A DNA stretch of 64,000 bases from Zygnema circumcarinatum SAG 698-1b (taxonomy: Eukaryota > Plantae > Zygnematophyceae). Shown piece after piece: positions 1 through 64,000 of this stretch. Each line of letters begins with the position of its first letter. Positions within the stretch are counted from its first letter, which is position 1. Made by a program: the position numbers and the translations under genes. The stretch covers positions 3,844,001 to 3,908,000 of the forward strand of contig CM074808.1 of assembly GCA_037447605.1 (NCBI GenBank), written 5' to 3'. The notes beneath the pieces are model-generated. The model ran no database searches and was not told the DNA's origin. It saw nothing but the letters and a program-made list of their open reading frames with translations.

Positions 1-447
1 GTGCCCGTTGAACCAATTTCCTCATTTTGAGCATAAAGCTGGCTGTCCGGATAGCTTGTACGGAACCAATCATTCTACGGTACCGTACGGTTCGAATGTG
101 GCCGATCCCCAGAAGCGACAAGGTCGAAAGAGCCGTTGGCGCCGCCTTCCACGCTCACTCCCTCTCCCTCTCTCCCTCCACTCGCTCCCTCCCTCCCCCC
201 ACTCTCTCCCTCCCTCCCTCCCTCCCTCTCCCGCTTTCCCTCCTCCCCACTCTTTCCCTCCCTCCCTTTCTTTCTCTCCCTCTCTCCCTCCCTCTCCCCA
301 CACTCTCCCTCCCCACCTCTCTTTCTCTCCCTCGCTCCCTCCCTCTCCCCCTTTCCCTATCCACCCCTTCAGCGAATTTTCCTCTCCCTCTCCCTCCCAC
401 TCTCTCGCCCTCCAAAGCCGCCAGGTATAGCTCCCTCCCTCACAAAC

Positions 448-3400
448 ATGAGGCCCCGCGCAGACCTTAAGCCGGCCATGGCTGCCACGTGGCGCTACCA
501 TGGCTCGGATTCCATGCGCTTCCTCCTCCTTGTGCTCCTCCTCTTCGTAGCGGAGCAGCCATGGCGGGCCCATGGCTGCCCTCCTCCTCCTCGCTGGACC
601 CTCCTCGCCGCCTTCACCGCAAAGGCGCGCACCGTTTTAAGGAGGGCGGGGGAGCCAAAGGAGAGGGTGTCGCTGCGATCTGGAAAATATTTACACAAGG
701 TGCGCCTTGGTCTATTTTTTTTTATGTATAATTTTAAGATGATGATTCCATTTTTTTAGTTTTTGGTTTTTACGATTTCGAGAGTGAACGATACCTTTAA
801 TGTTAATGAAATGTTGAACAACTTGGGTTCGAATTTGGTTTAAAAATGATGACTTGCTGGAGAGGAAGAGGAAGAATGGCAACTGAGCGAGACCCAATGA
901 TTGAAACGTTTCAATTTTTAATTTTAGATTTAAATTTTGCAGAGGTGGTCTCCCCCTCCCCTTCACGCCTCAAAAAGAAAAAGGAACGGGAATCAGCAAA
1001 AAAAGAGATTTGATGGCTCAAAATAGATCAACACATTCACATCAAGAGAATGTTCAACAACTTAGAGCTATGAAGCATCCTTGGAATCATCGGCAATGGT
1101 TGGCCATACCAATGGTTGGAATCATTGACAATGGTTGGCCATAAGGTGGAGAGAGTGGGAGAGAGAGGAGAGAGCGAGAAAGTACAGACATTAAACAGGA
1201 AGAATATATAACATTTGAGCTTCTTATTCTCTCCCCCTCCCTTTGATTTCGCCCTAAATTCTTCTCGTTGTAGGTTGAGCATTGCAAGAAGGGCGGGCCT
1301 TTGAATTGTTGTAGCGATCGATCCGATGGACTTTATCGAGACCCCTTCACATGGCCTCCCTGCAGGTACAGTATTCCCCCTCGCTAAATTCATCAAGGCA
1401 ACGGTTGGACTGTGTGGAGAGAGAGGGGGAGAGAAGGAAGAGGGAAAGAGAAAGGGAGAGAGAGGGAGAGGGAGAGGGGGAGGGAAAGGGAGAGGGAGAG
1501 GGAGAGAGAGAGAGAGGGGGAGGGAGAGAGAGGGAGAGGGGGAGGAAGAGGGAAAGCGAGAGGGGGAGGAAGAGGGAAAGAGAGAGGGAGAGAGAGTGGG
1601 AGAGGGAGAGGGAGAGAGGGAGAGAGAGGGAGAGCGAGAGGAAGAGGGAGAGAGAGGGAGAGGGAGAGAGAGAGGGAGGGAGAGAGAGTGGGAGAGGGAG
1701 AGGGTGAGAGAAATGGAGAGGGAGAGAGAGGGAGAGGTAGAAGGAGAGGGAGAGGGAGGGGGAGAGAGAGAGGGGGGGAAGGACGAGGGAGAGAGACGGA
1801 GCGGGAGAGGGAGAGAGATGGAGAGGTCGAGGGAGAGGGAGACCTACCTCTTTTAGAAAAACACAAGAGAGATGCACTACAAGAAGACACAGCTAAGTGC
1901 CTAAGACTTAGCGTATCAGATAATGCTCAAGAGGATGTTGAAGGGGACTTGAACTTGCGTTCATGTGTTTGAAGTGAAGTTATTTGTTTTTTGCAGCGCA
2001 TTCTGTAAGTGTTCGGGAGGATGCTTAGTAAATTTCACTGTCTGTAGTGAAGGCCTCCTCTTTAGCACTCTCCGGGGGGGCTGTGACTCGCCCCACCTCT
2101 CCTCCTGCTCCCATCGGGAAGAGGACGCACTGAATAATAGGCATAGCAATAATGCCGAAGAGGAGGGCGGGGGAGAGAGAGTGGGAGGGGTGAGAGAGGA
2201 GGAGGAGGAAGCGGAGGAGGAAGAGGAGGAAGAGGATGAGGAGGAGGAGGAGGAGGAGGAGGAGGAGGAGGAGGAGGAGGGGGACACTTATTTAAGCTTC
2301 AGAGAAGTGGGGTCCGAACATGATGTCAGCATTCTCAAGAAAAAAAAACGTCCCCATAGCATATGGAAACCGTTGGTAAGTGGTAGAACGCATTCCCTGA
2401 ATGCAAGGCGGCATTCTCCTGATGGAGGGAGACACGGAAGGGCAAGACAACTCTCTGAAGACGAAGAAGTAGACTTCGTACGGGGAGGTAAACGTCCCCC
2501 AGGTGAAGGAAATCGTCCCCCAGGTGTAGGGAAACATCCCCCAGGAGAAGGAAAACGTCCCCCAGGTGTAGGAAAACGTCCCCCAGGTGTAGGAAAGCGT
2601 CCCCCAGGTGTAGGAAAGCGTCCCCCGGGTGAAGGAAAACGTCCCTCCGGTGAAGGAAAACGTCCCCCCGGTGAAGGAAAACGTCCCCCAGGTGAAGGAA
2701 AGCGTCCTCCTGGTGAAGGAAAACATCCCCCAGGGAATGGTAACGTACCTCCTTGCGAGGGTAGGAGGCCACCTGAACAAGATGGACGACCTCCCGGTGT
2801 CGGAGAAAACATCTCACCCTGTCTCCAAGAGTCCCCTGAACCCCCTAAACCCTCTGCTCCTCCCCCCCCCCCTCCCCCTTCACTCTCTCCTTCCCTTCAT
2901 TCTCCCCCTCGCTCTCCCCCTCTCCCCCTTTCTCCCACTTCCCCACCACCATTTTGTAGTTTATCATCTTCGGGGGGGCCGTGTCCCTCTCCCTCCCTCC
3001 CTCCGTCATTCTTGAGCCCCCCTCGACCTCCTCCATCTCCGCCGGCATTCTTTCTCTATAATTCATGGAACCCGGCCACCTTGCCAAAGCCGCCACAAGT
3101 GGTTAGTTTCAACTCTTAGCTCGTCTGTTTAAGCGTTGAAGCAGGGATGTGGGAGTGGGAGTTAAATGTGGCTGTGTTGTAAGCAAATTTGTCTTTTTTT
3201 GTGTAATTTAATGGTTGCCGCGGTTTACTTCCAATTCTTTAGGGTATCCATAGGACCTTATATCTGGGCTCTGATGGGAGGTGGGCTTCAGATTAGCGAT
3301 GGCTGCTGCCAAGGGAGGAAGAACGGTATTTTTCAGAACTTTCTGGCCAAGCCGCCTTGCAGGTGATTATTACATAACAAAACGACACCGATTCGAACGT

Positions 3401-6400
3401 TCAATAATTTTAATCTAAGTTTAATCTTGGAACTTAATGTAACAAAAAACTAAAAGACTTACTGAATTTAAGTTCTAATCTCGTCAAGTTTCGGGTTCAT
3501 GTAATGCAGGCAATTTTGTGAATGTGATGAGAACGGAAAGCTTGTGAGTGGCGGTCTGTGTCCGGAGGGGCTCCTTTGGAGTCCGGAGTTGCAGACCTGC
3601 GACAACGCGGACTTTGTTACCTGCTTGAATACAAATTCGAGCCTTCTTCCCCCCAACACCCCATATTATTCCCCTCCGGCGAATCCCCCCCCTCCTCCTC
3701 TGGTAATGGGTTTGAAGCCCAAAAATCTAAAATCATCTCTACCTTTGAACTAGATTCAACTACCACAATGATGATATAAAAATTGACCAAAAATGGTTTA
3801 CTTTTATTTGTATATATATATATATATATATCTTTTTTGTAATTTATTGATAAAGTACGTTTGTACGCTGTCACATGCAGCCCAACAAAGGAGTTTTGAA
3901 TTCAGGCTACGTCGACCGCTACGCTCTCATAGAAGCGTGCACTCCTTCGTGCACTCCGTTAGAGATGGTGAAGTTCAACAGCAGATTCCGGTATCAAACC
4001 GTTCCCAGGAGTGAAATCCGTTCAACTGTAAGCTGGCGAAACTATAGCAACGAGGTTCGATACCAAGGAACTTGCGGTAAGTAAAAATAACAAGCCTTCG
4101 GAAAAGTTTGAGTTTGTTTCGTTTCTTTCTTTTTGGCGCCTACTATTATTTAAAAAAAAAAAAATTGTTCAAAAAGGTTGTTTTTCGCCTCATTGCAGAT
4201 GGATGCTGGGCTTTCAGCGTAGTTGAAGCAGTTGAAATATCGATCAACATAAACGACCACGTGTTGGGGGCCCCTCTTTCCGTACAGCAACTTTTAGACT
4301 GTCTGCCTCAGCATGGAGACAGTTGTGAAGGAGGGGACCCAGTAGACGCTTTGGAGTATGTTGCGAATTTGGGAGGTCTAAATTATGATTTCAATTACCC
4401 TCAGCTTTCAGGAGAAGTTCGAAATGGCACTTGTCAGACGATTCCGGTGAGACCTAAAATTTATAAATTCTAAAAAAAAAACTCAAAAATTAAGAATCCA
4501 GAAAAAGTCGAGCTTTTTCCTCTAATGTATAACGGCTTTGTCTACATTGACAGAGTAAGGTATTCTTTCTGGCTGTTCTATGCGCAGCTGTTATGCAACT
4601 GAACTGAAGGGATATGTTCTATGTGTCTGCAGTTACAGAACGAGAGGAGTCTAGTAGTTGGATGGGAGCAAATTCCGAACAACAATGCAACCGCGCTAAT
4701 GCAAGTGGTCAACAGTCAGCCTGCAATCATTGCAATATGCACATGTGATTCGTTCCTCGAGTACAGACAAGTACGACAAAAACGAGGGAGGAGGGAGAGG
4801 GAGAGAGTTGGGGGAGCGAGTGGCGGAAGGAAGGGAGAGATAAACTTCCTTTCTTTAATTTCCTGTTCGGAAGTTCAGGTCGGCAGTGATTCCCATACTG
4901 CTTTCTCCCAATATTGATAAATTTCCGCATTTTGTAAATTGAACTTCATTGATTTGTTTGACAGGGCATTTTCACAGATCCGGATGGACAATGCAATGGT
5001 CTTCCGGACCACAACCTGGTGGTGATCGGCTACGGAACAGAGAACGGAGTTCCATATTGGCTCGCAAAAAATTCGTGGGGCATAGATTGGGGTGAAGATG
5101 GGTACATGCGCATTTATCGAAATATGACCGGCTCCGGAATCGCCAATATGTACTTAATCGCTCCTGTATATCCAGTCATCAATGCATACCCTACAGGGAA
5201 ACAGAGCGCCCAAAGGAGAGACCTTCTCGGTAAATTCAACGCAAACTTTCCTTGTAAATGCCGATCACAAGTTGCATGGGGTTAGGTTACTAACATAGGT
5301 TTTCACAGCAACATTTTTCACTTCAAGTCTTAGAAACTGAATCTCATTCTCCTTGTTGCGTTCTGAGCTTTGAACTTGGCAAAGTCGAATTGGGTTTTGT
5401 TACCTTATTTGTAAGAGGTGAAGTTATGTGAATTGAAGGATTCCTTTTCCCTTCCCCAGTTCCTTCAGGAAATCCAACGCAATCGCCAACTCCATTTCCA
5501 GCCCGTCTTCCAACACCACTCTCTCCCATCCTCCTCCATACCATCCCTTCCCTACCTCCATTCGCCCATGGCTCCTCTCCCTCCCCTTTCGCGCCTGGCC
5601 CATCTCCCTATCCTTCACCTTTCGCCCCCTCTCCCTCTATTTCCGACTTTGGCCTCTCTCCCTCTCTATTCGCCACCGGATCTTCTCCCACTGCCCCCTC
5701 TACCTCGCCCACTCCCGTCCCTGCTCCCTTTCCTTCGCTCCCCATCCCCTGTCCCTCCCCTTCCTCTCCCTCCCCTTCCTCTCCCTCCCCTTCCTCTCCC
5801 TCCCCTTCCTCTCCCCCACCCTCTCTCTCCTGTCCCTCCCCTTCCTCTCCCTCCCCTTCCTCTCCCTCCCCTTCCTCTCCCTCCCCTTCCTCTCCCCCAC
5901 CCTCTCTCTCCCCTTTCGCCCCTGGCCCCTGTCCCTATCCTCTCCGACCAGGACCTCCTCACTCTGCCCCCTCTATCATTCCGACTCCCGGCCCTGCTCC
6001 CTCTCCTTCGTTCTCCATCGCCTCTCGCTCCCCTTCCTCGCCCACCCCCTCCCCCTCTCCTCTCGCCCCTGGACCTTCTCCCTCTGCCCCCTCCATCTCT
6101 CCCACTCCCGGCCCTCCTCCCTATCCTTCCCTCCCAATCCCCTCGCTCTCTCCTTCCTCTCCCGCCCCCTCTCCCTCTCCTTTTGCCCCAGGCCCCTCTC
6201 CCACTACTCTCGCCACAAAACCGTCTCCCTCGGCCTCCTCTACCTCTCCCACTTCCGGCCCTGTCGCCTTTCCTTCGTTCCCCATCCCCTCTCCCTCTCC
6301 TTCCGCCCCTGCCTCATCTCCCACACTTTTCGCCCCTGGACCTTCTCCCTCTGCCAACTCAACCTCTCCTACTCCCGTCCCTGCACCCTTTCCTTTGTTC

Positions 6401-9400
6401 CCTATACCCCCTCCCTCTCCTTTCGCCCCTGGCCCCACTCCCACTGCTCTCGCTCCTGAACCCTCTCCGTCTGCCCCGTCTATCTCTCCCTCTCCCGGCC
6501 CTACTCCCTTTCCTTCGTTCCCCATCCCATCGCCCTCTCCTTCCTCTCCCGCCCCCTCTCCCACTCCTCTCGCCCCTGGACCTCCTCCCTCTGCCCCCTC
6601 TACCTCTCCCACTCCCGGCCCTACTCCCTTTCCTTCATTCCCCATCCCCTCTTCCTCGCCTTCCTCTCCCACTCCCTCTCCCACTCCTCTCGCCCCTGGA
6701 CCTTCTCCCTCTGCCCCCTCTACCTCTCCCACTCCCGGCCCTACTCCCTTTCCTTCATTCCCCATCCCCTCTCCCTCTCCTTCCTCTCCCGCCCCCTCTC
6801 CCACTCCTCTCGCCCCTGGACCTCCTCTCGCCCCTGGACCTTCTCCCTCTGCCCCCTCTACCTCTCCCACTCCCGGCCCTACTCCCTTTCCTTCATTCCC
6901 CATCCCCTCTCCCTCTCCTTCCTCTCTCGCCCCCTCTCCCTCTCCTTCCTCTCCCGCTCCCTCTCCCACTCCTCTCGCCCCTGGACCTTCTCCCTCTGCC
7001 CCCTCTACCTCTCCCACTCCCGGCCCTACTCCCTTTCCTTCATTCCCCATCCCCTCTCCCTCTCCTTCCTCTCCCGCCCCGCCCTCTCTCCCACTCCTTT
7101 CGCTCCTGGACCTTCTCCCTTTGCTCCCTCTACCTCTCCCTCTCCCGGCCCTACTCCCTTTCCTTCATTCCCCATCCCCTTCCTCTCCTTCCCGCCCCCT
7201 CTCCCTCTCCTCTCGCCCCTGGACCTTCTCCCTCTGCCCCCTCTCCCTCTCCCACTCCCGGCCCTACTCCCTTTCCTTCCTTCCCAATCCCCTCTCCCTC
7301 TCCTTCCTCTCCCGCCCCCTCTCCCACTCCTCTCGCCCCTGGACCTTCTCCCTTTGCTCCCTCTACCTCTCCCTCTCCCGGCCCTACCCCCTTTCCTTCC
7401 TTCCCCATGCCCTCTCCCTCTCCTTCATCTCCCACCCCCTCTCCCTCTCCTTTCGCCCCTGGCTCGTCTCCCTCTCCTCTCGCCCCTGGACCTTCTCCCT
7501 CTGCCCCCTCTCCCTCTCCCACTCCCGGCCCTACTCCCTTTCCTTCCTTCCCAATCCCCTCTCCCTCTCCTTCCTCTCCCGCCCCCTCTCCCACTCCTCT
7601 CGCCCCTGGACCTTCTCCCTCTGCCCCCTCTCCCTCTCCCACTCCCGGCCCTACTCCCTTTCCTTCCTTCCCCATCCCCTCTCCCTCTCCTTCCTCTCCC
7701 GCCCCCTCTCCCACTCCTTTCGCTCCTGGACCTTCTCCCTTTGCTCCCTCTCCCTCTCCCTCTCCCGGCCCTACTCCCTTTCCTTCCTTCCCCATCCCCT
7801 CTCCTTCTCCTTCCTCTCCCGCCCCCTCTCCCACTCCTCTCGCCCCTGGACCTTCTCCCTCTGCCCCCTCTCCCTCTCCCACTCCCGGCCCTACTCCCTT
7901 TCCTTCCTTCCCAATCCCCTCTCCCTTTCCTTCCTTCCCAATCCCCTCTCCCTCTCCTTCCTCTTCCGCCCCCTCTCCCTCTCCCTCTCCCTTCCTCTCC
8001 CCCCTCTCCCTCTCCTTCCTCTCCCGCCCCCTCTCCCACTCCTCTCGCTCCTGGACCTTCTCCCTCTGCCCCCTCTCCCTCTCCCACTCCCGGCCCTACT
8101 CCCTTTCCTTCCTTCCCCATCCCCTCTCCTTCTCCTTCCTCTCCCGCCCCCTCTCCCACTCCTCTCGCTCCTGGACCTTCTCCCTCTGCCCCCTCTCCCT
8201 CTCCCACTCCCGGCCCTACTCCCTTTCCTTCCTTCCCAATCCCCTCTCCCTCTCCTTCCTCTCCCGCCCCCTCTCCCACTCCTCTCGCCCCTGGACCTTC
8301 TCCCTCTGCCCCCTCTCCCTCTCCCACTCCCGGCCCTACTCCCTTTCCTTCCTTCCCAATCCCCTCTCCCTCTCCTTCCTCTCCCGCCCCCTCTCCCACT
8401 CCTTTCGCTCCTGGACCTTCTCCCTTTGCTCCCTCTACCTCTCCCTCTCCCGGCCCTACTCCCTTTCCTTCCTTCCCCATCCCCTCTCCCTCTCCTTCCT
8501 TTCCCGCCCCCTCGCCCACTCCTCTCGCCCCTGGACCTTCTCCCTCTGCCCCCTCTCCCTCTCCCACTCCCGGCCCTACTCCCTTTCCTTCCTTCCCCAT
8601 CCCCTCTCCCTCTCCTTCCTCTCCCGCCCCCTCTCCCACTCCTTTCGCTCCTGGACCTTCTCCCTTTGCTCCCTCTACCTCTCCCTCTCCCGGCCCTACT
8701 CCCTTTCCTTCATTCCCCATCCCCTCTCCCTCTCCTTCCTCTCCCGCCCCCTCTCCCACTCCTCTCGCCCCTGGACCTTCTCCCTCTGCCCCCTCTCCCC
8801 CTCCCACTCCCGGCCCTACTCCCTTTCCTTCCCCCCCCCGCCCCTCTCCCTCTCCTTCCTCTCCCGCCCCCTCGCCCACTCCTCTCGCCCCTGGACCTTC
8901 TCCCTCTGCCCCCTCTCCCTCTCCCACTCCCGGCCCTACTCCCTTTCCTTCCTTCCCAATCCCCTCTCCCTCTCCTTCCTCTCCCGCCCCCTCTCCCACT
9001 CCTCTCGCCCCTGGACCTTCTCCCTCTGCCCCCACTACCTCTCCCACTCCCGGCCCTGCGCCCTTTCCTTCCTTCCCAATCCCCTCTCCCTCTCCTTCCT
9101 CTTCCGCCCCCTCTCCCTCTCCTTTCGCTCCAAGCCCTTCGCCCACTCTCCCCTCTTTCCCTCTCACTCCCGGCCTTGCTCCATTTCCCTCCTCGCCCAT
9201 TCTTTCTCCCCCTCTTTCCCCAGGGCTTCCAGTTCCCAATCGCCCCCCCTCCCTCCATCCCTCGCCTCCATTTTTCTTTCCTCCTGTATCCTCTCCTCCT
9301 CCACTCCTTCTTATTCCCCCACCTCCAAAGAGTCCTCCCACTCCTCCGGGTAAGCCACTTCCTTCGTTCTTTCTTCCTTCTTTCTTGCTTTAACCATTTA

Positions 9401-12400
9401 CCATCCATTTTTCTTTTGTCCTTTTAATTTGTTTGCCATATGTATTTTTTTTCAAATTTGTTAAAGACGTTCTATGTTGAATCTTGCAGCCACTGCTTGT
9501 GACGGCGGAATTCGCTTCAATGCATGTGGGGGTGGTGCCTGTATCCCCTACCCGAGTGATATTACCAAATACACGTGTCAGTGTCCTACTGGCTACACAA
9601 GTGTTCAAAATCAGGACGGAAATGAAGTGTGCACTCAAAGTAAGCTCATCCCTCCCTCTGTCATTCCTTTCCTTATTTTCAAAAGTACAAAACAAAATGA
9701 CCATCACATAACATCATAATTACATTAAAACCTATCAGAATGATTGCTTTTAGAAAACCCAGAAAACCCAGAAACTCAGAAAATCTAATTTTTTGAAATG
9801 TTGTATGTTTTTTTTACAGTTGATGTTTGCTCGGGATTGACATACAACCCTTGTGGAGTTGGCCTGTAAGGCCCTTTATCCCCTTCTTCTGAAAATTCTG
9901 AAAGAAGACGTGTAATTAGGGTGTTTGCTGTTCCGTTGGGTTTGGGGTTCAGGATTTTTGACGGTAGTTAGGGTTTCCAGGTCTTCAGAGAAGTCGATTG
10001 TCTCATGGTGTACGAGTATTCACTGTGAATTGACCGTGTTTGTTGAAAAGGAAATCTTTCTCTCTCTTTCTCTTCCTGCTGTCTCACTCTTTCCCTCTCG
10101 TCTTCCCTTCCCCCCCCACTTCCCGTCTCCCCTCTCCCCCACTCCCCTCCCCCCCTCTCCCCTATCCTCTCCCCCCCTCTCCCCTCTCCTCTCTCTCTCT
10201 CTACCTCTCTCTCTCCCCTCTCTCTCTTTCTCCCTCTCTCTCTCTTCCCTCTCTCTCTCTCCTTCTCCCCCTCTCATTTCTCTCCTTCTGTCCTCTCTCA
10301 CTTTCTCTCCCTCTCTCTCTCTCCCCCCCTCTCTCTCTGCAGATGCGCGAATGACGGAAAAGGGAACTATGAATGCGACTGCAGCGCCTTCAGTGGCTTC
10401 TCTGAAGGAACTCGAACGGACGGCTCGAAGACTTGCGTTCCAAGTAATCGCAACCGTCTAATCATAGCATATAATCTTTTTGCATCATTGCATTTTCCTT
10501 TTATCCACTCAAAAATATAAAGAAAGAAGAGAAGAAACCGCTGAAGATTTTGAAAAAAAAAAGTGACAAATACAGAGTTTATTTATTTATTTATTTTTCC
10601 TTTTGTCTCATGTTTATGTTTGGGCTGCAGCTGCGGCAACCTCCCTCTCCGCAGAAAACAACACTTACACCGTGCCGGACGGAAGCCTTACCTGCTCAGA
10701 AATCGCTAAAATCAACTTCTTGGATTTTGATGATCTCCTCTCCTTGAATCCAGTAAGGTGGACCTAGTCTGCAAAAAGGATCCACCTCGGATCAACCCCT
10801 TCCACTACTTACAGAAATTTTCATCCTTCATTGTCTTCTGGATTGCTCATTTTTGGTGCACAACAAGAGGGTGGTTAGGGTTATACTTCACGTGATTAAG
10901 CTCTGATTTCTCGATTTCTTTACTTATGAGTTGCTTTTCTTTTCTTTTTCTTTCTCAGTATCTCAGTCTATACTGCGGACTAGACAGACCAGAGGCAGAA
11001 GTTCCGGAAGGTACGGAGCTGGCAGTGGGTCCGGTTGTAAGGGACATTGCCTGCGGAGTAATATATAGCACAATTAAGGTACGAAATAACATTGACATAC
11101 AGTAGTAGATTTTTCTCTCTCTCTCTCTCTCTCACTCGCTTTCCCTCTCTCTTTGTAAGAAAAGTAAGTGCCATCTGTAAACTCGATGCAATTGCAATAA
11201 TGCAATGTTTCAGCAGAAATGCTTCAAGTTAATAGGGTATGTCCGACTTATAAATCATAAGTAGTGCTGAAGAGAAAACTTCCGTAGATCTGATACGAAA
11301 ACGAATACTCCGGTGACATAGCGATCCGAAAGGAGTCCTCCGTATAAAAATCTCCAGTACTACTGAAGGAAAAACTTCCGCTTGGTTTTTGTTCAAGTCT
11401 GACATGCCCTAATATATTGTTAACGTTTTAATTGTGATTGCAGGGAGATACATGTAACAGTATAGTGAATCTGTTCAGCAGTCCTCCCAAAGCTCTCTCT
11501 TTGGATAAATTGGTCGCCGTCAATCCTCCCTCTACCCTAAACTGCCAAAATCCCGACGCCGATTTAGGGCCTAATTTGCCGGTGCGGTTGAACATTCCAT
11601 ATTTCAGCCCCTTGAAATTAAACGTTTGTGATTTAAAGTTCAGGGTTTGATGGATGAGAGGTGTCCGTTGAATGTTTGTCGTTCATGATTGAGCCATGGA
11701 ATGAATCTTGAAATTTTAGGGCTATGAGGGTGTTCAGGCTTCTCTCCCTTCCTCTTCTCTTACTCCCTCCACCATCCTTCTCCCCACCTTCTCCCCCTCT
11801 CCCTCCCTCCCCCTTCTCTCCCCTCTCTCCCTTTCCCTCCCCTCTCATTCACCCCTTCTCTCTCCTCCCCTCCCCTCCTCTCTCATTCCCCCCTTCTCTC
11901 TCCTCCCCTCCCCTCCCCCCCTCCATTCCCCTCTCTCTCCCTCCCTCTTCTCTCCCCCCTCCACTTCTCTTTCCCCCCCTCCCCTTTTCCTCCCCCCTCC
12001 CTCTCCCCCCCTCTCCCTCCCTCACTCTCTCTCTCTCTCTCTCTCCCTCTCCCTCTCTCACTCTGTCTCTCTCTGTCTCTCCCTGTGGCGGTCCCCGTGC
12101 AGGTGTGCGTGGAGCCGAGCCCGTACTACAAGAGCCAGCTGTGCGGGCAGTACTACGAGGTGCTCCCAGCGGACCGCGGCCGCGGCTGCGCCTTTCTGTA
12201 CGCGGGCCGCACCACGGCGCTCGAGTTCTTCGCGCTCAACCCCGGGATCAACTGCGACGCGCTCGTGCAGGGGGACCTGGTCGGCCGCCGCTCAACCCTA
12301 AACCCCAAACTCCTGCAACCTATCTTGATCTTAACTATTGAAAAATCTACAAATCTTGAAACCCTGCAGCACGAAAAGGAGGAGACTTGCTCTGTTCTGC

Positions 12401-12963
12401 CATGTAACGCCGTAAACAGAATGAAATCTATGCCTATCTATCTGCATCTTACGTCTTCCAAATTCGGAAAATTTCGAAACCTGGTCCCTAATTCAACCCT
12501 TACCCTCCTTCAACCCTTACCCTAATCCAACCCTGAACCCTAATCCAACCCTAAACCCTCCTTCAACCCTAACCCTAATCCAACCCTAACCCTAATCCAA
12601 CCCGAACCCTAATCCAACCCTAACCCAACCATCCTTTCCTTTCCTCCCTCACAGATCTGCACCTTGCCCTACAGCCCCCAAATATTCGGCGCCAACGGCT
12701 GCTCCCGCAACGCCTGCACGGACCCTAAGTATACGAAAAACCCTAAAAAAGCCACCCCCATCACCATCCGCGGCCCTGGCCAGAGCTGCCTGAAGGCCGC
12801 GTACTCCCCCGCCTTCCGCTGCAACCTCAACATCTTCACCTGCCTCAACCAGGGCCAGGTCTGCAACGCGCGGACGGAGCTGCTGGGCCGCGCGGTCTGC
12901 GCGCCCACGCAGAAGTACGTTCCCAAGGATAAAAAATTCGCCAACCAATGCAAGAAGAGGTAG
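448..12963 (+). CDS. Secreted multidomain protein A: SP - CBM14-like - acidic/PPGxGK repeats - CBM14-like - papain C1A protease - Pro/Ser stalk - EGF x2 - LysM x3-4 (multi-exon)
   Basis: Phase-compatible GT-AG exons: 448-699, 1274-1365, 1997-~3101, 3292-3362, 3510-3702, 3881-4076, 4199-4446, ~4639-4770, 4965-~5253, 5469-9349, 9490-9639, 9820-9865, 10343-10443, 10631-10752, 10959-11078, 11444-11581, 12103-12279, 12655-12963. Motifs: hydrophobic [13 protein letters not shown]; [36 protein letters not shown]; [33 protein letters not shown]; 6-Cys EGF units; YTV..LTCSEIA..LLSLNP. The first intron and the extreme 3-prime end are less certain, and the stalk exon carries a net frameshift in this assembly. 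Confidence 0.8.
2198..2282 (+). repeat. GAG microsatellite encoding a poly-Glu tract in gene A
   Basis: (gag)n run in frame within the 1997-3101 exon: [18 protein letters not shown]... Confidence 0.85.
2493..2805 (+). repeat. 21-bp coding tandem repeat, about 15 copies of the heptad (R/H)PPG(E/V)GK
   Basis: Unit cgtcccccaggtg(a/t)aggaaaa read directly; translation [28 protein letters not shown]... Confidence 0.9.
3881..5253 (+). other. Papain-like (C1A) catalytic domain of gene A, 4 exons
   Basis: SWR..RYQGTC|DGCWAFS (oxyanion Gln, catalytic Cys), [25 protein letters not shown] (His), [14 protein letters not shown] (Asn). Confidence 0.93.
5469..9349 (+). repeat. ~120-bp (40-aa) Pro/Ser/Thr/Ala tandem array, roughly 20+ copies plus degenerate flanks; extensin/AGP-like stalk exon of gene A
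   Basis: Unit [40 protein letters not shown]. Bounded by acceptor ccttcag| (5468) and donor g|gtaagc (9349). The register switches between reading frames near 7080, 7180 and 7990. Confidence 0.85.
12490..12630. repeat. Degenerate telomere-like repeat (CCCTAA/TCCAA mix) in the last intron of gene A
   Basis: Repeated ccctaatccaaccctaa / aaccct units. Confidence 0.7.
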
Positions 12964-13565
12964 CAGGAACAGGATGGGAATGAATAGGAAATTTTAGGGT
13001 GAGAGGTTTAGGGTTTAGAGTTTAGGGCTTAGGGTTTAGGGTTTGAGCCGTTGGGGGTAAAAATCGGAACTGAAGGAAATTGGGCAATAAAAAGGCGTAC
13101 GTTTCCAAAGAAATTTCGCCAACCAATGCAAGAAAAGGCAGGTAGGTCCCACATTGGAAATATTTTTTGAGGGTCTTGGAGCCCTCTGAGTGTAAAATCT
13201 GAAGTTTAGGGGATTTTTTTTCATTTTTATATCAGTGTAAAGTAACGCAAAGTTGGAAATTTTTGCAGATTTGATCCACAATTTGGTTTTTTTTTCAAAG
13301 TTAACCCTTCAGCGCATGAAAACTTGCCAACGACAACCCCACAAAAAAGCTCCCTAGAGTACCCCCCCGATCGGTTCAATCCCAATCCAATGTGAACGCA
13401 AAAAACGATTTCGCCGTTGTCAACCTCCCCGTCAGCACGCTTTCTCAGCCCGCCACGTCAGCACCCTTCTTTGGGCAGCTTCCTCCACAGCTGCCGTTTT
13501 CTGCCAAGTAAAAAGCATACGACAAACAGACAAACCGACAAACCGACAAAAAATACGTCAGAATT

Positions 13566-13977
13566 GTACCTTCTGTACCTTTCACCTTGTCCACATGCAC
13601 TGTTTCTACTAATTCGTACAGTACAGTACGCTTTTGTCCGTACATCATCCAGCTTGTCAAGTTCATTACAGATGGCAAAAAGCCCGTACAATGGACTTTT
13701 AGAGTTCGAGATTTCAGAACTAGAACGTTTTAATATATTAAATTTTCGTAGTTTTGAAACAATTTTAGAACGACCATACGACCGCTGGCATTGAACTGTA
13801 CATACGGTCGTACGGTAGTCGAATTGGCGCTGGCCCTCCTGAAAGGGCATTCATACGACCACCGTATAGCCATTCTAGAAGTGTTTTATAAAACGCTCTG
13901 ACTTTTACAAGCTTTGATTGGAATTCTAATACACACATCCAGCCCATATAGTGCCGTACAATACGTACGGTCCGTAC
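13566..13977. promoter_or_regulatory. GTAC-core cluster (SBP/SPL-type) upstream of GSH1
   Basis: 12 GTAC counted in 412 bp, four of them as CCGTACA, ending about 85 bp before the ATG at 14063. Function is inferred only. Confidence 0.5.
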
Positions 13978-14062
13978 ATCCTGCAGCCCGCCCGCCCAGC
14001 CCTCTCCCCCTCCCTCTCCCACTCCCTCCCCCTCCCTCTCTCTTCCTGACCGAGCGGCAGCC

Positions 14063-17000
14063 ATGGCCGCCGCAGCGTCCTCCTCTCTTGTCGCCCCCAA
14101 CCTCCGCCACGCCCCGATCTCCAGCTCCAGACACGGCCCCAGGCCCCGCCATGGCCTGAAGCTCCAGGCCCACTCCCGCCTCCCCGGCCGCCATGGCGCG
14201 CAGCAGCAGCGCGCCCGCCATGGCACGGTCTGCGCCTCTCCCCCCGCGGAGGAGGTGGGCGTGCGGCAGGAGGCTCTCACACGTGCGGACCTCACGGCGT
14301 ACCTCGCCTCGGGCTGCAAGCCGAGGGAGAACTGGAGGTGGGGGCCGTACAGCTGTACGTCGGCTTTTAGGTTTCAGGGAAGGTGCTAGGGTTAGGGATT
14401 TTAGGGTTGGTGTGTAGGGGTTCAGGACTGACTGTCCTGGGGGGGGGGGGGGGGTTTGNNNNNNNNNNGGGGGGGGGGGGGGGGGTTTGCTTGTGCTGCT
14501 TCTTGAGCTCTCGCTCTCACTTTCTCTCCCTCTCTCTCTCTCTCTCTCCTCTCCGTCTCCCTCTGTGTCTGTCTCAACAAGCTCACTCAACCTGTCTTAT
14601 TTTTTTCGCTTGCAATATCTCTCCCTCTCTCTCTCTCTGTCCCTTCCTTTTCTTGTTCTCTTTCTGCTGCTTTCTTTATTCTTGCCTCTCTCTCTTTCTA
14701 CTCCTCCTTCTCTCCCTCTCCTCCTTCTCTCCCTCTCCTCCTTCTCTCCTTCCTTTGGTCTCCTTTACCTTCCTCGTTTGGTATCGTCTCCCTCTCTCCC
14801 CTCTCCTCCATCTCTTCTCCTTCTCTCCTCCTCTCCTTCTGTTCTCCCTCTCTCTGCTTCTCTCTTCCTCTCTTTTTCTTTCTTTTTTAAATATGGCCAT
14901 GTTATTTCTGAACAACAGTTCCATACAAGTTTAGAGAATTCTAAAGGCCCTGAAAAACTTGAACTTTTTGAACCAGTCAACATTAAAAAGCAAGCCTCCT
15001 TCCTTTCCTGCAACTGCAGCACGCGAAGGTTTCTCGAATTAATTTATTAAATTCTTTATGACTATTGTATTATAAATCTGCAGATTTTTCTGATTTTTTT
15101 CCGGAAAGACGAATGGTAGAGTCTGCTCAACTTGATTTTATAGTTTTAACTTTATCTTTTACTGACAGCCAACGGAGGAAGTGGGCGTTTCCATGCGGTT
15201 TACTGTAATAGAGATAAATAAATGAAAGTAGAATTTATATATTTGCTAAACCATGTTAGATCAAGGAAAACCCATGTTTTACAAAAAATGTGGGGTTGCA
15301 GGATCGGAACCGAGCACGAAAAGTTTGGATACAACCTTGACACTCTCGAGCCCTTGAAATATGAACAGGTAAATTGCCATCGCTACTCTCTCTCTCTCTC
15401 CCTTAGTCTCTCCCTCTCCCTCCCTCAGAACTGTCGGAGAGGGAGGGTAGGGATGTGGCTCTCTTTTTCTCCCCACTGGACCCCCTTGTGTCTCTTTCTT
15501 CCCCCCTCGATTTTCTTGTTCTGTGTCATGCATTTTTCTGGCTTGTTCCCCATCAAGGAGTTATGACACGTTTAATTTAATCAGGTTAGCTTAATTGTTG
15601 CTTTACATCTATTTCTTTGTTTTTCCTTTTCCGGAAATATGCAGATTTCACAGCTTTTGCACACGATTGCGGAACGCTTTGAATGGGACCGTGTTATGGA
15701 GGGAGACAACATCATTGGGCTAAAATTTGTGAGTCTCATCTATCACTCTGTGCCCCCCTCTCTCTCTCTCTCTGCTCCCTGTTCTTCCTGTCTCCCATCA
15801 TCCTCCAATCCCTTCTCCCCCCCTACCCCTCGCCATGCCTCCTCTCGTCCTCCTCCCTACTGCTCCGTCGTCCTCTGCCCCTGCCCCTTTCCCTCTCCCG
15901 TATTCTTCCTCTCTCCCTCCCTTCTACTTTCCCTGTCCATCTCCCTCTTTCACTCTCTACCACTCTCTGTCTCGTTCGCTCTGTCGTCTTATTGCATCAA
16001 ACCACAATTACATGATTTCTTTTGTACTTTTCATTTTCATTTTGCAATTTGGAGACCTGTTAAGTATTTTCAGGAGTTAGGGTTCCCAGGGGAGTTTCTT
16101 CTCCAGATTCTCTTGCCGTTCATTTAGAAAGTAGAAAGGAGCGGACAGGTAGGCCTGCAGTGGAAAGACATAGAATTGACCAATCTTCAGTCGAGTCTCC
16201 TTATCTCTATCCCTTTCTCTCCTCCCCTCTTCCTCTCTTCAACTATCTAACCTTTCACTCACCTAACACCCCTCCATTCCCTTCTCACTCATCATAGTTT
16301 TTCTTTGTCCAAGTCTGCCTTCCAAATCTGCAATCCCTTAACCACTCTCCTCCCTCTTCCTCCCCCACTCTTTCCCTCCCTCCCTCTCCCCTTCTCCCCT
16401 CTCTCCTCTTCTCCCCCTCCCTCCCGTCCTCCCTTTCCCTCCTCCCCCCTTATATTTTCTCCCTCACTCTCCAACCCCCCCCCTTCTCTTCCACTCCCCC
16501 TCCTTTTCTCCCTCCCCCTCCCCTCCACTCCCTCCCTCCCTCTCCCTCCTCCCCCTCTTTCCTCTCCTCTCCATCCCACTCCCCTCCTCCCCCCTCCTTC
16601 CCCCTCTCCCCCCCCCCTCTCTACCCCTCCCCTCTTCCCCCCTCTCTCCTCCCTCCCCTCTCCCCTCCCTCCCTGCCTACCCCTCCCCTCTTCCCCCCTC
16701 TCTCCTCCCTCCCCCTTCCCTCCCCCCTCTCTCCTCTTCTATCCTCTCCTCTTCCCATTCTCCTCCTCCTTCCTTCCTACTCCCCGCCCCTCTCCCTCCC
16801 TCCCCCCACTCCCTCCCTCCCTCCCTCCCTCCCTCCCTTAGGACGGGCAAAACGTCTCCCTCGAGCCCGGAGGGCAGTTCGAGCTGAGCGGCGCCCCACT
16901 TCAGACGGTCCATCAGACGTGTGCGGAAGTGAACAGCCATCTCTACCAGGTCAAGGCGGTGGCGGAGGAGATGAAAATAGGGTTTCTTGGTTTAGGGTTT

Positions 17001-18728
17001 AACCCCCTTCAAGCGCTCCATGAGGTCCCCATCATGCCCAAGGGGCGCTACGCCATCATGCGGAATTACATGCCCAAAGTGGGAACGCTCGGACTCGACA
17101 TGATGTTTAGAACATGCACAGTTCAGGTGAAAATATGAATGAGCCTGAAATATGCAGGATGACTTTGTATGTAATGAGCCTAAAAGGATTTGAAAATTCT
17201 AGAAAATTTGAAGGGTTTTGTCCGGTCGGTGGTTAGGAAGTTTCTTGGATGTTTAGGGTTTCAGAGTTTCAGAGGACGCTTTTGTGCTACATGTTTGATT
17301 TGTTGAAGTCATGCTTCCACTTTTTAGGCACAACGTAGGCTCTCGTCATTCCTTAACTCAGTCGTGAAATCAACTGTATCCCCTCTCCCTCGCCCGCTTC
17401 CTCTCCCTCTTCTATCTCTTTTTTTCGCCCTCTCCTTCTCTCCTTTCCCTCTCCCCTCTCCCCTCGCCTCTCTCCCCTCTCCCCCCCCCCCTCCCTACCC
17501 CTACCCCCACCCCTCACCCCCTTCCTCTCCCTCTCCCTCTTTNNNNNNNNNNCCTCACCCCCTTCCTCTCCCTCTCTCTCCTCCCCTCTCTCTCTCCCCC
17601 CCCCTCTCCCCCCCAGGTGAACCTCGACTTCGAGTCGGAGCAGGACATGGTCGACAAGTTCCGTGCGAGTCTCGCCCTGCAGCCTCTCGCAACGGCTCTG
17701 TTCGCGAGCTCGCCCTTCACGGAGGGGCGGCCCAACGGCTACTTGAGCTACCGGAGCCATATTTGGGAGGACACCGACAATGCGAGAACTGGGGACCTTC
17801 CCTTTGTTTTTCAGCCGGGCTTTGGGTTCGAGGCTTATGTGGACTATGCGCTGAACGTGCCCATGTACTTTGTGTATCGGAACAAAAGGTATATAGACGC
17901 CACGGGGCTCTCTTTTCGTGACTTTATGGAGGGGAGGCTGGCAGTGCTGCCGGGAGAGAGAGCCACTCTCATGGACTGGGAGAATCATCTCACCACAATC
18001 TTCCCGGAGGTGAGGGTCGGCCGACTTTTTTTTTTTTTTTTTTTTTTAGTGAAGGTTTGTTAGTTAGTTAGGTTAGTGTTAGTTGGGTTAGTGAGTCAAA
18101 GTTTATGACAAGAAACTGAGGAACCCCACATCTGAAAGTCTCGTAATAACGGCAAGATTTTGGAATCCCAACACACCAAATCTACAGAAGCCGGAATACC
18201 AAAAACCAGAAAGGCCGAGAAGCCGAGAACGTTGAAACTTTAAACTAGCTAATATTTTATTGTTTTTTTTTTTCAACTTTTTAATAGGGTTTTCCCTTCC
18301 TTTGTCTGTTACAGGTGCGGTTAAAGCGATATATGGAGATGAGGGGGGCGGATGGGGGTCCCTGGAGGAGGCTATGTGCTCTCCCTGCCTTTTGGGTGGG
18401 GCTGTTATATGACCAAACATCGTTACAGGGTTGCCTGGAACTGATTTCTGACTGGACGGACAGGGAACGGGCGATGCTCCGTAAACGCGTGCCAAAGGAA
18501 GGGCTGAAAACTCCGTTCCGTGATGGGCAACTGAAACATGTAGCGCAGGATGTGTTCAAATTGGCTAAGGAAGGGCTGCAGAGGAGGGGATATAAGGAGG
18601 CGTTTTTTTTGAATGACCTTCAACTCACAGTGGAGACGGGAGAGACTCCCGCAGAGAGGCTTTTGGAGCTTTATCGGACCAAGTGGGGAGAGAAAATGGA
18701 GCCCCTTTATAGGGAAATGTCGTACTGA
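14063..18728 (+). CDS. GSH1: Glutamate-cysteine ligase (gamma-glutamylcysteine synthetase), plant type with putative plastid transit peptide, ~505 aa
   Basis: Exons 14063-14337, 15302-15368, 15645-15728, 16842-17126, 17617-18009, 18315-18728 (1518 nt, in frame). Plant GCL motifs [74 protein letters not shown]. The N-terminus is Ser/Ala/Arg-rich. Confidence 0.97.
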
Positions 18729-20007
18729 GGAAAAAAATAGCGAAAAAAAAAAAAAAGAGAAATGCGGGGAGAAAGTGGGGAAGGGGGAGAGAGAGAGAAG
18801 GTGGAAACATGAAGCTGAGAATGAGATGATATATGACATGAGAGGGAAGTGGGAGAAGCTGTGGGGCTCGACAGTGAGAGATAGAGGGGCGAGAGGAGAA
18901 AGAGTGGAAGGTCCACGCTTGGAGGATGACCACATGTACTGAAGGCAACTTCCGTTGCATAGCAGTTAGGTTTTTAATGTATCGTCTCTTAGATGGCGGT
19001 AATTCATTGGTTTTGCAGAAGGTAATGATAGCAATAAAGAGAGGCTTTTGAAAAAATAAACGACGGTTCCATTTGGTGCCGCTTAATGGTACAGCCGTTT
19101 CTCTGTCCGTTGGAGTTTGGAGACTTGGCATTTTGGGCCGCAGGATGCAGCCTCCCTCCGCCTGTCAGAGTGTTGAGGGTTCAGAGGCAGGCGAGCACTC
19201 CTGCCAAGGAGGATGTTTAGTCGGTCGGTCTCTTCTTTTTTAAGTTCAGTTTTACTCATGTATACATGGAACATGCCTCTCCTTCTCCCTCCCCCCTCCC
19301 CCCTCCCTCTCCCTCTCCCCCTCCTGTTCGCTCTCCGTCTCCTGGTCCATCGCAAGCATCCATCCCTCCCTCCCTCCCTCCGCCCCGTCCTTCCTCACTC
19401 ATTATTTCCCTTCCACGAACTCCTCCCGCACGAAGGAAAAACAAGACACTGAAGGATCGTATTAAACACAAAAAAAAAAAATTGGAAGAATAGCGGGAGA
19501 GAGAAGGAAGAGTAGCGAGAGAGGGGAGAGCGAGAGAGGGAGAGGTAGGTAACAGAAAATGAACGACTTTCACATTATTCACACCCAAAGCCGCCTTACT
19601 TTGAAGTAAACCCTAAAAAGCCTCAAGAACGAAAAAGCTCCTACTAACGCCTCCTGCTTCCTGACTTTGAACAGCTTCGAGACTTAACCTTAAACCTTAA
19701 AATCCAGCCCTTAACCCTAAACCTTAAAGCTGCGAATGGTCACATTCACCAAATCGCAAGATACACTTCAACAACGCAAACGTATGACTTGATATGTTAT
19801 CACTACTATACAAATGAACTACTCTTTACATGACATGTGCAATTACCTAACATTGCCTCATATATATGACATGGCGGCACATACAGACAGACTAGAATTC
19901 TTCTATGTCAGTGCACAACCATAGGGCACACGTGTCACTATTTTCTCAACCCTATCCCACGTTGTTTTGTGGTTTTGAAGGATTTTCGCAGAAGCCCGAG
20001 TGCGCCT

Positions 20008-22332
20008 CTACCCTTCGCGGAGGAGCGTCAAGAGAGCCAACGCCTGGAGGAGCAGTACGCGCATGCGGCACGAGTGTTAGAAAGACGATTGGGAGGTAGA
20101 GTGAGAGAAAGCGAGAGAGAGAGAAAGAGAGAGGAAGAGAGTAAGAGAGAGAGAGAGGACAGAGAGGAGAGTGAGAAAGAGAGGGAGAGAGAGGGGGGAG
20201 GGAGGGAGGGAGAGAGAGAGAGAGGGGGAGAGAGGAAGAGAGAGAGAGTTGGAGAGAGAGTGTGGGAGAGAGAGAGTGGGAGAGAGGGAGAGAGAGAGNN
20301 NNNNNNNNAGAGAGAGAGAGAGAGAGAGGTGTGGTGAGGGATGGGGGAGGAGGGTTGCGCATAGATAAACGGGAGAAAGGAGGGAGCGAGGTGGGGGGAG
20401 AAGAAAGTGGGAGAGGGAGAGAGGAGGGAGGGACGAAGGGCGGGGGAGAGAGAGAGAGCGAGTAGGGAGAGTGCGAGGGAGTAGGAGAGTAGTGAGAAGG
20501 AGGAGAGAGGGACAGGGAGGGAGATGGAGAGAGAACGGGGGAGAGTGGGTGTGAGATCGAGTGAGAGAGAGAAAGAGAGAGCGAGAAAAAGAGAGAGAGA
20601 AAGAGGGAAAGAGAGAGAGAGAGACTGTGAGAGAACATGAAGCACACTGCCTCACCTTCGCCCTCCCTCTCCGCGTCCCATTCTCCACCATCTGGAACAG
20701 TCGTGAGAGCAGCACCTCATCCAGCACTCTCTCCCTCCCCTCCCTCCCTCCCTCCGCCACCAAAAGAAGCACCGCCACAGTGTGGGTCATGACTGCTATG
20801 GAGGCCCCCCTATTGAGAAAAGCCGCTATCACCCCAAGGGCTCCCTCATCATGAAGCCTTTTCCGAGCCTCTTTCGACTTCGCTACCACCGAAAGCAGCA
20901 ATAAAACATCCTCCTTCAGCACATCCTCAACCTCCTCATCATCAAGAATTCTAATAATTTCTTCCACACATTTGGATTTAACGATCTCTTCTCGACTCCA
21001 CGGATCTATGGAGAGATTAAAGAGGGTCAAAGCGGCGTCACGTCGCACGCGTAACGCTTCCGTTGACCGTAAAACGTGGACCAATGAGGGAGCGACACCT
21101 GTCTCACATATAGCCACTCTGTTTCCTTCATCTACCGCTAAATTGCACAAAGCTGCTACCGAGATGGCCTGCGCCTTTAAGTTCTGCTTTGACTTAATTT
21201 TTTCTGCAAGTAATTTAATGGCTCCGTTCGACACTAAGGCCGGCCGCAAGTTGCTTTCCACTGCTAGGTTTAAAATCGAAGTGAGGGAGTCTTCTAAAAT
21301 ACTGCCTTCTGAAGAAGAAGCCGTTTGAATCACATAAGGAATGGCTCCCATTCCTGCAATCACTTCCCTTGAAGTCGACGAGCCTTTCGATATTCTCCGA
21401 AGCGCACTCACTATTTTCCGCTGCTCTTCGTTCTGCACTACTCCGCCACATTTTAGGGTTTCTACGCTTTTTAGGCTTCCCAGAAAGTCAACATCTACTT
21501 GGTTTTCTGCCTCTTCCTCTGCTTCCACTTCGCTTAACAGGTCTGGCAACGGTTCCATGCCACCGAGAGAGGTAGCACGCCCCTCCCGAGCTCCCATGGC
21601 TGCCTTCCTCCTCTCCATAATCTGTCTATACATCTGCATCTGTTTGCTCCTCACTCTCAATCTCGTGGGTCCAACCTCCCATGCCACTCCCCCTCTCACT
21701 CCCACTCCCACCCCCTCTCCCTCTCCCTCTCCCACCCCCATCTCCTGCTCCCTCAAAGCCGCGTCCCTCTCCATCGAGCTCGCCTCCTTCACTATTGCCT
21801 TAACCCTAAGTTCCACCTCCGCCGGGTCCGGCAACTCCACCCTGTACCGCTCCGCCCACTCAAAAATCGCCTTCTTCAGCGCTTTGTTCGGAACCATTTT
21901 CAAATCTGGAAGAACAACATTCGTGACGGGACACGTCCTATGCCCCCCTTCAAACCACTGGTCCATGAACGCCCTCTCATAGGTCTGCCCCGACGCCACC
22001 ACTATCGGCTCCACCATGATGTCGAGCGAGAGAGGGCAAACGAAGTCAGGAGGCGGACTGATGTCCTCCTCATCCTCGCCGGACTTTTTGCCGTCGGCGC
22101 TTGCATGCTCAGACTTTTCGTCCCCGGATTTTTCCGCGGCTGCCCGCGCGGCCTCCCACTCCCGCAATATATTGCGGATGTGGGCCTCCCCGAGAACCAC
22201 GAGCGGCCCCGCGCGGTCCGCCGCGGGGCTCAGACACTGCGCCTGCCGGTCGGGGTCGCGGTAAACCAGCGCGTTGAGACGTGTCAGCCGCGGAATGGCC
22301 ACGGGGGGGGGCCGGGGCCGGACCGCGCTCAT
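20008..22332 (-). CDS. U-box/ARM-repeat E3 ubiquitin ligase (PUB-1), ~570 aa
   Basis: Exons 22332-20656 and 20043-20008 (ALALLTLLREG*). U-box PPDFVCPLSLDIMVEPIVVASGQTYER..WFEGGHRTCPVT..MVPNKALKKAIFEW followed by ARM repeats. Confidence 0.93.
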
Positions 22333-24549
22333 CTTCGACTCTAGTCCTTGAACCCTAAATCCTAAAACACGAAATTCCAAAGCCTAAATCCCAAGGGCTA
22401 AATCCCAAAGTCTAGATCCCGACAAAACCCTAATAAGGGTACAGAGCCGAGAAGCAGGGTTCAGGGTTGAAGCTGAAATGGGTACCTAGAAAGAAATTAA
22501 AATGATAAAAAAAAAGGGTCGAAAGCATAATAAGATAGGATTGTTTCTTAAGTTTTATAGGGCTCGCAAAACCTTGAACCGCGTTTTAAAAACTTTCGAC
22601 ATCCAGCAATGCAGCCCCTGCACCTCCGTACATTCTTAAACCCTAAACCCTTCAACGCCCCGAATGGTTCAATATGTTCGTTCTGCGCTGCACTCGGTTT
22701 GAATGTGAGGCCGCGCGGGAGAGAGGGAGAGAGTGTGGGGGAGAGAGAGGGAGAGAGAGGGAGAGGAAGAGAGGGAGAAGAAGAGAGTGGGAGAGAGAGA
22801 GGGAGAGAGGGAGAGGGAGAGGGAGAGGAAGAGGGACAGGGAGGGGGAGAGGGAGGGGGAGAGGGAGGGAGAGAGGGGGAGAGGGAGAGGGAGTGGGAGA
22901 GAGAGGGAGAGGGAGAGAGGAAGAGGGAGAGGGAGAGAGAGGGAGAGGGAGTGGGAGAGGGAGAGAGAGTGGGAGAGGGAGAGGGAGAGAGAGAGGACGA
23001 GCGAGACAGAGGGAGAGGGAGAGGAAGAGGGAGAGGGAGGAGGGAGAGGGAGAGGGAGAGGGGGAGGGAGAGAGAGAGGGAGAGGGAGAGGGTGAGAGTG
23101 AGGAAGAGCGAGACAGAGGGAGTGAGAAGGAGAGAGAGTGATGGTCAGAGAGGGAGAGGAAGTAAGACAGGGATAGGGCGCGAGAGTCGAAGAGGGAGAG
23201 CAAGAGAGGCCACGTCGGTGTGTTTCGTCCTTTTTCTAAACTCGCTGACAAAAGAGTACGGAATAAGCACGCTACGTGACAAGCCGGTCCGCTCCCGGTC
23301 AACGCCCTTATTCGCAGCTTGCGACTGTTATGGTACGAATATTGGAAAGTATCGTTTAGTATCGCGTGTATCGAATTTTGCTCATAGACGTTTGGTCCTA
23401 AACTCTTTAACTTTGGCGAGTGCTTCGGTAAAGAGAATGTGACTTTATGGAGGACCTACTGTACTTACGGCCGTTCCGGACTTCAAGGGTTCGGCGGAAT
23501 GCGCAGCCCCGCTGACGACACGCCGGCCAATCAGGTGCGACCAGCTGGACTTGATGGCGACACATTTGAGTCCTTCCAGGATGCCAGCTGCCCAGCCGGG
23601 CGGTATGTTTTGTCGTATGAGGAAGCAGACTGTGCGCGGTCGAGACCGACCAGGATGTGGCCTAGCGCTTTTCGTTTCGTCTTGTCATAAAAAATAAAGG
23701 GGGGGACAAAGGAGAAATCTGATTACAAAAGACGTACTAATTATTTTCACATTTATATAGATTATAATTCTGAATCAGTACTCAGATAACAAAGTTTTAA
23801 TTTTTGTTTTTTACATTCGTAGGCGATGAATGAGTACCGCAAAATTCCAAACAGACGGCGGTCTTTCGCTCTTGATACGACAAATGAGACCGCCAGACTG
23901 GTCAGCCGGCAACTGTACGAATAGTGTACCCACGGTCAGAGAAATTCATAATCGCCACCTGGCGACACCTCATTGGATGATTTGGTCACAATTGTTTCGG
24001 CTGTTTTGTCGGTTAAAAAGCTTCCAAGAAGGACGATCTGATCTCAAATCTGTAATTTTTTACGATACGATTGTCGCACTTTCCAAAAATCGCGGAAGAT
24101 CTCAATAGATTCTTGGTCATCAGCGCCAGTCAAATCTTGAAAATCCTCCACAATATAAAATCTGAAACTAGTACTACAATTCTACCAAAAGCATTTTAAT
24201 TACTCAAAATCATTACGTATTTCGAACAAACGCCACTGATTATTTTTCACAATTGACAATCGAGACATCAGACTCAAACAAAACAGTTTATAATGCTTAA
24301 ATCAAAAGTAGTACTTTGGTAACGTTGTGATCTCACTACAAAAGAGTACTTCCTCAACTTCGCCAATTTTAAGTCTGCGACCCCCCCGGTCCCCCTCCCC
24401 CTCAAAAACCCTGCTGTCGGAAAAACGACACTGTAACACCGGCTGCCGCCCATGTCTTTTGTCGTTTTTGCCACGATTCACGGATTTTCGGCCACGGCCG
24501 TGCGCCCGACCATTGGTACGTTTAGGGTTTCGGGAGTCGGTCAGGACCC

Positions 24550-24700
24550 GGGTCCAAGACTAGGGTTAGGGTTAGAATTAGGGTTAGGGATTGCTAGGGT
24601 GAGGGTTCCGGAGCAGGAGGTTAGGGTTAGGGTTAGGGTTCAGGAGCAGGAGGTTAGGGTTGGGGTTAAGGTTAGGGTTAGGGTGAGGGCTGTAGGGTGG
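24550..24700. repeat. (GGGTTA)n-like telomere-type repeat upstream of LRR-RLK-1
   Basis: Runs of agggttagggttagggtt. Confidence 0.7.
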
Positions 24701-25472
24701 ATTAGGGTCGATCTGCAACGCGAGGTGGAGGAAGGGGAGTTGAGGAAGGCAGAAAGGTGGGCAAGGGGCTGGGACTCTCTCTCCCTCTCTCTCCCTCTCT
24801 CTCCCTCTCTCTCCCTCTCCCTCCCTCTCCCTCCCTCTCTCCCTCTCTCCTTCTCTCTCCCTCTCTCCCCTTCGCTCTCCCTCTCTCTCCCTCTCTCTGT
24901 GCTTCTATATCTGTGTGATGTGACGGCGTGGGAGGGAGGGGCGAGAGCGGAGATGGCTGGAAGGCCGTGAATGTGGGAGGGAAGGAGACGGAGAAGAGGG
25001 GTAGGGGGAGAGGGGACGAGAGGGAGGGAGGGCGAGGGAGGAAGGGAGAGAAGAGAGAAAGAGAGAGAAGCGAAGGGAGAGGGAGAGGGGGCGTAGGGGA
25101 GAGTGGTAGAAGGGGTAGCGGGAGAAAGTGGGAGAGGGGAAGGAATGGGAGGGGGAGGGATAGGGAGAAGTGGGGGAGAGGGAGTAACGAGGGGAGAGCG
25201 ACGTCGAGAGAGGGAGAGGGAGGGAGAGAGTGAGGGAAAGGCTCGGCTGAGATCCAGATCAAGAAGTGGCAGCACTTAACGTTAAAGGGAAAAATGTAGG
25301 GAAAGGGTGAGAGAGAAAAGGAGAAAGAATGGGAGGGAGGAGGGGCTGTGAGTTCAATGGAGGGGAGGAGAGAGTTTAGTAAAGGGTAGAGGAATTGAGG
25401 GGAGGGAGGAGCTGAGAGAGAGTAGGGGGAAGAGAGAGAGAGTAGGGGGAAGAGAGAGAGAGAGAGAGGGAG

Positions 25473-25507
<35 letters not shown>

Positions 25508-25714
25508 GAGAGGGGGAAATCTCAACAGTCGGGGCATCAGATGCAGCATCGGAGGTGTCCGGTGTTAATTTCCTTAAGAAATATGCAAAATTAATGCTGG
25601 AAAATCATTCACGACATTGGCATAATTTGAACAGCAAATTTTACTCATTTATAAGATCTGTTTTTTCGTTTTTTCTTCGCTTTTTTTTTTTTTTCTTGCA
25701 GAAGATAGAAGGCC

Positions 25715-28700
25715 ATGGGGAGACGTAGAGGGTGGCGGCACGGCTTTCGGTTTTGTTTTATTCTCACTTTGATGCTCCAACTGTTCCATGTTCACGCGCC
25801 GCCCCCAAATGAATCTCAAAGTGAGGTTCCATGTCTCCTTTCCGTTGATGTTTTCATTATGAATCTTCGAACGGCAGGAGCACTTAATTTCACAGTTTTG
25901 AAGTGTTGGGAGAGAGGAGAGAGAGCGGAGGAGAGGAGGGAGTGAGGAGAGATCTGGAAGAAGGGAGGGTAGAGAAAAGAGGAGAGGGAGGGAGAGAGTG
26001 AGGGTGGGGGAAATACCAGGAGAGAGGGCGAGAGAGGAAGGGAGGGTCGGACGGAAGGAGAGCGAAAACGACATTTTTAGAACTCTGATGGGTAAAAAAT
26101 GGCAGAAGGCCGAGGTACTAGACAAGCGGAGTGGCTTCGTGGGAAACATATTTAAAAAAAAAAAAAGGATCTTCGGATGTAAGAATCCGGATGCACGGGA
26201 ATGTATTACGTTTTTTCCAGATTAATAATTTATTTATTGTTGATGTGCTTATTTTCCCGCGTTCGGGCAGGGCAAATTTTGGACCTTTTAGCGGCGGCGT
26301 GGCAGGGCGCGGACCTGGCCGGGTGGGGGGGGGCGCTCGACTGCTCCGATTGGGAGGGCCTGCAGTGCGACGAGGAGGGGAACGTGCTGCAGCTGTGAGA
26401 GGGGGAGGGAGAGGGGACGGAGGGANNNNNNNNNNGGGAGAGATGGAGGGATGGCGGGAGAGGGGGAGGGAAGGTGGAGGGAAGAGGGTTGGAAGAGAGG
26501 GAGGGGAAAGGAAGAGAGGGAGGGAGGGAGGGAGAGAGAGAGGGAAGGTGGAGGGAGAGAGGGAGGGGGAGGCAGCGAGGGAGGGGGGGAGGGAGAGATG
26601 GAGGAGAGCGGGAGGGCAGATGGTTGAGAGGGAAGGGGGGAGGGGGGGAGGGAGGACGAGATGGGAGGGAGTGATCAATGGTGGTGGGGAGAGGAAGGGT
26701 GTGGGGGAGGGAGAGAATGAAGGGGGAGGGAGAGAGGGAGGTGGGTTGGGAGGGTGGGGAGGAGGGACAGCGGAGGGCTGGAGTAGGCGGGAGGAGGGGA
26801 GGGAGGGAGGGAGGGAGGGAGGGAGGGAGGGAGAAGGAATGGGATGGGGGGAAGGAGGGAGGGATGCAGGGAGCAGGCAGGCAGGCTGGTGATGACGATG
26901 GATAGGGGGTGGAGAGAATGGGCGGCGGGAGGGCAGGAAGAGGCGGAGGGCGAGGAAACGGGAGGTGGGGGAAGGGCACGGGAGAGGAAGATGGAGAGGG
27001 AGAGAGAGGGAGAGGGAGAGGGAGAGGAGAGGGAGAGGGAGAGGGAGAGGGACAGGGAGAGGGAGAGGGAGAGGGAGAGGGAGAGGGAGAGGGAGGGAAA
27101 GACATGAACGTGACCGTGAGACAGCGGAAAGGTCGGTCGGCTGACGCGTGGCAGTGGGAGGCTCTGCAGAGACCTGTACGGCGACTCTCTGATTGGTCCG
27201 ATTCCGCCCATTTTGGGGTCCCTCGAGCATCTGGAAGTGCTGTAAGCCCACCACCCACTGTGCAAGCAAAATCTCTCTCTCTCTCACTCTCTGTCTCTCT
27301 CTCTTTCTTTCGCGCACTCTCTCTCTGTGTCTTAGTCTCTCTCTCACTCTCTCTCTCCGCCTTTTCTCTCTTTCCGTGTCTTTCACTCTCTCTGCCGTTT
27401 TCTCTCTCCCACTCTCTTTCGCTCACTCTTTTCCCTCGTCTTTGTCTCTCGCTCTGATTTCTAACTTTTCTGTTTCGTTTTTTTTTATTTTCCTCGTTTC
27501 AGGAGACTCGAATCGGCTTCTTTGACTGGGGAAATTCCGAAAGAAATTACACAATTGAATAATTTAAGAAAATTGTGAGTGCCGGGAAAACCCTAACCTT
27601 TTGTCTTTTTCCTGAATGCCCTAAATTTGTAACTTTTCACCGAACCCTACTTTTCTTTCAGCAGTTGTTTCAGCATGATGCCAAGAAAAGAGTCGCATTT
27701 TTTTTCTACTTACATTTCACATGGTTTTTTTTTTTTGGCCTTTGTATTAACGTGGTTTGATTCTCTTTTTTTTTTTCCTTTTTTCCTTCTCTTGAGCAGA
27801 ACTTTGAGCGGAAACGACCTCTATGGGAGCATTCCGGACGGGCTCGGACGCAACCAATCGCTCGTCCTCATGTAAATTTCGATCTTCCAAACCCAAACCC
27901 AAACCCTAAACCCTAAACCCTAGACCCCAGACCCTAGACCCTAGACCCTAAACCCTAAACCCCTAAATCCCTAAACCCTAGACCTTAAACCCTAAACCCA
28001 AACCCTTAACCCTAAACCCTAAACCCTAGACCCTAAACCCTAAACCCCTACATCCCTAAACCCTAGACCCTAAACCCTAAACCCCTACATCCCTAAACCC
28101 TAAACCCAAACGCTAAACTGTAGACCCAAAAACCCTAAACCCAAAACCCAAATCCTACACCGTAGGCCCTAAAACCCTCCCCACCCAATTCCTCAACCCT
28201 ACACCCTTAAACCCTGAACCCAAACCCTAAACCCTTGACCCCAAAACCCTAAACTAAAACCCTAAACCCAAGCCTTAAACCCTAGACCCTAAAACCTTAA
28301 ACCCAAACCCTAAACCATAAAATCCTAAATCCTTAAACCTTAAACCCTAAACTTTAAAATCTTAAACTCTAAACCCCTAAAACCCTAACCCCTAAACCCT
28401 AACCCCTAAACCCTAAGCCTTAAACCCTAGACCCTAAATCCCTACGACGTAAAGCCCAATTTTGAACCCTAAACCCTGAAAATCCTAAACTCTAAAACCT
28501 CAATCCCTAAAAACTGAACCCTAGTCACAACCATAAGAACCCTTAAAATCCTAACCCCCATTTTTTTTTTTTGGGTGGGGGGGCAGAGATTTGAGCTTCA
28601 ACATTCTCTCAGGGAGCATTCCGGACAGTCTTGGAGACGCGTTGGAGCTGGAATTTCTGTGCGATCCAAACCCTAAAAAACCCTAAACTCTGCAAACCCT

Positions 28701-31700
28701 AGAAACGAGCCTTTCTCCCTTCAACCCTAAATGTATGGAAGGATGAACTCGGGAAGGAAACCACGAGTGAAAGTGAAGTGACTAACGATCTTTTTCCCCC
28801 TTTTATTTTATTTTTTTCCAGATATTTAAACAATAACAATCTCAATGGGTCCATTCCGGCATCGTTGGGCGGCCTTCTCCAACTTGCGGATGCGTCGGTG
28901 CCCTTGGCCCCCTCACCTCTTCCTAAACCCTAAACCCTGCATCGGAATTGCAATGCGTTCATATGTTAAGTGAAACCAATCATAGCTTGCCACGTTTGCA
29001 TGTGTGCTGACGTGGCGCGTTGTGATTGGTTCTACACGTACAAAGTGCTCTCAATGGAGTAGTGCACCTAGCATTGTTTTTTGTTGATGTATCTTGCGCA
29101 TGCATGCGTGCCTGTATGCTTATGTGCATATGTATGGATTTGCACTTCAACTCACATGCATGCATACATGCATGAACATCGACACATGGAAATGCATTTT
29201 TTCTGTGTACAAGATTACATTGTACATACGTATATGTATCCTCCCTCCCTCCCTCCCTCCCTCCCTCCCTTATACATATATCTACATCCATATAAAGATC
29301 ATGGATACAGGACCACATGTATACAGCCTTCATGGGCGTACATGCTTCTATATTCACATGTACCCATGTGAACATACACACATACACACATACATACCCA
29401 TCCCATGTTGTTGGCTATGCTCACACCTTAAAGCTGCTTAGAATGCCAAAACCTCCATTGGCTCTCATGTTTGCATGTTCGCTCGTGTGTCTGCAGAAGG
29501 CTTTCTTCAAACTATCTCATCGGCAGCATTCCGGCAAACATCGGAAACCTAATAAAGCTGACCATTTTGTAAGCTGCCGAAAGCTTTTCGCAGCTAAACT
29601 TGGTTTTGAAAACTTAGGTTGTTTTTGGATGTTTGAGATTACAATTCTGGTGACTTAAGAAAACGTTTTTTTCCAGAAATTTGAGAGAAAACCGGTTGGA
29701 AGGCGAAATCCCGGAGAGCATTGGCAGCTGCACGGCCCTCACGCAATTGTGAGTGGTTTCAACCTTTTAAGATTTTCAGATTTCTCAGGGTTTCAAGAGT
29801 TTAGGGTTTGAGGATGTGACTTTAGGGGGCTCAGTGTGTTAAGGGGATTGAGGATTTAGGGTTGTGATCCGCAGTTTACAAAGGAGATTTTGGACCGAAA
29901 TTTCCATGACTTAAGAGTTCTGAGAGAGGGAGAGGGAGGAGATGAGAGACAGGGAGTGAGAGGGGAAGAGGAAGAGATAGAGAAAGAGAGAGGGAGCGGG
30001 AGAGATAGAGGGAGAGAGATATTCACTAATGTAACACTTGAGGGCTGTTATTGTGGTACTTTTGCCTTTCTCGACATCGTTTGTAATATTTTCTTTCGTT
30101 TCTTTTGCTGTTTTGAATTTAAAAATTCTGAATGGCGTTGCAGGATTCTTGACAAGAACATGCTCAGCGGACGAATTCCGAACTCCATTGGATCGCTCAC
30201 AAGACTTGTTGACTTGTCAGTGCTTGAACGCCACTTCTCTTTACCGCTCTTTCTGCTTCTCTCCTTTCTCGTCTCCTCTCTTATTTCCGCTTCGCTACTC
30301 TCCTCTTCTCCTCTACTCTCTCCTCCCTCCCCCTTTCCTCCTCTCCTCTCGTCTTCTTTTTTCTTCGCTCTCCTCTTCCCCCTCTCTTCCTGTCCTTTTC
30401 TCCGCTCTCCTCTCCATTCTCCTCCCTCTTTCCAGTCTCCTCTCTCTTCGCTCCTCTCCTCTCCCTCTCTCCTCTTTCCTCCCTCTTCCCTCCCTCTCGC
30501 CGTCTCTCATCTCTTCCCTCCTCTTCTCTCTCCTCTCCTCTCCTCCTCTCTCCCCCCTCTCTCCTCCGTCCCCCCCTCACCTCTCCGCTCCTACCTCAGA
30601 GTGAAACCTTACATCTCAATGAAAGGCTCGATACTGAACCCTTAGTGCTGGTTTTGTACTCCAACAACCCTTCAACCCTAACTTCCTAATCCTCACATGG
30701 AACTCCTCCCTTAAAATCCCGACCCTTACATTGTCAACCCTCTAGTTATTCGTTTATTTATGTATATTTTTCTGATTTTTGCGGGCCTGCAGGCAGCTCA
30801 GTTTCAACAATTTTTCGGGCCCTTTCCCTCCAACCATTGGCCTCCTGCAAAGCCTGACTCAGCTGTAAGAGGCTTCACCCCATTTTCTATTTCTGTATAA
30901 TTTATTTGACGAATCAAAGTTTTATTCATTCTAGCACTTCTTCGTAAGCTCTGCCTGCTTCCTTCCTTCCCTCTCTCGCTCTCATCTCTCTCCCTCCCTT
31001 CCTCGATCTCTCTTTCCTCAAGACTCGGCTTATCCGCTTTCTTTTTCCTTTGACTTATTTTCAGTTCTTGTCTTCTCTTGGTGCAGAGACCTGCAATCTA
31101 ATTTTTTCTCAGCCGAAATTCCCTCCGAAATCGAGCAGCTCACTTCTTTGGAGCAGCTGTTAGTACTACCTCCCTCCCTCCCTCCCCCCCTCCCTCCTGA
31201 ACTGCTGAAGATTGTGTGAACAATACTGTTCTAAACTTCTGAGAAAGAGGGAAAAACTGGCTTGCAACGTATTACTTCCGTGTTGTCAGGAACGCGATTG
31301 AATGTTTTTTTCCTCCCCCGATGTAAATATCATCCCTTACATTTTTGTGGAGAACTGATTCCACAGGTCCCTCTCTGCAAATTGCTTTAGCGGGAGCATT
31401 CCGCAGAGCATCACCAACCTCACAAAGTTACAGAGCTTGTGCGGGCCTCTCCCTCCTCTCCCTCCTCTCCTTCCTCTCTCTCCGTACCTTCTATTCGTTT
31501 CTTACCACTCGGCACCCTCCTCTCACTCATTCCCTAGCTCTCTTCGCCCTCCTCTTCCTCTCGTTTTCCTTCCCTTTTTTTCCAATCTTTCTCGTCGCTT
31601 TCTCTCCCTCTCTCTCTCTCTCTCCCACTTCCCCCCCTCTCTCTCCTCAACACAACTACAGCATAGTGACCATTCCTCATTTTTCCACTTCAACCTTTGA

Positions 31701-34700
31701 GATGTGCCTGGACTTACATTTTTCTTATTGCTTTCGTGCCCCCGCAGGATTGCCCGGGAGAATCATCTTTCGGGCACTTTGCCGAAAAAAATGTTCCAAA
31801 TGACCGCCCTCACAACGCTGTGAGTTTCTACTACTGAACCCTAAGTTTTCCATGTGCTGAATCTATGGTACATTTTTTCTGGTTGCGCCTTTGTACAATT
31901 TATGGCTACTCTAACATAAAAAAAAATTCACATTTCCTTCCCTTCCCGCCAACCCCTTCCCCTCTTTCCGCACCGAAAATCTCCTTCTCCTTCTCCTTCA
32001 CCCCCAATTTTCAAGTTCCTTGTTTTTTTATGGGAGCAGAGATCTGCATCGTAACTTTATTGAGGGCGAACTTCCATCTGACATTTCACCTAATATTGAA
32101 TATATGTAAGTGGTTTTAGCCCTTCTTTTCTTTAAACCTTGTGCTTCGACCCGCTCCTGCTTTCTTTCTCTCTCTCTCTCTCGCTCTCACTGTCATTCTG
32201 TCCGGTTTATTTTGCATATTTTTCGTTCTCATTGCTTTTGTCTGTCCCCAGTTTGTTCTAACGAGTGAACTTTTGTTGCTTTTGTGAAACAGAGATTTGG
32301 GTAGAAATAATTTTTCAGGGACGATTCCGAAGGAATGGTTTTCACTCTCTCAAATCACACAAATGTAAGATGCCATTTTTTAAAAACCTATTCTTTTTGG
32401 CAATTCTTTCAAGCTGGCGTCCATAACCTTTCCAGTATTCTTTTTCCTGTCCCATTCCCCCTCTTCTTTCCCTTTACTTATTTTTTCTTTTGTTATGGTG
32501 GGGCGGGGGGGAGATAATTACTTTATCAGCAAAGCATCAATGAACCGTTTGGTTGGCACTCTTCCTTCGGAGATAAATAATCCGACTCTTCTCAAACTGT
32601 GAGTAGGAGGAGAGAATTGGAGAACCTGAGGCTCCTCCCGCTCTCCCATCCTCCCCCTTCCTCCATCCGTCCCTCCCTCCGTCCGTCCGTCCCTCCCTCC
32701 CCCTCTCACTCCCTCTCCCTCTCTCTCTGTCTATTCACAACTCCCTCTCCCTCGTCTCTCCCTTCCCCTACCCCTACTATCCTCCTTCCACTCTCAGCCC
32801 CCGTCTCCTCTCCCCTTCGCGCCCTCCTCCACCCTCTCGTTTCATCCTCTCTATTCCCACTCCTCGTTCCTCTCTTCCCTTCGGACCTCCTCGCTGTCCC
32901 CTCCGTGCTCTCTCCTCCCACTCGACTTCTCCCTCGCCCACCTTTCCTCTCCTCCTTCTCTGAGCCTCCCTCTCCTCTTCCCTCCTCTCTCTTCCCTCTC
33001 CGTTCCTCCCTCTCTTGTCCCCTCTCCCTGCTCTCTCCGCTTCCTCTCTCTCCCCCAACTCTCCTCCGCTATCCTGTACCATCTCCCCTCTCCCCTGGCT
33101 CCTCTCACCTCCCTGCACTCACCTCCCTCTCCTCTCCTCTCTCCCTCCCCCCCTCCCCTCCCAATATTTTGCCAAAAGTGGACTCATTTTATCGTGGGTG
33201 TGTGTAAAGAATGTATACACAAGATTGAAGTCTTTAACATAATTCCTTTTTGTTTACTTTCTACAGGGATTTTTCATGGAACAATCTGACCGGAAATTTC
33301 CCGAGAAATATCACTCCGTCTCTCATTTCGATGTGAGTTTCTTTCTTAAAGCAGCCCGGATTCGTTTTTGGCTGACCATTTTGCGTGATTTTGACATACC
33401 GTTTGAGATGTTTCCGTTGGCGGGCATTGCAGAGATTTTGGAAGAAATAACCTTTCTGGGCCGCTTATTTTCAACTCTACCACTGAGAAGAAACTAAATC
33501 TTCAAACCTTGTCAGTTTTTTTTCCCATCAGAAAGCCTTGTTTATCGAAAAAAATCAATACCGGTCTTGCTTGAATTTAGAGAGCTGTCTTCAAATGGCT
33601 TTATTGTGATGATCCATCCGACAAAGATTTTGGAAAACAGGCAATTCGTGACACATCCTAAATCTAATCAGGGAGGGGAAGGGAGGGGAGGGAGAGGGAC
33701 GAGGAGGGAGGCGAGGGAGGTGGAGGAGAGGGGGGGAGAGGGTGGGGGAGGGAGTGGGGGGAGGAGAGGAGGAGAGTAGGAGAGAGAACACTCTAATTCG
33801 GGAAGGGGAGAGTGTGCCGGGGACGGGACGGGGAGGGTGGAGGGCGGAGAAGGAATGGGGGGGAAGGGGGCGGGGTAGGGAGGAGGAAGGAGGGAGGAAG
33901 GAGGGGGTGGAGGAGGGGGAGGAGGTGGGGGGAAGGGGGAGTGAAGGGGAGGAGGTGGAGGAGAGGAGAAGAAGGGCGGGGTGGGGGGAAAGTGGGAGGG
34001 ACGAGGAGGGAGAGGTGGAAGGTGGCGGAAGAGGGGGGGGAGAGTGTGGGGGAGGGAGTGGGGGGCGGGAAGGGGAGGAGGTGGGGATGAGGAGAGGTGG
34101 GGAGAGAGTGTGAGAGTACAGACATACTGCCGCTCGCCATAGAGTGCGATGCTCCCTATCTCAACTTCTAACCTTCATGCTCATTTCCTTTGNNNNNNNN
34201 NNCCCCCCCCCCCCCCCCGTTCTATGTGCTGCAGACTGTTGTCATGGAATCAGTTCAACGGAACGGTCCCCGACATTCTCTCCGTAGCTCCCGACCTTGC
34301 CTGCACCACTCTCCGCTATAACCAATTTTCCGGAGAAGTTCCGCCCTCGTTAGTCAACACCTCCTCGGACATCACCGTGCAGTAAGCCTATCAGAAACTC
34401 TAAAATCCTTAGTGACCGTAAACCTAAAAATATAGTTTCAAAAAAAAAAAAGAAAAAAACTATAACCCGAAAGACCCAAAAAGGCTATATAGTCGCACGA
34501 ACCCTACCGTTCTCACAGCTATAAATCTGTCTTTTAATTACGAATATGTGTTTTTTTTCCTGCCCGCAGACTGGCAGGAAACCCCCTCTGCAATTCGACC
34601 GAAAATTTGCTCGACAGACCGACCCAAATTGCGTGTATATTCATGAATTTATCGAAAGGTTTTGTGGCAAAGCCTTTCTGTGCGAACGGATTGTGCGCAG

Positions 34701-37700
34701 AAAATGAGTCTCCGAATTTTTCGATTTGGACGCAGAACGGAGGCTGCATGTGCTCGACTCCGTTGACAGTTGTCATGTCCATGGAAAGCCCTTTGTTCTC
34801 CGTTTTCAACAAAGCCATCAAAGTGCGGCTTGAAGCGGGGCTCGCTGCTCTCCTTCAACTGACTGCGTCGCAGGTAAAAACATAAAGAGAGAGCGAGAGG
34901 GAGAGAGAAAAAGAGAGAGAGAGAGAGAGAGAGTGAGAGAGAGAGAAAGAATGTGAGAGAGAGAGGAGAGAGAGCGGCAAAGGGGTAAGGGAGAGCGGAA
35001 GGGGGAGAAGGAGAGGGAGAGGGAGAGGGAGAGGGAGCGGGGAGGGGAGGGAGAGGATACACCACATTTCAGGGGGATTTTCCCAGTTTTTGATCTCCAA
35101 ACTCGTAGCGTTTCTAGTTTTCAATTTCAGAGATGATGCGAAGTTTCTTAGCTAAGAGTTCTAGAGTTTTGAGGGTTTTTAGGGTTGCTCCAACTGACGC
35201 AATTCTGCTACTGCCTACGTCTCTCTTCTCTACCCCCCACCTCTTCCTTCTTTCTCTGCCTCTCTCCTCCCGTCCTCTCTCAGGTCTACATTCCGTCGGT
35301 GAAGAGACGGATTGACTGGTTGTGGCTGGTAACAGTACGAGTGTTCCCCAACGGAACGGAGCCATGGAGTGTCAGTCAGGAGAAGTACATGGTGGAGATA
35401 TTGGAGAATAACGGCACTTCTCTGGGAGAATATTTCGGCCCTCTTACATTGCTGTCAAGCAGCCTCGACCAGAATTTGACGCTGGAAGGTCAGCCGGTTG
35501 ACCAGGCTTGATTTCCTTGACCTTGATTGACTTTCTTGACTTAGTTCACTTGGTTGACTCTGTTGCAACCGTCCCATCCCACAAAGTCAAGGTTTTTGAA
35601 GTTCTCAAGTTTTAGGGTTGAAAGTTGCGTTTCGCTGTGTAAATGGATGGCAGATTCTTTCAACCCCCCCTCTCCTCTCACTCCTTCGACTGTCCCACCC
35701 CCTATGCCTCCTATAGTGCCCCTACCCCCTCCGTCCTCAACATCTCCGCTAGGACGCTCTCCCACAGGTAAGCAGCAGTAAGCAAATAATCTTGTCGTGA
35801 TGTGGCAAGAATTTGTTGAATCGTGTCCGTCCTATAAGCGACATCTCCGTTAGAAATTGTTGAAATGAGGAAAACTGAGAGGCTAAGAGAGGGAGCGGAT
35901 CATTTAGCTCCCTGCCCATTAAGTTCGCCTTCAAATTCACTTTTCCTCGCCTCCATTCCTGAAACTTTTCGCGAACTTTTTTTGTCCTCCTTTCGTTTCC
36001 CCTTTTCTCTTTGCAGAGCCAAAGTTTGGACTATGGTGCGTTGTGCTCATCGTTGCTCTGTTTGCCCTCTTTTTGGGAGTCCTTGGCTGCTTCATCTGCA
36101 TATGCGTAAAAAAAGAGCGAGGTAAACCGAAGGGTAAGCAGTTTCACAGACGCGAAATCATGAGAGAGAGAGAGACAGGAGAGAAGTTCTTTATACAATG
36201 GTTCTTTTCGCTTTCTTAACCCTAACTCCAGTTCCTGTCCTATTACCTGCCCTAAATCCTGCTTTCCTCAGCCCTAACTTGAACCCTAACTGCTAGTCCT
36301 AATCCTGGCCTGACCCCCACCCCCACCTCGAATCCTAAGTCTGACATCTCCCTCTCCCGTCCTCAGCCCTCTCCTAACCCTAATCCTCACCTCTCCCTCG
36401 CCCTGCCCGCCCTTTCCCCTTCCCACCCCTGTCCCTAACCCTAATCCTCACCTCTCCCTGCCCGCCCTTTCCCCTTCCCACCCCTGTCCCTAACCCTAAT
36501 CCTCACCTCTCCCTGCCCGCCCTTTCCCCTTCCCACCCCTGTCCCTAACCCTAATCCTCACCTCTCCCTCTCCCTGCCCGCCCTTTCCCCTTCCCACCCC
36601 TGTCCCTAACCCTAATTCTCACCTCTCCCTCTCCCTCTCCCTCTCCCTCTCCCTTTCCCTCTCCCTCCCCCAGCGTCCTCCCCTCCCCCCCCCTCTCCCC
36701 CGGGCCTGGAGGCCCTCCTCCAGGCGCGGTTCGCGCAGGCCCTCCCCCTCTCCGCGGTGGCGGCGGCGACCGGCGGGTGGAGCCCCGCGCGGCGCCTCGG
36801 CGAGGGCGCGTACGGCGTCGTGTACGGCGGCGCCTCCCCCGCGGGCCTCCGCTGGGCCGTCAAGCGCGCCAAACCGCGCCCGAACCCTCACCCTCCCCCT
36901 CACCCCGACCCTGAACCCGCCGCCGCCACCGCGCAAACCCTCCTGCGCTTCCGGAACGAGGTGGGACTCGCGTCACGTCGCGTCGCGTCACGGCATGTTA
37001 CGTCATGTCATGTCACATCATGTCACGTCACGCTACTCTGCTCCCTCGTGTCACACACCGCATCACGTTGTTGGGTTATTATGCTACGCAATGCTGTGCT
37101 GTTATGATCGGCTATGTTATATTTGTCGTTTTATGTTATGTTGCGGTGGGTTGCGGCCCACCACATCATGTCACGTTAGTATGTCACAATATGTTCTGTT
37201 TTGCTGCATTGTGTCACGTCACGTCACGTCATGTCACACGAACTATTTCTGTTGTTTTGCACTACTGTGTCACATCACGTCACGTCAAGTTGCTATTTTT
37301 TGTGACACCAATGCTAAGTTTTCTGGTCGAGACATCGACTTCAACTTTTTTCAGGGTGGGTGGATTTTTCCTTACGTTTCTTTCCTGGGTTCCTTGGGGG
37401 GGGGCCCATAACGGGCGGGCAGGTGGAGGTAATTTCGAAGATGAACCACCGAAATTTGGTCCGCCTTTTGGGCTATTGCTGCGAGGGGGGCGAGCAGGTC
37501 CTTGTGTACGAGTTCATGCCCAACGGAACGGTCTACGACCGCCTCCATCGCAGAGGTCTCTGCCCTTAAACTCTCACACACAAGCCTACTCCTTTTCTCT
37601 ATCTCTCTCTCTCTCTCTCCCTACAAGGGCACTTCAGTCCCCTCCCTCCCTCCCTCCCTCCCTCCCTTACACGTCACTTCCTGTTTTGAAGAAACCCCCC

Positions 37701-39382
37701 TCTCATCTCTAAGCAAGGGCGCTTCACTCCCATCTCTCCCTCCCTCCATCCCGCTCACTTCCTCCCGTTTCGACCTCTCCCTTTCTGAACAAATGCCACT
37801 TCAATCCCCCCCTTCCTCCCTCTCTCACTTCCTCCTGTTTTGACCTCTCCCTCTCTAACCAAGCCCACTCTACTCCCCTGCCCTCCCTCCCTCCCTCCCT
37901 CCCTCCCTCCCTCCCTCCCTCCCCCTCCAGGTGGGCGCCCCCTCTCCTTCGCGGAGCGACTGCAGGTCGCTGTGGGGGCTGCTCAGGGCCTGCACTATCT
38001 CCACAAGTTTGCAAAACCCGCCATTGTGCACCGCGATATCAAGTCAGAAAATATCCTTCTCGATGCAGACATGCAGGTCAGCAAAAGGACAGTCTTTTTT
38101 CTCTCAAGATTCACGCTGCTCCATGTGAAGCAAACCTCTGGTCTGCTCCATTTCCTGACTTCTTTCATTCTCTTTCCGGTTTCGTTGCCGTTTCGGTCTG
38201 TTTCACTTCCGTTCGGAAAGTGTTTTCTGTTCCTCCGCAGGCGAAAGTTGCGGATTTTGGACTTCTTAAACATTTAGCTTCGGGAGATTCAGCCACTCCC
38301 ATGTCGACACGTGTCGCGGGGACCCCCGGGTACTTGGATCCGGAATACCACAAAACCTTCAAGGTGACGGCGAAGTCGGACGTGTACAGGTGCCGCCCCC
38401 TCCACTTCGGCCTTTCCGAAAAAAAGAAGCCGAAAAAACCGCTTAAAGAAACAAATCGTACAAAAAAAAAAAACGGAAAGCAAAGGTGGAGGGGTTCCCA
38501 CAAGAGGCCCACATCGTAATGAATGGTTGAAAATCGTTTTTACATATTTGAATTTGGAATTTAATAGAATGAACCTTTGCTTCCTTTCAAGACCACTTTT
38601 GTCAACGTTTTGATTCTTCATATTTTGCGCAGCTTTGGAGTGGTTTTGTTGGAGTTGATAACGGGGCGTACGCCGATCTTCTCCAATTCCATCAATGAGT
38701 CGGAGGATGTCACTTTGGTGAACTGGGTGCGCCCTCTCCTCCACTCTTTCCTCCTCTCCCTCCCCTTCTTCACTCCCTCCCTCCCCCATTACCTGGCTCT
38801 CCCACTCTCCTCTTCCCACTCTATCCCTCTATCCCCCACGCTGTCTCCGTCTGCCTACAGCCCTCCCCCTCCCCCTCCCCCTCCCCCTCCCNNNNNNNNN
38901 NCCCAACCAACCTCCTTCCCGCTTCGATTCCTTCATAACGATTAGTCGCCTCTCCCTTTCTTTCCTTTCAGGCCAATTCCTTCCTGACACGTGGCAAGCT
39001 GGAGCTCATCGTGGACCCCTCCCTGGGCGGCGCGTACCCCCCCGAGGCCCTCCGCGCCATGGCCGCCGTCGCCGCCATGTGCACGCAAACCACAAGCAGG
39101 CTCCGCCCCGACATGGCGGAGGTGGCGTGGAGGCTTGTGGAGATTCAGAAAGCGGCGGAGGAAAGCTTCAAGAACGAGAGCAGAGAGCTCGGGCGGACTG
39201 AAGTCACGGGCGGCGGCTCCTTCACTTCCAGTGGCTCGAGTGGCCACCCGTTGAGCCATGGGGGAAGTTCGTCGAAATCGTCGGAAAACGCGAGCTTGTA
39301 TTCGAACACTCGCGCGTATTTGGGGCATCGGGTGGTCGAAATTCAGAACAGTGCGGAGTGCATATTGGAGGGGGAGGGATGA
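25715..39382 (+). CDS. LRR receptor-like kinase 1 (one LRR per exon, Cys-rich juxtamembrane ectodomain, RD kinase; LRR-VIII-1-like)
   Basis: Signal exon 25715-25820; LRRNT exon 26271-26394 ([14 protein letters not shown]); about 16 phase-2 exons of 60-72 nt (27502-33640); double-LRR exon 34235-34381; LAGNPLC..C..C..C.CSTP exon; TM exon 36017-36121 ([28 protein letters not shown]); kinase exons 36674-36960, 37423-37555, 37931-38076, 38241-38389, 38633-38726, 38972-39382 with [30 protein letters not shown]. Subfamily is inferred. Confidence 0.9.
27890..28560. repeat. Interstitial degenerate plant telomere repeat (CCCTAAA)n in an LRR-RLK-1 intron
   Basis: About 670 bp of aaaccctaaaccctagaccc variants between LRR exons 27800 and 28587. 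Confidence 0.88.
36375..36635. repeat. 55-61-bp minisatellite, about 4.5 copies, seeded with CCCTAA
   Basis: Unit ctaaccctaatcctcacctctccctgcccgccctttccccttcccacccctgtcc, immediately before the first kinase exon. Confidence 0.88.
36970..37300. repeat. Degenerate 5-bp (GTCAC/GTCAT) microsatellite in a kinase intron
   Basis: cgtcacgtcgcgtc..gtcatgtcacatcatgtcacgtcac runs. Confidence 0.7.
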
Positions 39383-39922
39383 TGGGGGTGAAGGGTGAAG
39401 GGTTTTGCAGGTTGGGGTGGGGATGGAGTTCAGAGAATCGTGACAACGTCACGTCTGCAGAATGCTCACGCCGGCAGACGTCACGTTGTCGAGAATTCTC
39501 CGATTACCAAAATGTCATGTTGTCGATGTACCGTGTTTTTGTAGTCTGTTGGATGTCTGTTGTTTATCCTGGCGTTCCATGTTCAGTTATATGTCTTTAG
39601 TTTTACGCTGAATGTATGTCCAATGTTCCATGTCCCGTGTTCCTTTGGGTCTCCATGTGTGGTTGTTCAACAAATTCCCAAGGCAAGGTGGAAATCACGA
39701 GGTGGAGGGTGGAATCTGGATCCAGTTGATGATCCATATCAACATCAGGAATGCATCCACTCGTTTTCCCCGCAAATTTGCCCGTGTGGAAATCGAGAAT
39801 CCACGCTTTTGTTGATCTGCACCTGCGTCAGATTCCAACGTCCCTGACGATCTCCAAAATAGATTTTGACATTTGGCGCGCTCTGTGATAGAAACTATCA
39901 GAAAAAAAGCAAAATAAAATTT

Positions 39923-40860
39923 GGGTAGTGATATTTCCACCCCTTTTTTGGATCCAAACACCCTTTCCCGGCCGGGCAGATTTCAAAAGGGATTAAAAAA
40001 GGAAAATGCTTTTTTCACACCTTTTTGGAATCGATACCCACCTTCTTCGTCGGCTGATTTTATTTTTGCTAACCAAGGAAAATGATACCCCGTCACCGCA
40101 TTTTGAATACTGTATCCCGCCTACCTGAATTTTTTTTTTGAGGGAAAGAAATATCTGCCTGCCCGAATCCGCTCGGAGCGGAAGATCCGTCCGCCACGAG
40201 ATCGTTCGCGGGTGTCCGTCTTTCACACGTGTGTGTCAATCGCAGCTGTCGATTCCCTCGCAGATCGCACCACTGCAGATCACCGTTCGATCTGCAGCCG
40301 GCCTTGATCTCAGCGAATGGAAAGCGCCCACGAGTCCCGTCAAAGCCGGATCGCACTTGCGAGTGCGCGCGTACCTCGGCCCGAGATCTTGTTCTATTGT
40401 CAGCTCCCAGCCAATCAACATTTGCCACGTGTTAAATTTTTGACGTGGAAAATTTTGATTGGTCCAAACTCTCAATGTACAAAATTTTTGGTACGACCGT
40501 ACGATATTTGTACGGACAAATTTTTGAGACGACTTTGGCAAGATACGTGGGCCCGTGCCATTCGCTGTGACCGAGCCCGGCTGCAGATGAAATAGTGATC
40601 TGCCTCGTTGCGATCTGCGAGGGAATCGACGGCTGCGATTGACCGCACGCGTGAAAAAAAATTCAGGTAGGCGGGATGTTCAAATGGAGTGAAGGGTTAT
40701 AATTTTCCTTGTTTCGCAAAAATACAATCTGCCGATGGAGGGTGGGTATCGATTCCAAAAAGGTGTGAAAAAAGCATTTTCCGTTTTTAATCCTTTTTGA
40801 AATCTGCCCGGCCGGGAAGGGGTGTTTGGATCCAAAAAAGGGGTGGAAATATCACTACCC
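39923..40860. mobile_element. Non-autonomous foldback/MITE DNA transposon, 938 bp, long terminal inverted repeats, 8-bp TSD TAAAATTT
   Basis: Left end gggtagtgatatttccaccccttttttggatccaaacacc.. is the reverse complement of the right end ..ggtgtttggatccaaaaaaggggtggaaatatcactaccc. Imperfect pairing continues inward for about 270-370 bp. taaaattt at 39915-39922 and 40861-40868. No transposase ORF. Confidence 0.9.
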
Positions 40861-41030
40861 TAAAATTTCCTTACTTTATTTGGGGAGTGCCAGAAGCAGC
40901 CAAGAACCGAGTCCAGCCGCTACCTGGCATTACCCCATTGACTGAAAGTAGATCTCCAAGTTGATCAAATCAACTCGTTGCTCCAGAGCTGTTGATCAAC
41001 CAGAAATTGCGGAACAACGTCTTCAGCCGC

Positions 41031-42003
41031 CACGTGGCGACTGCGAGCTCTGCCCAGCCGCGGAAATGACGGCTTGCTGAGCTGGCAGCTGTCCGGAACT
41101 TCAGGGCTGTTGATTCCACCATCGGTCATACCCCGTCCAAGGTGGATGCACCTGCGGTTAACCTTGAAATCTGTGACCTGTGGGTGGGTACGATCTGTAC
41201 GGATCAATGTGGATCTTTAACCGGATATTCGCACGTGCGAGTGCGCTCGTCAAAGCGGGAATTTCGCAGGTCTCCTCCGCCCCGCGGTCAAAACCCTCCT
41301 GGGGAAGCGAAACGGACGGTGAGGATCTTCGATCTTGGATGTTCTGCCACGTGACGCAATGTGAACCGTCCGATGGTTAACGCTTAAATCACAATATTGG
41401 CACATGTCATTTTTTGTTGCAGGCTAATAAAGGCCCATAGGTCCGTACAACCACCGAGCCACGTGGCACTTGCCGACCGGCGAAGGTTACACTACCGGCC
41501 CGGCAAGTTTTTCTGCATGGCAGATCGCCCCGCGGCTAGTTCCAGCCAATCGGTATCGGCCACGTGGACAATTCGACCAATCACGTCCTCCAAAATGACA
41601 GAGCCGGCCGGTCTTCCCGTGCCGGCCGTCAAGATCTCCTCTCCGCCGGCCGGCAACTTTTGGCCAGTGGCCGCGACAGCCGGCCTAGCGCGCCGGCTTT
41701 GCGACGCCCTGCGACCCTCGTCGTCTCGTGCGACCGCTACTATTGGGTGTACGACTGAAGTTAGACTAGTCGCCAACTAATAGCGAGGTGGACTGACACG
41801 TGCAAGTCGCAGACACGTGCCGGTAAGCGTCCCTGTCAGTGCCGGGAAGGGCGTCAACCCTCTGGGAGTGGTCCACGTGGCGCCCTCTGACTGCCTCCCA
41901 CCTACTCTCTCTCTCTCCCTCTCCCTGTCTCACTCCTCTCCCTGCCCCCCCCCTCCCCCTCATGCTATCGCCTGACGTCTCCCGTGCTGCCACGTGTCAC
42001 GTG
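41031..42003. promoter_or_regulatory. G-box (CACGTG) cluster upstream of gene B
   Basis: 10 CACGTG at 41031, 41232, 41348, 41460, 41561, 41797, 41814, 41874, 41991 and 41998, plus CCAAT boxes. Confidence 0.55.
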
Positions 42004-42312
42004 GCCATGGTTGCAGCTTTTCTACCTCTCCCTCTCCCTCCCCTCCTCAACCTGTTCCGATAGCGCTCTCTCGCTCCCTCTCTCTCTCAAGCCCTATCCC
42101 CAACCTCTCCTCGCGCTCTCTATTGAAACCTCTGCCTGTTCTGAAAGTCACCGTTCTTTGTCTCCCTCTCCCTCCCCCCCTTTCTCTCTCTCTGACTTGC
42201 TCTTCCTTCTCCCCCCACTCTCCCTCCATCACACAGTCAAACCGCCCCTCCCCTCCCTCCCCTGTGACCTAAATCTCCAGCGTGTTTCCTTATTTTATTT
42301 CAGTTTCAGTAT

Positions 42313-45300
42313 ATGTTTTCTGCGATGCTGCGCCGCTCCTCCTCTCCCTCTCCTCTTCCTCTCCTCCTCCTCGCCACTCCCCTCCTGTTCGCATGCTACC
42401 GTTCCGTTCTCAGTTTTCAGTTCGAGGATGCTTCCCAGCAGTTTCCAGAAAACAGCTCCGGGCGGCAGACCGAGGTACGTGCAGCTGAAAAAAAAAAGAA
42501 ATCCTTTTAAATCTATCTTTTGAGCCCAATGCATGTGATTCCGTCGGCTTTGTTTTACGGAACTGGCAACTGAACTGCCCACTCATGTGCATGGAGCCGC
42601 CTCTCCAATTTGCTGAAATTAGGGTTGAATTTTTTTTTTCCTTTTGTTCACTCGCTGCATTCTCCCTTCATAAGAATACGACGACATGGAAATGTTGTTA
42701 AACATGCACCATCAAAGGCTAGGTATTACTTTCAGATTTTGCCTCGTTTCCGGGTCACTCTCTCTCGCCTCTCCCTCCCCTCTCCCACACTGAGGCCACT
42801 CCCTTTTATAAATTACAGTTTCCGTTACAGTTATCTTTACGGTTATTCCGTCAGCTAGGGGTTCTATGCTTATGCCAGCTGGCATTCTCCCACTCATCAA
42901 CTTCTTTTTGTCCTTTTCTCGCTCCTCAAGTTCTCACTTATTGACTTCAAATATCCAGTTTTCGTTTCTCTCTCTTCATCATCCCTTCCTCTCCCCCCAC
43001 ATCGCGCTCTCTCGGTCCCTCCCTCTCCATCGATCCCTCTCTCGCTCTGCCTCTCCCTCTCCCTCTTCCTCTCCCTCTCCACCTCGTTCTCTCCTGCTTC
43101 CCTTCCCCTCTCTACCATCTTCTGTCTCTTGCTCTCCATCCTTCTCTTTCTCCCTTTCCCTCTCCACCACTCTCTTTCTCTCTCCATCCCTCTCTCGCTC
43201 TCTCCCTCTCCACCCCCTTCTCTCCCCCGGCCTCTCCACCTGTCTCTTTCTCTCCGTCTCCACTTCTCTCTCGCGCGCTACCCCTCTCCTGATCGTTTAA
43301 GTCCGACTGCATTAGGAGTTTCTCAGTCAGTTCCATGCGTCACATGTAACTGAAGTGCACTACTTATTTCAGTTATGAATTTCATACATTCTTGGGAGTT
43401 CAGGAAGATTTCGCTGCATTTGGATCCCACGCATGCTGTCGAGGGCGGGGCACTGGAAACTTTTTGAGCCTCACGGCTCAGCCTCCCTGCAGGTGGGTTT
43501 TCCTTCCGTTACAGTTGCAGTTTCGGTTTCAGTCTCAGTCAGTCCGGTTGTGGTGCAACTGGCGTCCATTGGAATCACCATTTAGTAGTTTCTTCAATTC
43601 CGTTGCAGTTACTGTTTCAGTCCAAACATAGAAGACGCTTTTGTTTTCAAGTAATTGGAGAGAGAGAGGTTCAATCTGACATGTGAACCACCAGGTTATG
43701 GAATCAGTTTAGACAAATTGAAACTGAAACTGTAACGATATTAGGTTACTTTTTCCGTTTTTTTTCAATTGTACGCATCTCTCTGACACTCATTTTAAGA
43801 TGAATCAGAGCATAGAAGTGATTTGGAACGAGTTGGTAGCAATACGAGTGTGGTAAAGAACTGGATTCCTTCTCGATGTTTCGTATGACAATACTTTTGT
43901 TGAAAGTGAATGAAACATGGGATCGCATGTCTGCTCAGTTCAGTTCAGTTCCGAATCATGGCGTCATAGAATAAGGTGGTACAGTCTGCAGCATATAAAT
44001 CTTGAGCTTTCAAAGTCCTCCTTCCCCAAATTGAGTCTGGGACCTTCTTTATCGGTCCGTAGATTAACATTGAACAGCACCAACCCCATTCCATCTATGC
44101 TCATGTTTGTTTATGGGGGATTTTTTTCTTTCTGTTTTTTGTCTTTGCAGTGCTTTCTGCTCTTGTAGTAATGGCCTCCTCCTCTCCTTCATTCACTGCC
44201 CCCCCGGCCTCCTCTTCAGTGAAGAACTCTCCGTTTGTGTGCCAGCTCAACAGTCTCTATGTCCCAGTTTAACGGTCGGTACAGACTCACTTCTCCTCCG
44301 CGGAGCCTCCCACAAAGCAGGAAACCCTTCCACCTCCGAAGAAGAAGAAGAAGAAGAAGTAGAAGAAGGCAGGACAAAGGAGTTTGAATGGAAAACGTTC
44401 GATCGTCGCGTCATGCTGGAGGGAGAGTCCTCTGCTCTCCCTCCCCCCCCTCGCCCTCCCTTTGGGAGACACCCTCCCGGAGTAGGAAAACATCCTCCAG
44501 GAGTAGGGAAACACCCTCCCGACTGCGGTAAGCGTCCTCCCGGAGTTGGTAAACATGGGCCAAATGTGGGAGGTTACCGCTATTGGAGCAGCTGCAAGAA
44601 GAGAAGGTTCAGGTCCCCCCCGCCCGGACCTCTGGTGAGCTGAGCCGCTCTCCCGACAGTAGAGGTAGTAGTGGTAGTGGTAGGGTAGAGGGGATGTATG
44701 TGGATGATGGATGTGTATGTTTATGGTGAGGTGAAGATGGTGTTGGGAGTTTTCTGGGATGAGAGGTGCATGAACAGCTTTGTGATGGTGATGTTTGGAG
44801 TGATGAAAGTGATGTAAGTTTCGCGTGGCGGATGATGTAGGATGTGTTGGGCTGCTGCGTTAACCGAGGAACCGGAACCTTTTCAGCCCTTAATAGCGAC
44901 CCCCCTTGCAGGTACAAACCCTAACTTTCCCGCACTCATGCTCTCCTCGCCTTTCTTCTTGTTGGTTTTCATTTTTCCTTATCTTATATGTGGTTTCTGA
45001 TTTACTTTAAGATCTCAATTTTTTGTTGCGTTTTTCACCGTCCGACTTCTGCTCCATCTTGGCCCATTCTGAAGAAACCAAACCCCCTTCCTCCCTTCTC
45101 TTTCCCTTGCTTTCCAGAGACTTCTGCGTGTGTGTGAACAGCACTTTGGTGGAATCCAACACATGCTATGCGGGCACATTGTTCAACGATGATCCGGAAG
45201 TTCAAAGCTGCGATTTTGCGCCCTACGTTTCTTGTGACAATGGGACCTATAATGTGCCCCCTCCGCCGCCCCTAAGGGGACTTGTGAGTTCAAATCTATT

Positions 45301-45801
45301 CAAACAGGGGTTTGACATTGTTCTATGTGAGGAGGGCGGGGGAGGGAGGGAGAGAGAGAGAGAGAGGGTTCTAGCGATTTTTTGTTCAAGATTAGCGAAG
45401 GAAGCACCTTGCCTGCTATACGTGTAGAAGGCATGACGATGTTTCCATGCGTTAGTTGCAGGTTTTGCTGGAAGTAGATCTTCTTGAACTGAGTTATACA
45501 AGTGGAAAACCGTGCTATGTGTTGTTTTCTGTCGTATTTCCTTGATTTTATCAGATTTTGAGTTTTTGATTTCCATGTTTTTGTTTTCCGCAGGCAAACG
45601 GAGGTGTTTTGACTACTGGCTATTACGCACGGAATGCGTTTGATTGTGATAATCAAACGGACTGTCCGTACTTGCCCTTCAGTTACACCAAACGGAACGA
45701 ATTTATGCGATTCACGAGCGTGACCCCACAGGCCTTTGTTGATTGGAGGAACCCTGACATCATGACACCTGTCAAACTGCAACAGGCGTGCCGTGAGTCG
45801 G

Positions 45802-45855
<54 letters not shown>

Positions 45856-48408
45856 TTCCCCTTCTCTCAATCATTTCCCTTACCTCTCCATCGGCCTCTC
45901 TCTCTCTCTCTGCCCTTTTCAGCAGCTTTCGTGTCCGTTTCTTTGACTAAGAAGGCCCATATTTGTCAATGTCTTGTGCTGATTGGTCTTCTTTTCGGTG
46001 GGTTTTTTTCTTTTTAAATTCACAGGGGCCTGCTGGGCCTTTTCGGCAGTAGCGGCTATAGAGACGGCTTTAGCGATTAATGATCGTGACGCTTCCTTGC
46101 GAGAGCTTTCCGTTCAACAGGTGTTGGACTGTCTATCTCCTTACGGAGACACATGTGACGGGGGGGATCCGAACGATGTGTTGGATTATGTGGCTCGCAT
46201 CAAGACCCTTGTACCTGCCTCCGTTTATCCGTTGAGAAATGCAAGCAACGTAACTGCCGGTACATGTGAATCTGCACTGGTGAGAATGGGACAATGGAGA
46301 AACTGACATGAAGCAGCTGAACTTGAGTAGAGTGAGAAAGGAGGGGAGTGGAGAGGGGTGCTGGGAGAGGAGAGAGGGGAAAAGGGAAAAGAGGAGAGGA
46401 AAAGAGAGGAGAGGAGATTGCTGTACGGTTAAAATGAGAAGGCTTAAGTGTTTTGAATGATTTGCTTGTTGGGCTGTGGGGAGGTGCATTTGAGCAGGTG
46501 GATACGTATGCTAACTCAACTGATGAGAGTACAGTGGTAGCGTGGGAGAGAGTGAGAGTCAATGACCCTCAGGCTCTCATGGCAGTAGTCTCATCCCAGC
46601 CGGCAATCATCGCTATTTCGACGCTTCTCGTTTCGTTCTTCACTTACAGCGGGGTAACCACAAGTTTGAACTCTTGTATCCACTTCTCTCATATCTAAAC
46701 AAACCTCCTCCTAGACAGAAAATAAAACACAAAACTGCCGTCAATTTTCATTTGCATGAAACCCATGTGGAGCTCCTTCTAGCCCATGAAATCCCCTCTT
46801 TACTGACCTGTAAAACCCCTTCAATGCTAATGAAACCCACCCGCTCTGCAGGGAATATACGAGCCGACGGGAGAATGCGGAGTGACCCCAACCCACAACC
46901 TAGTGGTGGTGGGCTACGGCGTTACTGGGCCATACGACAACCCCCCCAACAAGAAGTATTGGCTCGCCCGTAACTCGTGGGGGACGGAGTGGGGCGAGGC
47001 GGGGTACATGCGCATCGCCCGCTATGACGTGGGCGCGGGCGTGTGCGGAATGCTCGCAGTGGCGCCCGTGTACCCGGTCGTGCGGCCGCTCACGTACACG
47101 GGCCACCAGAACAGGAGGGTGAACGCGCGGCTCAAGCTGGCGTACGACCCTAACTGTGAGTAGGAGGGAGGGGGAGGGGGGGGAAGGGGGGGGGAGATGT
47201 GGGAGAGGGGGAGGGGAGAGGGGGAGGGGAGAGGGGAGGGAGAGAGGGGGGGAGGGAGAGGGGGGGGAGAGGGGTGAAGGGAAGGGGGACAGGGGGGTGA
47301 GAAGGGGCGGAGAGTGGAGGGCGAGGCGGGGAGGGGTGGGGGGGAGGAGGGAGGGGGGGAAGAGGGTGGAGAGAAGGGGGATGAGAGGGAAGGGCAAGAA
47401 GAAGGGGGGAATGCGAGAGTGGGGAGGAGAGATGGGGGGAGTGGGAGGGGGGAGAGACGGTGAATGTTGGGAAGATGTTAGGAGAGAGGGGGTAGAGACG
47501 GGAAGAAAGTGGGAATGAGAGTGGGGAAGAAGGGAGGGGAAAGCGGGGGGGAGGAGGGGGAGGGGGCAAGAGACGAGTGGGAGATTTGAAGGTATAGTGA
47601 AAGAGGAGAGGGAGTAGAGGAGACGAGAGTGAAGAGAGAGGGAGCGAAGAGGAGGCGAGAAAGGGAGGGAGGGTGAAGTGGAGAGGGAGAGTTAAAGTAG
47701 AAGAGAGTAAAGAGAAGAGGGAAGAGGACAGGTGGAGATGAAGGAAAGGGGTAATGAAGAGAAGTAAGTAAAGAAGAGACGAACTGTGGAGGATGGTATG
47801 TTATGGGAGAGACCAGAAAAGAGAGAGAGCAAAGCAGAAAACAAGTGGGTTGTGAAATTCGAGAGTGGCGACAAAGGGAGGCAGAGTGGAAGTGATGCGA
47901 GAAGAGAAGGGAGCCGGAGGGGGGAGGGGGGGGGGGGGGAATGGGGAGGGTGAGAGGAATTGAAGGATTGATTGAGGGATTGAAGGAGAAAAGAATAGGC
48001 ACGAAGGGAGAAGAGTAAAGAGAGTGTAGAAGATTTACACAGACAACATTAAAGCTTGAACACTAGAGCGATAATATCCCAGCGCCTGCAATTTCTATCT
48101 TTGAGCGCTTAAACTGAAATTTCTGCTCTATGTGGATATGGTTTCAGATAGGAGAACTCCTCCCCCTGTCTACCTCCGCCCCCCTCCCTCTCCCCCCCGA
48201 CATTTTGGTGGGAGGCACCCTCCCGGAGTAGGAAAGAGACCTCCGGGAGTGGGAAGCCACCCTCCTGACCAGGGGGACCACCCTCCGACTGTTGGAGACC
48301 ATCCTCCCGAATATGGGAAGCATCCTCCCGGAATTGGAGATCGGATTTATCCACGTAAGGAGATAAAGAAAAGGAGAGGGGGGAAGGGGGGGGGGGGGNN
48401 NNNNNNNN

Positions 48409-48442
<34 letters not shown>

Positions 48443-49451
48443 GTGGAAGTCATCTTATGTTGGGATTCAGAGGCGTTCCTGATGTGGGTTTTCTTGGGGG
48501 GGTCGGAATTTAGGGCTCTGACTGTTGGCACAGCCTTGCTTATGCCTTGTTTGTGTGATGCTTTTTAGTTTGTATGGTCCCTTTTCTTTGGTCCTTTGCG
48601 TGCATGTGATAGTTACGTACGTATTTTATCTGATGGTCCCATGTCCAATTTGCATTTGAATTGTGCAGCTACTCCTTGTAACGGAGGGATTCCCGACAAC
48701 ACATGTGGTGCGGGCACATGTGTGCCCACATCCGGTAACACGTCGTATATCTGCTCATGCCCGAGCGGCTATGTGGATGTTCCCAATACAGTCACAGGGG
48801 AACATGTATGCGCACTTGGTAAGCTCTCTCAAATCCAACATGAAATCCCCTATTCCGTTGCAGTTACAGTTCACGGCAACCGTAGCAATTGAAAGGGGTA
48901 GTCGGAGCTTTAGTCAGCTGTCCTTAGTGGATTTTTGGCTTGTGAGATTTGAGGTTATTGATTTTTGCCGTTGTTGTTTTTTGGGCTCATGCTGCAGTGG
49001 ACGTTTGCTTTTCGACTACTTACAACCCGTGCGGAGTTGGGAAGTAGGATCACTCTCCTTCTCCCTCTGTTCTCTGATGTTTGTATCAAAGGAAATGTTG
49101 CCTCCTTTCCTCCCTCCCCTCCTCCCTCCTTTTCCATGTCCTTCCTTTCTTTCCTTTAACTCTCTCCAGCTACTCCCCATTCTCAATCTCTTTCTTCACT
49201 TTCGCTCCAATCCCTCTCTCCCTATCCAGCTTTCCCCCCGTCTTTCCCCTCCCTCTCTAGCTTCCCCACCATCTTCCTCTCCCTCGCCAGCTTTCCCGCC
49301 ATCCCCCTAACCCTCTCCCTCCCCAGTTTTCCCCCATCTCAAGCTTTCCCCCCATCTCTCTCTCCCTCTTTTCCACTAGCTCCCCCATCTCCCTCCTCCT
49401 CCCTATCTTTCCTCCGCTTCCATCTCTCTCCCACTTCCCCCCTCCATCTCG

Positions 49452-49499
<48 letters not shown>

Positions 49500-49510
49500 T
49501 TCTCTCTTTC

Positions 49511-49569
<59 letters not shown>

Positions 49570-51159
49570 CTCTCTCTCTCCCTCTCAGCTCTTCCTCTGT
49601 GTGGTACGCAGATGCACCAACGACGGCTTGGGCAGCTACAGCTGTTCATGCCCCTCCGGCTTCTCCAGCTACGCCCGCAGCTCAGATGGAAGCCTGACTT
49701 GCGGCCCAGGTGAATGCCACAGAAAACCCTAATATCCATTATATATGTAAATATTTTAATAACCTATATGCTCCTCAAACATCACAAGTTGATGTTTTTA
49801 ACACCTCCGAGCGGCGTTTTACAGTTTTTTCACTGTAGAAATACTTTTTGGGTCAGTTGAGCATGTACAAATACTTGTGCCGGGAGGCATTTGGAGCTGA
49901 AGTGGAGATTTTTAGAGTTTTTAACGGTTCCATGTTCGCATGCGGTTCCGTGATTGTGTGCAGAGGACGGCCGCTCGCTTTCAATAGGGAACAACACATG
50001 GAACGTTACTGAAAACGGACAGACTTGTGCGGAAATTGAGGAGGCAACGGGACTCACAAATGAGCAGCTTTTAGCTTTAAATCCAGTAAGAACATGTTCA
50101 ATTGCTTGGGCATCATGTTGGGCTATGTTATACATTCTTTATATATTATATTTTGGACTGTAAAGATACTCATTTTTGCAAGTATTCTTTTCTGAGTAGT
50201 TGAGAAAATGCTTGAATCTGGAGCATGATTTCTTATTATGGGTTGTTTCTGCTATTAGTACTCTGCTTTTCCTTACTGGGGTGACTTTTCAATGCAGGGT
50301 CTGGAGTGTGTGGAGGGAGAAACATTGAAGCCGTTTGAAATTGTGGCAATCGGACCGGTTGCGATTACAAACGACTGTGCTGTCATATATTCCACCACAA
50401 AAGTAAGCCTTCAAAGAAAACAATCCTCTGTAATAATCATATATTCATCTTCAAATCCGTATTGTTTCGCATTTTTTTATTGAACATGGAAAAACTCCTG
50501 TATTCTGCTGCTTTTTTTTTCCTTTTTTGACATTTCCTCTACCTCCTGTCCTGACTCCACTCTCACTCCCTCCACCTCTCCTCGCTCCCTCTGTCCCCTT
50601 ATCATATTTGCAGACAGACACATGCAATTCTATCATAGATATGTTCAGTGTAGGCAGCACGGTGCTTACGACTTCCGGATTTGAAGCGCTGAATCCGACC
50701 AGCGGAATTGACTGCGGAGTTGGGACCTCAGCTGTGCCCGCAAACATTCCGGTGGGTCTCTCTCTCTCTCACTCTCTCTCTCATCTTTACTTCCCTCTCG
50801 CCCCCCACACTCCTCTTCCTCTTCAGCTGACTCCTCAGGATTTTGTAAACTGCAAGGGCCAATCAACCCCTACCTGCTCACAAGAAGTCGGACCAATATT
50901 TTCTTTAAAAACCATTTCAAACCCAGAATCTCGAAAAGTAAGAAACCTGAAGTCCCATATCTGTTAACTTTTCGAATTCTTTTTGCAGGTTTGCGTAGCC
51001 CCTGGAAACGTGAGTTTGGTGCAGGCCTGCGGACTGTACTACACGATTCCGGAGGACAAGGAAGTGTCCTGCAGCCTCCTGTACGAAAACACAACAACGC
51101 TCGACTTCTTTTCGCTAAACCCGGGAATCAACTGCGACAATTTGCTGCCCGGGCAGGAG
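42313..51159 (+). CDS. Secreted multidomain protein B, paralog of A: SP - CBM14-like x2 - papain C1A - PPGxGK linker - EGF x2 - LysM x3 (3-prime end unresolved)
   Basis: Exons 42313-42474 (signal-like, less certain), ~43404-43492, 44151-44634, 44841-44911, 45118-45283, 45594-45792, 46026-46279, 46498-46653, 46852-47155, 48148-48354, 48669-48818, 48998-49043, 49612-49709, 49964-50085, 50298-50402, 50614-50751, 50989-51159. Motifs VDWRNPDIMTPVKLQQAC|RACWAFS, THNLVVVGYG, YWLARNSWG. The terminal exon was not found; an N-gap lies at 51297-51306. Confidence 0.83.
45594..47155 (+). other. Papain-like (C1A) catalytic domain of gene B, 4 exons
   Basis: VDWR, QQACRACWAFS, LSVQQVLDC, TCDGGDP, HNLVVVGYG, RNSWGTEWGEAGYMRI. 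Confidence 0.93.
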
Positions 51160-52427
51160 GTGAGGATGAATTTGGTAGCAAGTTATAGGGGGGCGGGGAG
51201 AATAAGAAAGAGAGAAAAGGCAAAGCATTTGTTTACAGTGGTGCTCAGAACTATTTATTTCTGCCTCCTCCCTCTCCCTCTCCCTCTCCCCCTCCCNNNN
51301 NNNNNNGGGGGGGGGGGGGGGGGGGGGGGAGAGTGTCTAAGGTTGCATTGTTTCCACACTCAGGAAAGGATGTGGCTAAATAAGTTGAGGTGGGTTCTCT
51401 TGATGTTGGTATTTGGGGTATAGATCCTGAACCCTTGTGGCCTTGGGGCCTGAGAGGAGGGATAAGGGGGATGGGGGGAGGTAAGAGTGGGAGTGGGAGA
51501 GTTGGGTCTTTACGAAAGGTTGTGGGTTTGTTTAGTAAGTGAGGAGACGGAGAGAGAGGGAGACGAGAGGGAGACGAGAGGTGGGAGATTCAGCAGCAGG
51601 CAGTGTTCTAAGGAGCGGAGGTCGCTGTAGAGGTGTGTGAGAGAGAGAGAGGGAGAGAGGGAGAGTGAGAAAGGGTGTGCCTGATTATTTTTTTTCTCTT
51701 ATTTATACATTGTAGGGTGAATGACGCCAAATAAGGTTTCATGAAAAAATTCTAGTTTCAGATTTGCCTAGTTTGTATTTGGGCCCCGCCCTCCTTCCCT
51801 CCCGCCAGAAGTCAGCCAGTCAGGGCAGGAAATAAGGCAGAATTTCAGCAAAAATTGATGCTTAATCTGCTAGGTGGGGCAGGTTCTCTATTAGGCGCTG
51901 AGATTCTTTTCCACGATGACGTAATTTTCAACTTATTTTCCTACGCATTCTGTGTCCCCTTCCTGTTTCTATCGCTTTTTTTTTCCGCAGCATGTGCGTC
52001 TCTGATGTGCTGTTAAGGGATGAGGGTCTGCTGAAGTTATAGCGGCTGTCTTTTTTCCTCTCCCTCTTTTTCTTTTTTTTGTCTTACTTTAGGCGTCATT
52101 TTAGCATTCAAACACTCCACGCTGTGGAATAAGCAAAAAGGAAAAGAAGTGGTAAACATCTTAAGGAATTCACATTGCACGTGAAAGGGGATGTGACACC
52201 TACAATTGACCCACCCACAGATGATGTTTTCAGCGAGGAACTGTACACACAACGTAGAAACTAACCCTCCATAACATTCCAAACAAATATAAACAAAAAA
52301 TAAAAAGAAAGGGATAGTCCTAAACACGCCCTAGTCCTTCTAACAAAATTTGGGAAACATAACAGAAATTCCACAATTAAGTGTGCTGTCCCTTTTGAGC
52401 GAAGTCAAGTCTGCAGCTTCAAAGGGT

Positions 52428-55064
<2,637 letters not shown>

Positions 55065-55789
55065 GGGCGGGCTCTGGAGCTTGCGGGCTGCACGGGGGTT
55101 TAGGGTTTAGGGTTTAGGGTATTAGGTTTTTGGGGTTTGGTGGGTTTGGCAGGGAATTCGAGGGAGGGTGGCGAGGGTGGTTCTTTGGATGGCCGTTGAA
55201 CGGGATGTTAAACTGGCGGTCCTTTCCTTTGTAGCATGGAAAGGGGCAGTTCCGGCTTCACAGGGACTCTCTTCTTTCTTTGCCTTCTCTGACAGAGCAA
55301 TCCGAGATCTCTTCAATCCTTGAATTTTTTTTTTTTTTTTCCTTATCTCTTACGTTTCTTTCTTATTTTTTCGCAATTCAAGTGTATGGTCGCCAAAAGA
55401 GGCTGAAAATGTCAATCAAGCAAGCAAGGAAACAAACAGACAACAAACCGAACAGGAATGGAACATGGAGACAAAACAAAAATAAAAATTTAAAGAATCA
55501 GCGTTGGATCGCAATATTTAAGTGAACTCTTATTGCACTAACGAGCCCTCCCTTTGCCTTTAAACCGCCGACTCCTCCCTCCCTCCCATTCAAGGAGGGA
55601 GCGACGAATAAATAAGATCTCGCCTTCCCCACTTCGCCCCCGTAACATGCTGAACCCTAATTATGCCCAAAGCTTTACTGAACTTTTCAACACTCTCCCA
55701 TGTTAAACAAACTTTATGCCTAATACTACAACCACTAAAAGAAAAACGAAGAGCCACAGAGAGAGAGAGGGAGGGGGAGATAGAGCGAG

Positions 55790-55868
<79 letters not shown>

Positions 55869-55913
55869 AAGCGAGAGAGAGAGGTGTCCTAACTCCTTTC
55901 CGATTCACCCCAC

Positions 55914-58900
55914 TCAATGCACCACCTTCTCCACCTTCTCCTCTCCCACCTCCCCCATGTGATCGCTCGTGAACAAGTCCAAATTCTCCAACAAGTGCAC
56001 CACTTGAGCCATGGTCGGCCGGTCGGTCGGCTTCCTCGATGTGCACATGAGCCCAATCTTGAGCGCCCCCAAAAGTTGACCCTTCTCGTGTTCCGCCAAC
56101 TTCAGGTTCGGATCCACCGCATCCATCGCCGCTCTCTTGATCCACAACAGACTGACCCAAGCGGCCAATCCGGACTCGCCAATTGTCTTGTCTGTTGGGC
56201 GCCTACCTGTGAGCACTTGGAGGATCACAACTCCAAAAGCGTAAACATCACTTTTGGGAGTTAACCTCTTTTTGAGAACATACTCCGGAGCAAGGTAACC
56301 GACCGTTCCTGAAACCGCTGTTGACATGTGGGTTTTGGTGTCAATGTCGAGCTCCTTAGCAAGCCCAAAATCTGCAATTCTGGGCTCCATTTCACTCTCA
56401 AGCAGAATGTTGGCGGGTTTAATGTCGCGATGAATGACGGCTGGTTGACAGTCGTGATGAAGATATTTGAATCCGCGGGCAGCTCCAACAAGCACATAGT
56501 GCCGCATTTGCCAGTCCGAAAAAACTTTCTTCTGCCCGGTGAGGTAGCTGTCGAGGTCTCCTCCAGAAACAAACTCATAGATGAGAAGGGCCTCTTTTCT
56601 GCTGATATAGCTGCCAATCAGAGTCACCAGATTCCGGTGCCGCAGCTGCCCCAAAGTTTTTGTCTCTGCCCGAAGCTCCTTCAGGCCCTGCCCGCTGCCC
56701 GCTGCCAAACGTTTGATCGCCACTTCCAATTGGCCGTCTCCTATGGTCGCTCTGTGGAACAGAACGGAACAGAAACAGGACATGGAGCAACACTCCCAGT
56801 TAGCTTCCGAAAAGAAAAAGTTGAAGTGGAGCCCCAAAAAGGTCCTGAAGTCCTTTCAAATAAATAAATAAATTACCCAATGACAAATGAATTTTAGAAC
56901 ACTGAATCAGAGTGGGAGTTATCCTGTCTGAAGCCGCCCTCATATAGAAGCCCAAAATTCATACAAACTTGACCTCTGCACCTATTAAGCATGAAGCCCC
57001 TTCACTGCCTCATGCAACACAGATCAAAACCTTGCAAGCTCACAGAACTTTGAAACAGTTTAAACTATGAAAAAGATTCACTGTTGTACTGTGAACGTAC
57101 CGGTAAACCGAGCCGAACCCACCGACTCCCAACAGATTTGCATCGCTGAAGTTACCCGTTGCTTCCAAAATCGTTCGATAAGTCAAGGGGAATCCAATCT
57201 TGTGATATAAAACGAGCTCTCCCCCGTCCGGCCCATACTTCCGTATATGCCGGATCACGAAAAATGCAATGGCCAATAGGAAAATTCCACAGACCGCGCT
57301 TCCAATAGCGATTCCCACAATTGCAGCTGTTGACAGATTATGTGACGTGGGGCAGGAGGACAAGGGAAACCCACAAAGGGCAGAATTGTTCACATATGAG
57401 CTGCTCAAAAAATCCGTTAAATTTCCACCGGGCAGATGCCCAGACAAAAGATTGCTTGAAACGTTCAAAAATTCCAAATTTCTGAGACCAGCGAGTTCTG
57501 GGGGAAGAGTGCCGTTGAACTCGTTGTTGGAAATATCAAGGACCAAAAGGTTTGTCAGGTTGCCCAACTCGGCGGGCAGCTGCCCTGAAAGAGAATTTTC
57601 CTCGAGTTGAAGGTACTGCAAGCTCGTCAAATTGCCGATGGAGTTGGGGAGTGAGCCGGAGAGAGAGTTTGAGCTCAGATCAAGTGCTCTTAAATTTTGC
57701 AGCTGCCCGAGAAGAGGGGGGATGCCACCTGTCAGACTGTTCCTGGAGAGGTTTAAAGTGAACAAAGCAGAGTCGGATGAGAAGTTTGTCGGAAGACTTC
57801 CCCCAAAAAAGTTGTTTTCCAAGGACACCACCTTCAAACTTTTCATCTGCCCCAGCGTTTCGGGCAGCGTGCCATTCAACGAATTCTCGCCGAGATAGAC
57901 GTTATTGAGATAAGAAAGAGCACTGCTTCCTGCAGAGATTGGACCCGTTAACTGATTTGTCCTTAAATCTAAAGTTCGAAGGCTCGAACTGTTCAAGAGG
58001 GAAGGCGGAATTACTCCACTGAGCTTGTTATTGCTTATTCGAAGGTACGCGAGTTTCGTATAGTTTCCGAACTCCGTCGGAATCTCTCCTTCTAAGAAAT
58101 TATTGGAAAGGTCAACATTGACAATACTTTTACGGGGAAGGAAATTGGAGGGAATTTGGCCTGAGAGAGAGTTCCCTGAAGCGTTGAAGGTGGTAAAGCC
58201 CGGCGACTTCTGTCCAAATGCGGGAATACTTCCGTTGAACTGATTGTTCTGCAGCTCAACATCCTCCAGATATCCCAACTTAAGCATGCTTGGAATGGGC
58301 CCACTAAACTGATTATCAGAAATGAACACGCTCTTTAAGCTAATCGATCCGTTGAATATTCTCGGTCGTAACTGTCCAGAAAGCTGATTTGAAGCGAGGT
58401 TCAATTCCAAAGGGGCCCCAGCACTTGAGCAACAATCTGCCAAACTTGCAGGGATGTTTCCTGTCAAATCATTGAAACTGAGGTCCAGAACTGAAAGAGA
58501 ATTGAGCCCTGCGAAATCCACATTTATGGTTCCATTCAACGAATTAGAAGAAAGAGATAACAGCTCCAAGTAAGGGTAGTCAGAGAACTTCGGAACGGGT
58601 CCCTCCAACTTGTTGCCCGAAAGGTCGAGCGATGTCAGATTTCCCATAGAAGTTCCATACTGCGCCGGGATGATACCTGAGAACATGTTGTTGCTCAGAA
58701 CAACATTCGTCAAGAGCGACGGATTCACAAATTCAGGAAGGCTTCCAGTGAACTGGTTATAGGATAAATCGACGGATACGAGGGAGTTTAAGGTGCTAAA
58801 CACTGTCGAAATTGGGCCCGTCAGATTGGTATTGCCAAGCCAGAAAAGCTGAAGATTCACAAGCTTCGAAAACTCCGCTGGAACTGAACCCGACAATGTG

Positions 58901-59856
58901 TTCTCACTCAGAACTAGATTGGTCAGTCCAGTGCATTTGCTAAGCTCTGCGGGAATCGGTCCTTCAAAATTTGAAGAAAAGAGGGCCAAAGCGGAGAGTT
59001 TTGTGAGGTTGCCCAACTCGGTGGGCATCATAATGTTCCCGAAATCGGTATATGAGAGAGCGAGGACCGAAAGGTTGCTTAGTTTAGTGACTGAAAAGAG
59101 GAAATCTGCGGACCCCTGCAGCCTGTTTCCTGAGAGCCTCAAATCCTCCAAATGCGAGAGACTTGCAATAGATAGGGGAAGAACGCCTGTGAGATTGTTG
59201 TATCCCAAATTCAGCGTCGTCAACTTTGTCAGGTTCGCGACAGTCTCCGGAATGAACCCATTTAAGAGGTTACCTTCCAGATTCAAGCTTTCCAGGCTCG
59301 ACAAATTCCCAATATATTCCGGGATGCTGCCATTGAAAGAGTTTCCTGAAAGGTCGAGCGTTTTGAGCTGGTCTAGCAATAGCAACTCTACAGAAATAGG
59401 GCCTTCAAGACCGAAATCTGTAAGCTCCAGCATAGTCACTCTCCCTTTCGTGCAAGTCACCCCTGACCAAAGACATAAGTCCGAGACTGTAGAAGCAGTC
59501 CAATCCAAATACTCATCAGGATCCACCAAACTCTCCTTAAACTTTAACAGAGCGTTGGCATCTGCAACAGCTGCTGTAGTAGCAAGAATCCTCCTTATTC
59601 CTTCTTCTCCTGCAGAGTCGCTGGTCTCTCTCCCTCTCCCTCTCCCTCTCCCTCTCTCACTCCCTCCTCCTCCTAACTCCCTCTCCATCTTCTGGACCTC
59701 CCAACGCGCCCTCCCGCGCTCTCCCCCTTTCCTGCAACGACCTCCTCTCTCCCCTCCTCCGCCATGGCTGACTCTCCTCCCATCCGCCTGAGTGAGACCA
59801 GAAACGCAAATAATAGCAAGCAATGCTACAACAACCAGGACTGTCCTGCCTGACAT
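55914..59856 (-). CDS. LRR receptor-like kinase 2, ~1197 aa, about 28 LRRs in one exon, RD kinase with RPK2/TOAD2-like signature
   Basis: Exon 59856-57101 (signal MSGRTVLVVVALLAIICVSG, LRRNT W..SDLCLWSGVTC, LRRs, NNSALCG cap, TM AAIVGIAIGSAVCGIFLLAIAFFVI) spliced in phase 2 to 56751-55914 (AIKRL, HRDIKPAN, DFG, GTVGYLAPEY). Confidence 0.93.
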
Positions 59857-60336
59857 TATACGTCTGTTCTAGAGAGATATGGAACGAACGAGACAGAGAG
59901 AGAGAGAAAGAGAGAGAGAGAGAGGGGAGGGAGAAAAAGAAGGGCGGTGAAGCGGCAACCAACCCTAAGCTCGAAGGCGCACCACAACTACTCCAGAAAT
60001 CTCTAGAATGAAACAGAAGCCTTCAACCAACGCCTCTATATTCCGATATACTGTGCAGAAATTTTCCAAAAGCACCGTGTATTACCAACCAGAACTGCTC
60101 CTGCACTTTCACTTCCTCCCAAATGTCGCCTGCTTTGCTACATCCACCAAAACAGGCCTTACCGTAAACTCATGCACGAATGCAATAAACTGCACTCTTC
60201 ACCTTTCCTAAACCTCAATCAAATAACGCAAATAATTTTCCTGCAGGCCGACCCCCATGGCCTGCTCCTCTCCCTCCCTCCCCTTCTCGCCAACCTCCCC
60301 CCAGTCAAACCCTACTTGGACCTGCCTTCCTGCAGG

Positions 60337-60612
60337 CGTCACGTGACAGGCCGTGACGTAACATGGCGCCAAAGGAAGTACGGTACCGTCGAGGACCGTG
60401 TCATGTAATATGGCGTGACGTTTCGTGACGTGACGCCGCCGGCGTTGACGGCGGAGATCTCGAAACTGTGCCGGCCGGCAGAATTTTGGCGCCGCCGCCG
60501 GCGCCGCAGTCGGTGGATGTACAGACCAATCAGAGGGACCCCGAGAGTGGCGGGGGGGTGGACACGTGGAAAAGCGATGAGCTGGTGTGTACGAATTGCT
60601 CGGTGGCACGTG
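60337..60612. promoter_or_regulatory. Candidate bidirectional promoter core between LRR-RLK-2 and PUB-2
   Basis: Six TGACG half-sites (one on the reverse strand) in 60337-60450, CACGTG at 60340, 60563 and 60607, and CCAAT near 60526. Confidence 0.45.
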
Positions 60613-61016
60613 GTATCCCGTGGATCTCGGACGGTGGACGCCGAGGCGACAGGGCTTTTGGCGCGCAGCTAATCAATGGGGAAAGGGGGCGGCTCCCAGT
60701 TGATCCATGTGATCAACTGATCTTGAGTTGAACCGTGTGGTTATCGCGGAAGAGGAGGAGGATCCACTCTGCCGGTCGGCCGTTGCGGAGCCGGCGAGGC
60801 TGGCTGGTCGCGACGGGCAGACAAAAAAACGTTTTTTCGTTCTGACTGAAACAATGTAAAATGTTTTCCTTTCTCAAAATTAGGTGCTTTCGGGTTGGGA
60901 TGGAAAAAAAAAGTTAGAAAATAATTGCAACTTCGATCTTTATCCGGTTGGAAAGACGCCTATAAAGTTCCAAACCCTAAGAATGGCTTCGAGGGGATGG
61001 GGCTGGCGCGTGCAAG

Positions 61017-61178
61017 CATGGCATGGGGGGGCATGGCGGCATGCATGCATGCATGCACATGCCCTGCCATGGCGGCATGCGAATGCCAGTGATTGGCCAT
61101 GGCCATGGCCATGCGCAAGCGTGCCATGGCATGCATGAGGACCGCATGAGCTTGAAAGTCGAATGCCATGTCGCCATG
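61017..61178. repeat. CATG/RY-rich low-complexity tract upstream of the PUB-2 ATG
   Basis: 19 CATG counted, including catgcatgcatgcatgca. Confidence 0.7.
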
Positions 61179-61311
61179 GCTTGAAGCTTGCTTGCAGGAA
61201 TGCGGTACTTTATGTGGCGAGGTGACGATTAAGGTTTGGAGAGTATCTTTCTGGTTGTAATATCGTCTGGTTCAGGTCAGTTTTTAATTAATTTGTTTAT
61301 TCCTTGAAACC

Positions 61312-63866
61312 ATGTTGAAGAAGCTGAAGTTTCCGAAGTGGAATGGGAAGGAGAAGCGAGGAGGAGCACAGGGGGTCGACATCAATGTGTCGCAGAGGAG
61401 GCTGCTCGACAGCCAGACCGGCGTCGGATACTCTATGGGGACTTCAAACTATTCGGATCTCATTACCAATGCAAACCCCTCCTCTTCCAGCATCAATCCC
61501 ATCAGCTGCAGCACTGACCTCCAGCACCCCTCACCCTTCCAGGATAGAGAAGACGACGAAGAAGCAGGAGGAGGAGCGAGAGGAGGGGAGGGAGGAGGAA
61601 GGGAGGAAGGAGGGGAAGGGGAAGGGGTATTGGAGGGAGAAGGTAGAGATGAGGAAGGAGGAGGAGAAGGAGTAGTAGAGAATCCAACAAAGCCCCCTAG
61701 TCCAGCTGGCGCCCTTTATACTGAAATACGGCTCATAGAGCATGCGAGAGAGTGGGAGGCAACGGGAGCGAAAAGTGTACCTCCTGACTTTATATGTCCT
61801 CTCTCTCTGGATATTATGGTAGACCCTGTGGTAATAGCCTCCGGGCAGACATATGAGCGCGCATACATTGAGAGATGGCTTGCAGGAGGCCACAAAACTT
61901 GCCCTAAAACAAACCAAGAGCTTCCCCATACGAATGTGGTCCCAAATGAAGCTGCCAAAGCGGTAATAAGGGAGTGGTGTGCCACACACGGTGTCGTGCT
62001 TCCCGAAACGGTGGATGTGAGAGAGGAAGCGGTAGCAAGAGCGGTAGCGGCGAGGAGGAGTGAGAGAGATGAATTGGGAGAGCATATGCAAGGAGGGGGG
62101 TATGGTGGGGGCCTGCTGGCAAGGAGGAACCAGTACAGGGGACTCAGAGTGGAGGGCTTTAGGAGGCAAATGGAAAGACAGGCGGTGGTCCTTTTTGGGG
62201 GTTCAGTGGAATCTTCTGCTACTTCATCTCCAATCACTCCCGCTGTAGTAGTTGCGGCGGTGTTGGAAAGTGGGGGAGAATTGGGGCGGCAGAGCAGTTC
62301 AGATGGGAGAGCGGTATCAGAGAGAGGAGAGGGAGAGGCAGCAGGAGGGAGAGACGAGGGAGATATGGAGGAGAATTTGACCACCACAACAACGGAGTTG
62401 TTAGCTAATAGGACAACGGATTTGATGACATCCACAACAGATTTGAGTGAATGTAACTTCACTGGAATGTCACTCTGCAGTGACAATTTACCCCTTACGA
62501 CAACGTCTATGTCTATTCAGGGAGTTGCAATTGATGAAGGGGAGGAATCCAGTCGGAGGAAGAGAAGATCAAATAGAAATAAAGAAGAACCTGTGAACCA
62601 TCAGGAAATTAGGAATCTTTTGCATGGTGCTCAATCAGAGTCAGAGCCAGTGAGGAGACGCTCTACTGAGGGACTACGTCGAATTTCTAAAATCTCTCGC
62701 ATTTCACGTATTGTTTTAGCCGAAATGGGAGCGATTCCAATCTTAGTGGACCTGCTGGATTCAGTAGATGAAGAGACCGCAGAGTATGCAGTAACTTCCT
62801 TAGTGAATTTATCCCTTGAAACTGAATTGAGGCGGCAGATTGCTGGAGGGGGAGCGGTTATTCCGCTTGTTCGGCTCCTTGAATCGGCAGAGTCGCTCGT
62901 ATTGAGAGAGAACGCGCTAAGTACTTTGTGCAACCTCAGTTCAGTCGAGCCCTTCCGAGAAGAGCTTAGTTCCGCCGGTTTAATACCACTCCTTCTCGAT
63001 ATTTTGGGAGCGGACGAGACCTTTTCAGTCCGGCAAGAAGCATCCATGGCTCTCTTCAATCTTGCCCTAAATGCCGAATGTCGTGCAGCTGTCGTTTCTG
63101 CAGGAGGAGTTGAACTTGTTTTGGAGCTTATGGGAGAGGACGATGGTGAACTGGAGGAGGATTTGGTGATGCTTTTATGTGCTTTGTTGAGGTCTCCTTT
63201 AGGGCGAAGTAAGGTTCAGCTTTTGGAAGGAGTTCCTGTGTTGGCTTCTATAGCAGAGGGAGGCTCTGAGGGGGCTCAGACTCACGCAGTAGCAGCTCTC
63301 CTATTGGTGGCTTCTGGAAGTGAGATGGGGCGGGAGATGGTGCGGAACGAGATCACTATTCCATCCCTTGTTGCCATTTCAGAAGGAGGGACTGCAAGGG
63401 GGAAATCCAAGGTGTGAGCGCGGCCTCTCTCTCTCTCTCGCTCTCCCTCTCTCTCCCTCTCTCTCCCTCTCTCTCTCCCTCTCTCTCCCTCTCTCTCTCT
63501 TTCTCCCTCTCTCTCCCTCTCCCTCTCCCTTTCTCTCTCCCTCTCTCGTTCTCTCGTTGGCTTCTATTTTAAACTAGGTCTGCTAGGTTGCTAGGAGTAG
63601 TCCCTATTGACTTTTCGCGTGTGTTTCCTGTTTACTCTTTCTTTCTTCACACTTATAGGCTGTTGGTTTTCCCAGTTTTAGAGTTTCATCATTTTTATTT
63701 TATGAGTGTTTCGGGTTGTTAGGGCTCGTATATTTTTGGCTTTTACCGGTTTCAGGGGCTTGTCTAACGCTGTTCTCCTTGACCTGTTCCATTGCCGGCT
63801 GCGCCTTCTTCCTCTCTCCCTCCATTGCAGGCATTGGCGCTCCTTCAATTGATGCGGCGAAAGTAG
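61312..63866 (+). CDS. U-box/ARM-repeat E3 ubiquitin ligase (PUB-2), ~711 aa
   Basis: Exons 61312-63411 and 63831-63866 (ALALLQLMRRK*). U-box PPDFICPLSLDIMVDPVVIASGQTYERAYIERWLAGGHKTCPKT..VVPN followed by ARM repeats. Confidence 0.93.
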
Positions 63867-64000
63867 TTCATTTTCCTTACTACTAAATTGATTATTTGTT
63901 TTCTTTATGATAAGGTTGGTACTCCTTCATGCATTGAATGGAAAATTGCAGATAAGGGGGGGCAGGTTCTTCCTCGTCGTAGGAATAACCGCAACTCTGA

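Follow-up and report, generated by a model that had tools for sequence, protein, structure and literature searches.

The window analysed here, a stretch of 64,000 nucleotides of Zygnema circumcarinatum SAG 698-1b, contains gene A, an 18-exon model on the + strand (448-12963), and its paralogue gene B (43425-51162), which has the module and exon order of gene A and is 40-57% identical to it per exon. The spliced model of gene A is 6,887 nt long (2 mod 3); each of the 17 introns begins with GT and ends with AG, and the intron phases agree as far as the stalk. From the N-terminus, the modules are a signal peptide, two CBM14 modules, a papain-type (C1A) protease domain, a Ser/Pro stalk, two EGF units and three to four LysMs. 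Every module named by the initial annotation was thus found, including the catalytic Gln, Cys, His and Asn of the protease, with three of the LysMs clear and the fourth weak. Its proposal that the protein lacks a membrane anchor held as well: a hydrophobic C-terminus was looked for in the tail, and none is present.

The RNA evidence for gene A consists of cDNA-like contigs from four runs. The 5' exons (448-4770) rest on phase-consistent GT-AG sites, on gene B and on words shared with the runs, in which 0.64-0.68 of the words sampled from 3270-5240 occur. Moreover, a related transcript, L002 (ORF P0004), is 52% identical to gene A and colinear with it over 371 residues, and its tail aligns without a frameshift. 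The exons are as follows, with the evidence for each.

448..699, + strand: exon 1, with two ATGs, at 448 and 514, the second leading into a signal-peptide-like stretch; the phase-0 GT donor of exon 1 fits the next exon
1274..1365, + strand: CBM14 module 1, N-terminal half; AG/GT sites and, like module 2, an intron in phase 2 behind the second Cys
1997..2375, + strand: CBM14 module 1, C-terminal half, and acidic Glu-rich linker; Pfam CBM_14, 24.5 bits
3292..3362, + strand: CBM14 module 2, N-terminal half; sequence, phase and a tblastn match to gene B (43425-43493)
3510..3702, + strand: CBM14 module 2, C-terminal half, and Pro-rich linker; Pfam CBM_14, 28.7 bits
3881..4076, + strand: two-Cys segment in the place of I29, then the start of mature C1A with the oxyanion Gln (YQGTC); sequence
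4199..4446, + strand: C1A exon with the catalytic Cys (DGCWAFS), equivalent to Cys25 of dionain-1; Pfam Peptidase_C1, 51.8 bits
4633..4770, + strand: C1A middle exon; 53% identity to gene B 46519-46647, in phase
4965..5229, + strand: C1A exon with His and Asn-Ser-Trp (AKNSWG), ending in phase 1; Pfam, 69.5 bits, and spliced contigs in three runs
5460..9349, + strand: stalk exon, about 30 copies of a 120-nt (40-residue) unit; GT..AG joints 5229/5460 and 9349/9490
9490..9639, + strand: EGF1; Pfam EGF (PF00008), 24.0 bits against a cut-off of 21.5, and splice joints
9820..9865, + strand: 46-nt exon with the first two Cys of EGF2; joint 9639/9820 in four of four runs
10343..10443, + strand: rest of EGF2; contig pieces
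10631..10752, + strand: LysM1, first part; joint 10443/10631, hhalign 95% against a LysM profile
10959..11078, + strand: end of LysM1, linker and start of LysM2; predicted sites in phase, colinear with P0004
11444..11581, + strand: LysM2; hhalign 94%, donor picked by colinearity with P0004
12103..12279, + strand: LysM3; hhalign 96%, library matches
12655..12963, + strand: Cys-rich LysM4-like module, basic tail and TAG stop (12961-12963); colinear with P0004

Modules of the head and the tail

The stretch behind ATG 514 is the strongest hydrophobic window in the N-terminal part of gene A. The C-terminal halves of both CBM14 modules score above the Pfam cut-off of 22.1 bits (PF01607), and 89 of the 100 ESM Atlas clusters nearest to exon 3510..3702 are CBM_14 families. 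The N-terminal halves lie on exons of their own, both modules being split at one codon phase, and in tblastn the first of these exons (1274..1365) weakly matches gene B and module 2. Once spliced, each module has the six canonical Cys and two extra ones. An alternative donor in exon 1997..2375, at 2189, leaves the phase unchanged.

For the protease, two exons exceed the Peptidase_C1 cut-off of 20.7 bits (PF00112), and the second of them aligns to residues 150-216 of actinidin, with further matches to ficin and triticain. The catalytic set is complete in the spliced model (Gln19, Cys25, His159 and Asn175 in papain numbering), and judged from these residues the protease is apparently active. The equivalent of papain Cys200 appears by eye to be Ser (motif GSGIAN). 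About 45 residues precede the mature C1A start; an I29 propeptide was not found there by Pfam at E values up to 1 in the exons from the signal peptide to the catalytic Cys, in which CBM_14 is the sole family detected.

In the tail, the six-Cys pattern of EGF2 appears only once the 46-nt exon is spliced in, and it is conserved in P0004. The acceptor behind this exon was placed at 10343 because of one unassigned contig base, which restores the frame. The initial annotation had named four Pfam families to be looked for: CBM_14, Peptidase_C1 and EGF exceed their cut-offs, but the LysM model remains below its own on single gene A exons. LysMs were scored by hhalign probability against a profile built from 15 canonical LysM domains. 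The LysM3 exon matches 53 library proteins, all but three of which carry Pfam LysM, and the closest library and Atlas matches of the gene A LysMs are LysM proteins, including families with LYK/NFP-type LysM Pfam models. The fourth, LysM4-like module is a weak match (hhalign 40%, E 3e-4, 40 columns), with its Cys positions kept. An AlphaFold2 model of the homologous tail P0004, built on an alignment of 5 rows, reaches a pLDDT of only 36.

One transcription unit with a frame broken as assembled

The protease, stalk and EGF-LysM exons of gene A form one transcription unit, not two genes, because splicing connects the stalk exon both with the protease upstream and with the EGF-LysM part downstream. 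Spliced contigs link the protease to the stalk (4965-5229 to 5460), and the stalk by way of EGF1, the 46-nt exon and EGF2 to LysM1 (9349 to 9490-9639, 9820-9865, 10343-10443 and 10631-10752), with GT..AG at the joints and at similar depths. Unspliced RNA is present in the runs as well, with introns retained at 4900-4964 and 9350-9489.

In its Ser/Pro register the stalk consists of 42% Pro, 25% Ser, 7% Ala and 7% Thr, with 204 SP, 82 AP and 65 TP pairs and only 4 SPPP. Being rich in Pro, Ser, Ala and Thr, with non-contiguous SP, AP and TP pairs, it falls within the arabinogalactan type of hydroxyproline-rich glycoproteins (HRGPs), the hydroxylation and glycosylation being putative. A first guess had been that the tract is an intron or an intergenic repeat, given its open frames and the lack of such a tract in gene B; this was ruled out by the splice joints. 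The tract is CT-rich and lacks A and G, and for that reason alone all three frames are open. Such sequence is nearly devoid of stop codons, and frame shifts therefore leave the stalk untruncated. For annotation in general, this means that a long "ORF" in a CT-rich repeat exon neither proves coding nor reveals frameshifts, and that such an exon has to be judged by its splice joints and its length modulo three.

The initial annotation had the modules joined by spliced exons. This is borne out for the transcript, which joins protease, stalk and EGF-LysM part, but the reading frame from the protease into the tail is broken as assembled. The stalk exon measures 3,890 nt (2 mod 3); its repeat unit is a multiple of three, and the repeat register slips at about 7080 (+5 nt), 7185 (-7 nt) and 7970 (-35 nt). 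Translation comes into the stalk in frame 2 and has to exit it in frame 1; the first 1.6 kb and the last 1.4 kb of the stalk read Ser/Pro in exactly these frames, respectively. Translated colinearly from the protease frame, gene A runs out of frame into a TGA (9838-9840) within the 46-nt exon, ahead of most of EGF2 and all LysMs; translation of the spliced model gave no uninterrupted frame from start to stop.

An intron that would restore the frame was sought within the stalk and rejected: after the frame-1 stop at 6457, GT occurs only at 6469, 6478, 6517 and 7466, later AG only at position 9133 or beyond, and one contig that is continuous over 9073-9348 speaks against the use of these late AG sites. 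Single-base homopolymer errors were dismissed as the cause of the slips, the sizes of which do not fit; as a speculation, each slip could combine a length variant divisible by three with the gain or loss of one base. Apparent joints within the stalk (e.g., 6973 to 7124 and 7260 to 7428) match over only 20-23 letters at their shorter end and lack GT..AG, and were discarded as repeat artefacts. Contig pieces inside the stalk have zero mismatches to the genome, and the contigs of the four runs include none that spans the whole stalk or its repetitive middle.

The frame break is most likely an assembly error or an allele-specific defect of the tandem array rather than a real truncation, because both ends of the stalk fit the register of their neighbours and a related transcript has an in-frame stalk: in L002, the Ser/Pro stalk is in frame with EGF1. 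A search for protein homologues with P0004 in a restricted length window returned only P0004 itself.

The proposed product and competing readings

On balance, we favour the reading that gene A is transcribed as, and meant to encode, a fused secreted CBM14-C1A-stalk-EGF-LysM mosaic glycoprotein, the stalk of which is interrupted by a defect of the assembly or the allele. The spliced mRNA would be about 6.9 kb long and the intended product a secreted glycoprotein of about 2,300 residues without a membrane anchor. It would combine a C1A domain with the full catalytic set but without I29, a stalk of about 1,300 residues and three to four disulfide-bearing LysMs. CBM14 and LysM, as two kinds of binders of GlcNAc polymers, could anchor the protein to surfaces of chitin or peptidoglycan, for example on chytrids, fungi or bacteria, and the putatively glycosylated stalk might keep the head, i.e., the CBM14 modules and the protease, at a long distance from the EGF-LysM tail. 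Judging from the module families, it is a reasonable inference that the product docks on chitin or peptidoglycan and has a role in defence.

A real frame break is unlikely by comparison, but it is the likeliest of the alternatives. This copy of gene A would then make a protein of signal peptide, two CBM14 modules, C1A and stalk that ends at TGA 9838-9840, with the second half of the stalk read in Leu/Ser-rich registers, and the tail exons, transcribed and untranslated, would have been lost recently in one member of a tandem family. Three multi-base slips that leave the assembled length at 2 mod 3 are unlike the single-base errors typical of long reads, no canonical intron is at hand to correct the frame, the shifts do not truncate the almost stop-free stalk, and gene B could carry the function. 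The contigs also show no insertions or deletions relative to the genome, but their coverage of the slip sites themselves is not established. Against a real break, the EGF-LysM exons are undamaged: they contain 30 Cys, none having been lost, are free of stops, keep their splice sites and align to P0004 without frameshifts. In addition, the stalk reads Ser/Pro over its last 1.4 kb in precisely the frame that the EGF exon needs.

Alternatively, the stalk exon might be skipped in the functional product. Joining 5229 directly to 9490 would give a stalk-less CBM14-C1A-EGF-LysM protein, and this would be in frame, donor and acceptor both being in phase 1. Gene B is predicted to look like this: it shares the layout of gene A, with protease, EGF-EGF and LysMs including the putative fourth, its protease donor and EGF1 acceptor are likewise both in phase 1, and on the + strand a Ser/Pro stalk is absent between them, with stops in all + frames. 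However, a joint from 5229 to 9490 is not listed in any of the four runs, while both joints that include the stalk are, and we therefore regard skipping as very unlikely.

Exceedingly improbable is the separation into two genes, which the initial annotation had named as an outcome to be checked on transcripts, i.e., a CBM14-protease ending at about 5285 and a separate EGF-LysM gene with low-complexity intergenic or intronic DNA in between: an in-frame stop does follow at 5283-5285 when donor 5229 is ignored, and CT- and AG-rich tracts are common in introns of the gene A locus, but the joints 5229/5460 and 9349/9490 bound the tract as an exon on both sides, the tail exons offer no start codon followed by a signal peptide and therefore need the upstream part for secretion, and L002 has stalk and EGF in one frame.

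Related proteins and possible significance

LysM modules are sensors of chitin and peptidoglycan in plant immunity and symbiosis, and CBM14 is mainly an animal chitin-binding module. Chitin-binding repeats and a Pro-rich spacer are reported for the Volvox protease VcPap-11, which is said to be induced by wounding as well as by pheromone. According to the citing paper, the pheromone-induced C1A protease of this name (Amon et al., 1998, cited in PMC2474614) is one of many algal C1A proteinases that fall outside the cathepsin B, F, H and L groups. An architecture of Peptidase_C1 and LysM is on record for Chlamydomonas (PMC2728734), and the two families also occur together in a fungal protein. The designation of gene A as an unrecognised architecture was therefore too strong, but a literature search for CBM14, C1A, EGF and LysM in one protein found no paper. 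The CBM14-headed gene A is a new form within an uncharacterised algal LysM-C1A family.

The chlorophyte proteins with LysM and Peptidase_C1 are, like the gene A product, secreted algal papain-type proteases joined to LysM; compared by description only, they have no reported CBM14 or EGF. Gene A, unlike them, belongs to a streptophyte alga, and its LysMs are C-terminal, behind the 1,300-residue stalk. The best matches among solved structures for both catalytic exons are papain-like cysteine proteases (PLCPs) of land plants (actinidin, ficin, triticain and dionain), which have the same catalytic residues. These carry I29, and granulin is the known extension (RD21-type), whereas in gene A no I29 was detected and CBM14, EGF and LysM are present instead. 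Tandem LysMs with conserved Cys are shared with CEBiP/LYP proteins, LysM receptor kinases and fungal LysM effectors; compared to LysM ectodomain proteins, gene A is without kinase, transmembrane segment and GPI signal, and has two EGFs ahead of its LysMs. The CBM14 Cys pattern together with a long Ser/Thr/Pro-rich spacer recalls arthropod peritrophin/obstructor proteins and CBM14 mucins, but the arthropod proteins are animal matrix proteins without C1A, and the gene A modules have two extra Cys and a phase-2 intron. Finally, CAE6506220.1 (P0014) of Rhizoctonia solani resembles gene A in joining LysMs, here four of them, to Peptidase_C1 in one chain; this fungal protein differs in its reversed order (LysM, EF-hand, C1) and has no CBM14, EGF or stalk.

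That one secreted protease carries both CBM14 and LysM in an alga so close to land plants suggests a use of these modules in recognising microbial surfaces before receptor kinases took over that task. Gene A also supplies a defined protein for tests on the chytrids that parasitise desmids. The frame break in this copy limits the value of the find. A much wider conjecture, which we hold with little confidence, is that the algae nearest to land plants possess a large secreted family in which recognition modules (here CBM14 and LysM) are coupled to a propeptide-less papain, amounting to a kinase-free "bind and cut" surveillance of chitin and peptidoglycan that was later replaced or lost in land plants. 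If true, exchangeable heads and a phase-1 stalk cassette would be the way in which this family diversifies. The EGF-LysM tail occurs also without the protease, because in the ENA contig L004 it is found behind a different, repeated head that has no C1 motif.

Transcript support for the stalk exon

The Ser/Pro tract of gene A (448-12963, +), here called the stalk, lies between the protease exons and the first EGF exon (5460-9349), within an interval (5415-9424) that is open in every frame because it is 88% C+T. It was at first expected to be an intron, since the corresponding tract of the paralogue, gene B (43425-51162, +), contains stops and phase-1 sites fitting a direct splice; this was ruled out by spliced contig joints on both sides. 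Between 64 and 68% of sampled words of 3270-5240 are present in five same-organism runs, and contigs from four of these were aligned to 4900-10899. They show GT..AG joints and are thus cDNA-like:

5229|5460, +, protease to stalk, contigs from three runs
9349|9490, +, stalk to EGF1, contigs from two runs
9639|9820, +, contigs from four runs
10443|10631, +, contigs from four runs

One contig spans 4965-5228 and 5459-5738, and another 9073-9348, 9489-9639, 10344-10443 and 10631-10752. Mismatch-free pieces fall within the stalk (6064-6513, 7490-7639, 8254-8357, 8614-8742), the middle of which no single contig bridges, and contig depth differs little between the protease exon, both ends of the stalk and the EGF exons. 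The stalk begins at an acceptor and ends at a donor that are both in use, and no direct 5229 to 9490 joint is among those listed for the four runs; the tract is thus an exon, which places protease and EGF-LysM tail in one transcription unit. The alternative of two separate genes, which would have overturned the initial annotation, is refuted by the first two joints, which connect protease to stalk and stalk to EGF1.

Unspliced RNA also occurs in the runs, with 4900-4964 and 9350-9489 retained. One contig of a single run (X1) joins 5189 to 5403 (213 nt absent, no GT..AG ends, flanking intron sequence retained), which may reflect a deletion allele or an assembly artefact.

Domain composition of gene A

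The region is eukaryotic and intron-rich, with low-complexity tracts rich in CT or AG between short exons of ordinary composition. Pfam scans were run exon by exon (cut-offs: CBM_14, 22.1 bits; EGF, 21.5 bits); the tail exons from 10959 onwards were predicted from splice sites and phase.

Exons and domains of gene A
1274-1365, +, N-terminal half of CBM14-1, separate exon
1953-2150, +, CBM_14 (module 1), 24.5 bits
3292-3362, +, N-terminal half of CBM14-2, separate exon
3505-3705, +, CBM_14 (module 2), 28.7 bits
4198-4446, +, Peptidase_C1, 51.8 bits
4962-5282, +, Peptidase_C1, 69.5 bits
9465-9650, +, EGF1, 24.0 bits
9820-9865, +, 46-nt exon revealed by reads
10959-11078, 11444-11581, 12103-12279, 12655-12963, +, predicted tail exons

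Restricted to GT-AG introns, the model gives a stop-free N-terminal part of 611 residues: a signal-peptide-like segment (13 residues), CBM14-1 and CBM14-2, each with a linker behind it (Glu-rich and Pro-rich, respectively), a two-Cys segment of about 45 residues, and the C1A domain. Both N-terminal-half exons of the CBM14 modules end in phase 2 directly after the second Cys. The spliced C1A domain carries a 21-residue motif and AKNSWG; in alignments, its catalytic Cys matches Cys25 of dionain-1 and its last exon matches actinidin 150-216. Pfam detects no I29 propeptide at E up to 1. By eye, 4965-5229 has Ser at the papain Cys200 position (GSGIAN) with the usual partner Cys (GQCNG) present, whereas gene B has both Cys.

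In the tail, the acceptor after the 46-nt exon is 10343, set by one unassigned contig base, and the frame then holds. In the spliced tail, LysM1 comes after two EGFs with six Cys each; the sole LysM match of the single-exon scans (10624-10764) lies below the cut-off. The predicted exons were checked against P0004, a 388-residue ORF of a related transcript (L002) from contigs of other public runs: the 387-residue tail is 52% identical to it across 371 residues, with six gap positions. The LysM3 exon has 53 protein matches in a 1.84-billion-protein library, all but three with a Pfam LysM. Compared by hhalign with a profile built from 15 canonical disulfide-type LysMs, the four modules scored:

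LysM1, probability 95%
LysM2, probability 94%
LysM3, probability 96%
LysM4, probability 40% (E 3e-4, Cys positions kept)

No hydrophobic segment was found at the C-terminus, which is basic. The initial observation of two CBM14 modules, C1A, stalk, two EGFs and LysMs was largely right.

Reading frame of the stalk

The stalk consists of tandemly repeated units of 120 nt (40 residues). In its Ser/Pro register it contains 42% Pro and 25% Ser, and the many SP, AP and TP pairs, with SPPP almost absent, point to a stalk of arabinogalactan rather than extensin type. The assumption of a single reading frame fails in the present assembly: the complete model (6,887 nt) and, within it, the stalk exon (3,890 nt) are both 2 mod 3. 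Entry from the protease exon is in frame 2 and EGF1 needs exit in frame 1. The frame of the Ser/Pro register changes through three departures from the unit, one insertion (+5) and two deletions (-7 and -35):

5462 to ~7081, frame 2
~7084 to 7188, frame 1
~7200 to 7985, frame 3
~7990 to 9349, frame 1

The colinear ORF keeps frame 2, passes into Leu/Ser-rich registers over the downstream half of the stalk, misreads EGF1 and ends at TGA 9838-9840. A canonical frame-repairing intron within the stalk was considered and rejected: past the frame-1 stop at 6457 there are few GT sites and no AG before 9133. The contig unbroken from 9073 also counts against it.

Probably the protein is fused and the break reflects a defect of the assembly or of the allele. 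That the stalk is in frame in the actual gene is favoured by end registers that fit the neighbouring exons, a unit length divisible by three, flanking introns that are both phase 1, as in gene B, and the 93 Ser/Pro stalk residues that L002 carries in frame with its EGF1. That this copy is truly frame-broken seems rather unlikely, although the slips are multi-base and the contigs show no indel relative to the genome; none of them, however, is demonstrated to cross a slip site. The most economical mechanism, inferred at every functional step, is that the protein would dock on GlcNAc polymers and cut there.

Paralogue, neighbours and related architectures

Gene B has the exon order of gene A (two CBM14, C1A, two EGFs, LysMs; 38-57% identity per exon) without a Ser/Pro stalk. 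Its protease-EGF1 interval is 1.5 kb long and AG-rich, with every + frame stopped and an N gap at 48399-48408; the phase-1 donor 47156 and phase-1 acceptor 48668 are compatible with a direct splice. A counterpart of the LysM4 exon was not found in gene B by tblastn.

By eye, ORFs at 16842-18725 (+) resemble exons of a plant-type glutamate-cysteine ligase, and those at 26183-39400 (+) and 55900-59900 (-) combine kinase motifs (one of ten residues; GQLRHRNLV) with an LRR N-terminal cap, which suggests two putative receptor-like kinase genes on either side of gene B. Such plant-type genes count against contamination.

The architecture had been considered unrecognised, which is overstated: peptidase_C1+LysM is recorded in Chlamydomonas, such architectures having been lost in angiosperms (PMC2728734), and a Rhizoctonia solani protein among the library matches combines four LysMs, EF-hands and Peptidase_C1 in one chain. 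Our literature searches found no description of CBM14, cysteine protease and LysM together, nor of LysM-papain fusions in Closterium or Zygnematophyceae. A passage of PMC2474614, citing Amon et al. 1998, describes a C1A protease of Volvox that is induced by pheromone and falls outside the cathepsin B/F/H/L groups. Gene A belongs to an uncharacterised algal LysM-papain family, in which it represents a variant with a CBM14 head and a stalk.

An ENA metagenome contig (L004) has the EGF-EGF-LysM tail behind a different head, three to four copies of a ~170-residue repeat, each closed by an SPPPP linker (1-3400), in which Pfam finds no match; no C1 motif occurs in the contig. This arrangement shows the EGF-LysM tail to be a movable unit.

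A coding-like repeat, 'G-K-R/H-P-P-G-V/E-G', occurs at 2480-2800 (an intron of gene A, with long ORFs on both strands) and at 48200-48350 (the protease-EGF intron of gene B), and may be a dispersed repeat or mobile element.

Follow-up and report, generated by a model that had tools for sequence, protein, structure and literature searches.

A repeated protease, U-box ligase and receptor kinase neighbourhood in a streptophyte alga as a possible remnant of an old local duplication

The question raised by the locus described here, a 64-kb window (the whole stretch of DNA that was analysed) from Zygnema circumcarinatum SAG 698-1b, is why a chitin-binding protease gene and a U-box/ARM ligase (PUB) gene placed head-to-head with an LRR receptor kinase (RLK) gene are found in it twice. 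The gene order and strands given by the initial annotation were borne out, whereby eight recognisable genes were identified: A (plus), GSH1 (plus), PUB-1 (minus) head-to-head with RLK-1 (plus), B (plus), panC (minus) and RLK-2 (minus) head-to-head with PUB-2 (plus). Each PUB copy faces a different RLK, and each lies, in the layout, downstream of one copy of the chitin-binding protease. The larger ORFs between the genes gave no Pfam match; one intergenic stretch, the interval between RLK-1 and B, holds a foldback or MITE-like element (39917-40868, unstranded; 221-bp inverted arms, 88.8% identical in self-blastn) with ORFs likewise free of Pfam domains. All eight would appear to be ordinary genes of the nuclear genome of a streptophyte alga. 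The two protease genes are composed as follows:

1965-12282, plus strand: gene A, a secreted-type mosaic protease (Pfam CBM_14, Peptidase_C1 and EGF), outlined initially at 448-12963
1965-2108 and 3505-3624, plus strand: CBM14 exons of gene A (Pfam CBM_14)
3854-5264, plus strand: papain C1 exons of gene A, Cys/His/Asn retained
about 5469-9349, plus strand: Pro/Ser stalk of gene A, a 120-bp tandem repeat
reaching to 12282, plus strand: EGF exons and LysM-type exons of gene A
44122-51162, plus strand: gene B, paralogue of A (Pfam CBM_14 and Peptidase_C1), outlined initially at 42313-51159
44122-44262, plus strand: CBM14 exon of gene B (Pfam CBM_14)
45570-47160, plus strand: papain exons of gene B, Cys/His/Asn retained
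48656-51162, plus strand: EGF/LysM-type exons of gene B

The proposed paralogy of A and B is substantiated by 13 matched exons, which are collinear, share 36-55% amino-acid identity and encode like domains; identity of the papain exons amounts to 42-45%. Both genes combine a papain-like (C1A) Peptidase_C1 domain with a chitin-binding CBM14 module, and as A and B contain GCWAF/ACWAF, DHN/THN and NSWG motifs, the Cys/His/Asn triad is kept in both. The protease family they belong to may be a fast-evolving one.

The second recurring element is the U-box/ARM ligase gene, the two copies of which share a similar architecture:

20008-22332, minus strand: PUB-1, U-box and ARM-repeat E3 ligase (Pfam U-box 4.9e-17, Arm 3.2e-9)
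22332-20656, minus strand: PUB-1 exon 1
20655-20044, minus strand: PUB-1 intron, CT-rich, GT..AG
20043-20008, minus strand: PUB-1 last exon, 12 codons (ALALLTLLREG*)
61312-63866, plus strand: PUB-2, U-box and ARM-repeat E3 ligase (Pfam U-box 2.7e-21, Arm 2.2e-20, ARM_PUB)
61312-63411, plus strand: PUB-2 exon 1
63412-63830, plus strand: PUB-2 intron, CT-rich, GT..AG
63831-63866, plus strand: PUB-2 last exon, 12 codons (ALALLQLMRRK*)

Both products possess the U-box (Pfam PF04564) and C-terminal armadillo repeats (Pfam Arm, ARM_ARMC5 and ARM_PUB), have plant PUB proteins as their best relatives and are, by their sequences, putative E3 ubiquitin ligases. An N-terminal UND/PUB10_N domain, which is carried by Closterium P0015 and by the land-plant matches, was detected in neither PUB-1 nor PUB-2 (no PF25368 or MLKL_N match at E<=0.01). 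In agreement with the paralogy claimed earlier, PUB-1 and PUB-2 fall, together with three algal-type transcript proteins, into one small U-box/ARM clade (support 100/100) that is separate from the PUB4-like, PUB10-13-like and PUB6/45 groups, and their sisterhood was not rejected (AU p=0.24), whereby the clade consists of long branches and long-branch joins were flagged by the tree tool. The two proteins are 36% identical overall. Their genes have a derived intron position and the 12-codon last exon in common, and the C-terminal motifs recur in P0251 and P0255, which belong to the clade; in a Closterium PUB from a different class the intron is absent at this position. No exact or near-identical product of PUB-2 or RLK-2 was found in the protein collection.

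Placed in between are two genes of a different kind, GSH1 and panC, for which the following structures were derived:

14063-18728, plus strand: GSH1, plant-type glutamate-cysteine ligase, six exons (Pfam GCS2; splice junctions read from sequence)
14063-14337, 15302-15368, about 15645-15725, 16842-17129, 17620-18015 and 18318-18725, plus strand: GSH1 exons
55064 to about 52431, minus strand: panC, pantoate-beta-alanine ligase, five exons (Pfam Pantoate_ligase 8.8e-25; tblastn of panC homologues)
55064-54786, 54049-53711, 53345 to about 53238, about 53090 to 52947 and 52559-52431, minus strand: panC exons

Over successive GSH1 exons the GCS2 profile continues unbroken (positions 36-132, 131-245 and 242-280). 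Intron 1 of panC holds a (CCCTAA)n array. The initial annotation had counted "one metabolic ligase" among the repeated elements, a view that had to be abandoned, as the GCS2 family (PF04107) bears no relation to Pantoate_ligase (PF02569) and solely the names are alike. GSH1 and panC would be unrelated housekeeping genes that came to lie in between by happenstance.

The two receptor kinase genes, which each face one of the ligase genes, differ in their organisation:

26201-39382, plus strand: RLK-1, intron-rich LRR receptor kinase (LRR motif scan, tblastn of RLK kinases, exon flanks)
26201-26395, plus strand: RLK-1 exon 1, signal peptide and LRRNT, start codon at 26201
about 27150-34343, plus strand: RLK-1 LRRs, at least 17, mostly one 72-nt exon each (exons with a single LRR at 27813-34343)
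about 36040-36125, plus strand: RLK-1 transmembrane candidate, a hydrophobic segment
36703-36873, 37417-37557, 37948-38076, 38238-38387, 38631-38744 and about 38975-39160, plus strand: RLK-1 RD kinase, six exons
55914-59856, minus strand: RLK-2, intron-poor LRR receptor kinase (Pfam LRR_1/LRR_8/LRRNT_2, Pkinase 4.2e-43)
59856 to about 57097, minus strand: RLK-2 exon 1, signal peptide, about 24 LRRs, transmembrane segment and GxGxxG
about 56815 to 55914, minus strand: RLK-2 exon 2, remainder of the RD kinase

RLK-2 is identified as an LRR-RLK of the RLK/Pelle type by its Pfam LRR and Pkinase matches, its transmembrane segment and the HRDIK and DFG motifs; among PDB entries it matches the BRI1 kinase best. 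The same assignment is reached piecewise for RLK-1, which likewise possesses HRDIK and DFG, with a weak Pfam Pkinase match on one exon and splicing as inferred from the sequence. The earlier statement that the RLK genes are built very differently and look like members of different subfamilies was strengthened: at least 24 exons in RLK-1 stand against 2 in RLK-2, their kinase domains are 40% identical with no intron position in common, and exclusive sisterhood was rejected (AU p=0.0007). RLK-2 groups with P0121, P0226 and P0201 (support 100/100) to the exclusion of RLK-1; closer relatives were found for RLK-2 (kinase identity 51-87%) than for RLK-1, which in terms of path length in the kinase tree is more distant from RLK-2 than are the land-plant EMS1-like (LRR-X) kinases. 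RLK-1 and RLK-2 would not be duplicates of one another but would stem from separate lines within LRR-RLKs, which form a large family. Both are RD kinases by their HRDIK motif; the classic pattern-recognition receptors of land plants are typically non-RD kinases.

With the RLKs being non-sister and structurally unlike, and with no DNA similarity between the two halves of the window detectable by blastn, one recent and simple segmental duplication is excluded, as had been reasoned initially. Duplication of the whole four-gene block was considered as well and rejected, as only A/B and PUB-1/PUB-2 are paralogous, the RLKs fail as exclusive sisters and GSH1 and panC are unrelated. The reading we tentatively prefer, with somewhat less than even confidence, is that the repeat is what remains of an old local duplication, the copied block having comprised, as a minimum, one CBM14-papain protease gene together with one U-box/ARM ligase gene, whereby the age of the duplication follows from the lack of DNA similarity shared by the halves. 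Subsequent to the block duplication, an inversion and gene turnover would have led to the present arrangement. Blocks with RLK and secreted-protein families that arose by old segmental or tandem duplication are comparable with respect to the conserved order of A/B and PUB-1/PUB-2, the deep divergence and the rearrangement, but differ in that paralogy can be demonstrated here for only two of the four gene positions. What speaks against duplication of protease and PUB by themselves is that, were the RLKs truly independent, an adjacency arising twice would be unexpected and would require an RLK-rich compartment or selection.

As RLK-1 as sister to the entire RLK-2 clade was not rejected (AU p=0.47), an ancestral RLK may have been part of the duplicated block. 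Protease, PUB and RLK would then have been duplicated once and very anciently, RLK-1 and RLK-2 being very old true paralogues, one of which would later have lost or gained introns wholesale and have had its ectodomain turned over. Similarly deep divergence of the PUBs (overall), the papain exons and the kinases fits such a course, and so does the fact that one inversion of the pair converts [PUB(-), RLK(+)] into [RLK(-), PUB(+)]; moreover, RLK ectodomains change fast in this lineage, as P0121 and RLK-2 are 87% identical in the kinase but 46% identical in the LRR domain. The contrasting exon counts, the absence of a common kinase intron position, the much nearer relatives of RLK-2 and the closer position of the EMS1-like kinases to RLK-2 are however difficult to reconcile with true paralogy, and we regard this course of events as rather unlikely.

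The arrangement was compared with a null model in which the eight window genes were put into random order and orientation, a post hoc comparison that assumes independent gene placement. Both PUBs came to lie divergently beside distinct RLKs in 0.9% of the shuffles and, irrespective of orientation, next to distinct RLKs in 14%, and the full pattern was obtained in 0.02%. Simple chance is hence a poor fit, given the rarity of the divergent pairing. A coincidence in which proteases, PUBs and RLKs were each duplicated or moved separately within a dynamic, family-rich compartment, the pattern being recognised post hoc, could draw on the tens to hundreds of RLKs present in related algae (PMC10868138) and on the frequency obtained when orientation is disregarded; yet the low values for divergent pairing and full pattern, and the recurrence of two paralogous pairs in the same order, render it decidedly improbable.

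A further possibility is that adjacency itself was selected twice, each U-box/ARM ligase being co-regulated with and acting on the adjoining RLK. The regions between the divergent genes are:

22333-26200, unstranded: intergenic region of PUB-1 and RLK-1, 3868 bp between start codons, GA repeat-rich, with no recognisable gene
59857-61311, unstranded: intergenic region of RLK-2 and PUB-2, 1455 bp between start codons

In neither region did the ORFs yield a Pfam match, and in both head-to-head pairs no gene can be recognised between the partners. This, the rarity of the arrangement among the shuffles, its recurrence with RLKs that are not mutual duplicates and the catalytic residues kept in both proteases would agree with functional pairs, the nearby chitin-binding proteases possibly supplying receptor ligands as in the surveillance idea of the initial annotation. 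Set against this, the two divergent regions have no sequence motif in common (10- to 13-mers are shared no more than in shuffles, and blastn similarity is absent), one of them, at 3.9 kb, is far above the size of a typical bidirectional promoter, housekeeping genes separate the proteases from the PUB-RLK pairs, both kinases are of the RD type unlike typical land-plant pattern-recognition receptors, and the pattern was defined after being seen, among very many windows. For PUB and RLK alike, the nearest relatives come from transcript contigs, which lack a genomic context, panC as synteny anchor gave no close annotated genome among its matches, and no RLK gene lies within 10 kb of the Closterium PUB, a result of little weight as this PUB belongs to a different class. 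Functional pairing is held to be unlikely, and protease, RLK and PUB as one clustered surveillance system found no support here.

The mechanism by which such pairs could operate is taken from land plants. The facts cited earlier on Arabidopsis PUB12/13 with FLS2 and LYK5 are correct, as checked against a review (PMC8948693) according to which PUB-ARM ligases regulate receptor kinases in Arabidopsis (PUB12/PUB13 with FLS2/BAK1, LYK5 and CERK1; PUB4 with CERK1) and rice (SPL11 with SDS2); they bind RLKs, are phosphorylated by the kinase and ubiquitinate the receptor. By analogy, the ARM domain of each ligase could bind the kinase domain of an RLK, become phosphorylated and subsequently ubiquitinate the receptor. 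That a ligase of this kind acts on a receptor kinase is plausible from land-plant biology; that these particular neighbours are partners we only infer. Both families, E3 ligases with U-box and ARM repeats and receptor kinases of the RLK/Pelle type, are shared with the Arabidopsis and rice systems, but PUB-1 and PUB-2 reside outside the PUB10-13-like and PUB4-like groups and are devoid of a detectable PUB N-terminal domain. To our knowledge, PUB12/13, PUB4 and SPL11 have not been reported as genomic neighbours of their kinase partners. Divergent gene pairs whose products work together are found among the immune receptors of land plants (for example RRS1/RPS4 or the TN2/SOC3 cluster), but those are NLR/TNL genes, conserved and genetically proven, whereas here a ligase is joined to a receptor kinase by adjacency only. 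A head-to-head TNL arrangement has been linked to the PUB ligase SAUL1 (PMC8948693). The class of plant PUBs that bear a kinase at their N-terminus likewise unites an RLK/Pelle-type kinase and a U-box ligase, a fusion-type evidence of co-operation, but does so within single polypeptides and with cytoplasmic kinases, whereas here separate genes and receptor kinases are concerned. Taken further, PUB-1 with RLK-1 and PUB-2 with RLK-2 might be dedicated receptor/ligase cassettes, in which members of an alga-specific short U-box/ARM clade were repeatedly recruited beside different LRR-RLKs and each divergently transcribed ligase tunes the turnover of its neighbour receptor. We consider this quite unlikely; if true, the cassettes would constitute a genomically hard-wired forerunner of PUB-RLK regulation in land-plant immunity, possibly together with the adjoining chitin-binding proteases.

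The initial annotation had raised the possibility that gaps in the assembly conceal mis-joins. The window contains eight gaps of 10 N each:

14459 and 17543: GSH1 introns 1 and 4
20299: PUB-1 intron
26426, 34193 and 38892: RLK-1 introns
48399: gene B, between papain and EGF parts
51297-51306, unstranded: intergenic gap in the scaffold, between the convergent genes B and panC, flanks unlike (left CT-rich, right poly-G)

Contiguity is documented for seven of the eight, which lie inside genes with correct exons on both sides, but not for the gap at 51297-51306, which is bridged by no gene and through which alone the left block, from A to B, is connected to the right one with panC, RLK-2 and PUB-2. 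A wrong join at this position, by which the two halves would not be true chromosomal neighbours, could be suspected from its intergenic location, the differing flanks and the lack of a bridging gene, no exons of gene B having been found past it. Seven like gaps are however all correctly spanned by genes, and every gap resides in a homopolymer or microsatellite tract, which suggests local read drop-outs, so that a misjoin is judged highly improbable. Even with a wrong join at 51297, each of the two PUB-RLK pairs stands.

All eight genes predicted by the initial annotation were recovered from the window, in the order and on the strands it had given, by Pfam scans of open reading frames (ORFs) and by tblastn with retrieved homologues. 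A ninth gene was not seen, and the intergenic and opposite-strand ORFs of the window gave no Pfam domain hits. In order, the gene models are:

Gene A, up to 12282, + strand: two CBM_14 exons and Peptidase_C1 exons, separated by a 3.9-kb stalk from the EGF and LysM-type exons
GSH1, + strand: plant-type glutamate-cysteine ligase (GCL); six exons, GCS2 profile positions consecutive without loss (36-132, 131-245, 242-280)
PUB-1, - strand: U-box and armadillo (ARM) repeats (Pfam)
RLK-1, + strand: LRR receptor kinase of 13 kb span; exon 1 with signal peptide and LRRNT
Gene B, + strand: exon-by-exon match to A
panC, - strand: pantothenate synthetase; five exons
RLK-2, - strand, exon 1: LRR receptor kinase; signal peptide, about 24 LRRs, transmembrane segment and glycine loop
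RLK-2, - strand, exon 2 of two: remainder of the RD kinase
PUB-2, + strand: U-box and armadillo repeats (Pfam)

The ectodomain of RLK-1 comprises at least 17 LRRs, mostly with a single 72-nt exon per LRR, and is followed by a transmembrane candidate and an RD kinase divided among six exons. The eight genes are new members of already known families, namely PUB-ARM ligases, LRR-RLKs, plant-type GCL, pantothenate synthetase and alga-specific CBM14-papain-LysM proteases. The window, which has a G+C content of 51% and is rich in CT/GA microsatellites and interstitial telomere-like arrays, yields well-annotated gene models, among them members of a distinct PUB clade of algal type that is characterised by a gene structure of two exons.

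The sequence is interrupted by eight gaps, each of exactly 10 N. Every gap falls precisely within a poly-G, poly-C or CT/GA tract, suggesting that reads dropped out in such homopolymer and microsatellite tracts. By start position, the gaps are:

14459 and 17543: GSH1 introns; flanking exons consecutive in the protein
20299: last intron of PUB-1; the 12-codon last exon lies beyond the gap in the right orientation
26426: RLK-1 intron 1
34193: RLK-1, between LRR exons; an exon could be hidden
38892: RLK-1, between kinase exons 5 and 6; nothing missing
48399: gene B; exon groups on either side stay collinear with A
51297: intergenic; unlike flanks, no bridging gene

As the genes are continuous across seven of the eight gaps, those seven joins are supported. 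Gap 51297 is the only one with unlike sequence types on its two sides, and it is the single join that links the A-to-B half with the half carrying panC, RLK-2 and PUB-2; each of the two divergent PUB-RLK pairs is unaffected by it.

The proposed paralogy of the two proteases was borne out by 13 collinear exon matches between A and B at 36-55% amino-acid identity, and the papain Cys/His/Asn motifs are kept in both. The catalytic-cysteine motif is preceded at a short distance by an intron in A (3854-4470, between QGTCG and ..GCWAF) and in B (45570-46303, between QQAC and ..ACWAF); this predicted common intron position fits the A/B paralogy. The stalk of A (5469-9349) consists of a 120-bp tandem repeat in approximately 19-30 copies of 82-86% identity, and a comparable stalk was not found between the papain and EGF exons of B, unless it resides inside gap 48399. 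The stalk repeat of A is stop-free in three + strand frames and one - strand frame, which accounts for four long overlapping ORFs in ORF lists.

For the ligases, an identity of 36% overall and of 60% in the best U-box match was found between PUB-1 and PUB-2, and relatives were collected by searching 1.84 billion representatives with a profile, after which trees were built. PUB-1, PUB-2 and three proteins from Trinity transcripts form one clade (support 100/100, with a long-branch warning from the tree tool), separate from the PUB4-like group (with P0296, a protein from Chara), the PUB10-13-like group (with P0015, from Closterium) and the PUB6/45 group; sisterhood of PUB-1 and PUB-2 was not rejected (AU p=0.24). 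In both genes, a CT-rich GT..AG intron follows directly after the K of GT.RG..K, ahead of A.ALL, and the last exon has 12 codons (ALALLTLLREG* in PUB-1, ALALLQLMRRK* in PUB-2); intron and last exon together occupy 20008-20655 in PUB-1 and 63412-63866 in PUB-2. The C-terminal motifs recur in the clade members P0251 and P0255, and an intron at that K position is absent from the Closterium PUB, a member of a different class. This intron and last-exon structure is an independent character that backs the clade despite its long branches, and together with the tree it upholds the suggested paralogy of the two ligases. The nearest relatives (P0251, P0255 and P0289) are EukProt Trinity transcripts without genomic context. 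A 767-residue PUB-1 was rejected, as the low-complexity tail of its ORF is read-through of the CT-repeat intron. No N-terminal UND domain was detectable in PUB-1 or PUB-2, and an exact look-up of the PUB-2 ORF returned no record, the query being unspliced and the true product spliced.

The two receptor kinases had been described as very different in gene structure, which holds true: their kinase domains are 40% identical, zero intron positions are common to both, and exclusive sisterhood of RLK-1 and RLK-2 was rejected (p=0.0007). In a kinase tree whose land-plant members are those drawn by the RLK-2 search, with EMS1, MIK, Xa21, FLS2 and At3g47570-like as named kinases, RLK-2 groups with three RNA-derived algal RLKs (support 100/100, kinase identity 51-87%) and RLK-1 falls outside; RLK-1 as sister to the entire RLK-2 clade was not rejected (p=0.47). 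The closest solved structure to the RLK-2 kinase in the PDB is BRI1, and a single exon of RLK-1, the kinase of which is spread over six short exons, did not discriminate between subfamilies when compared with the PDB. Both are RD kinases, which is not the usual type among land-plant pattern-recognition receptors. The nearest RLK-2 relatives (P0121, P0226, P0201 and P0187) are Logan RNA contigs of 4-5 kb without genomic context. One of them, P0121 (contig L003, SRR8128907), is 87% identical to RLK-2 (55914-59856) in kinase amino-acid sequence and 76% in nucleotide sequence, and only 46% identical in the LRR ectodomain, so that the ectodomain either was exchanged or is evolving much more rapidly than the kinase.

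The idea that the neighbourhood repeats "one metabolic ligase" had to be given up, as GSH1 (PF04107) and panC (PF02569) are unrelated and only their enzyme names are alike. Paralogy thus concerns two of the four positions, namely protease and PUB. Between the two halves no DNA similarity was found beyond low-complexity and telomere-like repeats, hence any duplication is old. Taken with the RLKs not being exclusive sisters, these findings agree with the initial annotation in that one simple segmental duplication is inadequate. When order and orientation of these eight genes were randomised, both PUBs adjoined distinct RLKs in any orientation in 14% of trials, both pairs were divergent in 0.9% and the whole pattern arose in 0.02%; these frequencies were computed post hoc, on the assumption that genes are placed independently, which a block duplication breaks. 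Related algae possess 75 to about 435 RLKs (PMC10868138). On illustrative, assumed numbers (40 PUB-ARM and 200 LRR-RLK genes among 30,000 in all), about 0.5 adjacent and about 0.13 divergent pairs would be expected. Finding two divergent pairs in 40 kb is then unexpected under independence, so that a historical or functional cause is needed.

The favoured history is that a block with at least protease and PUB was duplicated locally long ago, with subsequent inversion and gene turnover. Such a duplication would have taken place in a compartment where fast-evolving genes for surface proteins abound, and a single inversion would convert PUB(-), RLK(+) into RLK(-), PUB(+). An ancestral RLK in the block would be compatible with the AU test, but exon-intron organisation speaks against one. 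By tblastn, neither an RLK-2-like remnant near PUB-1 nor an RLK-1-like one near PUB-2 was identified.

As a functional cause, the initial annotation had proposed a surveillance system of protease, RLK and PUB. Land-plant PUBs bind the kinase domain of RLKs through their ARM domain, are phosphorylated by the kinase and ubiquitinate the receptor (PMC8948693); by analogy, functional PUB-RLK coupling in the window would be plausible in principle. That the pairs are dedicated receptor/ligase cassettes is considered improbable. The divergent intergenic regions (3868 and 1455 bp) have no motifs in common beyond chance, and no report of PUB and RLK as conserved genomic neighbours was found in literature searches. 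With panC as single-copy anchor only distant matches were obtained, which covered part of the query at 42-64% identity. In Closterium NIES-67/68, P0015, a PUB of another class, has helicase, BRCT and COBRA genes as neighbours and no RLK. If the adjacency were functional and conserved, these would be the first receptor kinases paired with their own ubiquitin ligases as genes, and the PUB-RLK regulatory partnership would predate land plants and would already have existed in their closest algal relatives.

Between RLK-1 and B, a foldback/MITE-like element (39917-40868) with 221-bp inverted arms of 88.8% identity and an internal palindrome was observed. Interstitial telomere-like arrays locate to 27889-28523, 54309-54787, 24595-24673, 12486-12626 and 36373-36636; two unit types occur, (AAACCCT)n within an intron of RLK-1 and (CCCTAA)n within the first intron of panC, and the arrays outside those two introns are shorter and mixed.

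Follow-up and report, generated by a model that had tools for sequence, protein, structure and literature searches.

A second, strongly diverged copy of a predicted chitin-binding/papain-type fusion gene in Zygnema circumcarinatum

In the 64,000-nt stretch of Zygnema circumcarinatum SAG 698-1b DNA that was analysed (the window), we confirmed, at the level of gene models, that a predicted fusion gene joining chitin-binding modules to a papain-type protease has a second copy, which is intact and strongly diverged. We consider it probable that this copy (gene B) is an intact, constrained paralogue of gene A derived from an old duplication, and that it encodes a secreted, chitin-targeted cysteine protease, a function predicted from the sequence. 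P0002, a 976-aa protein from a relative's intronless RNA-type contigs, shares 59% identity with B and is colinear with it across 14 B junctions. Together, B, as a copy that evolves independently of A, and this mRNA turn a surprising single gene model, in which a papain-type protease is flanked by chitin-binding modules on either side, into what appears to be a conserved family maintained by selection.

Gene model of B and its correspondence with gene A

Gene B (42313-51159, + strand) was rebuilt from the sequence as 17 modelled exons with a total of 2922 nt (974 codons) and no stop, and its start and end agree with those of the sequence-only reading (Table 1). All 16 introns in the model are GT-AG and the exon borders are AG/GT throughout. 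The encoded domain order is a predicted signal peptide, two CBM14, a heptad Pro-rich linker, a C1A protease and a second short heptad linker, followed by two EGF and the three predicted LysM that are present. A hydrophobic stretch at about residues 13-28, encoded by exon 1, is likely the signal peptide, and this exon aligns weakly to A exon 1. Exon 2 was located by the phase requirement and by its likeness to the 71-nt exon, and its intron is identical to that of A in column and phase. The heptad of the exon 3 linker is K/R-H/R-P-P-G-V/E-G, and over these repeats B is colinear with P0002. For exons 1-2 and CBM14-1 there is no equivalent in P0002, which contains a single CBM14 and an N-terminus unrelated to that of B, and these parts were modelled from A and phase logic only.

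Table 1. Modelled features of gene B and the position of gene A in the window, with paired exon lengths
Feature	Position	Strand	Length A/B (nt)	Evidence
Gene A, paralogue	448..12963	+		18 exons, incl. ~3.9-kb stalk exon; terminal LysM4 exon 12655-12963
B exon 1	42313..42474	+	252/162	ATG start, open frame, GT donor; ends phase 0
B exon 2, first half CBM14-1	43404..43492	+	92/89	AG/GT, frame fits
B exon 3, second half CBM14-1, acidic run and heptad repeat linker	44151..44634	+	1105/484	Pfam CBM_14 match
B exon 4, first half CBM14-2	44841..44911	+	71/71	Length equals A 3292-3362
B exon 5, second half CBM14-2	45118..45283	+	193/166	Cys pattern aligns with A and P0002
B exon 6, pre-protease segment (two Cys) and C1 start through oxyanion Gln	45594..45792	+	196/199	Alignment
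B exon 7, C1 part bearing catalytic Cys (CWAFS)	46026..46279	+	248/254	Pfam Peptidase_C1 55.2 bits
B exon 8, C1 middle part	46498..46653	+	138/156	69% identity to P0002, colinear
B exon 9, C1 part with catalytic His and Asn	46852..47155	+	265/304	Peptidase_C1 60.4 bits; 67% identity to P0002
B exon 10, short linker of Pro-rich heptad repeats	48148..48354	+	~3881/207	Phase 1 in/out; 75% identity to P0002 linker
B intron 10, contains assembly gap 48399-48408	48355..48668	+		Junction colinear with P0002 mRNA
B exon 11, EGF1	48669..48818	+	150/150	Pfam EGF 24.3 bits; length equals A 9490-9639
B exon 12, EGF2 first part	48998..49043	+	46/46	Length equals A 9820-9865
B exon 13, EGF2 second part	49612..49709	+	101/98	Alignment
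B exon 14, LysM1 first half	49964..50085	+	122/122	Length equals A 10631-10752
B exon 15, LysM1 second half and LysM2 start	50298..50402	+	120/105	Alignment with A and P0002
B exon 16, LysM2	50614..50751	+	138/138	Length equals A 11444-11581
B exon 17, LysM3, intact GT donor at end, phase 0	50989..51159	+	177/171	LysM partial match

The sequence-only reading had described B as repeating the domain order of A with matching intron phases, and it turned out that all the common introns (15 of 15) have the same phase, for which the chance is about (1/3)^15. Most of them (11 of 15) fall in the same alignment column, while the other 4 are offset by 1-6 columns, in gappy regions. The five identical exon lengths (71, 150, 46, 122 and 138 nt) were exact on rebuilding, and the remaining length differences are all multiples of 3, except for A's Pro/Ser stalk exon, whose position is occupied by the short B exon 10. 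The strong divergence of the amino acids also held (46% identity over 866 aligned codons), and so did the conservation of cysteines, since 44 aligned Cys columns are common to A (50 Cys) and B (49 Cys). Based on intron positions, phases and colinear domains, B is classified as a putative paralogue of A by descent. By their linkers, A would be a long-stalk subtype, while B and P0002 would form a short-linker subtype.

Two assembly gaps concern the model of B. The gap at 48399-48408 sits in a poly-G run within a phase-1 intron; the exon before it ends with 1 nt of a codon and the exon after it supplies the other 2 nt, so the reading frame runs through at any gap length, and the relative's mRNA directly joins these two exons. 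For the terminal exon, A's last exon (309 nt) has no counterpart in B, and no homologue of a B LysM4 exon was found in the window using A's last exon and the P0002 C-terminus as queries. This exon is probably hidden in the gap at 51297..51306, which has mismatched flanks (CT-rich on one side, a G-run on the other) and is unique in this among the 8 gaps of the window. A fourth LysM is expected in B, in the terminal exon missing from the assembly.

Protease domain and binding modules

Domains were assigned with Pfam gathering cut-offs of 20.7 (PF00112), 22.1 (PF01607), 21.5 (PF00008) and 20.9 bits (PF01476). Besides the two B exons above the Peptidase_C1 (PF00112) cut-off, P0002 scores 162 bits. 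The catalytic residues were said to be kept in both copies, and indeed A, B and P0002 all contain papain-numbered Cys25, His159, Asn175 and oxyanion Gln19, which align in register with those of bromelain 6u7d. By profile and catalytic set, B is therefore a predicted member of peptidase C1A (papain family). Plant C1A proteases (bromelain, ananain, ficin, papain) are closest to the C1 domain (P0002 against 6u7d/6y6l, E ~1e-40); they share the conserved Gln, Cys, His and Asn with B, which is apparently secreted too, but the B family differs in having two CBM14 upstream and no detected I29. An I29-type inhibitory propeptide is usual in cathepsin L-like C1A members, though not strictly defining. 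The I29 propeptide (PF08246) had no match in the B exons or P0002; the same search did detect it in ordinary relatives. RD21-type enzymes are a precedent for an extra C-terminal Cys-rich domain on a C1A protease; these enzymes have a C-terminal granulin, whereas B has two EGF and three to four LysM downstream in its place.

For CBM14 (PF01607), the CBM14-1b half of B scores 23.3 bits (exon 3, residues 2-37), the two halves of A score 23.0 and 25.1 bits, and the whole P0002 domain scores 31.0 bits over profile positions 1-53. The CBM14-2b half of B alone has no Pfam match and aligns Cys for Cys with A and P0002. By profile and six-Cys pattern, B appears to carry CBM14 of the peritrophin-A type. 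The six-Cys PF01607 module is in common with insect peritrophins, chitinase C-terminal domains and fungal Avr4, but here it occurs in a green alga, fused to a protease and with a phase-2 intron inside the module. Searched by sequence against the PDB, the CBM14 module gave chance matches only and no solved CBM14 structure, and the structure prediction for the CBM14 and pre-protease segment had a pLDDT under 50. Apart from P0002, no other protein with CBM14 and the pre-protease module was found, and the ESM Atlas returned only generic C1 clusters (scores no higher than 0.79).

The EGF match of B exon 11 (PF00008) is similar to that of its A counterpart (24.9 bits). The half-domain LysM exons 14 and 17 of B score 13.2 and 15.3 bits, under the PF01476 cut-off, and the colinear region in P0002 scores 49.3 bits for the same profile. 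The model of the P0002 C-terminus contains four beta-alpha-alpha-beta units, one of them at LysM2. Foldseek ranks the LysM effector Ecp6, a chitin binder, first for this model and the ectodomains of plant LysM receptors next, with low TM-scores (0.12-0.23) and a model of middling confidence (pLDDT 63). In sequence, P0002 LysM3 matches the LysM of fern chitinase-A (4pxv). The predicted tandem Cys-bearing LysM are in common with chitin binders such as fern chitinase-A (4pxv/5bum), Ecp6 (4b8v) and the CEBiP/CERK1/LYR ectodomains, but the LysM array here tails a protease and not a kinase, GPI-anchored receptor, chitinase or free effector.

Selection, age and relatives

The sequence-only reading had interpreted the pair as an old duplication under purifying selection. 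Between A and B, pN is 0.41 and pS is 0.76 overall, with synonymous sites saturated, and between B and P0002 the values are 0.26 and 0.82. Since pS is at or above saturation in both comparisons, dS is inestimable and no numerical dN/dS per domain is given; constraint was judged by pN versus pS and by a relative-rate test in its place. By domain, pN between A and B is 0.33-0.46 against a pS of about 0.75-0.89, and the only seemingly unconstrained parts are the signal/N-terminal stretch (pN 0.59, pS 0.64) and a short stretch after C1. In Tajima's relative-rate test, B has 40 unique changes and P0002 has 46 (p 0.52), so B is not faster. Besides, A, B and P0002 agree in 37 of 40 Cys columns. Domain pN values well under pS and the lack of a rate rise versus P0002 support purifying selection on B.

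The old age of the duplication is supported by the saturated silent sites and by the maximum-likelihood tree (A,(B,P0002)), in which B and P0002 group with support of 100/98 and A is placed outside (93/94). P0002 has a GC3 of 0.32, compared with 0.47-0.70 for the genes in this window, which suggests that it comes from another species, and the A/B split would then predate the divergence of that species. From these sequences, we infer that the A/B duplication is older than the divergence from the relative bearing P0002.

In P0002, CBM14, C1, EGF and LysM are encoded in one uninterrupted 2931-nt ORF, which is identical in four independent run assemblies. A single mRNA of a relative with the same layout indicates that the fusion is real, as had been proposed, and this supports the view that it is no assembly chimera.

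Proteins of Closterium and Mesotaenium also contain the C1-EGF-LysM core. For instance, Closterium CAI6005512.1 and GJP32645.1 and Mesotaenium ME000158S01650 contain a protease, two EGF and four LysM and are alignable along their length, while Closterium CAI5502628.1 shares the core and has an LRR head instead. These zygnematophyte proteins are only 28-40% identical to B, and CBM14 was not found in those compared. The database relatives of B belong to the same algal class and none carries a name, and no paper on the CBM14-C1-EGF-LysM architecture was found in the literature searched.

Proposed function and alternative explanations

The protein would be secreted, and its CBM14 and LysM modules may attach it to chitin or to related polymers of GlcNAc, with the Pro-rich linkers acting as putative spacers. 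Such polymers are not known from these algae's own walls, so the likely targets would be bacterial walls or the surface of a fungal or chytrid parasite. Once attached, the cysteine protease tethered in this way could cut proteins at that surface, either as direct defence or for signal release. Chitin perception through LysM and papain-like proteases that are secreted are both central to land-plant immunity, in which chitin recognition and papain-like protease action are separate players. We suggest, tentatively, that the algae nearest land plants may own a family of all-in-one proteins, secreted for attack on surfaces, in which plant-type modules for chitin recognition (LysM, and here CBM14 as well) are joined to a plant-type immune protease and CBM14 or LRR heads are interchangeable. 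If true, a single polypeptide directed at fungal or chytrid parasites would once have combined the recognition of chitin with papain-like proteolysis. The fusion of these parts in the sister lineage of land plants is a concrete, testable entry into algal handling of chitin-bearing parasites, and it bears on how modules combined before plants colonised land.

Several other explanations concern the gene itself. It is very unlikely that B is silent or in decay, as a young pseudogene or a 3'-truncated copy, with the intact frame as a relic. Such a copy would fit the absence of the terminal LysM4 exon from the window and the failure to find a B-derived protein or fragments in protein collections within the length ranges searched, where exact look-ups of two single-exon B ORFs also gave no match. 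However, the missing exon adjoins a gap with mismatched flanks, the frame is intact over all 974 codons, as are the 16 splice-site pairs, change in B is no faster than in the expressed relative P0002, and of the Cys that A and P0002 have in common B lacks only one. What's more, six runs with contigs of about 40 Mb, a transcriptome-like size, contain 41-61% of B's sampled words. An error in the 5' model, with exons 1-3 in a separate transcript or with other borders and one CBM14 as in P0002, is unlikely; the single CBM14 and unrelated N-terminus of P0002 and the long introns in this part (0.9 and 0.66 kb) agree with it, but A has an equal two-CBM14 layout with introns at the same columns and phases, the borders are all AG/GT, the frame closes only with exons 1-3 as modelled, and CBM14-1b is above the Pfam cut-off. 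The many gaps in low-complexity DNA could raise the suspicion that the pair arose in assembly, as a duplicated haplotype or through a chimeric join, which we regard as extremely improbable. Both readings were rejected on the low A/B protein identity with saturated silent sites, on linker/stalk sizes and introns that differ between A and B, and on the identical domain order in an independent mRNA.

Another explanation accepts B as a real gene and gives it a role at the alga's own surface (wall remodelling, adhesion or mating) or as a binding or decoy protein that does not cut. Both EGF modules and Pro-rich stalks are characteristic of proteins of the wall and of adhesion, and no I29 was recognised that would hold an enzyme inactive; we keep this role as a possible but rather doubtful one. 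A chitin-targeted protease is favoured over it by the full catalytic set in A, B and P0002, by two different chitin-type binding modules in one protein, and by LysM that are most like those of a plant chitinase, Ecp6 and plant receptors.

The conserved exon skeleton of genes A and B

We searched the window with tblastn for copies of gene B, which encodes a likely signal peptide, two CBM14 modules, a papain-type C1 protease, two EGF modules and LysM modules, and got one other copy, gene A (about 1990-12270, same strand). The window is eukaryotic DNA, rich in introns and in CT/GA low-complexity sequence, and B is flanked in it by two receptor-kinase genes (see table). The sequence-only reading had taken B as a second copy with a conserved exon skeleton, and it turned out that this holds over the full span of B. 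The five exon lengths said to be identical (71, 150, 46, 122 and 138 nt) are exact, and in every other exon pair the length difference is divisible by 3, A's stalk exon excepted. All introns common to both genes agree in phase as claimed (15 of 15); 11 of them share an alignment column, and the other 4 are offset by no more than a few columns where the alignment is gappy. A and B agree in 46% of their amino acids across the 866 codons that align. The aligned columns contain 50 Cys from A and 49 from B, 44 of which are common to both, and the papain active-site Gln, Cys, His and Asn are present in each, which bears out the reported strong divergence with Cys and catalytic residues kept.

Joined as modelled, the exons of B give 2922 nt (974 codons) with zero stops. 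Exons 1-3 are putative, being modelled purely from gene A and phase logic. The stalk exon of A (5469-9349) has 3881 nt, which is no multiple of 3, while its neighbours demand phase 1 in and out; its counterpart in B has 207 nt. The frame compatible with the EGF1 exon meets a stop at 6457-6459. This misfit reflects either an unmodelled intron or acceptor, or assembly indels within the repeat.

Coordinates of genes A and B, their parts and the neighbouring genes in the window
Feature	Position	Strand	Remark
Gene A	448-12963	+	modelled as 18 exons
Heptad repeat in A	2484-2820		about 13 copies upstream; downstream is a different Pro/Ser stalk
Glutamate-cysteine ligase (GCS2)	about 14000-19000	+	neighbour
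Receptor-like kinase	26000-39400	+	neighbour
Gene B	42313-51159	+	modelled as 17 exons, all borders AG/GT
B, first half of CBM14 module 1	43404-43492	+	small exon located via phase bookkeeping
B, first half of CBM14 module 2	44841-44911	+	71-nt exon located via phase bookkeeping
Heptad repeat in B	44440-44600 and 48190-48350
LRR receptor kinase	55917-59868	-	neighbour
U-box/ARM ligase	61288-63414	+	neighbour

Evidence from relatives and the assembly gaps

With exon 9 of B, which carries the catalytic His and Asn, as query, an exhaustive HMMER search found a protein of 976 aa (P0002) that is 67% identical over this exon. It is encoded by one uninterrupted ORF of 2931 nt on contigs of 4.0-4.4 kb in four run assemblies (SRR8128902, SRR8128906, SRR8128907 and SRR8128908), and the coding sequence does not differ between them. 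Since B has 16 introns and this copy none, the contigs are best read as mRNA, and the GC3 of 0.32, outside the range of the window genes (0.47-0.70), points to another species. P0002 shares 59% identity with B and follows it colinearly, starting at the first linker and running through exon 17, free of indels at all 14 junctions covered. It contains a single CBM14, the same short second linker as B and a terminal LysM4 segment. One ORF in four assemblies, colinear with B, upholds the claim that the domain fusion is real rather than an assembly chimera. In both B and P0002, a heptad repeat (K/R-H/R-P-P-G-V/E-G) lies on both sides of the unit of CBM14-2 and protease.

Several Closterium species and Mesotaenium have unnamed proteins with the C1-EGF-LysM core too, and one such Closterium protein has an LRR head. 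CAI5502628.1 (Closterium sp. Naga37s-1) is a model of 1898 aa with LRR-C1-EGF-LysM twice, probably two tandem family members fused by annotation. In addition, six runs of the same organism as the window, with contigs totalling about 40 Mb per run, contain 41-61% of the words sampled from a stretch of which exons make up 33%; their library type is a guess, and the share gives a hint on the transcription and splicing of B.

An N gap (48399-48408), bordered by a G run on both sides, lies 45 nt past the donor of exon 10, which encodes a linker, and 260 nt ahead of the acceptor of exon 11 (EGF1). Exon 10 ends one base into a codon and exon 11 supplies the remaining two, so the frame holds at any true gap length; the relative's putative mRNA joins the two exons directly, with residues conserved on either side, so that the gap alters intron length only. 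At the 3' end, A and P0002 both extend past the junction of exon 17 (LysM3) into a LysM4 exon or segment, and a continuation of this type for B was searched for across the window and not found. Seven of the eight N gaps in the window each lie within one kind of low-complexity run, while 51297-51306 is the sole one with unlike flanks (CT-rich before, G-run after); it therefore looks like a true break, which likely hides the terminal exon of B.

Age of the duplication and selection

We judged selection from pN against pS (proportions of non-synonymous and synonymous differences), not from a dN/dS figure, with synonymous sites saturated. The A-B comparison gives a pS of 0.76 (saturated) and a pN of 0.41; per domain, pN is 0.33-0.46 against a pS of about 0.75-0.89. 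Non-synonymous change is far under saturation, in line with the purifying selection proposed before, and the signal/N-terminal region and a short piece after the protease are the sole parts that appear unconstrained. The LysM3 exon pair (A 12103-12279, B 50989-51159) has a pS of 0.51, well under the rest, which could come from codon bias or an old conversion tract; the A copy of this exon is very GC-rich.

Between B and P0002, pN is 0.26 and pS 0.82. The maximum-likelihood tree is (A,(B,P0002)), with support of 100/98 for B with P0002 and 93/94 for all three, so the A/B duplication predates the B-P0002 split and, with its saturated pS, is old as had been claimed. Taking A as the outgroup, we count 40 changes unique to B and 46 unique to P0002 (p 0.52), and the three proteins agree in 37 of 40 Cys columns, which argues that B is not evolving as a decaying copy.

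Domain matches and putative function

On single exons of B, CBM_14 (23.3 bits), Peptidase_C1 (55.2 and 60.4 bits) and EGF (24.3 bits) score above the Pfam cut-off, while the LysM halves score under it because every LysM is split by an intron. The full-domain scores come from P0002: CBM_14 31 bits over the entire profile, LysM 49 bits and C1 162 bits. The nearest relatives of the C1 domain are plant bromelain, ananain, ficin and papain, and one LysM of P0002 has a match in the LysM of fern chitinase A. Pfam detects no I29 propeptide in the B exons or P0002, and the structural model of the segment before the protease is uninformative on inactivation without it. For the EGF-LysM tail, the AlphaFold model (pLDDT 63) predicts four beta-alpha-alpha-beta units; the top Foldseek hit is the chitin-binding effector Ecp6, and plant LysM receptor ectodomains and EGF arrays come next, with the low TM-scores expected of a flexible multi-domain model.

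B thus combines this domain set with an intact active site under constraint. The protein would be secreted, and CBM14 and LysM may dock it on chitin or related GlcNAc polymers, where the protease on its Pro-rich spacers would cut proteins at the docked surface. Since such polymers are not known from the walls of these algae, the target would be foreign, namely fungal or chytrid parasites, or bacterial walls. A fair rival is that B serves the alga's own surface biology.

No paper on the CBM14-C1-EGF-LysM architecture was found in the literature searched, and no other protein with CBM14 and the pre-protease module among 5.8 billion sequences in the length range searched. B is a new form among papain-like proteases, and it matters chiefly as confirmation that the family exists. 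Retention of intron 9 would bring a stop two codons past the donor (47156-47165) and so give a protease-only protein without EGF and LysM.
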